Part shown: in pieces, positions 1 through 64,000 of the stretch
Layout: every line of letters begins with the position of its first letter
Numbering within the stretch: the first letter of the stretch is position 1
Origin: Neophaeotheca triangularis
Taxonomy: Eukaryota
Direction of reading: 5' to 3'
Length of the DNA stretch: 64,000 nucleotides
NCBI GenBank assembly: GCA_054600435.1
Contig: BAAIJX010000004.1
Span: 682,001-746,000, forward strand
The notes under the pieces: model-generated
The model's database searches: none
Told to the model about the DNA's origin: nothing
What the model saw: only the letters and a program-made list of their open reading frames with translations
Program-made: the position numbers and the translations under genes

Positions 1-640
1 ATCTTCAGCTGTGATGTTATTTTTCGAGTGCAAGTTGCGAATTGTCTTTGTCAAGTTTGTCACGCCTTTCTTTAGTGATTCCGTGCGTGCCAGCCTTTAT
101 TGTCTGTCTACGTATACTTATCACTGCTCCCAAACCATCCTTACACGCAATTAATACGTCATCCATCATTTTCAAAAGTTTGAATTGCACAGTCTGGTCG
201 TGAATGCGAATATTTCTCGAAATGGTATAGAAAGGTGCCAAGATTTTCACATTCACTTACGAGAAGCCGCTAAGGGTGGCCCGTGCGCTGGCTGGCCGCC
301 TACCTACTTGCTGCACACCCTCGATCTCTCGTAATCTGCAACTTCTACTATCTTCACCACACAAAGTGACGAAAAGACTCTCGTCAAGACCTTGTTTCTA
401 AGCTCTCTTTGGTCTACCATCGTCTCTCTTTACCCATTATCCATCTTGATCTACTCGAGTAGCCTCCCGACCGCACTGCCGGCCGGAGCCTCACGATACC
501 AAGATCGTCTTCTTTATCCGTATATTTGTCGCTTGAAAAGGGGACAAGCAAGTCGTCACCATCATCCATTAAACATGTATAGAGCGTTTCCGATTCTTCA
601 ACATAGCTAACCGACAAAGAAGAACAAGTACCCACTAACC

Positions 641-1696
641 ATGATGTCGCCCACCGATAAGGCTACCGGCAAATGCAACACTCCAACTATGGAGCGCTCT
701 ACAGATCGTCGACCCTCCAACGTCCCTCCCCCGAAAGCTGGCAAAGTGCTCTTCACCAAAAAGCCTTTGTCTAAATCTCTCAACGGCACCGTCAATGGGG
801 CTTACGGAACAACATCTTCCGGCACAAAATCTTCCGGCAGAAAGCCCACGCCAGGCTCCACGATCGAGCCAGCCACCGTAGAGCTCCCCATACGCTGGTC
901 TGATGTGGCAGGTGCTCGCAAAAGCACTCATCCTGACGTAGCTCCCATCAAGCGCATTCTAGCCATCACCGAAGTCTGCGAGGCTGTGCTGGTTCAGCTT
1001 TCACCGATCGACATCGTCAAAGCCCGCGTAGTCTGCAAAACTTTCCGCGACGTCGTCGATACCTCGCCTACAATCAAGGAGCTACTGTTCCTCGTTCGCG
1101 GCAAAGAAGTGACCCCTTGGGTCTCTGTCAACAACGGCAGCCAATATTACACCGGCAAAAAGGCAGCGGCAACCCTTGCCACTGCGGACAACAAGCCACT
1201 CAAGATCGTTCGCCCTGTCATTTTTAACCCCATCCTTCTTCTCGGCAGTCGCAAGACATTGGGCCTGAAAGATCGCCTCGAGACCCCATACTCACACCAC
1301 CCCGGACGAAACATCACCCTCGGCCTCGACATGCACAAGCAGTGGAAGTGGTCCGGCTCATCGATCGTGTCCGACATGTACCTCAGCTACCCTCCCGTCA
1401 CCAGTATCTTCTACAGCATCCGTGGGACAGTTGAATCCGAGGGCAACGAGAACCGTGGTGGGCTTCCCACGGCTTATGAGACCCAGTTGGCCTCTGGATA
1501 CATTGAGAACGAGGAGGGCCTAAAATGGCGTGACATTAGCCGTGTTGTTGGTGGCACCGTGACATGCTGCGGGGGCAGGATCGATAGATTCTTCGTAATT
1601 GATGGCTTTAGAGTCACGGTGGGGGAGATGGTTGCTGCGGAGAAGGCTGGAGTGATCGATTTGGATGGGGGTAAGGGTGACGAACACCTTAGGTAG
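641..1696 (+). CDS. F-box domain protein, cluster A copy 1
   Basis: 351-aa ORF with F-box-like segment PIKRILAITEVCEAVLVQLSPIDIVKARVVCKTFRDVVDTSPTIKELLFL. Also carries the family motifs FNPIL, DMYLSYPPVTSI and NEEGLKWRDI shared with neighbouring paralogues. Start codon uncertain. Confidence 0.75.
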   Translation: MMSPTDKATGKCNTPTMERSTDRRPSNVPPPKAGKVLFTKKPLSKSLNGTVNGAYGTTSSGTKSSGRKPTPGSTIEPATVELPIRWSDVAGARKSTHPDVAPIKRILAITEVCEAVLVQLSPIDIVKARVVCKTFRDVVDTSPTIKELLFLVRGKEVTPWVSVNNGSQYYTGKKAAATLATADNKPLKIVRPVIFNPILLLGSRKTLGLKDRLETPYSHHPGRNITLGLDMHKQWKWSGSSIVSDMYLSYPPVTSIFYSIRGTVESEGNENRGGLPTAYETQLASGYIENEEGLKWRDISRVVGGTVTCCGGRIDRFFVIDGFRVTVGEMVAAEKAGVIDLDGGKGDEHLR

Positions 1697-1825
1697 TGTA
1701 GCAGTGCTTATACTGTGAGCGTGTCATAGCTTCAATCATCTATGTAAATTCCGTAGCACTCACCCTTTCGCTCCCAACTCATAGCGCCGTAGGGTGCTAC
1801 CATTGCTAGGCGGCTGCGATTAGGT

Positions 1826-1837
1826 AGTCACGTGACT
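1826..1837. promoter_or_regulatory. Palindromic E-box (AGTCACGTGACT), possible bHLH/Cbf1-type site
   Basis: Perfect 12-bp palindrome containing GTCACGTGAC, about 350 bp upstream of the F-box gene at 2186. Function is inferred only. Confidence 0.3.
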
Positions 1838-2185
1838 CTCTTGGCATTCAACTTACGCACGGACACCCCCTGCTTTCTATCCGTTCTAAACCCCTCTCTG
1901 CTGAATCCTACAACCTTTGACTTTGCAAAACATTGACCAATTTGTGAATCTAGCGCCCGCAGGCATATCTTCACGTATTCCGCTCATTAGTGCGACCTGG
2001 CCTGCATCTTCTAGGCCTGAGCCGGAGGCAGATTGCCTGGACCTCGAACTCGAACGGAGTCGATGCTGACGTTAGTGAAGTTCTCCCGAAGACTAAGGCT
2101 GGTAGCCGGGCCTCCGTGTACCCCTTTCAAGAGACTGAGGTCGGCCGGCTCTGCTTCAACAACCGAAAACAATTTCCCCACCCAA

Positions 2186-3100
2186 ATGGAGAGCGGAAAC
2201 GTCTCGGACCCGGCATCGGCCCCCTTGGTCCCACCAAAGGAACTGCAACTAGCCTCCCAACAACCTGCTCAAGCCGTGACGGATGCTGCAAAGCCCTTTG
2301 AGACTGTCTCCATCGAACTCTTCGAAGCAATCCTGCGCTTTCTCCCCCGCCAAGATATCGTCAAGGCTCGCAACGTCTGCAAAGAGTTCCGCCACAATGT
2401 AGACAACTCGCCCACTCTGCGTCGCGCCATCTTCATCGCCCCAAGCGCCGAGCACATCCGTTGGGTTGCTGAGAAGCAAGAGGGCGAGAACTTGGAAGGC
2501 AACATCGTCTACCCAGCCAGGGGAAAGACACACCTCCGAGCCAAAGGCGGCAAACTCCATACCGGCACCCAAGCGCTTAGCTTGCTCAAAGGCGATCCTC
2601 CCAGAGTGCTCGGTTCCGTGCGCCCGATCACGTTCAATCCTCTTCTCATCCCAGCAGCGAGCCCTGGATGGTTCACCACTCCCGTCTCCACACGACTCAC
2701 AGACTACGTTGACGCCGACAACCAGAACAGCATCAAATTCTCCCGCAACATAAAAGTGCTACGCGCAGGCTTCGCTGCTGGGTGTCCCAAAGATTCCATC
2801 TACATGCGCATGTTCATTACCTCGCCGCCAATTACAAAGCTCGGATACATAGTCCAGGAGTGCTACACGAGAGGAAAAGAGTTGAAGGGCTGGGCGATGC
2901 CGTATGAGAAATTCTACAACGGCTTTGAGACAGTGACCAACGCCAAAGGTGTGATGTGGCCGGATCTCATCGATCCTCTCAAGAAACAGACGAGCCTTCT
3001 CAAGGAGATCCAGGTCACGTTCTTGCTTCAAGAAGGTTTCGAGGTCGACGAAGAGGAGTTGGAGGCGGCTGAGAAGGCTGGATTTGTTCAGATCGGTTGA
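2186..3100 (+). CDS. F-box domain protein, cluster A copy 2
   Basis: ATG at 2186 (MESGNVSDP) is in frame with the 2033-3100 ORF. Contains IELFEAILRFLPRQDIVKARNVCKEFRHNVDNSPTLRRAIFI, FNPLL, MFITSPPITKL and NAKGVMWPDL. Confidence 0.75.
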   Translation: MESGNVSDPASAPLVPPKELQLASQQPAQAVTDAAKPFETVSIELFEAILRFLPRQDIVKARNVCKEFRHNVDNSPTLRRAIFIAPSAEHIRWVAEKQEGENLEGNIVYPARGKTHLRAKGGKLHTGTQALSLLKGDPPRVLGSVRPITFNPLLIPAASPGWFTTPVSTRLTDYVDADNQNSIKFSRNIKVLRAGFAAGCPKDSIYMRMFITSPPITKLGYIVQECYTRGKELKGWAMPYEKFYNGFETVTNAKGVMWPDLIDPLKKQTSLLKEIQVTFLLQEGFEVDEEELEAAEKAGFVQIG

Positions 3101-3736
3101 GGAAACTAACTTGGAGACGGCTGAGGAGGCTGGGTCTATTCGGATCTGCGGAATCGGAGGTTGATTGAGGCGATAGCTGGAAGATGATCTTCGAGTCAAG
3201 CTATTGAGGCGGTTTTGCGGACAGCAGGCTCTTGTACTGCTTCAGTTCCGGCATGTTGTGGCATGGTACAAAATTCGTAGACGGCTCGAAGAACTCGAGA
3301 GAATCTGTTCACTTGCTCTTTCGCATCCCTTATTATATTTGCTTTCTTCCGCCTTTGTCATCTCGAGTTTTGCCCCAAGGCAAACGCCAAGTAATCACCT
3401 GACTCGTTTTCTTCGTCCAGTCACACCCATCTCGCTCGTTCACCTTTCCAAGGCAGAGTCCACCTTCTTGTTAGCCAGGTGCAGCGTGACTTTGAGCTTC
3501 ACGCTGTCGTGATTGTTCACTTGCGCCTCAAGGCATTGAACTATCCTTCCAAACCTGGTCTTTTCCTTCGAATTCAACCCAGCCAGGTAGGGAACCACCG
3601 CAATACCAACTGAACGTTCGAATTGCGCACCTGCTGACCTTTCAAGAAACATCATTGCCAGACCAAGGCCGCCAAGTGCACTCCATCACCTTCTCTCTAC
3701 ACTTCAGCGAACTCAAACCCTGCCATCTGAAGCGAC

Positions 3737-4629
3737 ATGGCACCCCAAGGCTCGTCAGCTACAGACCTAAGCGTTAGTATAAAGGAGTTCACATTCGGCA
3801 AAAGAGACATTCTGACCGCGATTGCCAGATGTCCACTTCACCCGGTCTCACGGTCAAAGCAATGTCGTCTCCGCCACCCATCCAGCGCATCCTAGACGTC
3901 TACGAGCTCTCGGAAGCAGTTCTTCTCCATCTCGGGATTCACGACCTCGTCCAAGCCAGAAACACTTGCTCCAAGATGCGCAACGTAGTCGACACCTCTC
4001 TCCCAATCAAGAAAGCGATGTTCATGGTTCCTGGTGACGACCGCGAGGTCTGGCTAGTAATGAATGAAAAGCACGAGAAAAAGGTCTACACCGGCGCCGC
4101 AGCACTCAACATACGCCAAACTCTCGATGACCCCAAGCACCCAAAAGCCGACAAAAGGGTCTTGCTTGCTGTGCGTCCTGTGTTGTTGAATCCGGTGCTT
4201 CTCCGCGTTGCATCAACGTCGCTTATCTATCACACAATGTCCAACAGCGATACTGCCGAAATAACTCGCGACATGGTCGATCTTCGTAGCCGCATCGACG
4301 ATTTGGTTCACTATCGAGTCTTTCCAGACATCAGGATGGGGGAGCTCGAGGTAGTTCTCGGCGGAACGGGGCTCCGTTATTGCCCAAAAGACTCGGTTTA
4401 CATGTCTATGTTCTTGACAAGCCCACCAATCAAGAGCGTCGCGTGGAACGTACACGGGAAAAGGCCCCTGGTGAACAAGGATGGCCTTCAATGGCGAAAC
4501 ATCGTCGAGTCCTTGAAGCGTTGGGAAGACGCCCCCAAGCTCTTTCCCGGGAAGAAGGATGTTATGGGCATTAACGAGGATCATCTGGCTGCGATCGAGG
4601 AGGAGGTGTTTGCTATTCCGAAATGGTGA
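3737..4629 (+). CDS. F-box domain protein, cluster A copy 3 (probably 2 exons)
   Basis: Main exon 3829-4629 has PPIQRILDVYELSEAVLLHLGIHDLVQARNTCSKMRNVVDTSLPIKKAMFM, LNPVL, MFLTSPPIKSV and NKDGLQWRNI. A probable in-frame first exon 3737-3772 (MAPQGSSATDLS) is joined by intron 3773-3828 (GTTAGT...CTGAC...CAG). Confidence 0.75.
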
Positions 4630-5387
4630 GAACCTTGGCGAATAAGTGTGTTGCGCGGCGAACGAAGGGAAGATGAGAGGGCCAGCACTGGGCGGCGGAC
4701 CGACGAGGATAATCTGCGAAACAGAAATGCCCCCAGCTTCTGATGTTCAAGGGGGACCATGGGGCCGTTCTACTGCGATCAATACCAAGAGAACTGCTTC
4801 AAACCCCTCCTCTTACTTCCATGTCTTGCCAACGATGGCACGTAGTCCTCAACGAGGCACTGTTCCACCCTTGCAATGATCGAAATTAGGGCCGTAGCAT
4901 GCGAAACCAAACAATGCCTTCTGCAAGTCAAGACACAGACCAATTGTCTTCGTCCATCGCATCCTGTCCCATTTCCTTTTGCAAATCGATACCGTCGCCC
5001 TACTCGCTGCCAAGAAATCTCCTGACTCGCGCCAACACATGTGACTCTTGCCGACGTCTCAAAAACCCCTCGCAACCGGCTTGCAAACCTTTGACTTTGC
5101 AAGTAACCAAGCCAACTCACTTTGGTTTGACCTTCTCCGTGGTATCCGTGTACCCGGCCATATCGGTCCAGCTTGAGATATCTCCTCCACCTGAGCGCCC
5201 GGGCTAGGCGAGGAGGTAAGTATTTTCGCTTCTCCGAGTGAAGACTTCAGATGGCCCCCATGTTGACCTTCACAAGAGCCCCAAAGCGCACATCAAGGTC
5301 TTCGACACCGACTTGCGGTGTGAGCTTGAGAGCCACACGCTCGCCCTCTCGCGCTCTCAAGACCAAAGTACCACTACCAAAAACACC

Positions 5388-6236
5388 ATGGACTCCCTGA
5401 TCCCGGCCCTCGAAGGCTTGAGCGTGGAAAGCAGCGGAGACTCAGCCAACAAACAAACCGCAACCAACCGCAGCGAGAACACATCCGGAACAGCCATCTC
5501 AACCGACAAACCCACATCGGCGCCTCCCATTCAGCGCATCCTAAACACCTACGAACTGAGCGAAGCCATCCTTCTCCAGTTTGGGATCCGCGACCTTCTC
5601 AACGCCCGAAACGTCTGCACTGCTCTCCGCAACGTCATCGACACGTCAACTCCACTGAAGAAGCGCCTCTTCCTCACGCGCGACGACGCCGAAGGCCCGA
5701 CCTGGCAGGCCCTGGAAGATTGCGGTGCCATGGCTCCCGGGTCAACAAAGCTACTGCAGGAGCAGGTGGTGGGCCTCCCGGAACTAGGTCACGGGCGGAC
5801 AATGCGCTGCAACACGATCCTCCTCAGCCCGAAAATCAACCGTTACCTTCTCTTCAGCTGCGTGACGAAATTTCGTGAATTGCTGTCAAGGATTCCTATA
5901 GAAGCCTCTGTCTTGCAATCTCGACTGCTCGCGGAAAACTTGCAGGACTCCATCTTCGCGTCGATGTATCTGACGAGCCCGCCGGTCACACGGATTGCTT
6001 ACCATTTCAACGCGCTTGTTGCAATTTCGGGCTCGGGGTCAGGCGAGCCTCACTCTGATGTTCACGGCGAGGTGATAAACAGCGACGGGTTGAAGTGGCA
6101 AGACTTGGTCCACGCCATCAAGCTCGCGATGAAAGATCGTGCCTTCTCTGGCAGCTATGAAGGGCACTTGATGGTGGAGGGCTTCGGCTTCGAGCCCGAT
6201 GTGCTCGCGCGCGGAGGAGCGGGTGCTGTGCCTTGA
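5388..6236 (+). CDS. F-box domain protein, cluster A copy 4
   Basis: ATG at 5388 (ACCATGG context) is in frame with the 5238-6236 ORF. Contains PPIQRILNTYELSEAILLQFGIRDLLNARNVCTALRNVIDTSTPLKKRLFL, MYLTSPPVTRI and NSDGLKWQDL. Confidence 0.75.
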   Translation: MDSLIPALEGLSVESSGDSANKQTATNRSENTSGTAISTDKPTSAPPIQRILNTYELSEAILLQFGIRDLLNARNVCTALRNVIDTSTPLKKRLFLTRDDAEGPTWQALEDCGAMAPGSTKLLQEQVVGLPELGHGRTMRCNTILLSPKINRYLLFSCVTKFRELLSRIPIEASVLQSRLLAENLQDSIFASMYLTSPPVTRIAYHFNALVAISGSGSGEPHSDVHGEVINSDGLKWQDLVHAIKLAMKDRAFSGSYEGHLMVEGFGFEPDVLARGGAGAVP

Positions 6237-7230
6237 TGGTATGGGGCAGCGAAACCACGTCAACCCCGGAGTCTCTACCCACGAGAGAGTCGCGGTGCAG
6301 AAGTCGTATCAAGGGAGACCAGTGACTACGGAGCGAGACGACTAGGAAACGGAGGAGGGGAATCTGTTCGGGGGCGTCTGCGGAGACCTCGGTACGCTTT
6401 CGAGTTGCCAGCGTTGATAGGCACTATCCGCGAGGCCTTTCAGCAGATACGAGTCCATAGCACAGCGGGGCACAGAACCCTGCTTCAACGCAAACAATCA
6501 GTTCATCACGTCCGCTAGTCCTTCCACCCAGCTGTCCAACTCTCCAACCGTATCTTCCGAGTACTTCCTTCCGCGCCCCGTGTCTCCACCACATCCCATC
6601 GACTCGGCATGTCTGTCCAGGCCGAACAGAAAGTCAGAACAAAACAGAAGCACGAGCTTCAAACCCAAGCTTAAGAGAGCCGGAGACGATCGTCAAGGGA
6701 GTATAACGAAACATTGACGAACAACCCTGTTGCTTCAGCTCTAGGGCTCCGGATAAGTGCTAGCGACTAGAGCGTTTTAAGAGATGCGCAAGAAAAGCAG
6801 AGTTTGCAATTACCCTCAAAGAGCCATTCGCGGTGTCGGTTGTAGTCCAGAGTTGAAAGAGAGACGAAACACCAACAAAGCGCCCTCGTACTCGTGCTCG
6901 TGCTCGTAGACTGCAAGCTCCAACTATCCATTCCAGACGAGAAGATTACACGACGGACGACAGAACCCCCCGTGTGGAGGGCAGGATCTTGACGGGGACT
7001 CGAAACGAAGGAAACCGTCGAGACGAGTGGCGGGATTTGGCAAGGGCTTGTAATGCGGTACTCGGTTTGAGCGTTCGTGGCCAAAATGTCAACATCACCC
7101 GACGCCTAGACTTGCTCACCCTGGCGAGAAATGGCAGGAAGTTGTAATTCAGTATCCGGTTCGGAATGGGCAGTTCGTACATTCGTAGCCAAAGACGACG
7201 CCGTCGTCCGCACCCTTGTAATCAACGGAC

Positions 7231-8745
7231 CTAAGCCTCCTCACTCTCAACCTTAACCTCCACCCCATCCCCCACTTCGGGTGAACTCCTGGGCGTCCCC
7301 CCCTCCACCACCTCCTTCTTAACAACCCCCTCCTCACTTCCCGTGGAGTCCGAACCGCCCCGACTCTCCCTCTCCGTAAGCCCTCTAGGCCTCCCACTCT
7401 CCTCGCCAACCCCAGCCGAAAGTCCAAAAACCGACTCGGTAGCGCTAAGCCGACTACCCGTATGCGAATGCAAGCCACTCTTCCGCGGCCTCCTGGCCGA
7501 AGCGGCAGCGGAACTACCTCTGCGAGAACGACGACGAGAGTCAGTAGTATCAGCAGCAGCAGCAGCAGCAGTAGCCGGTGTTGAAGAGCGCGAAGAATTG
7601 CGACTGTGGGATTCGGGACGCAAAAGACCTTCTTTGCGACGGCGCTCGCGGTCTCGGAGTCTTTCCTCCGGGGAGGGCCATTCGCGGAGAGCGAGTAATT
7701 CGAGATCGACTTGTCGGCGGCTCTTGCGGCCCACGAGACCGCGTAGGGTTCGCCAGCCGCGCCAGCCCGTCCACCAGAACCATCCGCCTTCCCGTCTAGC
7801 GACTTCCCTTGAGCGCGCTTTGACCAGCCGTCGTAAGCCAGCGCGACGAGCGTTCTCCCGCTCCCAATACTCGGCGCGAAACCCATCCCACCCCTCGCGG
7901 AAATCAGGACTAAAAGGCTTCGGCAGCAGCAACAACCTCACGCCATCACCACCGGGCGCGACATCCTCCTCGACCAACCCAAAGCGCTGCCCGAGCGAAT
8001 TCCAGCCCTCATTACCCGCCTTGCCCGCACCCTGCAGCGACTCCAACTGCCCGGGCAACGTCCGATACCGCACCCTCCCACTCTCGCCCAGCACCCAACC
8101 CCGGAGATCCATGACACCGACCCATCCGCGCAGACTCCACCCGCCCCCATCTCTCACAACGACAACCTTGAGATTAAACCCCCTCAGCCCGCGGTTCGCC
8201 TGTCCAACCCAACGTCTCGGCCACCGCACCCCACGCTCATAGACCCCAGTCCCCCAGACCAGAACCGCAGTCACCATGCCCCCGGTCCAAGCGAGTTTCT
8301 CCCCGGTTTCCACAACCCAATACACGGAGCCGCCTACGCCGGAACCATCTTCGCGCGGTCGAAGGAACAAGAGGTAGGTGAAAGTGGCTAGCCAGGTTGT
8401 GAGGGCGGTTATGAGGAGGAGATGGAGGCGCAAGCGGGCGCGGAGGGCGAGGTATTGTTGGCGGAGACTGGATTCGAGGATCAAGAGGTTGAGGTAGATT
8501 TGGGGCGGGGCAGAGGGGAGGTTGTCGCGGGGATCGGAGGTTGGGGGCGAGTTGGAGGGTTGGGGTTGTGGGGGTTGGGGTGCGGTTATGGAGGGTTTGC
8601 GAGTGGAGGAGGGATTTTGTGGTGGTTGCTGGTGGTTGTTGGAGTCGTTGGGGTGGGTGGTTTTGATGTTGTTGGCGACTTGGGTGGGTGAGATGGAGGG
8701 CGGGGGTGCGCCTTTGACGATTTGGTCGAGTTTGGAGTCGGACAT
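7231..8745 (-). CDS. SPO7: Spo7-like protein, regulatory subunit of the Nem1-Spo7 phosphatase
   Basis: 504-aa ORF. The segment PQIYLNLLILESSLRQQYLALRARLR is followed by hydrophobic segments, RWPRRW...NRGLRGFNLK and LLLLPKPFSPDFREGW, as in fungal Spo7 homologues. Confidence 0.85.
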   Translation of the reverse strand: MSDSKLDQIVKGAPPPSISPTQVANNIKTTHPNDSNNHQQPPQNPSSTRKPSITAPQPPQPQPSNSPPTSDPRDNLPSAPPQIYLNLLILESSLRQQYLALRARLRLHLLLITALTTWLATFTYLLFLRPREDGSGVGGSVYWVVETGEKLAWTGGMVTAVLVWGTGVYERGVRWPRRWVGQANRGLRGFNLKVVVVRDGGGWSLRGWVGVMDLRGWVLGESGRVRYRTLPGQLESLQGAGKAGNEGWNSLGQRFGLVEEDVAPGGDGVRLLLLPKPFSPDFREGWDGFRAEYWERENARRAGLRRLVKARSREVARREGGWFWWTGWRGWRTLRGLVGRKSRRQVDLELLALREWPSPEERLRDRERRRKEGLLRPESHSRNSSRSSTPATAAAAAADTTDSRRRSRRGSSAAASARRPRKSGLHSHTGSRLSATESVFGLSAGVGEESGRPRGLTERESRGGSDSTGSEEGVVKKEVVEGGTPRSSPEVGDGVEVKVESEEA

Positions 8746-9309
8746 TGTTTGTGTTGGTCGAGAGAGATTGTGGGTTATGGTTATGGTTGTGGTGATGGGT
8801 AGATAGGCGCGCTTTGCCCGTGTCGACGTGGTGTTTGGATCTCAGTCCATGGTTCGAAACTCCATTTACTCTTTTACGCTACACGTGGATCAAAACAAGA
8901 GGCGATATCGTAATGAACGTAGCGGTACGAAGGCAGAGTGTAGAGTGTGAATTCAATGCAGTATGATGAGGCACGAGCTGACGTCCAACAAGTGGAACGG
9001 CTGTAAGTGGAGGGAAGTAAACTAGCGCTTCGTATATGTATACGACCGTCCCAGAGGTGGAGGGAGGTTGGTGAAGCTCTAAGCTAGCGCTGAGTATGTA
9101 TGAGCGACCGTCGCTCTTCGGTCTCCGGCCCGCGACGACAGCCACTACACCCGCACCCACACCCATACCCACTCCTACCTAGTACTCCCACCAGTACCCA
9201 AGTCGTGCCAGGTCTGAAAAACAACAAAGAAAGCAAAATAAAAGAAGATAAAAACTGCCAATTCCCTTCAAAACCACCCGTAAAGAAGAACTAAAACACG
9301 CATTCCCCA

Positions 9310-9440
9310 TCTAAAACCTCCCCACGATCACATCACATCACACATCACAGGCTAAACCGACTACCACGATCACATCATACATTAAACCCGGAACCGACTA
9401 CACAGAACCAAACATCTACGCTAAACCGACTACGCCAAAC
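9310..9440. repeat. Interspersed short direct repeats (GCTAAACCGACTAC and CACGATCACATCA)
   Basis: AACCGACTAC occurs three times and CCACGATCACATCA twice within about 130 bp. Confidence 0.55.
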
Positions 9441-9460
9441 CCTCCGAAAAATCAGAGAAA

Positions 9461-9780
9461 GACAAGACCAGCGACAAAGAGCAGCAAGAAGCGTACATAG
9501 CCCCTTAATAAACAAATAAACAAACAGCCAAGTAAAAAGCTACCTTCCAAGAAGCCTCCTTCAAAGAAGACAAGAGCAAAGAGACATGAGTAGCGACGAA
9601 AGAGTGGCAAGAAGCGCACATAGTCCCTAACGAACGATAAATACACAGCTAAGTGAGGAGTTTCGCCTCCCAAGAAGATATGAGCGAGAAGACGAGAGAG
9701 AGAAGACGGGAGCAAGACATGAGTAGCGATAAAGAGTAGTAAGAAGAGTAGTAAGACGAGTAGTAAGAAGAGCAGCAAAA
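9461..9780. repeat. Degenerate tandem repeat, unit about 120-130 bp, about 2.5 copies
   Basis: Units start at GCGA(C/T)..AAAGAG(C/T)(A/G)G(C/T)AAGAAG at about 9471, 9593 and 9726. Copies 1 and 2 align through ...CATAG(C/T)CC...AAA(C/T)A(A/C)ACAGC(C/T)AAGT...CCAAGAAG. Confidence 0.6.
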
Positions 9781-10148
9781 TTCATCTACACCAAACAAAC
9801 CGTCAAGTTAAAAACCTCTTATAAGAGAGAGAAGAAAAAAAAAAAGAGTCTCTAAAAGTCATAATAATTTCTCCTTTAAATTTCCATCTCCCCTTCATTA
9901 AGCAGATATATATCGATCCAACTCGAACTGTACATACAAGTAGGTAGATAGGTAAAGCCAAGGCCTCTTTTTCAATCCAGTCAAGTCAAGACCAAGTCAA
10001 GAACAAGTCAAGACAAAAAGAATACAATAAATACCAAGCCGAAGCGTAAGAAGGAAATACGAAAACTCAACCACTTCCTTTTCACTTCCCTCACATCCTC
10101 CTCCTCATCAGAACTAGCGAGCTAGCGAGCTAGGCTATCGAGTCACCT

Positions 10149-11038
10149 CTAAGCAAGCTGACCGCGAACGGCACCGGGGACGGCGAGCGAGGAGTGGACG
10201 TCGGCAAAGAAGCCAGCGGGGTTGGCCTCGATCTGGGCGACGTTGAAAGCGGCGCCGGTGTCCTCGCCGTCGTCGTTCTCGATGCCAGTGGTGAAGGGGC
10301 CCATCAGGCAGCCGATGCTGACGCGGCGGTCGTCACCAACTACAACGGGGTTGGGGAAGGCGATGCGGGGAGGACCGGTCTCGCCGGCGGCAGCCTCGTG
10401 GATGTGGGTGGAGGTGTCGGCGGCCTGGGGGAGAGAGGGGGTTAGTGGGTTGAATGCTAGGAATGAGTTTGGGAAGGGGGCGGAGGCTTACGGATTGGTA
10501 GTCACCGCGGAAGTTGAAGATGGTGATGTTGTAGCAGATGGTGTTGGTGAAGGAGTTTAGGCCAATGTCGTAGGTGCCAAAAGCGCCCTGGGATTGGGGG
10601 GGTTAGTGGGTGGTTCTGAAGGGGTAGAGTGCGGAGTTTGGAGGAGCTCACCTCGAGACCGCCGGTGAAGCCGTCAGGGCCAACAACCTGGTCGGGGGTA
10701 GCCTCGATGCGGTAGGTGGAGGTGAATTGGAAGAGACCGTCGTTGCCGTTGTCGGGGCAGCTAGGGGGCTGAACGGCGGGGCAGTCCTTGCCCTTGTCGC
10801 CACCCTTGTTGCCGCCCTTGTTGCCAGAGTAGTCGACGTTTTCCCAACCGCCCTTGGGCTCGGGGTAGTGCTCGAGCTCGGGGTACTTGACACTCTCCCA
10901 GCCGCCGGGGGGCGCGGGGTAGACCTGGCCGTCTTTGGCCTCGTACTTGGGCTCGTCGCCGCACTTGCCGCCGGGGCAGGGGGCGGCGAGGGCAGTGCCG
11001 AAGAGGGCGACGGCGGTGGCGAGGGTTTGGTACTTCAT
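10149..11038 (-). CDS. Secreted CHRD-domain protein (3 exons, 252 aa)
   Basis: Signal peptide MKYQTLATAVALFGTALA. Exons 11038-10652, 10587-10492 and 10424-10149 with canonical GT-AG introns. The spliced product has NTICYNITI...YQS...THIHEAAAGETGPPRIAFPNP...FFADVHSSLAVPGAVRGQL, the fungal CHRD signature. Confidence 0.85.
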
Positions 11039-12937
11039 TTTGATGGAAGAAGAAAGTGTTGATTGATTGTGGTGGTGGTGGTAATGTGGATGTGGTAGAG
11101 AGTCGAATGGTTGTTGTTGTTGTTGTGAAAAGAAACACCCAGATGGATGAGGGGGTGGATTTACTTATACCTTGCCATTCCACGCGCCTCGGTCAACGAT
11201 GAGATGAACCCCTGGAGCTCCCAAGCATGCCACACAGCCATGACGAAGCCCCGAACCACAACAAAGATGAAAAGTACCAAGATGCTTCTTTGTTGATGTG
11301 ATGGCCAAGGCCGTGGGTGCATGGAACGGATTACTTGGGTACCTAGTCAGGCAGTTCCAACAATAGCCCACGGGCCAGTTGATTGCTGGGCGTTCGTAGG
11401 AGGTAGCTCCAGTCTCAACGGTCAAAAGGTAAAAAGTCTGGAGTTGTGACAATCTTACGGCAAGAATGTTCAATGATCGGGGGATTAATATTAATCTGGT
11501 CCAAATTCCCAATCTTCCCACGGGTCGGGGACAGGGCCAAGGCGAATGGTGGATGCGGTAAAGAATGCGGGAAGGGGTGCCATTGGACGGGTGGTGCAAC
11601 GCAGGGCTCTCAATGGTCGGATGGTTGCCGGTAAGGTTACCGCAAAGAATGGAGATGATCGTTCATTCTTCCGATGTCGTCTGGGCGCCAATTAATGGTC
11701 TCGTTTCGTCGCCCATGAAGATAGTGAATTATTGACAGGTCAAGGATTCGAGTCTGGTCGAGTGTGGGAGGAAGGATAGGATACGGGATGCCTAGTCGGT
11801 CCGTCCCAAAGAGGCAAGACAGGGTCGAGTCCAAACCATTTCCAGTAATGAAGCGGAGCTGTCTGGACGTTGCCAAGTGCATAGTGCCGTGTGGATTTGT
11901 TTACATTCCAAGCTGGGAGGTCTTGTGATTGCACATTGCAGAGGGAAGAGTCTTGGTAGATTACCCACCCATATTCTTACTGCAGTAGACAAGGCGAATG
12001 GCAGGAAAGTACCGAAGCCACGGGATAATAATAAGTCCAAGGTACTGACACCCTGCGACGGGAACGTGCGGCGGGAAGTGAGGATCATGTCGATCTCGAA
12101 GGGCAGTAGAGCATGTCACCATGTCACCGTGTCCCATGTCACTAACGTATCCCAGTGTAGGTGTTGGTTCACAAGTGTCTTCTTCCAAGTATTTTTCTCG
12201 GCGGGGTCAAAGCGACTTCTTATTAGTAGACTAACAGCATCACCACCATCTATCCATCTATCTACCCAATAACAAGCCCGTGTACTGCAGTCTACGAATA
12301 ACAATAAGCCTTAGGTACTACCTTAGTCCACTCGTTGTCGTCGAATAAAACTTTCAAGGCGAGGGGGGGGGAGACCTAGGTAGGTACAGTACCTTCCTAG
12401 CTCTCTCTCAACTCTTGACGTCTGGGCAAAAGTGGAGTATCACGTTCTGGGGAGAAAGTTTAAAAAAGTCTCCCCAGAAAATGCTAAGCCTAGGTACCTT
12501 AGGTACCTTGCCTTAGGAGGTACTGCGCCTCCACTTCCAAGGATCGGGACGCCAGCTTCCAGCTTATTTCGACTCAGGCCTAGGCTCTTGACGTCAAAAA
12601 GGACTCCACTCTCCGTCTCTCCCAAGGTCAGACCGTCAAACCATCAAACCATGTTTATTAGTAGTACAATAGTAGTTTGGCAACGGCTGTTGGTGTCTTA
12701 ACATACGTAGCTACCTTACCGTCTAATAAGTCTGACTACTGACTGACTGACTAGCTTGAGCAGTCTTGTCCCTATTATTGACAGGAATGTAGTAGGTAGC
12801 TGGTAGACAGACACACTGAGACAATAATCTAGACCGAGTCATCCCCATTCCCATCAACCCGGTAAACGAGCATCTCAACAAAACACAAAAACCACTCTAC
12901 CCATCTCTCAAAACTCAGCCACACTCACAATCACGTC

Positions 12938-13040
12938 CGATGCGATGCGATGCGATGCGACACGACACGACACGACGCGACGACCTACCACCCACGCGAC
13001 CAAAGCCGTCGTACAGCCATCCATCCATCCATCCATCCAA
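12938..13040. repeat. Compound microsatellite (GATGC)n, (CACGA)n, (CATC)n
   Basis: Tandem units are directly visible. Confidence 0.8.
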
Positions 13041-13725
13041 CCATCCCTCCTCAACCCTTTCCCCGCAAACAACAAAATCTCCCGTCAACTCAATCCAAAC
13101 ACCTCCGCCCATGCCCATACCGGGCGGCTCCACGCAAGATGAAAAAGAAAAAAAAAACGCCAAAGCCGCACCAATCGGCCGCTACCCTCACCACCCAAAA
13201 AAGAAAACCTTAGGCGGGAAGATCGACAGTAGTCCGACACCTCTCGAGTCCTCTCCCCCCCCTAGCCGTCTTAATCCAGAAGCAGCCAAGACAGACACAA
13301 GACAAGACGAGACAAGACAATCTATTTCGAGAGCGAAAAAAGCACTATCGCGGATACTAGGTAGGTATAGTAGTACTAGTATTGTGGAGTATAGTGCAGT
13401 ACAGTACAGTACAGTGTAGTAGTACCTTGGAGTACATAGCCAAGCCTACCCGGTACGCCCACCTGCCCCTAGCTCTAAGAAAGCAAGAAGAGGATAAGAA
13501 TAAGAACAAGACCCTATCTACGAGGACAATCACTCGGCGACGTCGCGGCGGTGGGAAATTGTCAGGAGCTTGATTTAACGGGCCAAGCGTAGGTTAGGTA
13601 GGTAAGGTAGGTACCTACTCGTAGTGACATCCACGCCTGCTACTCCTACTAAGACAGCATCCGTCAAAAACGACAGCAACACTTCCCTCTTTACTAACTA
13701 TTCCTACTACTTAGGTACTAGCTTA

Positions 13726-13809
13726 AGGTAGGTAGGTAGGTAGGTAGGTAGGTAGTACAATAAAAAACAAAAATCCCGACAGCTCTCAACTAGCTAGCTA
13801 GCTAGCTAG
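13726..13809. repeat. (AGGT)n and (CTAG)5 microsatellites
   Basis: AGGT run at 13726-13755 and five CTAG units at 13790-13809. Confidence 0.85.
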
Positions 13810-14300
13810 GTACCCTACCGTTTTAGGCGTCGTGTCCTAGGTAGGTAAGGTAGGTACTTAAGGCGTCTAGATAACTACCTACCTACCTTACCTACTTAGG
13901 TACTTCTAACAATACACCCGAGGGAAACCCCCCACGTGTCTTGGTAGCGAGGGCAGTGGAGAGCTGCCTACTACCTAGGTTCCCTATGTAGGCTTCTTTC
14001 CGTGCTAGTAATGCATTCCGTTCCCATTCCTATTCTATTCCTATGGAGCGCGGAGCGAGCTCGTGAGTGCGTAAGTGCGTGAGTGAGTAAGTAAGTACAT
14101 AAGTATAGGAGTACGTGAATGAGTGCCGGCGTGCTTACAAGGCGCGCCTACGTGAAAAGTCCCGACTGCCTAGCCCCGACGCGAGCGACTCGGGCGTTTA
14201 TAAGACCCGAATCCCTACAGTCGTAGACGAGTAGAAGCCACGTCTGTACGCTGTAGATAACTTGACTCACCACAAGGTAAGGAGAGGAAAGGAAAGGAAG

Positions 14301-14405
14301 GGTAAGGTAAGGTAAGGTAAGGTAAGGAAAGGTAAGGTAAGGTAAGGTAAGGTAAGGTAAGGTAAGGTAAGGTAAGGTAAGGTAAGGTAAGGTAAGGTAA
14401 GGTAA
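14301..14405. repeat. (GGTAA)21 pentanucleotide microsatellite
   Basis: 21 tandem units, one a GGAAA variant, preceded by GGAAA units. Confidence 0.95.
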
Positions 14406-15094
14406 AGGAAGTTACAGCGGGGGAAAAGAGGACAATGGACAAAGTCTCAAAGGTCTCGGAGTTTCAAAGGAGAGGGCCTGGATGGTGGTCCGGTGGAGGG
14501 TCGAGGTGTGACGGGGGGTTGGTTGGTTTGGTTGGTTTGGTTGGTTTGGTTGGTATTGTAGGTAAGGTAGGTAAGGTACGTAGGTAGACGTCCGACACAG
14601 GATGAACGGGTATGAAACAGACGTGGGGGACTTACGGAGGACCTTTTACTGAGGTCCCCGTCTTGAGATGACTAGCTTACGGTAGGTACGGTAGGTAGGT
14701 AGTGAAGTTCTTGTGTCTTTGATGATGATGATGATGACGGGGGTGGAGCTGGCTGGGGGAAGAGAGAGGAGGGGAGAGAGTAAGAAAGAGGGAGAGAGAG
14801 CCAAGGAGATAAAAACGCCTCGTGTGGCGGACTTCATCGTTCGCTTTCATGACAAAGATGAGTGAGGTATGTAGTTAAGTTGTCTACCTACCTTGATGGA
14901 ATAATAACAGCCAAGCAAAGGAGTGGTTTTGCCTCGGCTAGGTGGGGAAGGGAAAGGCGTGGTAGTCTGTTAGTTCTAGCAAATACAAAGGATCGCGCTA
15001 GTTTACTCTCGCCTCTCGCCTCTGCCAAGCAGGTCTATTGGGTCTTGTCGAGGCTAGCTAGCTCACTAAATCGACACATGACGGTCATCAACCA

Positions 15095-17911
15095 CTATTG
15101 ACTACTACCAGCAAACCACGCGTTCCAATCCAACCTCGTAGCCAATTCTGCCGCGGCTTCAGTAGCTTCATCTTCACCCACGCCGCCGCCGCCACCGTGG
15201 CCGCCAAGCGCAGACTGCGGTTTCGAGAATTTCTGGCTCTGGTCTAGGAGCGCTTGAATCAGCCGCGCCATCGCTGTGTCGAAATCTTCCAAGCTGCCGT
15301 CGCCTTTGTCTCGTTGCGAGGACGAGACTGAAGTTTCCGAGGGAGCTAGAGTGGTCGCCACGCGCAAGATGGTAGCGAGGACATTCTCGACCGCCTCGCG
15401 CAGCCGTTCTTGCTTGCGTTTGAGGAAGAGTCGGGTGCGGATGCGGTCAAGGTAGGTTTCGTGCAGGGAGCGGAGGGTGGAGATGCCTGTGGTGGTGCTG
15501 GTGGTACTGCTGTGGTTTTTTGCTGGGAATGAGGTGGATTTGGAAGAGTTGTATGGGGTTTCGGTGGTGGTTGGTTTCGAGATGGCTGTTAGAGAGGAGC
15601 TGAAGTCTTTCCAGGGGATGCTGATGCCTTCGTTCATGAAAAAGGACATGAGGTGGGAGGCGACGTGGTGGGCGCGATGGGCGAAGCGGAGCTGCTGGGT
15701 TGTGTTTCTTACATGGTGTTGGACTTTGCTGCCCGGACGTCTGAAAGAGACTGCTTTCAGCTGAACAGTGAGATAAACGACTCGTAGGAGTTTCAATAAG
15801 AATCGGAACACTTCGTCGTATTTTTGCATTGCGCTAGGTGTGAGGATGGCGTCGAGGGGAGCAGGTGGGGTGTATTGCAGTCGAAGAAAGTCCAGCGCGT
15901 ATGTTGACTGCACATCCATGACTTGGTCTATCTCTTTATCGCTGAGTTCGCGGATGCTGAAGCTCAATCCACCGGGTAAAGACGTTTCGTCCGCACGCCT
16001 TGTTGGAGAAGTGGTGTTTCCCGGCTGGTAAGCGTCCGTGAGGATACCCATGAGTGTCAATTGTAGCTCTGAACTTGCAGGTGGCCACTGCTGAGAGTTT
16101 CTTGTATTCAGCCGAAGACCCATGGTCTCGCTCGTAGGGATGTTGCCTCGTTTGCGCTGGGCAGATTGCATGTTGGAGCCGAAGAGGGCAGCACTGAGCC
16201 TTGCCACAAAATCGCCGTTGCCCAGAAGTTGGAAGCCATGTTGGAGTTCAAGGTGGGCCTCCAACTTGCAATCGTTGAAAAGGAAGCGTAGGAGATGCTT
16301 ATTGATGTCGCGAGACTGAGTTGACAGCTGAGGTCGCAAGTCGGCGAGAGGACTGTAGTCGGGGGAGGTAGTCAAAAATAGTTGGGGGCTGACCGGAACT
16401 TGACCCCCGTCAGTCAAAGCAATGTCGACAGTGGTGGGAAGCCTGCCGTCGGCATTGCTAGGCTGATCTTCGGGCAGCAACCCGAGTTTGCCTTCGAGTG
16501 CTTGGAAGTACAGCTCTTGCTTGTCATCTTGGGCCCAGGCTAAGCCTTCCAGATCATCCTGTCTCTGGGGAAGATCGCCGGTAGCGAGGGCAAGATGAAG
16601 CGGCTGTGGGGGGGTATGTGGTTGACCATCAACAGCCTCCCAGCTCCCAGCTTCTCCACTACGATGAAGCAGATGCGGCGCGTGGACTCTCAACAACTTG
16701 ATGCTTGCTTTCATCTCCACAATTACCGACCAGTCTTCGCTGTCAACGAAAGCTGGTTTTGGAGCAACATCTCTCTCATCGAAGGAGGTGTCCAAAGCAG
16801 TCGCATCGACGGTATCTCGATCGGAGTCCAGCTGGGGTGCAACTACGCTGACATGACCATCGTCAAGGCCAATATCTTGCTTCAGCCTGTCAAGCCATGG
16901 CGCGCTCACGCGAGCGAGCAAGGCCCGTAGAACCGGTACAAATACGCCATCAGCTTCAACATGGGTATAGACTTGATCCGATAGTCTAGCAATAGCTTCC
17001 TCATCCGAAGTGATACCCGCCGTCACGCTTACGCAATCCTCGAGCAAGCTTAGCAGCTGGGCAGGGCGAAAAACTGACTTTTGCAGCTGCAAGAGGCTGC
17101 GGATGGCTTGAAAATCAGCAGCGACGTTTCGCTCCACAGTGTCAAGCACGTCAGCCAACGCGGCTTTGAACGCGATCAGCGCCGAGCAAGTCTTGTTTTG
17201 CTTAGAAAAAGAGCTGGAAAAGTCTCTGAGTCTTCGTAGTCTTGTACCGACGCCCATGAGATGATCAACGTAACTCTGGGAACATGCGACGCTCAATCCG
17301 GACATGGGAACGTCTTGAAGCGTTTGAACGAAGCAATTCTTACTCACGTTCCATTGGAAGAAGACGGAGGATCGGCCCATTGCCAAGTTGCAGAGGGGTC
17401 TTAGCATAGCATGCTGTGGTAGAACGCCAGCATTGTTGCCACGGGGTTTATGCTGGGCGATAGCTGCATCGAAAGCAGCAGTGCCAGCTTCGGATAGGTA
17501 GGTTGACTTCTCCGAGCTAGGGACATGCTTTCGTTCGAAAGCTTCCCACGTCTTGAGTCGAGGTGCTTGTTCCTTTTCGGGACCCAGTTCGAGCGTCCAA
17601 ACGTCCGGCAGCGAGGATTGGGAGGCATCCTCAAACGGTGCAGATGGGCATGGGGATTCTCGGAGCTCAACCGGCGGAAGCAATGGAGGTTTTGCTGCGG
17701 TTTCGTCGATATTGTCGAGGTCTTCTGGCTCAGGAATACCAAGCTCGAGACTCCCGTCGTACGGGCTCTGCTTACTGCCCACATCCAGGGGCGGCAATTC
17801 CAGGTCCAGTGGTCTGAACAGACTGTCCGTTTCCTCATCAAGCGTGAAACTAGAAGTGACCCATAAACCATCAGTAGCAAAGGCAGATTTGCCTAGAAGT
17901 GAGTCGTCCAT
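15095..17911 (-). CDS. Gamma-tubulin complex component, Spc97/Spc98 family (GCP6-like)
   Basis: Long intronless ORF, first ATG at 17911. Contains GRIP-family segments LEAHLELQHGFQLLGNGDFVARLSAALF, WPPASSELQLTLMGIL and ALDFLRLQYTPPAPLDAILTPSAMQKYDEVFRFLLKLLRV. Confidence 0.85.
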   Translation of the reverse strand: MDDSLLGKSAFATDGLWVTSSFTLDEETDSLFRPLDLELPPLDVGSKQSPYDGSLELGIPEPEDLDNIDETAAKPPLLPPVELRESPCPSAPFEDASQSSLPDVWTLELGPEKEQAPRLKTWEAFERKHVPSSEKSTYLSEAGTAAFDAAIAQHKPRGNNAGVLPQHAMLRPLCNLAMGRSSVFFQWNVSKNCFVQTLQDVPMSGLSVACSQSYVDHLMGVGTRLRRLRDFSSSFSKQNKTCSALIAFKAALADVLDTVERNVAADFQAIRSLLQLQKSVFRPAQLLSLLEDCVSVTAGITSDEEAIARLSDQVYTHVEADGVFVPVLRALLARVSAPWLDRLKQDIGLDDGHVSVVAPQLDSDRDTVDATALDTSFDERDVAPKPAFVDSEDWSVIVEMKASIKLLRVHAPHLLHRSGEAGSWEAVDGQPHTPPQPLHLALATGDLPQRQDDLEGLAWAQDDKQELYFQALEGKLGLLPEDQPSNADGRLPTTVDIALTDGGQVPVSPQLFLTTSPDYSPLADLRPQLSTQSRDINKHLLRFLFNDCKLEAHLELQHGFQLLGNGDFVARLSAALFGSNMQSAQRKRGNIPTSETMGLRLNTRNSQQWPPASSELQLTLMGILTDAYQPGNTTSPTRRADETSLPGGLSFSIRELSDKEIDQVMDVQSTYALDFLRLQYTPPAPLDAILTPSAMQKYDEVFRFLLKLLRVVYLTVQLKAVSFRRPGSKVQHHVRNTTQQLRFAHRAHHVASHLMSFFMNEGISIPWKDFSSSLTAISKPTTTETPYNSSKSTSFPAKNHSSTTSTTTGISTLRSLHETYLDRIRTRLFLKRKQERLREAVENVLATILRVATTLAPSETSVSSSQRDKGDGSLEDFDTAMARLIQALLDQSQKFSKPQSALGGHGGGGGVGEDEATEAAAELATRLDWNAWFAGSSQ

Positions 17912-17970
17912 TTGTGGCACGCATGCCTCCGAGACAACGAATATCGATGTTTATTCATTCGTCAACGACG

Positions 17971-18008
17971 ACGCGTTGTGTCTTATTAGTGCTGTAGGGT
18001 GAACGCGA
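17971..18008. promoter_or_regulatory. MCB-like elements (ACGCGT, ACGCGA) upstream of the GCP gene
   Basis: ACGCGT at 17971-17976 and ACGCGA at 18003-18008, 60-100 bp upstream of the ATG of a spindle-pole gene. Confidence 0.45.
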
Positions 18009-18919
18009 CTTTGGAAGAAAGCCTGCCTCGTTGCTGCCTCAGGCTGCTATCTCTTCTGCCAAGACCCCCGCCTTCCCATCGACCCTAATCAGCACGTGAC
18101 TGAGCACCTCATCCCGTCGACCGCGGCTGGGCTTTCAAGCAATTAATCTTCGCAGAATCTTCGCTCGCTAAGGTACGTTAACCTAAGGTAAGCGATGATG
18201 ATGATGATGTCTACCACTACCCGGCTGTTACAACCAGTGGAGGACCTCAGCAGAATAACGATAATGAGGTGGCTCTTATCAACTTCCCTGCCTACCGCCT
18301 TTTTCTTGGACTCTTCTAGTAGGAGGTAGGTCGGCTAACTTATGCAAGATGCAGGTCTTGAAGCGATTAAAATATTATCATTAATTATTATTATAATAAT
18401 AAAATAGGCCAACCTTAACCCTCATTCGATCGACTAACTCTATCTGCTTCAGCGCCACCCAGTTGAAGTTCCCACCGGCCGCCCCGTCCGCCACAACAGC
18501 TGGAATTTCCTCCACTCAACGCTCTCTCCCTCCCTCTCCCTCCCTCTCCCTCCCTCTCCCTCCATGCTTGCTGAGCACGAGAGACTGCCGTGCAAAGGTG
18601 GGTCGCTGATGCCGTGCATTTATTCTGTACTAAGTTATGTCATTTCTAGAACGCTGCCAGGTTAGCTCCCTCCTCTCATCATTTGAACTCCTACAACATC
18701 TTCCATCTTCTATCTTTCCTCTTTAGCTTTTTCACTCCTATCCCATCCATTACAGTGCAGGCTCTAGGGACTCAGAGGGTGTCCGAAAAGCCGCACCCGT
18801 TCGCTGCGTATCTTTCTATCCGCAAAAAGCTTAGGAGAATTACATAAATTGCGGATCCGGAAAAGTACTTGTACACAACCTTCATACACAACGAACCGCA
18901 ACACAAACCGAAACGCAAC

Positions 18920-20759
18920 ATGTTTGGTCGCGAGAAAAATCGCGTCGGTTCCATCCAGGAAGCCGGCGACTGGCCTGATGCCTCTTCCGGGGATCGCGGT
19001 GCCGATATCATTCCTGCGGGTGGCGTTGACGAGAATGGTGTTATGGACCTCGACTCTGGTGTCAAGCGCGGACTCAAGAACAGACACTTGTCTATGATGG
19101 CGCTCGCTGGTATCATTGGGCCTGGTCTCCTTATCGGTGCTGGTGGTGCGCTTGCTAACGGTGGTCCTGCGTCTCTGTTGATTGGTTTTGGTGTTATTGG
19201 TATCATTGTATGACGTCTCGATACCCAGCATCATCACTGCAACTTACTAACGACAAACAGGCATTCTTCATCATGCAGTCTCTGGGAGAGATGACTACGC
19301 TGTTCCCTGGTGGTGGCAGCTTCATTTCCATGGCTGAGAGGTTCGTTGACAAGGGTTTCTCGGTCGCCGTTGGCTGGAATTACTTTATCATCTGGGCTGC
19401 TGTCCTGGCCAACGAGTACAACGTCATTTCCAGCATCATGGTCTTCTGGAGCGACAAAATCCCTCTATGGGGCTACTTCCTCATCTTCTGGTTCACATTC
19501 CAAGCATTCCAGATGTTAGGTGTCTCCGTCTTTGGTGAGGCTGAGTTCTGGCTTGCGCTTTTCAAATTGGTCGGTTTGACTGCCTTCTTCATCTTCGCAA
19601 TCATATATGCCGCTGGAGGTCTCATAGGTCAAACCGAACCACTCGGATTCCGTTACTGGGATGACCCGGGACCATTTAACGGCAACGGCTTCCGCGGTGT
19701 GGCGACAGTCTTCGTCTTCTGCAGTACATTCTACGCAGGCGTTGAGTCAGTGGCTATTGCTGCGACCGAGACTCGAAACCCTGGTAAAGCAGTTCCCACG
19801 GCCATCCGGCAGGTCTTTTGGCGTATCGTGAGTGTTCCGCGCCGGCTCCTCGTTCTGCGATAACCCCCAAACTAAACAATATCCAGATCTTCGTCTACAT
19901 GGGAAGCGCTTTCTTCTTCGGCATCACCTGCCCAGCTAATGCCAACGACCTCGTCTCCGCCGAAGCCGAAACTCTGCAATCACCCATGACAGTCGCCATC
20001 CAAACCGCCGGCTGGAACGGCGGCTACAACCTCATCAATGCCTTCATTCTCGTAACCTGCCTGTCCGCCATCAACAGCTCCATCTACATTGGCGCCCGCA
20101 CAATTCTCTACATGGCGCAATCGGGCAAAGCTCCCAAATTCCTCGGCTATGTGAACAAGCAAGGTGTCCCCGTCTTCGCCATCACCTTCACCAACATGGT
20201 CGGCGCTCTGAGCATGATGAACATCTCGACCGGTGCCGCGCAAGCCTACCAATACATCGTCAACCTCTCCGGCGTCGCCGTCTTTCTCGTCTGGGGCAGC
20301 ATCTCTTTCATGCACATCCGCTTCCGCGCAGCTTGGGCCCGCGGCGGCCGTTCCAAAGAAGACCTCCCCTACAAATCCCTCTGGTACCCCTTCAACGCCT
20401 ACTTCGGCCTCATCGTCAACCTCTTCCTCGCTTTCGTCCAAGGCTGGACAACCCTCTCGCCCTTTGAAGCCGGCAATTTCGTCGACGCCTACATCCTGCT
20501 CCCGCTCTTCCCCATCATCTGGATCGTTTACAAATTCTTCACCGTTGAGTGGAAGCCCGTTTGGAAGCTGTACTACCCCAAGCCGATCTTCGGAAAGCGC
20601 ACGCATTTCGTCAGGGTCCACGAGATCGACATTGATAGCGGTCGGAGGACGGATTTGGATAAGAAGGGGCTTACGGATGAGGAGAGCGATGAGGTTGCCG
20701 GTGAGGCGGCGGAGAAGAAGAATCTGTCGTGGTGGAGGAGGGCTTGGAACTTTTTCTGA
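18920..20759 (+). CDS. Amino-acid permease (APC superfamily, yeast amino acid transporter family), 3 exons, 575 aa
   Basis: Motifs KRGLKNRHLSMMALAGIIGPGLLIG, GEAEFWLA, AATETRNP and DIDSGRR. Exons 18920-19207, 19261-19827 and 19887-20759 join in frame via GT-AG introns. Confidence 0.93.
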
Positions 20760-21026
20760 TCTACGGATGGGAAGAAGAGAGGGGTTTCGGGGGATGAGTT
20801 TCGTCGCGAGGTCGATGCTGGATTACGTGATGTGGGCAGAAGGTTGTGGTGGTGTTGATGGTGGTTTTTGCAGGTGCTTTCGCTGATGACTTTGGATGCT
20901 TCACGACCGGTTTCGTTCGATTGTAGATACACAGAGGTGCCTAGGTGCACTTACCATTGACGATTTGCTATGAAGGCCCCTTGCGCTGTTCTCTTTTGAT
21001 ATCCGATCGAGCGAGCGATGGCTCCA

Positions 21027-21185
21027 GGCAGTGGCCTCACCGTGGCGAGAGCGGGAGAGTGAAACGAAACGAGGTCAATTAGCGCACCCAATGAGAGAGG
21101 AGGACCGGCAGTGGCCTCACTGTGGCGAGAGCGGGAGAGTGAAACGAAACGAGGTCAATCTAGCGAACGTAATGGGAGAGGAGGA
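21027..21185. repeat. 80-bp tandem duplication
   Basis: GGCAGTGGCCTCAC(C/T)GTGGCGAGAGCGGGAGAGTGAAACGAAACGAGGTCAAT occurs at 21027 and again at 21107. Confidence 0.9.
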
Positions 21186-21713
21186 GATGCGGTTGACGTA
21201 TCTGATGTGCGAGGAAGTGTCGAGATCACGCGGTGCCGCCATGTTCAAGCTGCTATACATGAAGGCCTCTCCCACTACTGGTCGTCGGACCGAGCGAGCC
21301 GTGGCTTTTCGCAGTGCCAGGTTTCAGGATGAGCAGGCCAATGAAAGAAAGACAAGGTCGATTACGCGAACTAAATGCAAAGAAGAGGAGGTGCCAATGC
21401 TTTGCTTGACGCGGGAGGAAATCCCGAGAAGACGCACTTGAAGTTTTGAAGATGCTCGTGCAAGTGGTTTGGATTGCTTTGATGGCTGGTGGGGGATGCT
21501 GTGGACTACAAAGGCAGCGTGATAACGATCAGCCGCACGCTGCTGTCCCTCCAAATATCACCAGGCGTTCTGTTCCTTCTTTTTCGGAGCGTCTGACCGC
21601 GTCTGCCACTATGGTTCGTTCTCCGCTGAGGTGCAAGGGCCCTGTGCATTGTCTTTTCGTCCAGATCTTTCCACTGAGCGTCAGAATCTGGCCAGCGGAT
21701 GGGGGCCACACAT

Positions 21714-23312
21714 TTAGAACCCCCTGGTTTGGCACCCGCCAAGAATTCCCCTCTCCTCCACTTCGATGAGTTCAACCAATGTCACGACACGGTCGCCCAC
21801 AGCGAATATATCTTTTATCTTCAGGTTGTGATTCACTCTCACAGCAAGCTCGACTTCCACGGCCTTGCAGACATCCTGGTACGTTACGCCACCCTGTGCT
21901 CTAACTCGGACCATTTTGGTAGTATAAGAGCAGTCCCACTCGCTCTTAGATGGATCGTAAAGGAATACGTCGATTCTAGTGACCGGGGGTTGAGTCAAAA
22001 ACATCGAACAACACAGTAGTGGCTTTTGCGATTCCATGCCCCCAATAGGCCCGGACCAGGAACGGAACATCTCCAGACGAATCCAATTCGACTTCGAATC
22101 CGACAACGAAATGTGGTCGATGCATCCTCGCAGGATGTCCCATTCCTTTACTTCAAAGAGCAAGGGATTCAGCAAGGCGGGAGAGAAGACATAAATATCC
22201 GGATCCTTCAAGCTCACGATGGAACTGGAAGGGAATCTGTGGATGAATTCCGCTGCCTTGTCGCCGTAGTAGACGATGCCGTTCTTCTTGTCGTACGCCC
22301 AAAGCTCCTTCGGGGCTGCCTTGAGGAAGAGAACTGTCTGGAGAATGTCTGGGCCTTTGATGACGTTGCGCAGCTTGTGGCAGGTGGCAGACGCGCGGAG
22401 CAGCGGGAGCGGTCGCAAGTGCGCCAGGATCTTCTCGCACAGCTCTGTGGTGTTGAAAACCCGAGATACCGCAGTCGTGACGATGAGAGGGTTGTGATTC
22501 GTGCCAACAGCAGGAAGAGCAGGTTGCTTGCCCGCCCTTATGATGTCCTCGGCCTCGACGATCCACCGACCGCTGGCTTCCATGCCGTGGAGGGCGACGT
22601 AGGTGTTGTCAGGCAGAGTTCGACTCACGGATACCGCAGTCTCGCAGACGTCGCCGTAGGTCACTCCCATCTGGTTCAACACTATCCACTCCTTCTTCTG
22701 GCCGGAACACATAGTAGTGATACGGATCTCTGATACTGGCGGCTGAGTAACGTACATCGATCTGTGGACGGAATCGACCGGCAGCTTCTTGAACCCCTGT
22801 CTCGACGCAGCGCGGAAGTGATGATGTAGCTCAGGCTGATACGTCCACCAGTCCACATATTCTTTGATGCACGCTGGATAGAAGATCAAGGGGTTCACGT
22901 AGAATGGGTTGGCAGATGCGAGCTTGGAGAGAGCGGTATCGATGACCAATTGACCATGAATTCGGTCAGCAAGCTCGGACGCTGTGGAATGTTCCCTTAT
23001 CTTCCTCCATTCATCCAAGGAGAGTTTGCCCGAGACAGCAGGCCGAAGAAAGAGCTTGGTTTGGAGGATTGTTGAACTTTGAATGATGTCGCGGAACTTG
23101 TGGCAAGTGGCCCACACGCAGAAGAGCTCGAGAGGCGACAGGTGGGCGAGAATCTCCTCGCAGAGCTCGAAGGTGTTGAAGACGCGAGAAGAGGCAGTGA
23201 TGACGATGAGCGGGTTGTCGTTGGTCGCGGGTGAGGTCAAGCTCAGGTTTGGAGGTGGATTGTCGGTTGCGGAGAGGGAGGCGTCCTTGTCGTCACCTGG
23301 TGGTGAGGCCAT
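21714..23312 (-). CDS. F-box protein with two tandem F-box + C-terminal modules (cluster B)
   Basis: 532-aa uninterrupted ORF. Module 1 is NPLIVITASSRVFNTFELCEEILAHL...MYVTQPP...NQMGVTYGDV. Module 2 is NPLIVTTAVSRVFNTTELCEKILAHL...MFLTQPP...QGGVTYQDV. Confidence 0.8.
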   Translation of the reverse strand: MASPPGDDKDASLSATDNPPPNLSLTSPATNDNPLIVITASSRVFNTFELCEEILAHLSPLELFCVWATCHKFRDIIQSSTILQTKLFLRPAVSGKLSLDEWRKIREHSTASELADRIHGQLVIDTALSKLASANPFYVNPLIFYPACIKEYVDWWTYQPELHHHFRAASRQGFKKLPVDSVHRSMYVTQPPVSEIRITTMCSGQKKEWIVLNQMGVTYGDVCETAVSVSRTLPDNTYVALHGMEASGRWIVEAEDIIRAGKQPALPAVGTNHNPLIVTTAVSRVFNTTELCEKILAHLRPLPLLRASATCHKLRNVIKGPDILQTVLFLKAAPKELWAYDKKNGIVYYGDKAAEFIHRFPSSSIVSLKDPDIYVFSPALLNPLLFEVKEWDILRGCIDHISLSDSKSNWIRLEMFRSWSGPIGGMESQKPLLCCSMFLTQPPVTRIDVFLYDPSKSEWDCSYTTKMVRVRAQGGVTYQDVCKAVEVELAVRVNHNLKIKDIFAVGDRVVTLVELIEVEERGILGGCQTRGF

Positions 23313-23987
23313 GGTGAGGCGGTGGTGGACTTCAACTAACCAGGTGTCAGCGGAGATGCTTACTGGTGTTGGAGCGCAAGTGAAGTCACTGACCTGTATT
23401 AAGAAGCTGATACCGCAGCACTGGCCAACGTCGTAATGTGGAAGATTACCACTGCGAACTGGTGTTGGGTGAAGAAGGTGAAAGGTATAAAAGTCGAAGA
23501 CTTGGGGCTTTTGTTACCTGAGGTGGTCATAGCTGTGGGCGCGCTTCACTGCTCCGCCGTGCAGGCCCTTACCAACAACTCTAGCCCAAATTCAGGGGCA
23601 AGCGGCCCGAAATGGGCACGCGTGGTATGCTTTCACTTGCAACACCCATTCACGTGCAGCCTCTGTGGCCGTTGACACTTGACCGCCGACACTTGGCCGC
23701 TTTCTATTGTTCTAGATCTGCTTTTCCCTTTCCTCCTCTTTAAAAGACTACTTCCAATCGTAGCCTTCTTGGTAGATTATTGCTTGAGTTGGAACATAAC
23801 GGGGTAAGTGATTTCTCCTTGGTTTTTTTCGTTGTCAACACTTACATAGCCCGACGCTGTCTCGGGACTTCTACATCATATCAGAAGCCAAAAGGCGATT
23901 CCTTTGAGCATCTACGCTCGCAAGAGTTTGAGAAACATTTTTCTTCGAAAAACCGCCCAACCCTTTACCCCCCTGAATCTTCTCACC

Positions 23988-24749
23988 ATGGCCGACCACG
24001 CCCCAAAACACCATGGACCCGCAGAGATTGCCCAGGGCATCACCAACAAACTCCAGCAGACCTCTCTCACCACCGACATGACTCACTCCACCACGAACCC
24101 GAACCCAGTCTCAACCGCTTCAACCGCTCAAGACCGCGTCTTCAACACCACCGCGCTCTGCAAGGCCGTTTTCGAAAAATTCAGCATGAAGGATATTCTG
24201 CGCGCGACTCACATCTGCAAGCACTTCCGCAACGTCGTTCACAACTCGCCGAGCCTGCGTATCAAAATCTTCCTCAGCGCTGACACCGAGTTTAGCAAGA
24301 CTTGGACGGTCGAGCAGTGGCCAGGTCCTACCTCGTATCTTTTCAATGTCTACTCTGGAGAGGGCGAGCGATTCGACATGCTCCGGAGCAAGCTCGACGA
24401 GAAGGCAGTGGAGGCAAAGTAAGCTGAGGTAAAGGAAGCTGAGGCGAGGGAGGCTCATACGAAAAGATCCGAAGTTGAGAAGGCTACGGAGGGGAGGGCT
24501 AGAGCGAAGAATGCTCGGGTTGATCGGTACGATTTAGATCGCTTGGAGGTGATCGCCGAGGTGGGGCGCAAGCTTGTCGTGCACGAAGAAGAGATACGCT
24601 TGGCATCCTGGGCCCGTTGGCTCCGACGTATTGAGAAGCGATCGTCACTTCGAAGCGACTTCCGGGCGCAGCCATGGCGAGAGAGCGAGTATCCAAAGCT
24701 GGGTACATGTCATTTGTCGGCCGGGGTACGATCAACTTTGCTCTCCTGA
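23988..24749 (+). pseudogene. F-box gene interrupted by an in-frame TAA (cluster B)
   Basis: ATG at 23988 and F-box DRVFNTTALCKAVFEKFSMKDILRATHICKHFRNVVHNSPSLRIKIFL. TAA at 24420-24422 lies in a local repeat (AAG TAA GCT GAG vs AAG GAA GCT GAG), and the same frame stays open to TGA at 24749. Confidence 0.6.
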
Positions 24750-25310
24750 GCGCTTAATCTCTTTCTTCTTTCAAAAGTCCAGACAAGAAGGACCACGCGA
24801 GCGTTCCCAAATTGCCCAGGGTCAACATAGGTGCGTAAGGCTGCGTCGGCGACAGCCTTTAAAATTACATTTAGTATTTGGCCGCATCAAGATATAAAAG
24901 CACCTACGTGCAATATAGACATCTTCGAAGATATATTGTGGGTCTGATTCTATTTCTCTCTGGTCTAGTGAGACACGCAGATCGAGTGAGACAAACGCAC
25001 TTAAGCATGCCTCTTCCTAAATAACCCGCCATTCCTGCCTTGGCGAACAAGACTGTATGCTTTGGCTGCACGTGACCGGGCAGGAGTTTGTTGTCCCAGC
25101 AAGATGCATATAGGACCTCCGTGCCTGCTGTAAGCTTGCAGCTCCCAATTCTTCTGGTCCGTCTCTCTCACGCCTCCGGCAAGCTCTCGCCTCCGCAGCA
25201 GCGGATAACCATGTGATCGACTACCCCGAGGTGCCAAACCGCATGGTGTCATGGCCCTCCCTTCCGAAATGAGAAGTTTGCCGAGTGTCAAGCCTCCAAT
25301 GCATCAAGTG

Positions 25311-26303
25311 TTAAACATGCGGCAGGATATCCAAAAACTGGAGGCGGTCGTGCTGCTCTATGTCCCGCACCTCCTCCATCGAAAGCACAAAACACGATCG
25401 CTTAGATCGCAATGAGAGCTTTACCACTAATGGTGAGTCTTCACAATTTTCCCTCCCCTCTCCGGTAATAGTTCCAGGCTTGGTCGGTTGCGCTGATATG
25501 ATATCCTCCAGTTTGACACCAGCATCATTGGTCACCTCGTAGAATACCGAGGGTTTGCTGAAGAACCAAGGGTAGAGGGCAACAGAGGTCTCCGGTGGCT
25601 GAGTCAGGAACATTGATCTATGCATAACGTCGCCTTGGGGTAGCTTGAGGACATCGCGTGGGAGACAGATGTAATTGTCCCTGCTGCCTGTAGCATCGGC
25701 GATGCGCTCGTGCAACAAGGGCCACCACGCTGCTTTCAATACTCTCAACCAACCAAACCCAGGAGACAACCATTGGCTACGCAAGGGTATTCTGTCTGCT
25801 AGCAGGCTACACGCTGGGTGACAAAGTGCAGGATTACAGATCGCTGGGCACACCTCATAGAAGTCAAGCTGTTGGGTTTCGGAGGTGCCATCCTTCTTGA
25901 GGGTTCGTTTGAGTGACTCGGCGATAGTCTGGTTGTGGATGGTGTATGAAGCCATATCCCACCGACGATTGCGCTGGACCTCGATGGTCCAAGTCTTGCC
26001 AGCAGTAATGCTGCTCTCAGGCTCAAGGAAGATCTTCGTGCGCAGGGATATGGAGCCAAGGATGACATTGCGGAAATTCTTGCAGACTCGGGTCATTCGG
26101 ACGACCTCCTCCACATCGGCTTGCTCAAAGATGGCCTCGCAGAGCTCGGTGGTGTTGAAGACTCGAGTCCAGGAGGGCGTGGCATCTGAGCTTTTGATCG
26201 AGCTTGGTTGTACCATTTCAGTGTCCAGGTAGACCTTCCGGGCCACGCGGGTGCCTCGCGTAGAGACTTGAGCTTCGTTGGACTGGACGACGTTTTTGGA
26301 CAT
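25311..26303 (-). CDS. F-box domain protein (cluster B)
   Basis: 330-aa ORF with WTRVFNTTELCEAIFEQADVEEVVRMTRVCKNFRNVILGSISLRTKIFL, CNPAL, HRSMFLTQPPETSV and NDAGVKLEDI. Confidence 0.8.
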   Translation of the reverse strand: MSKNVVQSNEAQVSTRGTRVARKVYLDTEMVQPSSIKSSDATPSWTRVFNTTELCEAIFEQADVEEVVRMTRVCKNFRNVILGSISLRTKIFLEPESSITAGKTWTIEVQRNRRWDMASYTIHNQTIAESLKRTLKKDGTSETQQLDFYEVCPAICNPALCHPACSLLADRIPLRSQWLSPGFGWLRVLKAAWWPLLHERIADATGSRDNYICLPRDVLKLPQGDVMHRSMFLTQPPETSVALYPWFFSKPSVFYEVTNDAGVKLEDIISAQPTKPGTITGEGRENCEDSPLVVKLSLRSKRSCFVLSMEEVRDIEQHDRLQFLDILPHV

Positions 26304-27150
26304 GGTGAAGTTGGTGGGGACTGTTAAGCTTGTCAGTACATCCGGGTAAGAGGCCGAGCAAAGTCATCCACAGTCTTACGCGGAGAAGGAATAGAGTGAA
26401 GTCGGACTAGCCTACTAGGAGAGGATTGGTAAGGGCTCAAGTTCTTTATTGACGGTCTGGGAGTGCTCTGGGAGTTGTCAGTACGTAGGTAACTAGTAGA
26501 AGGCAAAGATGGTGGTGGTTTTCTGATTTCGCTTACCCGAGTGGTGTGGCACTACCGAGTGAACTCTCTCTCCAAGAAACGGCAGCTGGAAGTTCAAGTC
26601 GCTGGATTGTGAAAGCCTAGTCAATATTTGAGAAGTAGGGTAGCAAGGTATGGTAGGCAATGGACGTACCCTCTTGATTCCTGTTATCCTGCTCTGGTGA
26701 TCTTTGTTGGTGGATGAAAGGGGGAGAGGTAGTGAGGGCGCCGAGACTCTGAATTTGGACCTGAGCTTCCGAAATCTGGAGTGTTGACTTGGAGAGGTGG
26801 AAGGGGAAGAAAGACAGTGTAGGAGTAGGAACACTAAGCAGTAGGCTGGAGCAGCTCAGCTGGCTCGACCAGCCCAAGTGAAGTTGAAGAGCTGCCTCTG
26901 GTCGTGGAGTTTGAAAGTGCAACGAATAGTAGAAGAACAAAAACACAGTCTAAAGGGACCGGAAGCCGATTCATTACCCCTAGTCGTAGTAAATAGGACT
27001 TCGGAAGTAGGTGTTTGATACGAACTCTTCGCCACAAACAAATAAACCCCAAGACAATCAAGGCAAAAAGAAAGGCAAAAAGAAACTCCCAAAGGGAGAA
27101 GAAACCACTTAGCAACAACCGCACCCGAAGGCTGGTTTGCTTTTGGGAAG

Positions 27151-27260
27151 TGTATAGAGCTGGGATTCGAACCGCAGTCTTATCTATAACTTAAGAATCT
27201 AAGGGGAGTCAGCGGAAGGGGAATGGTCTGTGTGGTTACCAGCCATTAGACCATTATAAT
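27151..27260 (-). other. Degenerate tRNA-like / SINE-head-like element with Pol III A and B boxes
   Basis: The minus strand has TGGTCTAATGG (27253-27243, A-box-like) and GGTTCGAATCCC (27173-27162, B-box). The acceptor and anticodon stems do not fold convincingly. Confidence 0.4.
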
Positions 27261-28586
27261 TAATTTCAAGTGTGTTTGGACGGGCTCATTCCTACATAGT
27301 TGGTTTGCGACAGGTTCCATATATATAGTCTGAATACTTTAGCCAAGGGACATAACCTGTGACTTGAAGGATCTCTGGACCGCACCTCGTCTCTTTCACG
27401 CTCACCATTTAACCTGACGCGGGCCTCCTTATGATCGCCAGGGCCCATTATTTCCCTTCAGCCAGGACGTAGCACGGTGGCGCTCGTCGCCATGCACTCT
27501 GCGTGAAACCAGTAATGAGAAAGTAGAAAGTAGAACTTCAACCTATCACTGAAAAGAGCTCAAGCCCCTACCAAGTCCCAAACTTACCTTGTAGTAGTAA
27601 TGCAGCCGGCGTATGCAACCGCCATGATCTACGGGAGTCTCGAAAGAACGCTTACCTTGGCTACAGACTCTGGGAACGCAGTCACAACTCTCCCCCCCGA
27701 CTCGAGCTCACTGCAGCCTCTTCTTCACCTACACCACCGAGTCCAATGCAGAGATCTGGAACGCATCCAAAAAAGACCCCTGAGCTCAGCCTTGCAGGAC
27801 CCAACTCCACCCAGCCTCGCCCGCACTCTCTCGACGTGAGATAAACACCCAACGGCGCCAATGGATTCAGCTCCAACATCACTGGCCACAAGAATATCGC
27901 ACAAAACCGAAGGCGGTGCAGCGAGCAGGTGGTCCTGGTTGGAATGGGTAGGTTGCTATGGCCTGCAATTTGACTGCTTTCCCCAACAGGGTTTCGGCGT
28001 TACTAACTGCTGAATATTTGCATCTTCGCCCAGGGACTCACGGATTTCACTATTCGGCCAGCGGGCTAGACGATACCATCGTTAAATCTCGCCGGAGCTG
28101 GGTAAGGTCTCGTTGGTGAGGCAATCAATGCGCAGTAGTCAGAGGGTGTTTCGCAAGTGATGGCATTACTTTGGTCTCCCACGTTTGAAACCATCAAGGC
28201 ATAGACACTACATCCTGCACGAAGCCGATGCTCATCGGGGGATGGAGAATATGTTCGAAACTAGGTTAGTAGACATCATAGCTTGGGAAGTTTCAATTCC
28301 TATCGGTCATAAACCCGAAAGTGTGGGTCCAAAACCTCAGTGGGAGGTGAAGTCGAAAGTTGTCAAGCCGAAAGCTCAAACCCTGACCCTGTGGATAGTG
28401 CTGGTGGCCGGCGACTAACACCACGCCTGCTTTGGTCAGACAATGCTCATAACAGAACAAAGCAAGACAGGCTTTCAGCGACAGTGGTAAAAGCTAACAA
28501 CGCTTTCGGTGATATAATCTAGAATTCAATTCAGTTCAATCCACAGCCACCCCCCCAACCCCACCCTCTCCGCTCCCATCCTGCAA

Positions 28587-31487
28587 TCACAACCCCCCAA
28601 CCAACTCCCCCAAACTAAGCGGCTTCCTTACAGCATTACTCCAACCCTCCCTAAACTGCACCCAAACCCTCTCATCATCCTCCTTCTTCCTGCGCTTAGC
28701 CAGGACCTCCTTCTTACTCAACTGCCTCGCGCCCTCACCCTCAGTGACAACAACTCTCCCAAAAAAATCCCTCTCAACCTTGGCTGCAATTTTACCAACA
28801 CCATCGTCTTCTTCTCCCTCGAGCCCAGCAGCAGCGGAAGAGCGCTTGAGCAATTGCGGCTGAGCTGCCCCCCCGCTACCGCCGAACCGCGCCATGCGGC
28901 TCACTTCCGCTAATCTCCTGCTTTCCTTCTGCCACTCCTGGTCCAGAACCTGCCTCACAGCGTAGCGCGTGCGAGTCGCGCCAGTTTGGCCGAAGCCCTT
29001 GCCGCCCGTGGCGAAGAGACCCAGCGTCTCGATATCGGGAGTCAGGCGGTAGACCCAGCTAGCCTGGCCTTGCGGGGGTCGTTCGTCTTCGTCCCAGCTG
29101 AGCTTGCTCTTTTCAAAACGCAGTCCGCTTGCGCTCATGGCTTGCACGGCACGGGCGACGAGGGCTTGTTCGCTTGTTTTGCGGACGGTGGCGGTGGAGT
29201 TTGTTTTGTCGCCCGAGCCGGTGATGATGGTGGGGTTGATTTTGGGGGATAGCATACGGAGGAGGTTTGGGAGGAGGTCGGTTACGAGATCTGCGGTGCT
29301 GGGGAAGAGGCGGGTGAGGGGTTGGGAGAGCTGGGAGTGGAAGGTTTGGAGGAGGGCGGAGTTTGCTTTTGTGGCTTCGTGGGCGGCGAAAGAGGCCTGT
29401 GGGGTTGTTAGGGGGTGTGCGGGCTCCTGGTCGGCGGTGGGGTTATCGGGGGGCAGGTTGGCGGGTTTGCGCATTTGGCTTGCGAAGAGGTGGTGGAAGG
29501 CTAGAATGGGGGTAGAGAGGTAAGGCGCCATTTCCCATTCGGAAGAGTGGTAGACGGCGGTTTGAAGCGTGTCGTGGAAATGTAGCCATTCGTAGGCTGC
29601 GGTGGGTTTGGAGAGGAGGGTATCGTCCTGGTAAGGGTTGTCAGGGTAGGTCGCGAAGACGTCCGTAACGATGCGGTCGCAGTCGCCGTGAGTGTCGAGG
29701 AGTTCGCGAAGGCGAGTGGTGGAGGTGCGTTTGTGGGATTCGGCTACGCCTTTGATGCTTGCGCCGGCGGTTTGCTGGAGGGAGGTAGTGTTGCTGGCGG
29801 TTGAAGATAGGGAGGTTTTGGGAAAGCCGGCGCCTTCTTGAAAGACTCGATCGACAATGTCACGGGGACCGCCTCGGCCTAAACCTCTTGCTGCGCCACC
29901 ACCGTGGGACAGGTCGGAGAGAATGTTGTCCTCAACCCATCGTCGAGTGAGTTTGCCATTGCCGTCGGACGTAGCGTTGCTAGCTCGCAGTTTACCAGCG
30001 ACCCACTCACCCACCACCATGATGCCTCTCATATCACCCTCACCCGCCCCATTGCTACTCTTATCCTCTTTCCGATTGCTTACCCCCCAAGCAGCCTCAC
30101 ACAACCTCCTCACCCCATCACTCTCACAAGGAACATTCTCCCTATCAAAAATCGCTTGCATCCTGGCGACAATTGCCTGGATCGGCGGCTTCCTGCCATG
30201 CACAATCTCAGCCAAAGAGCTCTGCCTCAGCGGCCTCAGCGAAGGATGATAAACATCATTGCAAATCAAAATCATCGGTCTCAGCAACCTGAACCGGTCG
30301 CCCTTTTTCTTCTTCCCCGCAGCAGGCCCCTGCTGCAAACCTCCCAAAGCCACGTTGGTATTCTTCTGATCCAAATTCACAAGATCAATCAGCGCCTTGA
30401 CGAACCCACCCTCGCCACCCCCACCACTCCCACTCACGACCCCATCGACCTCATCCACAACCACACAAACCGGCTTTCCCGCCTTTCTAACCGTCTCACT
30501 CTTCCCCCCAACCCCAACCCCCTTCTTCTCCACCCCCCTAACATTCTCCGTCCCAACCATATCTCTAATCCTCCCTTTAACAACCTGTCCACTCCGCTCA
30601 TCACTCGCATTAATCTCCTGAACCTCGTAACCCGCCTGCTTCGCACAAACATGCGCGAGCGTCGTCTTGCCCAATCCGGGCGGTCCCGTCAGCAACAGAA
30701 TCTTCCTGTGCGGTTTCTCCTCCCACGGTGTGCCATCATTCTTCTTGCTTTTAGTCGGTCTGAGTGCCACACCGGGGTAGACGATGCTATCCCAGCGCTT
30801 GAGCCAATGCATGACGCTTCTGTGAGTGCGCTCGTCGCCGATCAAGTCTGTGAATTTGCGGGCACGATATTTTTCCGTCCAGAGAAGGGTGGGTTTGGCG
30901 AGATTCGGAGGGTTGGCAGCGACGCCAGGGGTATCTGCAGCGACGCTAAGAGTGTCACCACCATCACCCGGCGGTGTTGGCATCTCCCCGGCGGCGCGTC
31001 TGTATTCCGCTTCAACAACCTCCTCAGCTTTCGCCTGCTCGAGCAAAGCATGCACGTCCACGCCATAATAACTCCTTTTCGCCTTGACCGGGCGGGAGGG
31101 AGCGAGGCTGTTATGTCCTAGATCCAACTCCCCGCCGAGAGGTTGCTTGCGCTTGCGAGTCGGGAAGGGCGGGGTGGGGGGAGGGGACGAGGTCATGGTT
31201 GTGGATAGTGGTTCTTCGTTGTCTTGCTCGTGTTGGAAATTTGCTGGTGGTGAGGATGGAGCAGCGGCCTCGCTAGTGGGAAAGATCTCGTGCCGCGTCC
31301 AACGCCGGTGTTGGACGACTGTTCGCGCGGCCAAGTGGGCGCGTTTGGTGTCGGCGAGGGTTTCGTCGAGGGCGGCGAGGTCGTCGGAGAAGCTGGGAGA
31401 GTTGTTACAGTAGCTGGGTTGAGAGCTTGGCTTCGTGTTTGAATTACAAGGCGTGAGGATGTCGGAGGGCACGTCTGACCAGCTCAT
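28587..31487 (-). CDS. CTF18: Chromosome transmission fidelity protein 18 (alternative RFC clamp-loader AAA+ subunit)
   Basis: 966-aa ORF with LWTEKYRARKFTDLIGD, Walker A GPPGLGKTT, EINASDERS, Walker B VVVDEVDG, RPMILICND and C-terminal RDFFGR...VWVQFREGWSNAVRKP. Confidence 0.95.
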   Translation of the reverse strand: MSWSDVPSDILTPCNSNTKPSSQPSYCNNSPSFSDDLAALDETLADTKRAHLAARTVVQHRRWTRHEIFPTSEAAAPSSPPANFQHEQDNEEPLSTTMTSSPPPTPPFPTRKRKQPLGGELDLGHNSLAPSRPVKAKRSYYGVDVHALLEQAKAEEVVEAEYRRAAGEMPTPPGDGGDTLSVAADTPGVAANPPNLAKPTLLWTEKYRARKFTDLIGDERTHRSVMHWLKRWDSIVYPGVALRPTKSKKNDGTPWEEKPHRKILLLTGPPGLGKTTLAHVCAKQAGYEVQEINASDERSGQVVKGRIRDMVGTENVRGVEKKGVGVGGKSETVRKAGKPVCVVVDEVDGVVSGSGGGGEGGFVKALIDLVNLDQKNTNVALGGLQQGPAAGKKKKGDRFRLLRPMILICNDVYHPSLRPLRQSSLAEIVHGRKPPIQAIVARMQAIFDRENVPCESDGVRRLCEAAWGVSNRKEDKSSNGAGEGDMRGIMVVGEWVAGKLRASNATSDGNGKLTRRWVEDNILSDLSHGGGAARGLGRGGPRDIVDRVFQEGAGFPKTSLSSTASNTTSLQQTAGASIKGVAESHKRTSTTRLRELLDTHGDCDRIVTDVFATYPDNPYQDDTLLSKPTAAYEWLHFHDTLQTAVYHSSEWEMAPYLSTPILAFHHLFASQMRKPANLPPDNPTADQEPAHPLTTPQASFAAHEATKANSALLQTFHSQLSQPLTRLFPSTADLVTDLLPNLLRMLSPKINPTIITGSGDKTNSTATVRKTSEQALVARAVQAMSASGLRFEKSKLSWDEDERPPQGQASWVYRLTPDIETLGLFATGGKGFGQTGATRTRYAVRQVLDQEWQKESRRLAEVSRMARFGGSGGAAQPQLLKRSSAAAGLEGEEDDGVGKIAAKVERDFFGRVVVTEGEGARQLSKKEVLAKRRKKEDDERVWVQFREGWSNAVRKPLSLGELVGGL

Positions 31488-31547
31488 CGAGGAGGCATTG
31501 GAATGGCTTGGGAAATGTCGTTGGTCTCGAGTGGAAGTTTGGACAAG

Positions 31548-31570
31548 ACGCGTCGGTTGGCGTCTCGCGT
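31548..31570. promoter_or_regulatory. MCB-like elements (ACGCGT, TCGCGT) upstream of CTF18
   Basis: ACGCGT at 31548-31553 and TCGCGT at 31565-31570, 60-85 bp upstream of the ATG of an S-phase gene. Confidence 0.5.
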
Positions 31571-32215
31571 AAAGCTGGAATAGATTAGATCAAGATAAGA
31601 TGGAGACCCCAGCTGAGCTGCGATTGGCTGCGCCCTCACGCACTAGTGATTGGATGAATCCCGAGTTCGGGCGAGAACAGCGCCACTCTCCTCGAGCCCC
31701 TGCAATAGCCAGCCAGACCTCGCACGACTTCCGCCGGGCTACTTATCACTGCATTATAATTCTGCCACCCGCTACGGCCAGGACCTCCTCGATTCTCTAT
31801 CCCCTCGTCTTTTGCCTTGCTCGCAACGAGGCGGAACAGTTTTAGAATCGGTTTTTAGGTACTATATAGGTATTAAATAAAGCGTCAAAAAGACGCCTCA
31901 ATGCTGCTTAAACCAACACCGCCCTAGGGAGTTTCGATGCAAATCGGCAGTCCCAGCCCATGCAGCAGCCCACGCAACCCCAGGTATCTCGCTTCAAAAC
32001 GAACCGAGACACGCCAGCGCTAAGAATTCAGGTCAAGACAACCCCATCCACCTATTCCATCCCGACCTCATCATCCTCAAAACTACTCCAGCACACCAGC
32101 ACCCGCATCCGCCCGTTAAATCCCTGCGCACCACAGTACTCATACATCTCCGCCGTCATCGCGCCAATTACCCACTCCATCCTCTCCACTCCACCCAAGT
32201 CAATCATTCATTCGA

Positions 32216-35200
32216 TCAATCAACCCTTACCCCCCCATCACCCCCCTCACCCACAACATCCCCACTCTCAAGCCCAGCCAACCGCTCAATCTCAACCTGC
32301 AGCGCCAAAACCCAATGATCCCTCTCAGCCCTAGAGCGAGCCTTAAAAACCAAACTCCTGCCCTTCGCCCCCAACTTCCCCACCCTCTTCAAACCTCCCC
32401 CCTTGCCCGCATCCCCAACCCCTCCCTCCCCTCCACCCCTCCCCTCATCCCCCTTCCCCCCACCACGAAACCAACTCTTAGTCTTGGCCTGCCAAACCAC
32501 AAACGTCGTCGTCGAGTCCTCATCCGCACTCGTCCAGTCATCCTCCAACCAAACTCTCGGCAAAGCATGCCGGCCCGGCGTGTTGGAATCAAATGTTTGA
32601 TTCTGATACAACAGATCATTCTCCGTCAAACTGCCGGAATAAACATAACACCCATTCAGATCCACGCTGGCGATGCGCTCATGATGGATATGGACGAGTT
32701 TCTTGCCGGTGGATTTTCGTAAAGTGTCTTGGTAGAGGAGTAAATGGCCGGCGGTTAGCAAGCAGTGAGCGCGGGTGAAGGTTGTATGACGGCGGGGTTT
32801 GCGGAATAAGGTACCCGACAGGTGGATGGGGCGGCAGTTGCTGATGCCGCAGAGGTTGTAGAGTTGGGTTGAGGCGTGAGAGGCGGAGACTTCCCATTTG
32901 TAAGCGAATTGGCCGACGTAGGCTTCGGCGCGCTCGTCGATTTGAAGGGCGCGGAGGTTCGTTTGCCGTATTTGCCGGTATAGTGACATGTCGGCTGTGG
33001 TGCGATGTTTCCAGTAGGTTATAAGCGCGGCTAGGCGGGTCTTCCAGAGGTTTTTGGTTTGCTCGTTGTAGGCTTGGAGCCGGATCACGAGGCCGTTTTT
33101 TAGTAGCAGCTCGAAGGTGCGGTCGTCGTCGACTTCGCGCGTGTCGCCATCGGGGGTCTGCGAGGATGTGGTGTCGGGGCTTTCGTGGAAGTCTACGTCT
33201 GGGCCTTCTTGAACTTCGTCGTCGGCGGGCGTGGCGCCGTGGTGCATGTCGCGGACGCGTTTGACGTCGCTTAGGCAGATGAAGCCGTCGCTGGAGAGAA
33301 GCATTTCTCTGTTGCGGGCGGCTTCGTGGGCGGCTTCGGCGTCGTGGGAAGTTTGCTCAGAGGCGTCGTAGTTGTCGTCGTGGGCCCAGGCGATGGAAGC
33401 GTGGGAGTGCTCGCCATCAGTAAGAGGGTAAGGCTCGATATCGTAGCTGATGGGTGTCTCATTGAGGAATTGCTGTTTGCTGGGAACAGTACCATCAGTG
33501 GGTTTCGGTGTCTTTGGCGGCGGAGGGGGTGTAGCGCGGGAAGGACGCAAGAACACAAGATACCTATCCTGCGAAGTGAAATAGAGCCGCTTGAAAAGCA
33601 TCTTGCCCATTCTTCTATCCTGCCCCTGTTGACTCGTCAACCTAACAAGAAACCCCTCGACCGGTGGGGGTTCCTCCATCGGCTCATCCTCGTACTTTGC
33701 TTTTGCCGGCTTCGCAAAAGTCGGATAATGGTCCTTTGGCCGTAGTTCCAGCTCATGGGTTTTTTGCATACCAATCGTCCCATACATCTTCCTCTCCGCA
33801 GCGCCATATATCCACTCCAGCCGGTCATACCTCCTCCACACCAAACCCACTCTCCCATGCTGCGCCCAAGCCTTCAACACCTCATCCCAATCTGGAGTTT
33901 GCCTAAGCATTTCGAAACACCTCTCAACGATCGCCCCCGCAGCGCCTTGCTCATCAATAACAGCCTTCGTCAGCGCCGCCTCGTCCCCCTCGGCCGCCTC
34001 GGCCTGCGCTCTCGAGGCCTCCAACGAGCGAAAGGGATCCGTAAGCCGCAAACTAACAGCCAAATCCGGGATATGAACTTGCAACTGCTGGCTGCGCTTA
34101 TGCCCCAACGCCGCGCGCATAAAAGTATACCACTCCACCGACGTCGCACCACTCTGCGGGCGCAAGTAATGAACCGTGGTCCGCCCACTCTTGGTAGTCC
34201 AAATACAAAGCGTCTTGTCCAGACTCGAGAACAAATCAACCCCAACCCCCTTCTTATCTAGCGCAATCTCCACTTTCGCCCTTTTCTTCTTTCCTCCCTC
34301 ATCCGAGGCGATAACCCGCGTTTCGTAAAACTGCACCACCGCGTCCGCATTCAGCCCGCCAGCCTGCTCCCCTTTCTTCCCGCCATCCCACGCCCTCGCC
34401 ACAACAATAACCTCCCGCCAACTATGCACCGTCTTCGCCTCCACACCCCTCGCAATCTTCTCATCAAACTCCCCACCTTCTATCCCCTGCCTCGTGACAT
34501 CCGTGCGCACGAGCATGGTGTCCATTTTCAAAATCTCCCCATCCCTCAACCCTTTCCGCCTAAATTTCCCCCGCGCCGCTGCACCCATGAGTGCCGCCCG
34601 CCTCCGCAGCGCCGAGCGCTCTGGCGACGAAAAACGCGCACGCTTAACAGTAGTCGGGATTTTGGGGACACGAAGAAGGTCCGAGGGATTGCGGGCGCGG
34701 TCGTGGTCACCGGGCGCAAAAGCCGCGCGGCCGCTCACGGGGTTGGGGGCTTGCTGTTGCTGTTGTTGCCGCGATTGTTGCCGGTGCTGCTTCCCCAGTA
34801 GCGAGACGTGCGAGTCCGGCGCTTCGGGGAAAGTGTCCTCGCTCGAGGCTGGGGGGTTGTTGGCGCCACCACTACCACCGCGAACCCCACCATCGCGGCC
34901 GGGGGAGCTGAAAGCGCTTTGAGAGCTTGGGCGAGCGGACTCGTCATTTGCTGTCGAAGCTCTGGGCGTGCCTGCCGGCGCTGCCCGACTTACGGCGGCG
35001 ACTGCCCGTTCCCCTCCATCCTGGGGTTGAGAGCTAGATGTCGGGATGGGCTGCGCAGCGATGAAGGTAGGAGTGCGGCTGGCGGTCGTGCTGGACGAAG
35101 GGAGGATGTGGCGTTTGTACCATTGTTTGCGGTGGCTGTTGAGCCAGCCTTCAGGGATAGGGCCGATGAAGGTGCGGCGGGTGGTCAGGTGGAGGTGTTC

Positions 35201-35254
35201 GGGGGTTGCGTGTTCGAGACGTTGAACTGTGTGGGAGTCGGGAGGGAGGAGCAT
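32216..35254 (-). CDS. SPO71: Spo71/Mug56-like PH-domain protein
   Basis: 1012-aa ORF. N-terminal PEHLHLTTRRTFIGPIPEGW, WRRYDRLEWI, PPPVEGFLVRLT, and PH-like C-terminal segments ending VFKARSRAERDHWVLAL. Confidence 0.85.
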   Translation of the reverse strand: MLLPPDSHTVQRLEHATPEHLHLTTRRTFIGPIPEGWLNSHRKQWYKRHILPSSSTTASRTPTFIAAQPIPTSSSQPQDGGERAVAAVSRAAPAGTPRASTANDESARPSSQSAFSSPGRDGGVRGGSGGANNPPASSEDTFPEAPDSHVSLLGKQHRQQSRQQQQQQAPNPVSGRAAFAPGDHDRARNPSDLLRVPKIPTTVKRARFSSPERSALRRRAALMGAAARGKFRRKGLRDGEILKMDTMLVRTDVTRQGIEGGEFDEKIARGVEAKTVHSWREVIVVARAWDGGKKGEQAGGLNADAVVQFYETRVIASDEGGKKKRAKVEIALDKKGVGVDLFSSLDKTLCIWTTKSGRTTVHYLRPQSGATSVEWYTFMRAALGHKRSQQLQVHIPDLAVSLRLTDPFRSLEASRAQAEAAEGDEAALTKAVIDEQGAAGAIVERCFEMLRQTPDWDEVLKAWAQHGRVGLVWRRYDRLEWIYGAAERKMYGTIGMQKTHELELRPKDHYPTFAKPAKAKYEDEPMEEPPPVEGFLVRLTSQQGQDRRMGKMLFKRLYFTSQDRYLVFLRPSRATPPPPPKTPKPTDGTVPSKQQFLNETPISYDIEPYPLTDGEHSHASIAWAHDDNYDASEQTSHDAEAAHEAARNREMLLSSDGFICLSDVKRVRDMHHGATPADDEVQEGPDVDFHESPDTTSSQTPDGDTREVDDDRTFELLLKNGLVIRLQAYNEQTKNLWKTRLAALITYWKHRTTADMSLYRQIRQTNLRALQIDERAEAYVGQFAYKWEVSASHASTQLYNLCGISNCRPIHLSGTLFRKPRRHTTFTRAHCLLTAGHLLLYQDTLRKSTGKKLVHIHHERIASVDLNGCYVYSGSLTENDLLYQNQTFDSNTPGRHALPRVWLEDDWTSADEDSTTTFVVWQAKTKSWFRGGGKGDEGRGGGEGGVGDAGKGGGLKRVGKLGAKGRSLVFKARSRAERDHWVLALQVEIERLAGLESGDVVGEGGDGGVRVD

Positions 35255-36143
35255 TGTTTGGGTTGTTGGGTTGGAGTTATGATAGGGTGGTTGTTTCTTG
35301 GGTGTAGCTGTAGCTGTAGGTTCTCGATGCTGCTGCAGGTTGTGTGGGGTTGGTTTGGGGAGATCATTTCAGGGATTCTTCTGTAGTCGCGATCGCTGTT
35401 TACTCGACAATTACGACGACATGTCAGTCTACTTGATAGTGATGGTATTATTAATAATGTGTGAATGAGGGGAGAAGACCAAGTAAAAAGCAGAAGATGT
35501 TATGCGCCAAAGATGTTGCAGGCGGCAGGACGAAAGAAGTGGAGAGTTGAAGATGGGGTCTTTCTTTCCCTTTGTCAAAGATCAGATTCAGATTCAGATT
35601 CATTCAGCTCCAGCCACTCATCTTTCCGCCTTCCGTCTCGGCTGATATCACAATAGTCCAATACAACCGTTGCGCATCTCAATATCACGAGACAGACACG
35701 GCACGTGTTGTACACAACGTGAGCATCATTGGTTCGACATGAAGAGCGCAATGAGAAATGGCCCGAGTCTCCGTGTTCTCATTTGATTCTTGTGAGTATC
35801 TACTTGTCAAGCCAAGGAAAACGTTCCGCTCTGGTAGCCTGCGTTCGTCGAGATCGAGAGGTCTCGAGCAGCCAGCCCTATTGAGCGCTCGCTATGCACG
35901 CATGATACGCATGCAAATACCAATCCCCTCTCATTCCCCAGAACAAAACGCTCGAATTAAATCTTCTGAGCCATTGACGGAGTGAAACAACCAGACTCCA
36001 TGCTAGAGAGGGCCCTTCATGGTCCTCTTCAGCATCCAACGCCTTTTAGACCCAGCCATAGCCCTCAACAGCGTACCCTTCCGTTCGGACCGCCATCACC
36101 AAACGTCTGCAAAGAACATGGAGCATCTCCTGCGCCCTGTCCG

Positions 36144-38321
36144 TCAACGATGGGACCTCCTACTCCCCCCATGACGATCCTCATACCGTCCCCTCTCCCT
36201 CTCATACCCCCTCTCCCCACGACGATCCTCGTACCTCCTCTCCCTATCCTCATACCTCCTCTCATCGACATACCTACGCTCCCTCTCCCTATCTCTCCCA
36301 CCCTCCCTATCTCTGCCGCGCTCCCTCTCCCTCTCCCTCTCCCGATGACCAGGCCGAACCCTATCCCGCTCATCCCGCTCCTCAGCCCGTAACCTCTCGC
36401 GCTCGCGGTCACGGACCCCATGATGGCCATCGCGGTCGCGGCCCCTGTCGCCTCGAGAGCGATCAGCACGACCGCCTACATCCGATGAGCTGGCAAAACG
36501 CTCTTGACGGTCGGCGCCACTGGCTCGCGAATCAACGGATCGACGGCGTGAAGACGATGGGTGACGGGGGACGGGAACTTCGATTTCCTCTTCGTAATCT
36601 TCCCATTCTTCCGTGAAGAACTTTTGCACTTCTGCTTTTTCGTCGACGGCGCGCTGGGGCTCGAGCATGAAGCGTAGAGTGCCACCGTCCTCTGGGGGTG
36701 GCGGGGCGCCGGTTGCAGTCTGGACTTGAGGAGGGCTGACGGGGGTTGGATGCCCATTGGCGACTTTGACGGCGGTGTTGCGACCGAGAGGGGGAGTGAA
36801 GCGGGGGAAACCGTTTTTGGTGCTTTCCGCGTTGTAGTGGAGGCGGATGCGGAGGAAGTCGTCGAGAGAAAATCTGGTTCCGAGAATCGTGGATGTAGTG
36901 TGGTGAGTGTAGAGGTCGAGGAGATCAAGGAGAGTCTCCATGATTTCCGGACGCGTCGTAGAGTACATTTTGAGGTCGGCGGCTTCGATGTTGCTAAGCA
37001 GGGTAGTGGCGTCTGTTAGACGGGCTGAGAGCTCTAGACATGCAAACGCGAGAGTAGCGGCGGACTGCTTCAGCGGCGCAAAGGTGCGATGGGCGTCGGT
37101 GCACATCACAAATGCCGTAGACGTCTCAATTCCTTTTGCGCCGTTGGTGAAAGTCTTGGCGAGCTTCGCGAGAACCTGATGAGGCGAACGCGTACGGAAG
37201 TCGAAACCACTGCTTTCCAGAACGAGACGCTCCAGACCGATGACCACACGGCTTGGGGCTTCGAAGATGGGATCGTCAGCGCCCAAGTGCTCGTGCGAAG
37301 GTGCTTTGAGGTTGTAAGAAGCAGCCAAAATGTCGCGCGACTTCTTCAACGTGTCTTCGTTCTTGCAAGCGGTGAGTAAGCTCGCAGCGCAAGCGTCCAT
37401 CCAGTTGTATTCTCCAGCCGGCTGTGCGAGGCGAAACTTGTGGTAGTAGACGCATGCTGTGGTGAAAGTGCGGACAGGGAGTTGGAGACTGCGCCGGATG
37501 TTATCGAGCCAGCTCACTCCCTGTAGACGCCATGAGTCCTCGCGAGCCTCGAGGAGACTCTTATCGCTAGCCGACGGTGTGAGAGATGGAGGGAAGAGTT
37601 TGCCCAGGATAACAGACTGCGACATGTACTGAGCCGAAACGCGGATGGTGCTTGGGTGGGGGCCGACGAGCTTGGTCTCTCCATTTGAGAGACGCTTCAC
37701 GGCGCCCATGATTGGATTCTTTGGTGAAGTCGACGGCTCGTCCTTTTCGCGGTATGGCTTGGGGAGTGGCAATGGTGGTGGAGGCATGGTGGAGAGGGAC
37801 AAAGATCGGGGGCGGGCGGCGGGCGAATCTCGGGACTCCGCGAGCTCGACTTCACCTCCTTCGACTTCTCCCTCACTATCATCCCTCTTCCACAACGTGA
37901 TGGCATTCCTGCTTGGGAATACCACGGTCATGTCATCGTCTTCGTATTCAAACTCAGAGCCACTGCTTTCTTCATCTTCCTCCTCTTCGTCCTCACCGTC
38001 CTCGTCCTGTGCCTTCTCATGCACAACTTCCTGCCCCATCCATCTCCTCCCAGCAACCATGATCTTGTTGGGATTCTCAGCCTCTTCAGCAGCACGGCGG
38101 TTAGCGTGTTTGTTGATGAGCGCCTCGAATGAGGTGTTCTCACTTGTGGGTTGGTTGCCACCACCGCGAGGCGGCTCTCCTCCACGTTTGTCCATGTCGC
38201 TGACCGTGTTCTGCTTGTAGAAGTCGTTAGTAGATGATTCTGCTTGAGTATTGGCTTTGGTGTTGTTTCTTTTGCGCCGCCATGAGGTTTGCCTGCCCCG
38301 TTGGCCTTTTGATGAACGCAT
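36144..38321 (-). CDS. Cyclin K/T-like CTD-kinase cyclin (Ctk2/Pch1-like)
   Basis: Cyclin box RLQGVSWLDNIRRSLQLPVRTFTTACVYYHKFRL...LLTACKNEDTLKKSRDIL...ERLVLESSGFDFR and an RE/RD-rich C-terminal tail. Start uncertain (in-frame ATGs include 38321, 38195 and 37787). Confidence 0.85.
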   Translation of the reverse strand: MRSSKGQRGRQTSWRRKRNNTKANTQAESSTNDFYKQNTVSDMDKRGGEPPRGGGNQPTSENTSFEALINKHANRRAAEEAENPNKIMVAGRRWMGQEVVHEKAQDEDGEDEEEEDEESSGSEFEYEDDDMTVVFPSRNAITLWKRDDSEGEVEGGEVELAESRDSPAARPRSLSLSTMPPPPLPLPKPYREKDEPSTSPKNPIMGAVKRLSNGETKLVGPHPSTIRVSAQYMSQSVILGKLFPPSLTPSASDKSLLEAREDSWRLQGVSWLDNIRRSLQLPVRTFTTACVYYHKFRLAQPAGEYNWMDACAASLLTACKNEDTLKKSRDILAASYNLKAPSHEHLGADDPIFEAPSRVVIGLERLVLESSGFDFRTRSPHQVLAKLAKTFTNGAKGIETSTAFVMCTDAHRTFAPLKQSAATLAFACLELSARLTDATTLLSNIEAADLKMYSTTRPEIMETLLDLLDLYTHHTTSTILGTRFSLDDFLRIRLHYNAESTKNGFPRFTPPLGRNTAVKVANGHPTPVSPPQVQTATGAPPPPEDGGTLRFMLEPQRAVDEKAEVQKFFTEEWEDYEEEIEVPVPRHPSSSRRRSVDSRASGADRQERFASSSDVGGRADRSRGDRGRDRDGHHGVRDRERERLRAEERDERDRVRPGHRERERERERGRDREGGRDRERERRYVDERRYEDRERRYEDRRGERGYERERGRYEDRHGGSRRSHR

Positions 38322-40128
38322 GATGGCGATATATGCTAAAGGGCGTAGAAATTGCTGCGAGCGGTAGTCCTCCAACACAGAGACCCGAAGCGCAGGCTCC
38401 CGCAGTATTGTAAAGAAAAGGAGAGTTACTTACTTCTCTGTGGCTTGTTGGTATGGTAGGTGACGATGGAGTGTTGCAGCAAAACACCAGCGACAGCGTG
38501 CGAGTGTTGTTGGAGTTTGGAAGCAAGAAGAGAGTTCCGCTGTCGACAGCAAGGTGGGCGTCGGAATCCCTCCAATACGCCAAGCATTTTTCTCACTTGA
38601 GGCGACGATGACGTGGGTTGGCCTCAGGCAGGGGATCGTATCTGCGGCGATGCAGACGGGTTGGCAGAAGGGCACCTTGGGCGGTCAATGGGCATGCTGC
38701 TCGGCGGTGAAGATTGTAAGCCAGACTCTTTTCGCTGCCTTTAGACAGTTCTTTTTGCCGGGTTTGTGAAGACTACTGGTGTCGTGCTCAGCAGCTAACA
38801 AGACAACACCTTGACCTGCTACTGACCAATACTAACTTGAGTGCGCCTTCCAAAAGGTCTAACTGCTGCATTACTTAATCTTCTACCGAGCTCCCATGGC
38901 AGATAAATTCGCTTCCGAGTGTCTCGATCTATCGATGTAGCCCGGACATGGCTCTACCCGCGAAGGGTTCGCCAGGGAGTATTGAAGGCATTGCCGCTTC
39001 ACAAGCATTCTGGAACCATCTTCAATCTTTAGGGCAACATTCCGATCAAGACAGTCCCACTGTATACGGGCGTTTCGTAGCTTGATCCTATTAAATTACG
39101 ATTCGTCGGGCGGGTGTGGGGTGTCAGTTACGAATAGCGGAAAAGGCATTGACGCCGCCGGCGACCCTACTGCCTTCCAGATGACGGATACGTTTCATGA
39201 TAAGTTGTTGAACGTTACACGTAAGTCATTCCAGGCCTTCCATATATTGTTGCGCATCCATGAGTTCGATTTTGCATATTTGCAGCGTCGCAGACCCATC
39301 ATGAAGATGCATCTCTCGGCGTAAATATTTGACTGAGTGTGAATTGGCTTAGAAAAGATTCCCGTCAACTATCCGGAAGCTAACCCTCGACGCCCGACCA
39401 AGACGAAAAGACTTCGGCAAGGCAAAAATAAAAAGCGCAAAAAAAGACCGAAGAACCCAGCGACATTGGCCAGCTTGGGAGAGGAAGGTGAAACACCCCT
39501 TTCGGAGTTTTCATTTAACTCCTTTTCACCCTTTCCCACAGCAGCAACACCTCGGCGTCTGAGCGCACACTTCCGTCCAGTGACGTACTTTGCTCAAGAC
39601 GCCCCTAGAGGCGCTGCTGCTGCGATTCGAACTCAGCACGGCGGGGCGGATCAAGGAGGGGCTATGAGCCGCCGCCTTGACCGTTGCGCCATGTTGGGTT
39701 GGAGATTTTTGGGTACTGGGATTGCCGGCTTAACACATATGTTGTTTAGCCCATACCGGCACCTTGCTGGGTGGAACATGTGACTGACTGCACATAACTT
39801 GCCTGATGAGGCTCTGCTACCTACCTAGGTCCTTAGTACTATTCTGCGGCTGAGTGAAGGGTACCTTGAAGGGTACCTACATCCCTTACTAACCCCTTCG
39901 ATCCTTGACACTCAACAGTCGGTACAGGTTTCACCTGACTCTGTATTCGACAAGCTACCTTCGACTGTTGTCTTCACCTCAAAGTTACGGCAACTTCTCT
40001 GTAACCCAGTTCTCGCGTTCTGATATTCAGACATCTTGCGACACCTTCGGCATCTGACTGCGACTTTGCGACTCTACAACCCTGTCAATAAGTGTTTGAC
40101 TCTACATTGACTTTTCCAAGATGTTCTC

Positions 40129-41307
40129 GTGACAGCAGAAAGAAAGACCTCAGTAATCAAACAGCATGCGCGACCCTCACTCTCCATTCTTGCTGATAGT
40201 GCTAAGCAGGTCCACTATGCCACAAGCCTCTGTGTCTGCTATCTGCCACCTACGGACCTGGCGATTCAGACATTCTCCACCAGGATGAAACGCGCGCAAG
40301 AGGATAGCCATGGGGCCAAGTCTGCTCTTTCAGCTTGCGCTGTCACTCTCAATTTCGATATCGGATGCAGTATTCAATTGGCACTCGTTGGAGAAGGCTC
40401 CAAAAGCGGACCTCGACTATTCTGAGAGCTTCTTAAGGACCAATAGGCTGCTGTCAACGCACTCAGAGCCAAAGCAATCAACTTCGATGCCCGGGAGTAC
40501 CATGTTCAAGGCTTTCTTCACCGGCGTCGAGAGTGCCTTCCATGGTCAAATTACTAAGGAGCTACGGGTTGTGACAATTGACTGCATGACTGCAAAGCCA
40601 CCGACGGTGGTGTGTCGCCATCTCCAGAGACGCCGGTAGGGCAGGCCTTCAGGCATCTTCAGTCCCTGTTCGAACAGCCTTCAGTATGCATCGAGGTTTC
40701 GGTGCTGCCATACTTGAAGCGCACCAACAATTCACCCACTACTCAAACTATTGGGCAAAGCCTGAGTCTCACCGACTCCAACTTGCGGTAGGAAGAAGGA
40801 AGCGTAGACAGGGCTGCCGTGACCAACGGAGGCGTCAGGGTTAACAACTCAAGCGCGGAGAAGAGAATGCGTGATCAAGAGGAGAATGAGACAGCTAGCT
40901 CGACTAAAAAGCAGAAGCGCGCCACTGCTGCACACGTTCCCACCATCTCGCAGGTCATTGCGTCCTCCCAACGTCACCTTCGACAAGCCGCAGAAGATAT
41001 ACGATGGACTTCAGAGCCCTTCCCCCGTATGCTCGGCGACGGTACCACTGCTGCTGCTCAGCTGGGGACGCCGACCACACTCAACTCCACCCTTGTCGAC
41101 GCTTGGACTGGTCTGGTCTCGACTCAAGTACTTCAGAAGGTTCCACTAGAGCAGAGGAAGATTGCTGAGATGGTCTTCGATGATGCAGCAAGGGCTCCGG
41201 CCAAAAGCGGTTCCGGAAGGAAGATAAGTCTCACTACGCGCGAGGTCGAGGAAAGATGTGAGTGGTGGAAATGGACACGGCGAGTGGGGTTACCAATTGT
41301 AGAGTAG
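40129..41307 (+). pseudogene. Fragmented hypothetical coding sequence
   Basis: Same-strand consecutive or overlapping ORF fragments (40129-40425, 40310-40639, 40819-41307) with protein-like composition but no clean splice model. No family recognised. Confidence 0.25.
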
Positions 41308-42825
41308 AGAGGGGGATCAGACTGAGGCGGGTGACTGTGACGGCAGTTGTGAAGCCCGGTAACTTTCCGAGAAGAATCAAGGTAAAGCCTGCGATTTGTT
41401 CGGGACAGTGGCCGAACCTGTTAGCAGCTGTTGACAAATCGATGGGCTAGGAGCGGATTGCCTATCCGCCAACACAAGAGGTGCCTCCAGTCTCGTGTTG
41501 TGGCATCTTGAGGCTAGTAGAGAGCATTCTCAAAAGATACTTAGGCAGCAAAGCTGGCATCTTTACGGACTGAAATCAGCTCACGCTCTTATCAGACCTC
41601 CGGGCGAAGCGCAGGCTATTAACCGACGCCATCGTGAGGGTACTGGAGATTGGAACGCCTTACACCTGGCGCTGCTTTGGCCCTAAAGACGGAACAATTT
41701 CACTACCGCAAGCATTTGAGCGGAGGCCGGGAAACACTTCAAGGAGGCCGAGGACGACTTCCCGGCCGAAGTCAGGAGTAAACTCGAAGTTGCGAGTATC
41801 ATGAACTGAGGTGATGCCGGACGGAAATGCATGGAAGATGGGTAGCCTAGGCAAGGGATAGAGAGATTTAAGCATTCGGGTAGTGAGTAGCGATAGAACC
41901 CTTTGGCGAAGGCAGTGCATGTTTCTCAAGTCTTGTAACCATTCTAATTCATAGTCACTCTGAAGTCGAATTCCCACCCCGAAGGCACGTGTTTCCTTGG
42001 AACCAAGCATGAATTGTGTGCAGACAACCGGTTCTTGCACTTCTTCAGCAAAAACCCAACTTTTTCCTCTTTTTAGCTTCTTCCCTTTGTTTGCCATCAA
42101 TCGTCCCCTCCTATTTTCCCCTTTCCAGCAGGCGGCAGCTTCGAAGAGTGTCAGTCATCCTCCGTCTTGCTTGGCGTAGCTACAGACCTGTTCAGCAAAG
42201 AGAGCTTATTCTACTTGAACCTTTCATGAACTGGGTATCCGGGCCAATCCTCAAATATCATTACTCGTCTGCCGGCACTTCGACCTCCTAAGACTGCAAA
42301 ACCGCCTACGAATACCCCCACCATCCCCCCCACGCAACAAAAGATGTCATGTCTGTCGCACACAGCCGCAGCGTTTCCTCATGTCTTCAGCTTTGACACC
42401 AGCGCGCTATCGTAAGAAGTCAGACGAGCTCATCGAGCTTGTAGACCCTTCCCCCCTGATAACCTCAGCTGCTTTTTAGCATGTTCGTGAGCTTAAGCGT
42501 AATAGTGATACCACCTTGGAGAAAGATCTTCGAGGCTCTATCACGAGAAACAAGGAGCAGTGCCTTTGCAATAGGAGCGCAGCGCCGCCGAAATCAACGG
42601 GATACTGGCACAGACCGTCGTTCAGTTTTGTGCTGGGCATGAAGGTTGATTACTTTCTCGGATTAGCGATATAGATACCCTACCACTCTTGCTCTAGCAA
42701 GACATCCCAATTCATTTTCAAGCACCAAGGTTTCAAGGGCTGTAGCCGTATCCAGTGACTTGTAGCAGAAGAAAGCCCTGTGGTGCTGCAGGCCAAATCC
42801 ACCGATACTGCGAATCTACTCTGTC

Positions 42826-44867
42826 CTATGCATGACCATGATCCTCCTCGTCGTCGTAAGCGTCAACGTGATATTTGGCGAATTTCCTGGCTGGAATTTT
42901 CTTGATGAACATGATGTCCAGTTCCTCAAACGTCCTGCCGCGGGTCTCAGTGAGGCGGAAGAAAGTCCAGATAGTTGTTGCGGCGGCAAACGCGAACCAG
43001 AAGTATCCCGTCTTCCCTTGGAGGTCTAGGTTGGTTGGGTTGATGAGCTGAGGTCTTGAAATTGGTCAGCAAAAGAGAAGCACCGGGGGAGGGGTCTTGA
43101 TGAAACTTACTGGACAACCCGGGCGATTAGATTGAGGACGTAGTAGGAGTTGCGTGCTAGCACCTGTTGCCGTCGCATTAGCTCTGACCATAGCCCTGGT
43201 TTCCCCTCGAATACTCACCATGGACTTGCTTCGTAGGCGGGTTGAAGAGACTTCGACTGGGATAGTCCAGCCAATTGGTCCAATACTGAGGGAATAGATT
43301 AAGAGCCACACAATGCAAAGGACTGCCTGGCCCCACACCGCGCCTCCAGAGCTGCCATACTCTAGGCATCCGATGATGAACAGGACAATGGAGAGCATAA
43401 AAGCACCAGTCATGTAGATTGTCCGGCGGCCGAAGTTGCCGATCAAGATCCATGCGACTATGGTACCGACACTAGATGGTGTTAGTATCCTCTCATGCTG
43501 CATGCAAGAGTTCGGCGGAATACGTACAAAGCAATAGCGGTGCCTCCAAGGTTGAGTCCATAAGTTTCCTCCGAAGCCAGCCCGATCTGGTCGTAGAAGA
43601 ATGTCCCAGAGTAGGCAAATTCGCTTCCAACGAGGACCTGCGCTGCCATGGCCATGCACGCAATCTCGGTTCTCCGAAGGTTGACACCCTTGAAGCAGTC
43701 CCAGTAGCTCGTGCCGGCTTCGACTTCCATTTCTATCTCGTTGGTTCGGGTCATCATAGCCACGGTCTGGTGGGCCTTCTCTCGTTGCTCTCCAGAAGTC
43801 GTCCTCTTCAGCACTGCCTCGGCCTCTTCGAATTTGTTCGCGCGAATTAGCCACCACGGAGACTCAGGCATGAAGTAAGCTCCAATAAGCAATGGTGGGA
43901 TGTAGATCCATTGCAAGGCGAAAGGCAGCCGCCAGGACCAGTTTCCAGGCATGTCTAAAGTACCTCGGAGCACGCCGGCACTAACAAACTGCCCTATGGC
44001 GAAGCACCTGGTACGATGTCAGCATGCATGTTCACGACTCAAATCAGTGACAACGGACATGTTGGTATAAGACGTCAGGTAAGGGCGAAGTTGCAGAGGC
44101 AGGATTTCCGAGGCGTAGGCTGGTCCAAGGGTGGCGAAGATGCCCCATGGAAGACTGAACGACTGTTAGTGAACGGTCCTTTTCGAAAGACGACGTCCGA
44201 TAAAGCTCACCCGCAGAGCGTCTGACCGACGACTTGCAACTCGACGGTCATACCAAAAACGGAGATGAAGACAAAAGCCGTCATCATGATCAGACCAATG
44301 ATAAACATCCATCTGAAACCAAGTCGCTTGACCAGGTACCCGTTGAACAGTGCCTGCAAAGGTCAGCACAGCACGATCCGCTACGGGGAAAGCCATGACT
44401 TACTCCGACGAAGCATCCTGCCATACTGCCAGCGCCCAGTGCTGTTTGCCATTGTCCCGTCAAAGTCCATTCTCCATCGATTTGTTCGCCGAAGGTTTCT
44501 CGGTAGCGAGGGTATGCGTAGCTGGAAAGTGTTAGAGTCGTCCCATACTTGTATATTCCCTCCTCATGTAGTCAGGCGAAACTGACAGATTGCTGATCAA
44601 GTTGGTGTCGTAACCCTCCATAATGATCGAAAAAGAAACCAGCAGCGACCAAAATACCGCGCTACGGTACATGCTCAGAGCCTGCTTCAAAGTCATGTCG
44701 TGCTCCGCCTGGTTGGCTGCTTGCGCATCGAGCCGGGCGCTTTTGCTCGTTGTTGGGTCGATGGACATGTCGGCCTCCTTGTTGGGCAAGGAGCTAGAGT
44801 CCTTGCTGAGTCTATGCTCATCGTGCTGAGTCTGCTCGGGGATGGCTTTGTTGTCCGCCATGGTCAT
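42826..44867 (-). CDS. MFS sugar porter, maltose/alpha-glucoside permease-like (multi-exon)
   Basis: Motifs AVFWSLLVSFSIIMEGYD, GLPWGIF...AYASEILP..LRPYLTSY, WRLPFALQW, PESPWWL, GRRTIY, EVSSTRLRSK and RLTETRGRTFEELD. About 7 GT-AG introns join in frame, and the stop TAG is at 42828-42826. Confidence 0.9.
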
Positions 44868-45310
44868 ATGCGTTCTATTTGTAGTACAGAAGGTCAGATC
44901 GTTAGGTGAGAAACGAAAGTTCGAGGTCGAGAGGATAGCAGGGAAGCTCCAGATATATCAAGACCCTGCCAACAACGACGCCGCTCGGTCCCTATGCCTT
45001 GATCAACCGACGCATTTATCCGTGAGTAGGGCAATAGGTTGTAATAGTTGGCTGAAGAAGTAGGATATGTGGATCAGCACCCCAGACTAGTAAACTCCAT
45101 TCCCCGGGGGCTCTCCACCTCGCACGCTTTGACCCGAGGCACCATGCGAAGTCTCCTCACCGTTGGCGAAATCAACCGTTGGTCTAAAGTAAAGTTACGG
45201 ATCATGTGCTTTGACACGCGAGTTCTCCACTTGCGGTATCGAGTAAACCGCAGTGCGGCTCCGAATCGACTGCTTGGCCGAAGCCCGAAAGTCGGGAAGC
45301 GACTCGGATG

Positions 45311-45325
45311 CGGCTTTCAGTGCGG
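45311..45325. promoter_or_regulatory. CGG-N9-CGG direct repeat, candidate Zn2Cys6 binding site in the permease promoter
   Basis: GCGGCTTT occurs twice with 12-bp spacing, about 450 bp upstream of the permease ATG. Confidence 0.3.
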
Positions 45326-45454
45326 CTTTGAACGGACGACATTGGCTATAAACTCCTGTGGGAATTAAATATGAGCCTTACCCGGTGCAAGAAAGGCTTC
45401 CAGATCTTGCCGTTGCCTTGATTGCCGCCACCAAACGCCCCAATAGCTTGATTT

Positions 45455-47355
45455 TTAGGCGAAGTTCGCCGCAAACCAGGCCTGAAGGGAGGATTCAGAA
45501 GATGCACTAGAGCTTGAAGTCGCTAGCTGTAACGTCTCGGCTGCTGTAGGCTCCAAGCTCACCGTCAAGTCCGTTTCGCACGTCTCCAAAAATTTATCCC
45601 CAACTTTCACGCCATACGTTTGAAGGAATCGAAGCATCCACGTGTCGAAGCGAAAGCTACGCTCGATTGACATCAGGCACGCTCGGTGGAATGTTTTGAG
45701 CCGAATAAGCGAATTGTCGAGGATCTTCCAGTAAACTTGCATCTCGGTCAGCTTGGCGAAATTGGTCTCCAAGCGGTTTCGTGCGATCCTTGTCGTATCA
45801 CTTTCGGGATCATCGAATAAAATTTGATGCATGTGTACTGTGCTGGTGACCATGATCAAATGACCCAACATGGTGAAATGAGCCTCGTTGCCGCCCGTGA
45901 TCTCATCGCACGCTTGGAGCATATCGCCAAAAGCAATGGCATGTTGTTTGCATCGCCAAGCATAGCCTTTGGCCCGAAGAATTTGCTCGTGGGTGCCTGA
46001 GTGAGAACCCTCGCTGGCGATTACCAAGAACTGGTACAGTAAGACTTGATTGTAGTAGTGGTGGCCCATGTGCAATGCCGAGAAGCAAGCACCAAGTCCA
46101 ATAGCTGCGTAATGCTCCAGATTCTCCATGGTCTCTCTCAGGTGATTTGGCAGCTGTTGCGACCAAGTATCGAGTGTCAGGATCAATGAATCGACGGCAG
46201 AGTAGAGCTGCTCGATGTCTAATCCATTGTGTATCACGGTCTCGTTGAGCTCCATGATGTCGGACTTCATCAAGTCAATGGAGGTTCAAAAATTCACAAG
46301 TATCATGTTTGATAACTCACCCAAATCTTGGCAAGCCGCGCCATTTCTCCCCAGATACCAATCGGAGGGGTTGGGAAAGGAAGTTTCGATACGAGCGGGC
46401 TCTGCAAGAAGTATGTCTCCTCCGAGGGTAAAGGATAACACTCGTATTTCATCTGAGTCGGGATCCCGGCTCCTTTGGCGTTCCACAGATCTATCATGTA
46501 CAAAGACCACCAGACTTCGGGAACAGTCAGCACAGCAATACTCAAGGCTCCCGCTGAAGCTTCGCACGTACCTCGCAGATTGACCTGGCGTTCAATCTCG
46601 TTCGCGCATTCTCGGGTAGGCAGCCTGAGTATGAGGGCCATCCGGTTGGCATTGGAGAGAAACACTGCTTCTTCCTCCATGTTACCCTCGCTGAGAGATA
46701 TCGTCCCCAAGAGTATGCAAGCTTGAATGGTAGAGATTGAGAGATCTCGCAGATCGAGAGACTTGAATGCCTTTTCCGCATATTCCGCGCCTTGCTTTCG
46801 TCGACTAGAATCCTCGGGGTTGACTAGATGAGAAAACCTGCACCGGTCTTCAGCAACGGAATTGGGCGATGAGATGGGTTCACGAATTGCGTACCTTGCA
46901 CCCAAAGCGCACATAGAATACAATATTACATCTGACACTTGCCCCGTCTCCACAGCCTCTTCAAGAGAAGGCCGGTGGAAGATGGAGTGATGCTTGTCGT
47001 GGATCACCCGAAAGTAGCATTGCACCATATCCCGAACGACGCAGGCGTCGAACGTAGGCTCTGATTGTGGAGGACTATCATCGTACGGAGGGGTTGGCTG
47101 GCCGAACGGTGCGTAAGGCCTCAAGTTATCTGAATTGTTGGGTTCGTGAGAACGTTTCGAGGCAGAGGCAGATCGACTGAAGCTACATGAAATGTGCAGC
47201 GCCTGGCATCGTACACAGGCGCTTTCGTCGCCCTCTTGCCGGCATTTACGTTTGCCCTCACTTCACAAGTGTCAGTAGAGGGCATCGCTGGCAGCGGATG
47301 TATATCCGAACATCTTGACGTACCGGCAGGATAGGCAGGCACTGGCGGGCCGCAT
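45455..47355 (-). CDS. Zn(II)2Cys6 transcription factor with fungal-specific TF middle domain (5 exons)
   Basis: The spliced N-terminus MRPASACLSCR/EGKRKCRQEGDESACVRCQALHISC has six Cys. Also YFRVIHDKHHSIFHRPS, TIQACILLG and RVWWSLYMID. Introns at 47323-47261, about 46893-46838, 46571-46515 and 46320-46265. Confidence 0.9.
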
Positions 47356-50300
47356 TTCTGGCTAGAATGATAACGTTTCACATGTTGCGGAATTGAAAAG
47401 AGTCAAAGCCGCAAGGCCTTACTTAAGAACTCACCGTGTGCCAGCAATAATAATGGCCGGAGATGCGTACCAGGCAGCCAGGTCATGCTCCCGGTCCGCT
47501 CGCTCTCTCCACGATTCCGGTCAATAACTGCTTGTCGGCGGGGGCATCCTCGTAGCAGTCTGGCAATGATTTTCAGGTCATTTTCATGGGTCCAGCAGTG
47601 GCATTACTACTACTACTGTGGAGGGCTGTCGGATCATGAGATGAAGTCCACTCGGGCCATCCCCTTGTGCTAGCTCGAGAACTGCCAAGCTTTATTTTCC
47701 ACCAATCCAAACCTTTCAAAGCCGCCCCATCCCCGGACTTCCCCTCTCCTCTCCAACGATGGCCTCCAAGCTCTCCTTTTAATATTCGAGGTAGCTGCCC
47801 CTACTGTACGGACTAGAAGTACCCCTCACGAGTTCACCTTTGCCTTTAGAGCGCCACAGTCGATACCTCTTCCACGTGGTCCGCGTCGACGCACAGCACT
47901 TTCTCCTGCGAGGAACATGGTGGCCATCAAAGCCCTCTACCTGTCTGGCTCCTTCTCATCGCCTTCAAGGCAATCAATTAGCGGTATCATCTCGCTCCAC
48001 CGTTCAGAAGTGAGATCCGACGGCGAGCCCCAGTTCTTGTCAACCCCACCGTGAGACCGCAGTACGGCAACACTACCTATCGAATTACTCTTCAACGCGA
48101 GCACCTTGGGAGAAAAGGAGCCAAATGCGAGTAAACGGAGCGCGCGAACATGCCATTCTATCACGAGACAGCATGGCAACGCTAGCACAAGCGATCTTTA
48201 TAGAGGGTTGTGAGGATCGTGATGCGAGAAGAACGCAACCCGTGTCTTATCAATCAGTGCAGTCTCAGTGTCCAAAATACAAGGAACGAGTCATCGCCCT
48301 CTCCCAAAAGGCCGCCATCGCCGACCTATGGCTACCTCGATAGGCAAGTACTATGCAATAGGCTGGTTCCTGGTCTTGCGCTCTCTTTTTTCCAGGAAAT
48401 GGGGTCTCCCAATAATTCTCCACAATCACATGTTGCTTCAGCCTTACGACCACAGCGCAGCAAAGTTCTCCAGTACTTTCTGTTGGTCTCATGTCCTTGA
48501 CAAGCTACTAATTGCAGGGCTCTGGCGCTAGAAACAACGTTAATACCGACATGCTCGCTACGCAGCTCAGCCCAGGTATTGAGGAAGAGAGAGGCCATAA
48601 GCACACCAACACGCTGTTTTGACTGTGATTTCCGAATAACGGCAGCACAAAGCCATCTCTCGGAGATGCTGGCAGACAATGTTCTACTTTCTGTCTATGC
48701 CAGCAAGTATCGCTTCTGCTTCGCATGATCAGAGCGCCTCTCAAGGAACATCTGCCTACGTATGTACCTACGGTGGCGAAAGGCCACAGCGACGCTCGGC
48801 ACACACAGACTTCACATCTCGAAGTTGCCATCATCACGTCAGAAACAAGACTACCCTCTCTCGAATCGCGAAAATTGCTAGTGTACAGCAGGCCAAATCC
48901 TTGAGGATTTGAGTCGCAAGCCGCATTTTGCGAGTCCGGCCCAGGGGACGAGATTTGCCTGTTTCGAACACCAGGTTCAGTCTGCAGTGGACGAGCCAAG
49001 CGGCTTTGACGATTCCACTGCCACCAAAAAATCGACAACAGCATTTGGAAAACAGTGTTAATGGGCTGCTAATATCCTTGAGGGTCTTTAGAGGGCGTGA
49101 CATGTATCTTTTTGTAGACGGGCCAATGGGAGCGTCGTGACCGATGCCTTGACATCCTCCTCTATATAGAACTCCTGCAGGACGACAAGTATGCTAAGTG
49201 CTCGAAACAAGCGCAGATCATCAGTCAGGAAGGGAGACGGTATTTGCCAGCTAGATAGGACAGCGAGCACGCTTTGTCCTCTCCCGCAAACACCAATGAC
49301 CACCGCTTGTGGCTGGCGACTGCCGACTTTGGCAGCAAATAATGCTACGTCTTGACCTGCCGACGCCAATCACTGTGGCGAGCGTCCTTGACTGCGAGTT
49401 CCGTATGGGCTCAAACTTGCTGTGGAATTTGCAGACTTCTTATTCCAGCACACACGGATACTGGCGAGACCTTGGTAACTAAAGCAACAAGAAAGCAGCC
49501 GCGGTGTTTCAGACGTCGTCCAATGGCGCTTGATGCACATGTCAGCTAAAATCCATCACTCCATCATCATTATTATTGTATGCAGCTTTGGCGAATCCTC
49601 CGCGTGCCTCTTGTGCAGAACTTAGAAGTGCTTGCATGCCAAGATGTTCGGCTATCAAGGGAACGGGAGGCAGGGGAGGGGTAAGACTCCGTCCGGAATC
49701 CAAGTTTTTCGGGTTCTACTCGACGAAGAAAAAAAAAAAACCACGCAACATTTAACACGCCACTCGTGTGACACAGCACGTCATATTGATGATAGCACCG
49801 TAATTATTGCGACGCCCGTTTTGTGATGGCAAAAATAAGGAAGAAGCCCCGAACGCATCAACGCATCAACGCATCAACGCATCAACATTATTCAAGGCAC
49901 CTCAAAGTCCACGGTAAGAGGATGGCGGCCTTCCGCCTTGACGGCCTCTCCGTGGGGTGTTCCCACAACGAATCTCGACCCTGCTCGCCGACTCCTCGGT
50001 TTGCAGAACGAACCACATGGCCATGTCAGAGTTCCTAGTCTCACTGGAAAAAGGCCGCGGCCCAGTTTAAAAAGCGCCACCAGCCGAATAGACGGCATCG
50101 ATGTGTTAAGCCAAGCCATTGTGTGCTGGCTTGGCAGCGTATGCGAGGGCGAGCTCACCACTACTACTAGTACCTCCTAGACTGTACCGCGTGAATGACC
50201 TTGGACCTGATCGCAGTTGGCCGTCCAAGCCTTCCTTTTTCGATCACCTCCCCTTTGATCTCGCGATTGCGCAGCGTTACTGATAAGACCAACACCGCAA

Positions 50301-50449
50301 TCCATGCTACCTTACAACCGCAACAACTTACCTGAACCATAAAAGGCCCCGAGCCTCTGTCGTTGTCGATTACACGACAGTCAAGAAAACCCTCGAGTCG
50401 CAGATTTTATTTATCTGCCAAAAAGCCGGATCGAAAAAGAGCCGCAACC

Positions 50450-53308
50450 ATGGATTTTGGAAAGAAGGTCATCGGCTGGTTGAAGCCGGCGGAAAAGAAG
50501 AGCGACGATGGACGTGATCAATGGCCATCAAGGACAGCGTTCTTGCTCGCCTCTGTAGGAGGCGCAGTGGTTAGTCTCTACCCGCCTGTTGCCGCATGAA
50601 GTTTTGAGCTGGCGCCGGACAAGCCTCGACCCTTTGGTGGTTTGCGCAACGATGGCGGCGACACGTTCGTACCATTTGCGATCAACGTGCTTTTGATGAA
50701 GTCACACGACTTGCGCTGTTATTGTCGCCGCGTTCTGTTATCGGAATGCAACTTCAACCAAACCCGCTCGCCACATCCAACGCGATCGCGCCAGCTCACG
50801 ATTTTAAGACCCTGCGCGTATGATCACTGACAATGTACTGTATGTAGGGCCAAGGAAACATCATTCGATACCCTTCGCAGGTGTTCAATAACATTGGGTT
50901 GCAATGGTTTGTTCCCTACCTGATTGCAATTTTCATCTTGGCTATTCCATGTCTTATCTTGGAAGTCTCCATTGGACAGGCGAACAGGCAAGTACCTTGA
51001 ACTTTGGCTCCTACTGGGATATGTCTAATTCTCTCGCAGAGGTGGAACCGTTGTTGCCTTCAATGCTGTCAACCGCAGGATGAAGGGTGTCGGAGCCGCT
51101 TCCCTACTTGTCAGCGCTACGGTCGTGGTCTACTTCGCCATCATTCTCGTCTGGATCGCAAAGTTCTTCCGCCACTCATTCACCAGCCCTCTGCCGTGGA
51201 CCGGACGGACCGAAGAATTCTACAACGAACAAGTGCTCGCAAACCCGGATCCGATCCCGGGCGAATTTGGCACCTACCCAGACGGCTCTACCAATTACAA
51301 TGAGCTCATCAGCTACGTCCAATACCCTGCGCTCGGCATGATTGGTGAGACTGTGGGATGGTCTGCCTTCATCTGGTTCTGTGTTTGGGCTTGCATGTGT
51401 GGTGGCGTCGGTGTAACTGGCCGCGCTGTCTACTTCACAATGGCCCTACCCATCGTCATGGTCATCATTATCCTCGGTCGATCGGTTTCCCTTGATAACG
51501 CCTCCGAAGGCATCAAACTGTACTTCGCCACCTGGTACAGCGACAAGTTGGCCGACGGCCAGATCTGGCAAACAGCCTGTGGGCAAGTCTTCTTTTCTAC
51601 CGGTGTTGGTTTTGGATACTACATCTCGTACGCTTCCTACAACACCAAGTACGCCAACGCCGTGCAAGACGCTTTCATTCTGGTCTGCAGCAACTGCTTG
51701 TTCGAGACTGTGGCTGCTTTTGCCGTCTTTGGAGTCGTCGGATATCTAGGCATCAACCCGGACAACACAGAACGTAAGGCATTCCCCACGCACTGCTGCT
51801 GAGACTCTGGCTAATCATCACTTTTAGGTCTTGGAGCCTTCGAAATCGGGTTTTTGACTTTCCCCGCGGCACTTGTCGCGATGCCAGGTGAGTCAAGTAT
51901 TGCATAACAGCAAACCCTTGCACGACTGACAGATCCCCAGGCGCCAACTTCTGGTCTGTACTGTTCTTTCTCACCCTCCTGCTGCTCGGCATCAGCAGTA
52001 CCTACCCCATGCTCGACGTCATCTGCACTGGCATCATGGACCGCTGGGGCTACAAGTTTTCGAGGATCTGGGTCGCGACGGCTTTGGTTATAGGTATGAA
52101 CAACATCGGTATTGTCCGTGTGAGCTAAGCTAAACGCTCCGCAGCCGCATTCCTCATTTCGCTCATGTACTCTTGCGAAGCTGGGTTGGTAAACCCATAT
52201 AACCCCCCCACCCCTCAACCCAGCTAACTCGGAATCGCGCAGCTACTACATTTTAGACGGTATAGACAGGGTACGTACCGCTCATTCATGCTCTTTTTGC
52301 ACCTTTTCCTGACGAAGAATCTAGTGGATCAACAACCTGACGCTTGTTTTCGTCGTCTGGAGCGAAGTTTCGATTTCTACCTCGGTTTATCGCTGGAGAG
52401 ACGTTTTCTCTGAAGTCGGACAGGTGAGTTTTACACAGATTGTGGGTTCAATAGAGCGGATCGGCTAACAGGAGGTAGCCCGCTTACTGGATCTACAACC
52501 TGGGATACTTCGGCGGCCAATTGTGCGGTGTCGGCGTGGCCCACGCAGTCACCCCCTGGGCAGGGGCCGCCATGGGCTTCGGTCTGTACTTCGTCTGTGC
52601 TGCCATTGCACTCGTCGTGGCGAGAACTCCTTTCGGCCGTCAAGGAGTGCCTAAGATGTTTGCCAGGAGCGCCCTTCTGACCAAACTTTACTACCTGGCT
52701 TTTTACTCGGTAATTTACCCCTGGAATTTACCTCAGGAATGAATTCTTCGATCATCTGGACCTTCTTTGCTAACCGAAGCCTCAGGGCAACCAACTACGC
52801 CGTGACCTGAACGTAATCGTCGGTTCCGGCAAGAATTGGACGATTCCGGCCCGTAAGTGGCTCTGGGCCGTAGCATTTCGATGAAGCTAACAAGCGCTAG
52901 TGTGGGGCCCCCTACTACGATACATTTCATCGCCAATCTTGGTGATCGTAACAAGTTTCGCTTAGTTTGTGCTATCCTATCTCATGCTGCTACTACAGGG
53001 CTAACCATGAGCACAGTCCCGAATTTTACACCCTCCGGAACGACCCTCCTTACATTGTTGGATTCATCATTGCCCACTTCGTGATGCTTGTGGCCCTTCT
53101 GGGCATTGTGATTCCCCGCTACCTGGACGTCTTCGTGCCCTACGAAAGGAGGAACGACGGAATCAAGCCCACCATGCCCGGCGTCACCCTTGGAATCCTG
53201 GAAGCAGAAAACGACGCCACTATGGAGACTGGAAGCGGAAGCGGACACGCCAGCGACTCTGACCGAATCGCGAGCGAGAAGCCCCCGACTTACGAAGCGG
53301 CAAAGTGA
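50450..53308 (+). CDS. Sodium:neurotransmitter symporter family (NSS/SLC6) transporter, 12 exons
   Basis: Motifs RDQWPSRTAFLLASVGGAV/GQGNIIRYP, LEVSIGQ, IWQTACGQVFFSTGVGFG and YASYN. Eleven introns reconstruct an open frame to TGA at 53308. Confidence 0.92.
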
Positions 53309-54907
53309 TTGATGATTGACGATGTCCCTTGCGAGCGACGGGAATTTGGAGTGACATGAAAGCCAGAGCGACAGTGACGGATTGGAGAGGTGCTTGTTTT
53401 CCTTGTTTTTGCCACAAGCTGCGCCCTACCACCGAATCCTCGTGTACGAACTGCCATGCGCGCCCCTTTTTTCTCTTTGGCTCGGACACGGATTACATAC
53501 ACCCAGAGCGCCTTTTGTCAATTTGTTTTTGCGCGGGAACGGAAAAGACATAACATTCGCTGTATTGCTTTTTTTCCTGGGAAACTTTTGGACGCCGGGG
53601 TTAGCGTTCATTTGTGTATCAGTGCTTCTGTCACAGGCCTTTGCGGTCTGTACAGTCTACTAGCTTCACCACTTAGGTGGTTTCGAACGTGACATGCCCA
53701 AACCTTTCCAATGGAAACTGACGGTGAGGCTTGGTTGGTTTTGGATATTGCTGACATTCAACCGGTAGAGAGAAGTCAACAGCGTGCGCCCAACTCAACT
53801 TTGAATATCGATGCTGATGGTTGCAGCATTCGCTCGACGGCAAAGCATACCGCAGCTTTTCTATAATCCATGGCAGGGATAGCTCAGAAGCAACACTTCT
53901 ATAAAGCTGAGAGCGCCATAACCCTATCGACATTGCACGAGCTCGACGTCGCAGATCGTTCGCGCTTGATCAGGGCATCTCGGGGCTTCATTATTTGTCA
54001 CTTGGGCGGGTGAATCAGATTGCCCGGTTGAGCGGTCAAGAACCTGCTCTCGCGATTTTCATAATTAAAAACCATCGCAGGAGATTTCTCAAACCAAAAG
54101 CAAAACATTTTCACCATACAAATTGTCCTGCAATCCGCGGCGATTCTCAATGATCACTGGCTTTGGATCCGACAGAGCTATGTGGTTCGAGCCGGATCGA
54201 CGTTTGATGCTTGCAGCACCCAAGAACGATCCAGTTGGCTGATGAGGCTATATTCTCGACAGATAGCAAGAGCTCCTCGGCTGGTGGGAGAGTAATACAA
54301 AGGCTCTGACTTTTTCCATCTCGTAAATACCATTGCTAGCGATGCTTTTCTCGCATTTGTCGCTTAAGAGGGCTCGTCAAAAGAATCTAACTCGCTTAAA
54401 CGCCTGGCAGGCGACTTGCTATTACCTGCTCTTCATCCCGTTAAGACTCGTCTTCAATCTCGTTCAGTTATTGTATAGGTGCTTGGATCCGGACAATTCG
54501 GCTTGCCCATCCTCGCTACGAAAGCTGCTAGTGTTGCCGGGTCTCCGTCTTGCTTCCTTGTTCTTACTTCATGGTACGTTGTTCAAACGATTCCTCGTCT
54601 TCGAGCTACGCCATCGTGAGCCCACACCTCAACCCTAGCATCCCCAAGCGGCGGCGCTTAGAAGCAGTGTCAAGCAACATTTCCCGCCGACACAATCTTT
54701 CGCTCGTCGACGAACGATGCAGTCTCATATCTCGACCAAGTTGAACTCGACTTGTATAATCTCGATTATCCTGGGTGTACACTGACCAAGTTCTAGAAAA
54801 TCCTCATTGCATGAGCCTAATTATCTATATACTACACTTGAGTATCTCGGCTTTTCAGTCCATAATTGCTCTCCGACAATACATCTTCTTCCAAATCCCC
54901 CGTCCCT

Positions 54908-55610
54908 CTAAAGGCGGAGAACAGCACCGTCCTGCAGCAGCGAGTACATGCTCACGATGGCACTTCCAATCATGAGAGACGCACGTCCTGCACAAAGCCA
55001 CCGTCAGCATTCCATCCAGCAAAAACTCCCGGATCAACCCCAACAATCTTCAAGGAACAGGGCAAACTCACCATAATTCAACTTCAACCAACGGTTCTGC
55101 AAATACCTCAACTCCTTCTCACTCTTCTCATCCGACTCATTGGCCTGCAAGTTGGAAGCCAGCGTCGCCATCCTCTTGTTCATGGGAACCATGATGCCCA
55201 AAGCGTACGCGGTCGTGGCCAGGGTCATGGCGAGCGCGGAACCGACGTAGGGAAGCTTCTCGGCGGCCGCGCGGGACGAGTTGCGGTTGAGGTAGCAGCC
55301 GACTGTCAAGGCGAGGTTGGAGAGGGCGCAGGCGGCGTTCAAGGGCGGGAAATAGTGCTCGCTTTTGGAGAGGAGGTAGGCTGTGTAAGTGCCGGAGTGC
55401 ACGGCGGGGACGGAGGGTTGGAGGAGCATGGGCATGATCAGAGGGGATTGGAGGGCGGAGCCACCTGTGAATGGGGAGGGAGGCTTGTCAGTCTCGCTCT
55501 GTTGATGGTGATTTGCAATCACGGCACTACGCACCGAAATTGACTGCCGCGCCCAAGGTCGCAAAGGCCTGGAGAGGCGTCATCCACCAGATGTTGCCTG
55601 TGGATGCCAT
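54908..55610 (-). CDS. Small membrane protein, DUF1772/anthrone oxygenase-like (3 exons)
   Basis: Exons 55610-55535, 55464-55072 and 54987-54908. Four hydrophobic segments, with the TTAYALGIMVPMNKRM...WLKLNYGRA pattern typical of DUF1772. Confidence 0.7.
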
Positions 55611-56334
55611 TGTTGCTGCTGTCTGGGGTGGTGATGGGTGTGGGGAGGGGAAGTTGTGGTCAGACGGGAGGAAGTTGAACAAGAGGAAAAGGAAGAGGGA
55701 GAGAACCTAAGGATGTTGAGCTGTTATCATCACCAAACCTTGGAGTCTAGGTACTAGTTGAGATACTCTGCATGGTTACCATCACTGCCAGATACAGTCT
55801 AGATCGGCTCCGCACAAGCCCGGAGCATGTGAATGGAAGTTGACGGGACGGACAGCCCAGGGCAGCTCACGAGTCACGTCACGCCACTTGCGCAGCTGGG
55901 GTCAGGGTCAGGGTCAGCTGCAGCTCGGACGAATCTCTCCGCAATCTAATCTGATCTAATCTAATCTAACAAATCGCCAACGCCAATACATCTACATGCT
56001 TGCGGAAAAGACCAGATTGCATATACGGGCCACCACGAACAAGCTTTCACGGGCATCGTCATTATCGTCAGTCAGCATTCCACGACACCACCTGCAGCAA
56101 TGCGCCGACCGCTCCCCTTGCTTGCACACACACCCACACACCCACACATACATGTATATGATCAATGTGCTACGCGCAATGCCCGCCGAGCCCTCGCGCT
56201 TCCTTCTGGAACTCATCGGTAGCCTCCCAAGTCGCAGCCCAAGAACCATAACAACCAACACTTCCAGCACTCCCATCTACTCTCGCGACTTCGCTTATAA
56301 AAAAGACCATATCGACGGAAACGTATCATCACCA

Positions 56335-57596
56335 ATGTCTAGCGAGAACGTGAAAAATATCAGTGCGAGGCGTTTTGCAGAGTACGTCGCTCTCTCACCT
56401 TCTCCTTGAGTCGATCGATGGTCATGGCTTTATCCCCCAGTAGTCATTCTCGACCGCATCCGTGGCGAACGATGAAAGACGACGACTACGAGGGTACTGT
56501 AAAAGACAGCGCAGCTAAATGTTTGCGCCAAAGGCTTTTATCCGGGCCCACTGTAAACATCCTCGTCGGACCCCAGCGGCGGCAGTGGTCCGTCCACCGC
56601 AGACTGCTGTGTCACCACTCTTCATATTTCGACAACCACGCTTCGAGCGGGAACGATAGCTGCGAGCTTCCGGATGACGATCCTAGGGGTTTTGAATTGT
56701 TGGTTAGATGGCTGTATCAAGGTTCCATCGACAATGTCTCAACTCTCGGTGATGAGAATGAGAAGTACGAGTACGCTGTCAGTTGTCACAAACTGTGGTT
56801 GCTGTGCCACAAGTTCGGGCTTCCGAAATTGAAAGATGTAGCACTCGAGCAGTATCGACAGGGGCTTTGTGAGGCTCACTTGGTGCCGGACGCTGAGGAG
56901 ATCAACGAGATTTATGCGCAGTCTCCGCCTGGAAGCCCGTTTAGATCGCTAATGACCAAGATCGCCGCAAGGCAGATCATGGATCCGGAGGTGGACAAGG
57001 ATGCCGAGAGCTATCGAAACTGTTTCGAGGGAAATCCAGATTTCGCTGTCGACATGGTGAACGCCATTCGCCACATGTCAGGGGGCATGCTCTTCGACGA
57101 CCCAACTGCTCAAGACTACCAAGAAAAGCCTACGCAAGTACCGGCGAAAGTTCACAACCACAGGAGACCCACGAACGTCGGGCCACCGCCGCCAAACACC
57201 CCTACGGAACCCCAGCGTGCTCCAATTGCTAAAGGCACGCCGAAGACAACTCCGAACAGCATCCCGCAAAAACAGACCGCCGGCCGAAGTTTCAGCTACA
57301 GCCAACCTCCGCGCCAACGCTCAGTCAACGGCCACGGTACCACCAGCAACGGTAACAGCAGCCGCGCTTCCAGCATCAGCAACAGCCCTCGCAAACTCGA
57401 GAGACGCTCGACCGTTGCGGCAAACACTAATGGACCGCCTTCTGCGCAGAAGGCTTGGACTGTCAATGGCGTCGTTAAGCAGATGAATGGTAACGGGGAG
57501 AGTGGGAGTCAGAGCTATGCTTCTTCTACCACGAGTACGCAGGGGAGGAGGCAGCCGCCTAAGTTGAGGAAGAAGGAGGCGGCGGTGGCAGGCTGA
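56335..57596 (+). CDS. BTB/POZ domain protein with low-complexity C-terminus (2 exons)
   Basis: Exon 1 is 56335-56381, with intron 56382-56543. The protein has VNILVG...WSVHRRLLCHHSSYF...ELPDDDPRGFELLVRWLYQG...KLWLLCHKFGLPKLKD. Confidence 0.88.
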
Positions 57597-59371
57597 GGGT
57601 GGACGGGTGTATGTTTTCTTGGAACTGAAACGAGGGATGCAGTTCAAAGGGCTCCTTTTTCGCCGTGTGCAAATGTTGCACCAAGTGGAGCGTCTTTGAT
57701 CGAATTCGAGAGCTACTGCGACACATTACCTCTTGAGGCTGCCGAACATGTGACCGACGACACTTATAAAGACGATACTGAGCCCGCAGCCAGAAGACTT
57801 GCAAACTCGTATGGTCCCAGCACGGCAGTCTACACGGGGGAGCGAAGGGAGTCAACACTCATGTCAGAGACCGGTTAGTCACTGAGCATGATCTGGGCGT
57901 CCCTGCTACCGTCGCCAGCTCCACATTACCGCCATAGGGAACGGCTTCCTGCTTTCTCCAGCAAGTCTTCCGTCTAGCTGGCTCGTGAACGGCCAAATAG
58001 CGGCCAAATAGCGGCGTTAGCACAAACTGGCTGCGAATGATAGCTAGAAGAGACACGGGCATTGCTTGGGGAGGGAAAGCAGCAGCATGGGGTCGTTTGT
58101 GCGACCGATATAGCGTCGCCGGAAAAGCCGTGCTGGCGGTCACGGCGGGAGTCCTATGCCTTGACTGAAAAGGAAGACAACGGAGCTCTTGCGTTGCGGT
58201 CATCGCAAACGGACGAGCCGAAAGGGACTATGCTATCTCTCCTTGCTTTTTCGAGCGGCTTACTGGGCTTGTTCAGAGCGATACAACGACATTGTCCGGG
58301 ATTGTGGGCTGCGTAGTGAAAGCGGGGAGGTGATGAATAAAAGAATATACCAACAAGCCTTTGGTGGCTCGCGTCGGGAATTTCCGCTCCAATCGACTCG
58401 GCCTCCATTGTCTTCTCCATTTCCTCCCGTCAAGCCCTGGCGGCGCTGGCGATCTCAGCAGACAAAGAGACGAGGCGCGTTGCAATGTGGCCAGACGGAC
58501 ACCTACTCTCGCAGATACTTAGACGATCAGACAGCACCCTCGTCTGCTGTCTGTCGCCCGTTTGTGGATTTACCATCCTGACGACTGTTGGAGGAACATT
58601 GGCGGGTGTAAACGGGGGGGCTTGGGCGGAGTTTCTCGCTCGTCTTTGTCAAGGCGGTGCTTGCTTATATAGCATTGTCGAGATGAGGCGGGCTGGCTAG
58701 CTGGCTTCAGGATTGTCTGCATTGCATTTGCCGGCGTCTTTGGGGTGCAAAAGATCGCCCAGGCCATTAGGCAGCCTCCTTGAGATGTGCCGGAGTATAA
58801 TGGGGATATGGAGGGGCACCTTGACCCCAGTAGCGCATAAGGAGACTGAAAGCAGTGAACGAATCACGGTCGATGTAAGACGATAGTCAGGTAGTGTAAG
58901 TAAGTACGACAGCAGTAGGTAGAGCTCAATCGAATCAAGACCAGCGATTCCGACTCCCACGCGGAGAAGCATATTTAGGAAATCACCAAAGCCCCTTGCC
59001 CTACCGCAACGTCAGATCAAAGCAATTCGATGCGGTCGACTGAAGTGGACACAAGCGCCCATTTCCTCGCAACAAGGTAGCAGGAGAGACAGAACGTGAA
59101 TCGAGACAGGGCGAGTAGGTAGGTATGTATATGAAAGCGCAGGCGGGTCTCCCACTCCAAAGGGGTAGGAAGGAACCAAAGACAGACAAGACCAGACAAG
59201 ACTCCGGGGTATTATCAGAGCGCATCCCGCGTCTCGAGTGCCGCACATCGCACGTCGCATCACCTCTGCCCCAGAAAAAAGAAAAAAGCAATAACTAGAT
59301 ACAACGAGCGAACCCCCTACCTTCCAAGCCTCCCTGAACCCATGTCATCCAAACATGCCCTCCAGCCTGAC

Positions 59372-62300
59372 TCAAGTATAAATACTCTCGGTAATGTTGT
59401 TAACCTGCAAGCCCGTCTCCGCCATGGTCTCATCCTTGAGAAAGTCCAAAGGCATCCAAACAAGGTGTCCCTTGATTTTATCCAGCTCCTCGCGCAAATG
59501 GTCGACGGGCTGGAAAGGATCGTAGACGTGGCCGGCTTTTTGCGACTGTGTACACAGACAGAAACGTGAGCAAAAACACATTTCCATCGGAAATTGTGAG
59601 GGAGGGGCAGAGGACTTACCTTGGGCAGAAATTTGTCATAGTCGTCAAAAGTCTTAACGTTGTCGTCCGGATCCGCGTGAAAGAGGTGGCGGAAAACGCT
59701 AGTGTTGGTGGTGGCCTGCTTCGTCCACATTTCCCAGACGTCATCGCTGAGAGGGTCCTCGACGAATTTGTCGTGCTCGTCGCCCTCGTACCAGATGTTG
59801 TCGCCGTCGGAGGGCGGCTGGGCGTTGGGGTCTTTGCTGCCGTCTAGCTCTTGTGGCGGCAGGAGACCCAGGTGCTCACGCCACATCATGCGGCGGAGGG
59901 TGGCGGCGTGGTGGCCTGCGGTGTAGGGCGCGCCGTTCATGGTTGATTGCAGTGGGAGCGTGTCCTCCATGACGATGCTGAGTTCGGAGTCGTGGAAGCC
60001 GAGTTGGGAGCGGTCGTTGATATTGCTGGAGCCACAGATAACGATGCGGTCGTCGACGATGAGGAGCTGGGTGTGGTTAGTAGACGGTATCGATGGGTAT
60101 GAATGTCCTGTCGAGAGGCTTACCTTGCCATGGATGTACAGTTCTTCATGCACAAAGTTTTCCACTTCTTGTTGTCTGTTCTCCTCAGGGTCGCCTTCGC
60201 CCTTGCCAGGTTCACGACCGGCATAGTTCTCCTCGCTGACCTTCTTCGTCCCCAGCATGGCATCCTCGGCGATAGAGTCCTTACTCATGACCTCAGTATC
60301 GATGTCTCCCTCGAGACCTGCCTCCTTCCGCTTCGACTCGAACTTCTTCTTACGCGACCGCAAGTTCGACCTTTCGTCCTCGGCATCACTCTCGCTGTCA
60401 GCGTTGTCCTCGCTGGAGCTCTCGCCACCAACGCCGTGCATACCCGAACCCATGACTTCTTCGGCTTCGGCGCGCTGCACTTCTTGGTACGAGACACCAG
60501 ACTCCTCCTGCATCTTCTTCATCGCAGGAGTATTATTAATACGATCGTACGAGCGCAGGTTGAAAGCGAAAAAGTACTTGCTCGCGTCGACACCCTGCTT
60601 TTCGCACTGACCAAAAATCGAGTGCTCGCCACGGTTGATCGACTTGTACTGGTAGTCCATCATGGCTCTGGTGCCTGCCGCGGCATCCGACCTCAAATCA
60701 CCTGCGAAACCAGGAATGGCCGGGATGATGATGATGACGCGGAATTTCCTGCCCTCTTGGTCGGCCTTGCAGATGGCATCCACGATGGCGCGTCCAATCT
60801 GGTTGTGAACGGGGGCTTGCTGGTCTCCGGTGGCGGTGATGAAGAATTGGTTCTCAATGTACACCAAGTGCTTGGCGGAGCGGATGATCTGACAGTAAGC
60901 GTTTTGAATACTTTGTTCGGTGAGAATGCCCGACGACCAGTCTGCAGAACTGCGCACAAGCTGACCGTGAACGGTTCCTTGCCCGCCCTCACTGTCACCT
61001 TCGTCTGTGATTTTGTTGGATTCATACTCCGCCTGCTTCTCTGCGAGACCTCCAGAAGCTGAAACCATGCCCTCCTCGCCGGTGTTCTGGCCTGTGTGGT
61101 GCGCATTTTCCTGTTTCTCCGGTAGAGGGACGTTTGGAGTCTTGGCCTCTCTCTCCTTCTTCTTCTTTTCCTCGGGATCTGTGTGCAGATGAGGTCGGTG
61201 AATGCCGCGCGAGCGCATTTCCTTCTGAAAACCATGACCGCGACGGTGCTGCTCTTCAGTATAACCTCTAGCGTCCACATTCTCCTCGGCATCATGGAAC
61301 TCGTCATCGTCACTGCCTCCATACTCAGGCGCGTCTTCCGGGACATTGAGACCATCGACTGCTCCTCCAGTATCTTTCCCGAGATTCTTGTGACCAGCTC
61401 CGGCTTGATTCGGGTCACCAGTCTTTTGACTCAAATCCGAAAACGGGTGATGTACGTACTCTCCTACTGGGTGCTTTGGCCTTTGGACGCCAATGAGATC
61501 CTCGTCTTCGCCAGTGCGACCAGTCATCGTAAGCCAATCATAACGCTCGTCACGCTTGTATTTATCGCGCTTGCAGAAGTTCCACCTCAGGACGAAATGC
61601 TCGGCAATGTCGTAAACGCAAGGCCCAATAACACCCATGGCTACATCGTGCCACGGCATGCGACCGTATTCAGCCTTGGACAGCTCGTTGCTCTTCCAGT
61701 CCTCGACGCTCTGGAAGTCCATGATACGGTTATTGTTGAAGTCCTGGCCAGGAAAGACCTCGTTCTGCACACCAGCCGGATGAGCATCAGCCAGAGGATG
61801 CTGTCTGTCGTCCCAACGACCGAAACAGAGGTCCAGGCCGCCGATGAATGCCATGTTGTAATCAATGACAATGAACTTCTCGTGATGTGCCCAGTAGAAT
61901 GTCATATCTCCGGCGTTCTCAAAGACGTTGTGGTCCGGGTGACGCATGATTGCGATGTTCCCGTGGCCGGGAGTGCCCTCAGGACACAGCGCTTCCAAAG
62001 CATGCTTGGTATGAGCCGAGTTGCAACTCAACGCCTGCGCGACCTCCTTGTAGACGACAACGTATATTTTCACGCCCCTCTCAGCAGCGCGCTTCAGGGT
62101 TTTGTCCAGACGCCAGTCTAGTTCGAAAAAGGGCGGCCTGCGCAAGAACAATTCGGGGCTCAGCCACCAGTCTTCGATATAGATCGACTCTTTCGCATTT
62201 TCGAGCGCGACGGAGACGGCCCAGAAGTAGTCCCGGCCGTCAATGTACCATTTGATGCGATTGCCCGCCCTCTCCGGCGCAAAAGACTGAAAACGATGGG

Positions 62301-62565
62301 CCTCGGCGATTCTAGTGCGTTTGGCGTCGGTTGCTTGCTCGTGCTCCTCGTCGTGACGATGATTGGGATTGACCAAGTTCTTGAACTTGCCGAGACGGTT
62401 CTTGAGATGCGTGGCCTTGATCTTGACGTCGTACAAGTGCGTGTCCTTCATCTTCTCACGCAGTTTGTCGGCGAAGTCATGATGGTCTCGGTGATCGGGT
62501 TTGGCATCATCCGAGCCACGGGTTTGCTGGTCCGGGTGGATGCCCGCGCTCTTGCCGAAGACCAT
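59372..62565 (-). CDS. Phospholipase D (two HKD motifs, 3 exons)
   Basis: Motifs WAHHEKFIVID, RMPWHDV, YIENQFF and ELYIHGK/LLIVDD...GSSNINDRSQLGFHDSE. Introns at 60123-60067 and 59619-59546 give the C-terminus ...NNITESIYT*. Confidence 0.95.
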
Positions 62566-63214
62566 GGTGATTAGGGCGGAGGGGGAGTCTCGGCGGTGTA
62601 GGTTTGTAGGTGAAGGGGTAGGTGAGTGAGGGAGCAGGAGAGTGGGTAGGTGGGTGGGTGTGGGGTCTATCTGAACATTGACAAGGCCACTCTTCCAAGC
62701 AAGCGAGCGAAGGGGTGGAGGAGCGCGTCGAAAAGGACGTGGGATTGTAAGGATGGAGGGGTGGAGGGGTGGAGGGTGGAGGGGCTGGGGATGTATGGGT
62801 CGACAGACAGACAGACAGGCAGGCAGGCAGGTATATACCTAGGTACCTAATAAGGTGTCAATCTTGCTCTTGTTTGACTCTGGCGCGGGGCTAAAAGTGA
62901 AGAAGCCAGTGATTGACAGCCCCGCGGACGTCACCTCGTCAATTTTGCGGGACAATCGACAACGCCCGTCGTCCTCCGGGGCAACCCGTCGACGATTGAC
63001 ATTATTACCTCCTAGGGGTGGCGGGGGCTGGGAGTTGAAAGACTTTGACCTAGGATACCTATCTATTTTACCTTATCGTTGTCGTTGCTGAAGCCGTCAT
63101 CGTAGCCCAACGAATCTGACTCGTAGGCCGCATGACGAGATGGTAAAGGAAAAGACCATGAGTGGAAGAGAAATTCCATGCCGAGTGAAAGGATACACAA
63201 TACACTCCCGCTGT

Positions 63215-64000
63215 CTACCACCCATAAGTCTCCACATGCAAAAAGATGCCCTGAGCACCAGTACCTTTATGCACCGCCCTCTCATCCGACAACGCGGCAA
63301 CATATGTCCGCGTCTGCGCCGTGACAGCAGGGCCTCCACACACAACGACCGCCGTCTCGCCCAAAGCAGCCTCAACAGGCCTCCGGATCATCGAATCGAG
63401 CGTGGGCCGTTGGCCGTGGAGCATTGTCAACCCTGTACTGCTCGTCGCTGTACTCGCCTTGCTCGATCTATGACAAAATCCAGCCTTCTCATCGCTCGTC
63501 GACCTCGCGCTTTCGGAGCTGGAACTCATATCGGAACGGTCCGTTGACCGCTGTTGTACGCTCATGTCATTCAGCTCGGTGCCAGACAGCATTTGCTCGG
63601 TCCTGTTCGATCTGGTGACGTGTACGGCAGCTCGGAGGACGAGACCTTGCTGTTGCGCACTCTCGACGACTGCCATCAACTCTCGCTGAAACCAGGCAAA
63701 GTGGTCCTCTGACCGGATGATCCAGTGGAGTGTGATATACCTCACGCAGCCACGTTTCCGGACTAAATTCTGCAAAACGGGGACGATGTATGAAGCACCG
63801 CTGGAACAAGCGATAAGCACGACTGTGTCGAAATGTAGCAGATCCGGTGGCGCACCCCACGGCCCGCTCAAAAGGGCGCGGTACTGTCGGCCCTGTGACT
63901 TGGTTGCGGCCTGGTACAGACTCCGAGTGAAGCCAGAGCGGGCCTGAATAAGGAAGGTGAGTCGACGCTGCTCGCCATTAAAGTGTTCGATCGGCGTGTT
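63215..64000 (-). CDS. Ferric reductase (FRE family), C-terminal FAD/NAD(P)H-binding part; 5' end outside the window
   Basis: Segments GPWGAPPDLLHFDTVVLIACSSGASYIVPVL, TLHWIIR and GETAVVVCGGP...SDERAVHKGTGAQGIFLHVETYGW. Confidence 0.88.
   Translation of the reverse strand, partial: NTPIEHFNGEQRRLTFLIQARSGFTRSLYQAATKSQGRQYRALLSGPWGAPPDLLHFDTVVLIACSSGASYIVPVLQNLVRKRGCVRYITLHWIIRSEDHFAWFQRELMAVVESAQQQGLVLRAAVHVTRSNRTEQMLSGTELNDMSVQQRSTDRSDMSSSSESARSTSDEKAGFCHRSSKASTATSSTGLTMLHGQRPTLDSMIRRPVEAALGETAVVVCGGPAVTAQTRTYVAALSDERAVHKGTGAQGIFLHVETYGW

Follow-up and report, generated by a model that had tools for sequence, protein, structure and literature searches.

Seven open reading frames (ORFs) bearing eight F-box modules, all uninterrupted, lie within 26 kb of the window, the whole 64-kb stretch of DNA analysed here, according to the ORF list and Pfam (Table 1). 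When the entire 64 kb was translated in six frames and searched with the family HMM, exactly 7 pieces with 8 domains were recovered, and beyond the seven ORFs there was no family match at E<=10. The first-pass annotation, which had described seven loci and eight modules at these positions, is thus upheld by ORFs, Pfam and family HMM alike, and its designation of the genes as F-box genes is supported by Pfam F-box or F-box-like matches in all seven ORFs (E 4e-11 to 1.2e-2). A motif count over the window also places the four motifs by which it had characterised clusters A and B where they were claimed to be: PI.RIL occurs 3 times, always in A1, A3 and A4; G[LV].W.[DN] 7 times, 4 of them in A1-A4; RVFNT[TF].LC 4 times, in the two modules of B1 (B1a and B1b), B2 and B3; and TQPP 5 times, of which B1a, B1b and B3 account for 3 and B2 for none. 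Its remark that the middle regions are barely alignable holds as well, pairwise identity being 20-33% over alignments of at least 160 columns.

Table 1. F-box genes of the window and their parts (positions in nt)
Feature	Position	Strand	Extent	Pfam F-box	Family HMM	C-terminal motifs and remarks
A1	641-1696	+	ORF, 351 aa	23.5 bits (cut-off 20.5)
A1 pre-F-box motif	about 896-961	+	residues 86-107
A1 F-box		+	~residues 108-150
A1 C-terminal alpha/beta domain	1088-1693	+	residues 150-351
A2	2063-3100	+	ORF, 345 aa	22.3 bits		MFITSPP, GVMWPD
A2, start of database model P0004	2186	+	Met42; 304 aa
A3	3738-4629	+	database model P0005, 278 aa	22.2 bits		MFLTSPP, GLQWRN
A3 ORF	3829-4629	+	266 aa
A3 extra first exon (P0005)	3738-3773	+	12 codons
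A3 intron (P0005)	3774-3828	+	55 nt			GT..AG
A4	5388-6236	+	282 aa	17.5 bits (cut-off 20.5)	E 4e-45	MYLTSPP, GLKWQD
B1	21714-23312	-	532 aa	42.8 bits, 2 stretches	two domains, E 4e-48 and 1e-50	both modules complete and in the same frame
B1 module a	22518-23312	-
B1 module b	21717-22517	-
B2	23988-24422	+	144 aa			F-box only, truncated; divergent from B1 in transcription direction
B2 in-frame TAA	24420-24422	+
B3	25311-26303	-	330 aa	below both Pfam thresholds alone	E 3e-46	MFLTQPP

The F-box genes stand among housekeeping genes (Spo7, a gamma-tubulin complex component, an amino-acid permease, a Ctf18-like AAA protein, Spo71 and a cyclin), GC content is even around them, and the region is a core, gene-dense part of the chromosome. 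The stop codon of B2 is followed by 109 open codons rich in Glu, Arg and Ala and without the C-terminal motifs of the family, and the family HMM covers only its own positions 34-123 of 307 in this gene. B2 is a degenerate copy that has lost its C-terminal domain. In B3, a long insert separates the NPAL and MFLTQPP motifs.

Architecture and extent of the family

All seven complete modules have one architecture, in which the F-box is followed by an alpha/beta domain of ~200 residues with NPLL, M[FY]LTxPP and GVxWxD; in B1, each of the two modules carries RVFNT[TF]ELC, an F-box and M[FY][VL]TQPP. The window holds exactly 7 occurrences of the pattern M[FY][LVI][TS].PP, one for each complete module in the two clusters and none elsewhere. 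Clusters A and B are therefore one family and not two separate inventions. The layout of the family at large is an optional N-terminal WSD..RKSTHPD..PIKRIL, a divergent F-box and a compact alpha/beta domain with NPLL, MFLTQPPV and GVTxxDV. In A1, a disordered N-terminus precedes the pre-F-box motif, WSDVAGARKSTHPDVAPIKRIL, which is strongly conserved and common to 21 other family members from other organisms. In 138 of the 151 proteins retrieved, one HMM stretch spans both the F-box and the C-terminal motif, and predicted proteins with two modules, as in B1, also exist in other organisms (about 15/151).

The family comprises 5186 representatives at E<=1e-3 and 849 at E<=1e-10. Its members named to species are all Dothideomycetes (6/6: Pseudocercospora fijiensis, P. 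eumusae, Sphaerulina musiva, Cryoendolithus antarcticus, Oleoguttula mirabilis and Neophaeotheca triangularis), and the corresponding ESM Atlas clusters are labelled 'F-box domain-containing protein', with Ascomycota as the commonest phylum. No window copy clusters with any other sequence at 90% identity. A metagenome scan with a 16-row alignment of the A1 subfamily produced 239 pattern matches, from which 1 locus was confirmed; a solitary member lies there in 13 kb. A word-based search with a 55-sequence family profile gave at least 2 matches among 8000 candidates and was uninformative. Our literature searches found no paper describing this F-box family or its C-terminal domain.

The F-box and the C-terminal domain

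The gathering score of PF00646 is passed by A1, A2, A3 and B1 (4/7). A4, B2 and B3 fall below it (E 4e-3 to 1.2e-2) and are counted as homologous because they align with the other copies. Among the aligned family members, 103/139 match PF00646 and 105/139 match PF12937 at E<=0.01. Against PDB sequences, the family profile matches 15 chains at E<=1, 14 of which are F-box proteins by molecule name, among them FBXO22, FBXW11, FBXW7, beta-TrCP, Cdc4 and Skp2; the fifteenth is listed as lysine-specific demethylase 2B, and all best matches fall in profile positions 63-106. Among solved chains, human FBXO22 (PDB 29hg_A, 8s7d_D) is matched best, with the F-box aligned at E 2.5e-4, and the family resembles such FBXO-class ('F-box, other domain') SCF receptors in having an N-terminal F-box of ~40 residues followed by a domain that is neither WD40 nor LRR. 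The match to FBXO22 stops at the F-box (profile 65-97), however, the C-terminal domain of the family having no sequence or fold match to FBXO22 or any other solved chain.

F-boxes usually begin helix 1 with a Leu-Pro, a usual Skp1 contact. The family F-box is without it, its consensus start being xT-xEL-E-IL (nT-tEL-E-IL), and the Pfam alignments of the window copies begin at position 6-12 of the F-box profile. Leu-Pro is not strictly defining, as the aligned F-box of FBXO22 is also without it (NLAEVVERVL). The A1 model has helices at residues 110-118, 122-129 and 133-141 (pLDDT at least 95); since structure searches with the whole and the domain-only model, aimed mainly at the C-terminal domain, listed no F-box protein and no other clear match, a three-helix F-box fold is predicted from sequence and these helices only. 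At least 90% of 139 sequences keep each of four F-box positions (E111, L112, E114 and S142), which suggests a shared partner. No Skp1 is encoded in the 64-kb window. It is reasonable to infer that the window copies may act as SCF adaptors.

The C-terminal domain is conserved at its core, with M246, P251, P252 and G293 (A1 numbering) each present in at least 90% of the same 139 sequences. Modelled alone (A1 150-351), it is predicted with a pLDDT of 83.8 and a pTM of 0.78, the values for full A1 being 76.2 and 0.71, with a core above 90 and 65 residues with pLDDT <50. Foldseek returned 0 matches at E<=1e-3 in the PDB for either model, VIA-align found nothing convincing among 48,161 chains, where the highest Z was 2.8 with the whole model and 3.0 with the domain, and the C-terminal part of B1 had no usable match among the named clusters of the ESM Atlas once F-box clusters were excluded. 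Module b of B1 does match Pfam DUF6699 (PF20415) over the stretch MFLTQPP...GVTYQDV (28.5 bits vs a cut-off of 24.1; profile 27-74 of 131). Among the window copies, B1 is the only one above the gathering score, and only 2/139 family members match at E<=0.01, so that the DUF6699 model does not describe the F-box family. A full-text literature search for 'DUF6699' returned nothing relevant, only an unrelated subject. The fold of the C-terminal domain is thus confidently predicted, yet it resembles no solved structure and Pfam hardly covers it.

Relationships and age of the copies

Two sister pairs recur in both of our trees, A3+A4 (SH-aLRT 96 and 92) and B1a+B1b (SH-aLRT 93 and 88), and A1-A4 group together with one fragment, P0141 (SH-aLRT 87-89 and 81). 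The monophyly of cluster B, the sole grouping submitted to the AU test, is not rejected (p-AU 0.921). Resolution is poor, with few branches starred and B3 on a long branch. In shallow LG+G4 trees, compared by their raw likelihoods, the value is lower with A (-33017.7), B (-33043.2) or all window copies (-33058.0) held together than in the free tree (-32972.2). Of the proposal that each cluster is a local expansion of its own, the grouping as tandem paralogues is supported by the two sister pairs, but the shared architecture makes the clusters one family and not two.

Silent sites are saturated in all ten paralogue pairs tested (pS 0.55-0.76; dS at least 0.98 or undefined), and it follows that the duplications are old and that dN/dS among the paralogues is not estimable. 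The birth-and-death evolution suggested in the first-pass annotation is not shown to be recent, as these pairs include no young duplicate, and there is no sign among the window copies of new ones still arising. Neither does the scarcity of close relatives support the description of the genes as fast-diverging: the gamma-tubulin complex component of the same window has its nearest relatives at 56%, 40% and 35-38% identity, and a housekeeping gene equally without close orthologues indicates an isolated lineage, not fast evolution.

Similarity between the paralogues at the DNA level remains only in the 5' parts of the F-boxes, the F-box starts of cluster B being 78-80% identical over 40-46 nt. 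Gene conversion was considered for these starts and set aside, as amino-acid constraint suffices to explain them, third-position identity at conserved codons being 0.38-0.58 in all pairs.

A two-module relative of B1 in another assembly (P0002) is 87% identical (13% protein divergence), and its 530 codons run without a stop. The two modules differ in their distance from it: 51/263 aligned residues have changed in module b vs 16/263 in module a (Fisher p 5.8e-6), or 80.6% vs 93.9% identity, at the protein level only, and the fastest-changing part is the C-terminal domain of module b (77% identity). Apart from this second module, which changes about three times faster, nothing in the sequences hints at uneven selective pressure.

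Possible roles of the clusters

It is probable, in our view, that the seven genes represent one large F-box family in old tandem copies, in which the F-box would dock on the SCF complex and the C-terminal domain would recruit the substrate. On this reading, the local repertoire grew via old tandem duplications, with one internal duplication or fusion giving rise to B1 and the loss of the C-terminal domain from one copy giving rise to B2. Each protein would dock on Skp1-Cul1 through its F-box and bring a substrate for ubiquitylation through its C-terminal domain, the length-variable loops of which would hold most of the differences between copies; by default, these substrates are assumed to be endogenous regulatory proteins or other targets of regulation in the cell itself. 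In carrying an F-box in a presumed SCF context, the window proteins are like the fungal F-box proteins Grr1 (LRR) and Cdc4/Fwd1 (WD40), as these are presented in the parts of two sources considered here (PMC7991009, PMC9548119), but the latter are conserved single-copy regulators with LRR or WD40 repeats, whereas the window family is multi-copy and has its own C-terminal domain.

The N-terminal helices could instead be an F-box-like cap working outside SCF, where they would stabilise or regulate a C-terminal domain with binding or catalysis of its own. The divergent F-box without a Leu-Pro start, its Pfam scores near or below threshold, the prediction of F-box and C-terminal domain as one compact unit (pTM 0.71 despite the 65 poorly predicted residues) and the place of MFLTQPP among the most conserved residues of the family are all consistent with this, yet we regard it as rather unlikely, considering that 14/15 PDB profile matches are F-box proteins by name, that FBXO22 also dispenses with Leu-Pro and that E111, L112, E114 and S142 are so widely conserved. 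That the clusters are merely decaying or non-functional duplicates, or annotation noise, is the least credible of the readings considered: B2 is indeed truncated and A4, B2 and B3 are sub-threshold in Pfam, but six long frames are open despite saturated silent sites and the family motifs are kept in 7/7 complete modules. Intact frames of 266-532 codons, together with the stop-free relative of B1, argue that the genes are maintained.

The clusters had also been proposed to be a variable repertoire of SCF adaptors for the recognition of foreign proteins (mycoviral, toxin or non-self), shaped by birth-and-death evolution and diversifying selection in the manner suggested for F-box families of nematodes and plants. 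Such a role is speculative, and we give it only a small chance. It would fit the tandem clustering of seven F-box genes in 26 kb, their strong divergence (20-33% identity), the truncation of B2, the isolation of the copies (singletons at 90%, with B3 matching only itself among 845 candidates in a word-based protein search) and the faster change of B1 module b. The last of these is equally explicable as relaxed constraint on a redundant copy, however, and the housekeeping gene is just as short of close orthologues. Recent, ongoing tandem duplication, by which a surveillance repertoire would be recognised, is not what the ten saturated pairs display; the C-terminal core motifs are kept across the family, the N-terminal motif of A1 is strongly conserved in the 21 proteins of other organisms, and the sole other locus recovered has a solitary member. 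The tandem F-box families of nematodes and plants, reportedly described by Thomas in 2006, are said to combine a conserved F-box with a divergent remainder, the case for them resting on site-specific positive selection. The tandem families of Agaricomycetes (10.1101/349894), in the sections of that source considered here, are likewise paralogous tandem genes with a conserved F-box and divergent remainder; those expansions stem mostly from recent tandem duplications and reach 67-1,199 copies per genome, whereas the window duplicates are old and copies were counted here in 64 kb only. The same sections give 60-90 F-box proteins for filamentous fungi (10.1101/349894), and the part of another source considered here gives about 31, with no clusters, for Macrophomina phaseolina (PMC7991009). 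We see an equally slim prospect for a bolder version, in which these would be Dothideomycete-specific SCF receptors with a new recognition fold, their tandem arrays and fusions forming a diversifying panel against foreign or selfish proteins (mycoviruses, toxins, incompatible nuclei); were it true, diversification of this kind would show its first trace in the three-fold faster module b of B1.

As for the clustering, it amounts to ordinary growth of a gene family. It is the substrate-binding domain by which F-box proteins are classified and understood, and in this family of hundreds of distinct lineages the defining domain, though confidently predicted, has neither a solved relative nor a Pfam model of any use. 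The named members of the family include plant-pathogenic as well as extremotolerant Dothideomycetes (Pseudocercospora, Sphaerulina and rock-inhabiting black fungi). Its substrates, once found, would give access to a part of fungal ubiquitin signalling that is so far unexplored.

One F-box family in two clusters

All seven ORFs of clusters A and B (Table) match Pfam F-box or F-box-like models (E 4e-11 to 1.2e-2), four of them passing the curated PF00646 threshold, and a family HMM, searched against the whole 64 kb translated in six frames, recovers seven pieces with eight domains and nothing further at E<=10. The seven loci and eight F-box modules between 641 and 26303 described in the first-pass annotation are thus confirmed by ORFs, Pfam and family HMM alike; the head-to-tail order of cluster A and the mixed orientation of cluster B also hold, and every sequence motif it listed was found in its place. 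The public collection contains all seven proteins, listed from an 825-kb NCBI contig, and the ORFs are therefore annotated, though unstudied, genes; the record identical to A3 is titled 'hypothetical protein [Neophaeotheca triangularis]'.

Table. Positions of the F-box genes and of other features in the window
Feature	Position	Strand	Description
A1	641-1696	+	uninterrupted ORF, cluster A
A2	2063-3100	+	uninterrupted ORF, cluster A
A3	3829-4629	+	uninterrupted ORF, cluster A
A4	5388-6236	+	uninterrupted ORF, cluster A
ORF	10502-11038	-	178 aa; N-terminal signal-like hydrophobic stretch, Gly/Lys/Pro-rich repeats
(AAGGT)n microsatellite	14244-14438		about 190 nt
Gamma-tubulin complex component	15095-17911	-	938 aa
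53-nt direct repeat	21027-21079 and 21107-21159		98% identical, 80 nt apart; between the amino-acid permease gene and B1
B1	21714-23312	-	uninterrupted ORF, cluster B, two F-box stretches
B2	23988-24422	+	uninterrupted ORF, cluster B
B3	25311-26303	-	uninterrupted ORF, cluster B
BTB/POZ ORF	56418-57596	+	392 aa; BTB/POZ E 6.7e-6, long low-complexity tail

Alignment of the eight modules reveals a single plan in both clusters: a variable N-terminus (probably disordered), the F-box, a conserved Trp, NP[LIV]L and a length-variable stretch, followed by M[FY]LTxPP[VI]T, a beta-hairpin, G[VL]x[WY]xD and a C-terminal helix (E..A.E..G). Across the whole window the pattern M[FY][LVI][TS].PP has seven occurrences, one per complete module, and reads TSPP or SYPP in cluster A and the family consensus TQPP in cluster B. 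The two clusters belong to one family rather than two. The earlier interpretation is supported in part.

B2 lacks the M[FY][LVI][TS].PP part entirely, is covered by the family HMM at positions 34-123 of 307, and is closed by an in-frame TAA (24420-24422). The 109 open codons after this stop (24423-24749) contain none of the family motifs; in the same frame as B2, they are Glu/Arg/Ala-rich and coiled-coil-like. Since a GTAAGC spans the stop codon, an unannotated intron or a read-through form of B2 is conceivable.

As had been proposed, the neighbours of both clusters are housekeeping genes (Spo7, a gamma-tubulin complex component, an amino-acid permease, a Ctf18-like AAA protein, Spo71 and a cyclin), in DNA of even GC content (0.49-0.58) with no AT-rich blocks along the window. 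The microsatellite and the 53-nt direct repeat are the only notable non-genic repeats in 1-27000; short repeats of GGTAAGGTAGGT type, like the microsatellite, occur at 13589, 13832 and 14558. The 178-aa ORF has no Pfam match and may encode a small secreted protein. The BTB/POZ ORF, 30 kb from the F-box clusters, is possibly another gene of cullin-adaptor type.

Age, origin and rate of divergence

The paralogues share 20-33% identity (alignments of at least 160 columns), and Nei-Gojobori estimates for 10 pairs gave pS of 0.55-0.76 and dS from 0.98 to undefined; silent sites are therefore saturated, and dN/dS among these pairs is not estimable. Likeness at the DNA level is left only in the 5' F-box parts, namely 939-1080, 3872-4013 and 5521-5662 in cluster A (61-70% identity) and, in cluster B, 22420, 23143 and 26122 (78% over 46 nt) and 24135-24236 versus 26064-26165 (71%).

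Trees of 139 rows (LG+G4, quick) and 55 rows (C20 PMSF, quick) both resolve poorly. A3 and A4 are sisters (SH-aLRT 96 and 92, respectively), as are B1a and B1b, the two modules of B1 (93 and 88), and A1-A4 form a group with one fragment, P0141 (87-89 and 81); B3 is a long branch beside or near another family member, P0106. The first-pass annotation had each cluster as its own local expansion. In its favour, a B1a+B1b+B3 clade is not rejected by the AU test (p-AU 0.921), the constrained search yielding a tree 42.84 log-likelihood units above the quick free tree; against it, the shallow -fast LG+G4 likelihoods are lower under constraint (-33017.7 for A, -33043.2 for B and -33058.0 for all seven, versus -32972.2 for the free tree). 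The data thus allow, but do not firmly show, a local tandem origin for each cluster.

Just ahead of its F-box, A1 carries WSDVAGARKSTHPDVAPIKRIL (residues 86-107, window 896-961). The sharply conserved motif R/H-WSD[VI]AAxRKSTHPDxAPIK, written more fully R/H-WSD[VI]AAxRKSTHPDxAPIKRILDT, directly precedes the F-box in 22 of the 151 family proteins, among them A1, P0008, P0009, P0010, P0012 and P0014. A 16-row alignment shows no variation at its W, S, D, R, T, H and P; the motif may extend the Skp1/cullin interface or serve as a basic-Ser/Thr phosphorylation site. The subfamily with the motif has a common WEDRRGLPKW after MFLSQPP. The PI.RIL of A3 and A4 is a remnant of the A1 motif, which A2 has lost; A1 looks like the ancestral type, and we infer that cluster A arose from an A1-like gene.

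The genes had been called fast-diverging, and indeed all window copies are singletons when clustered at 90% identity, about 30% identical to their nearest family relatives. Distant relatives are equally seen for the housekeeping gamma-tubulin complex component, whose best non-self matches are 56%, 40% and 35-38% identical (named relatives being Teratosphaeriaceae sp., Friedmanniomyces and Elasticomyces). The lineage of this genome is therefore sparsely sampled, and the scarcity of close relatives simply reflects its isolation in the databases, which limits every argument from absent close homologues in the window. Rates can be compared within B1, as its two-module fusion is conserved, without stops, in a related organism (P0002, 530 aa, from a 2.2-kb contig of another assembly; 459/526 aligned residues identical, 87%). 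Module a is identical at 247/263 residues (93.9%) and module b at 212/263 (80.6%; Fisher p 5.8e-6), a roughly threefold difference in divergence (6.1% versus 19.4%), the most altered part being the C-terminal domain of module b (151/196, 77%). Constraint is thus unequal within B1, and the faster change of module b fits either relaxed or diversifying selection in a protein comparison.

The C-terminal domain, the wider family and function

A model of A1 made with the 139-sequence alignment (mean pLDDT 76.2, pTM 0.71, core mostly above 90) has residues 1-63 disordered and the F-box as helices 110-118, 122-129 and 133-141; modelled alone, the C-terminal part (150-351) forms a mixed alpha/beta domain (pLDDT 83.8, pTM 0.78). 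Foldseek against the PDB returned no match at E<=1e-3 for either, and VIA-align against 48,161 representative chains none at Z>=5 (top Z 2.8 for whole A1, 3.0 for the domain). Since a top Z of 7-8 is typical even for models that have no clear match, this search is unusually blank, although a blank among solved chains does not prove a new fold. The family profile matched 15 PDB chains at E<=1, of which 14 are F-box proteins by molecule name (FBXO22 at 2.5e-4, FBXW11, FBXW7, beta-TrCP, Cdc4, Skp2); the best match of every chain falls within profile positions 63-106. The family F-box starts without the usual Leu-Pro, as does the aligned segment of FBXO22.

Scored against 1.84 billion cluster representatives, the eight-module profile finds 5186 proteins (E<=1e-3), 849 (E<=1e-10) and 12 (E<=1e-30); seven of the strictest set are proteins of the window or, in the case of B1, a close relative. 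A single HMM stretch from the F-box through the C-terminal motif is present in 138 of the 151 proteins retrieved; among the 139 aligned, 103 match PF00646, 105 PF12937 and only two DUF6699, a model that B1 itself matches at 28.5 bits. Named members are Dothideomycetes throughout (Pseudocercospora fijiensis, P. eumusae, Sphaerulina musiva, Cryoendolithus antarcticus, Oleoguttula mirabilis), and in the ESM Atlas A1 adjoins clusters named 'F-box domain-containing protein', most commonly from Ascomycota. Two F-box modules are carried by about 15 of the 151, from other organisms, so copies have repeatedly become adjacent or fused in this family; the sole other genomic locus recovered holds a solitary member within 13 kb. 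Our literature search found nothing on this family, and on DUF6699 nothing beyond one unrelated mention.

The best-supported reading of these sequences is that the genes encode predicted FBXO-type SCF substrate receptors with a family-specific recognition domain, whose substrates would by default be endogenous; surveillance of foreign proteins is a possible but speculative alternative. Published surveys count about 31 F-box proteins in Macrophomina, without clusters (PMC7991009), 60-90 in filamentous fungi and 67-1,199 in Agaricomycetes, the last 'predominantly from recent tandem duplications' and developmentally regulated (10.1101/349894). Fungi were thus already known to have clustered F-box paralogues. 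What is new here is not the clustering: the finding adds an F-box family whose C-terminal domain is undescribed.
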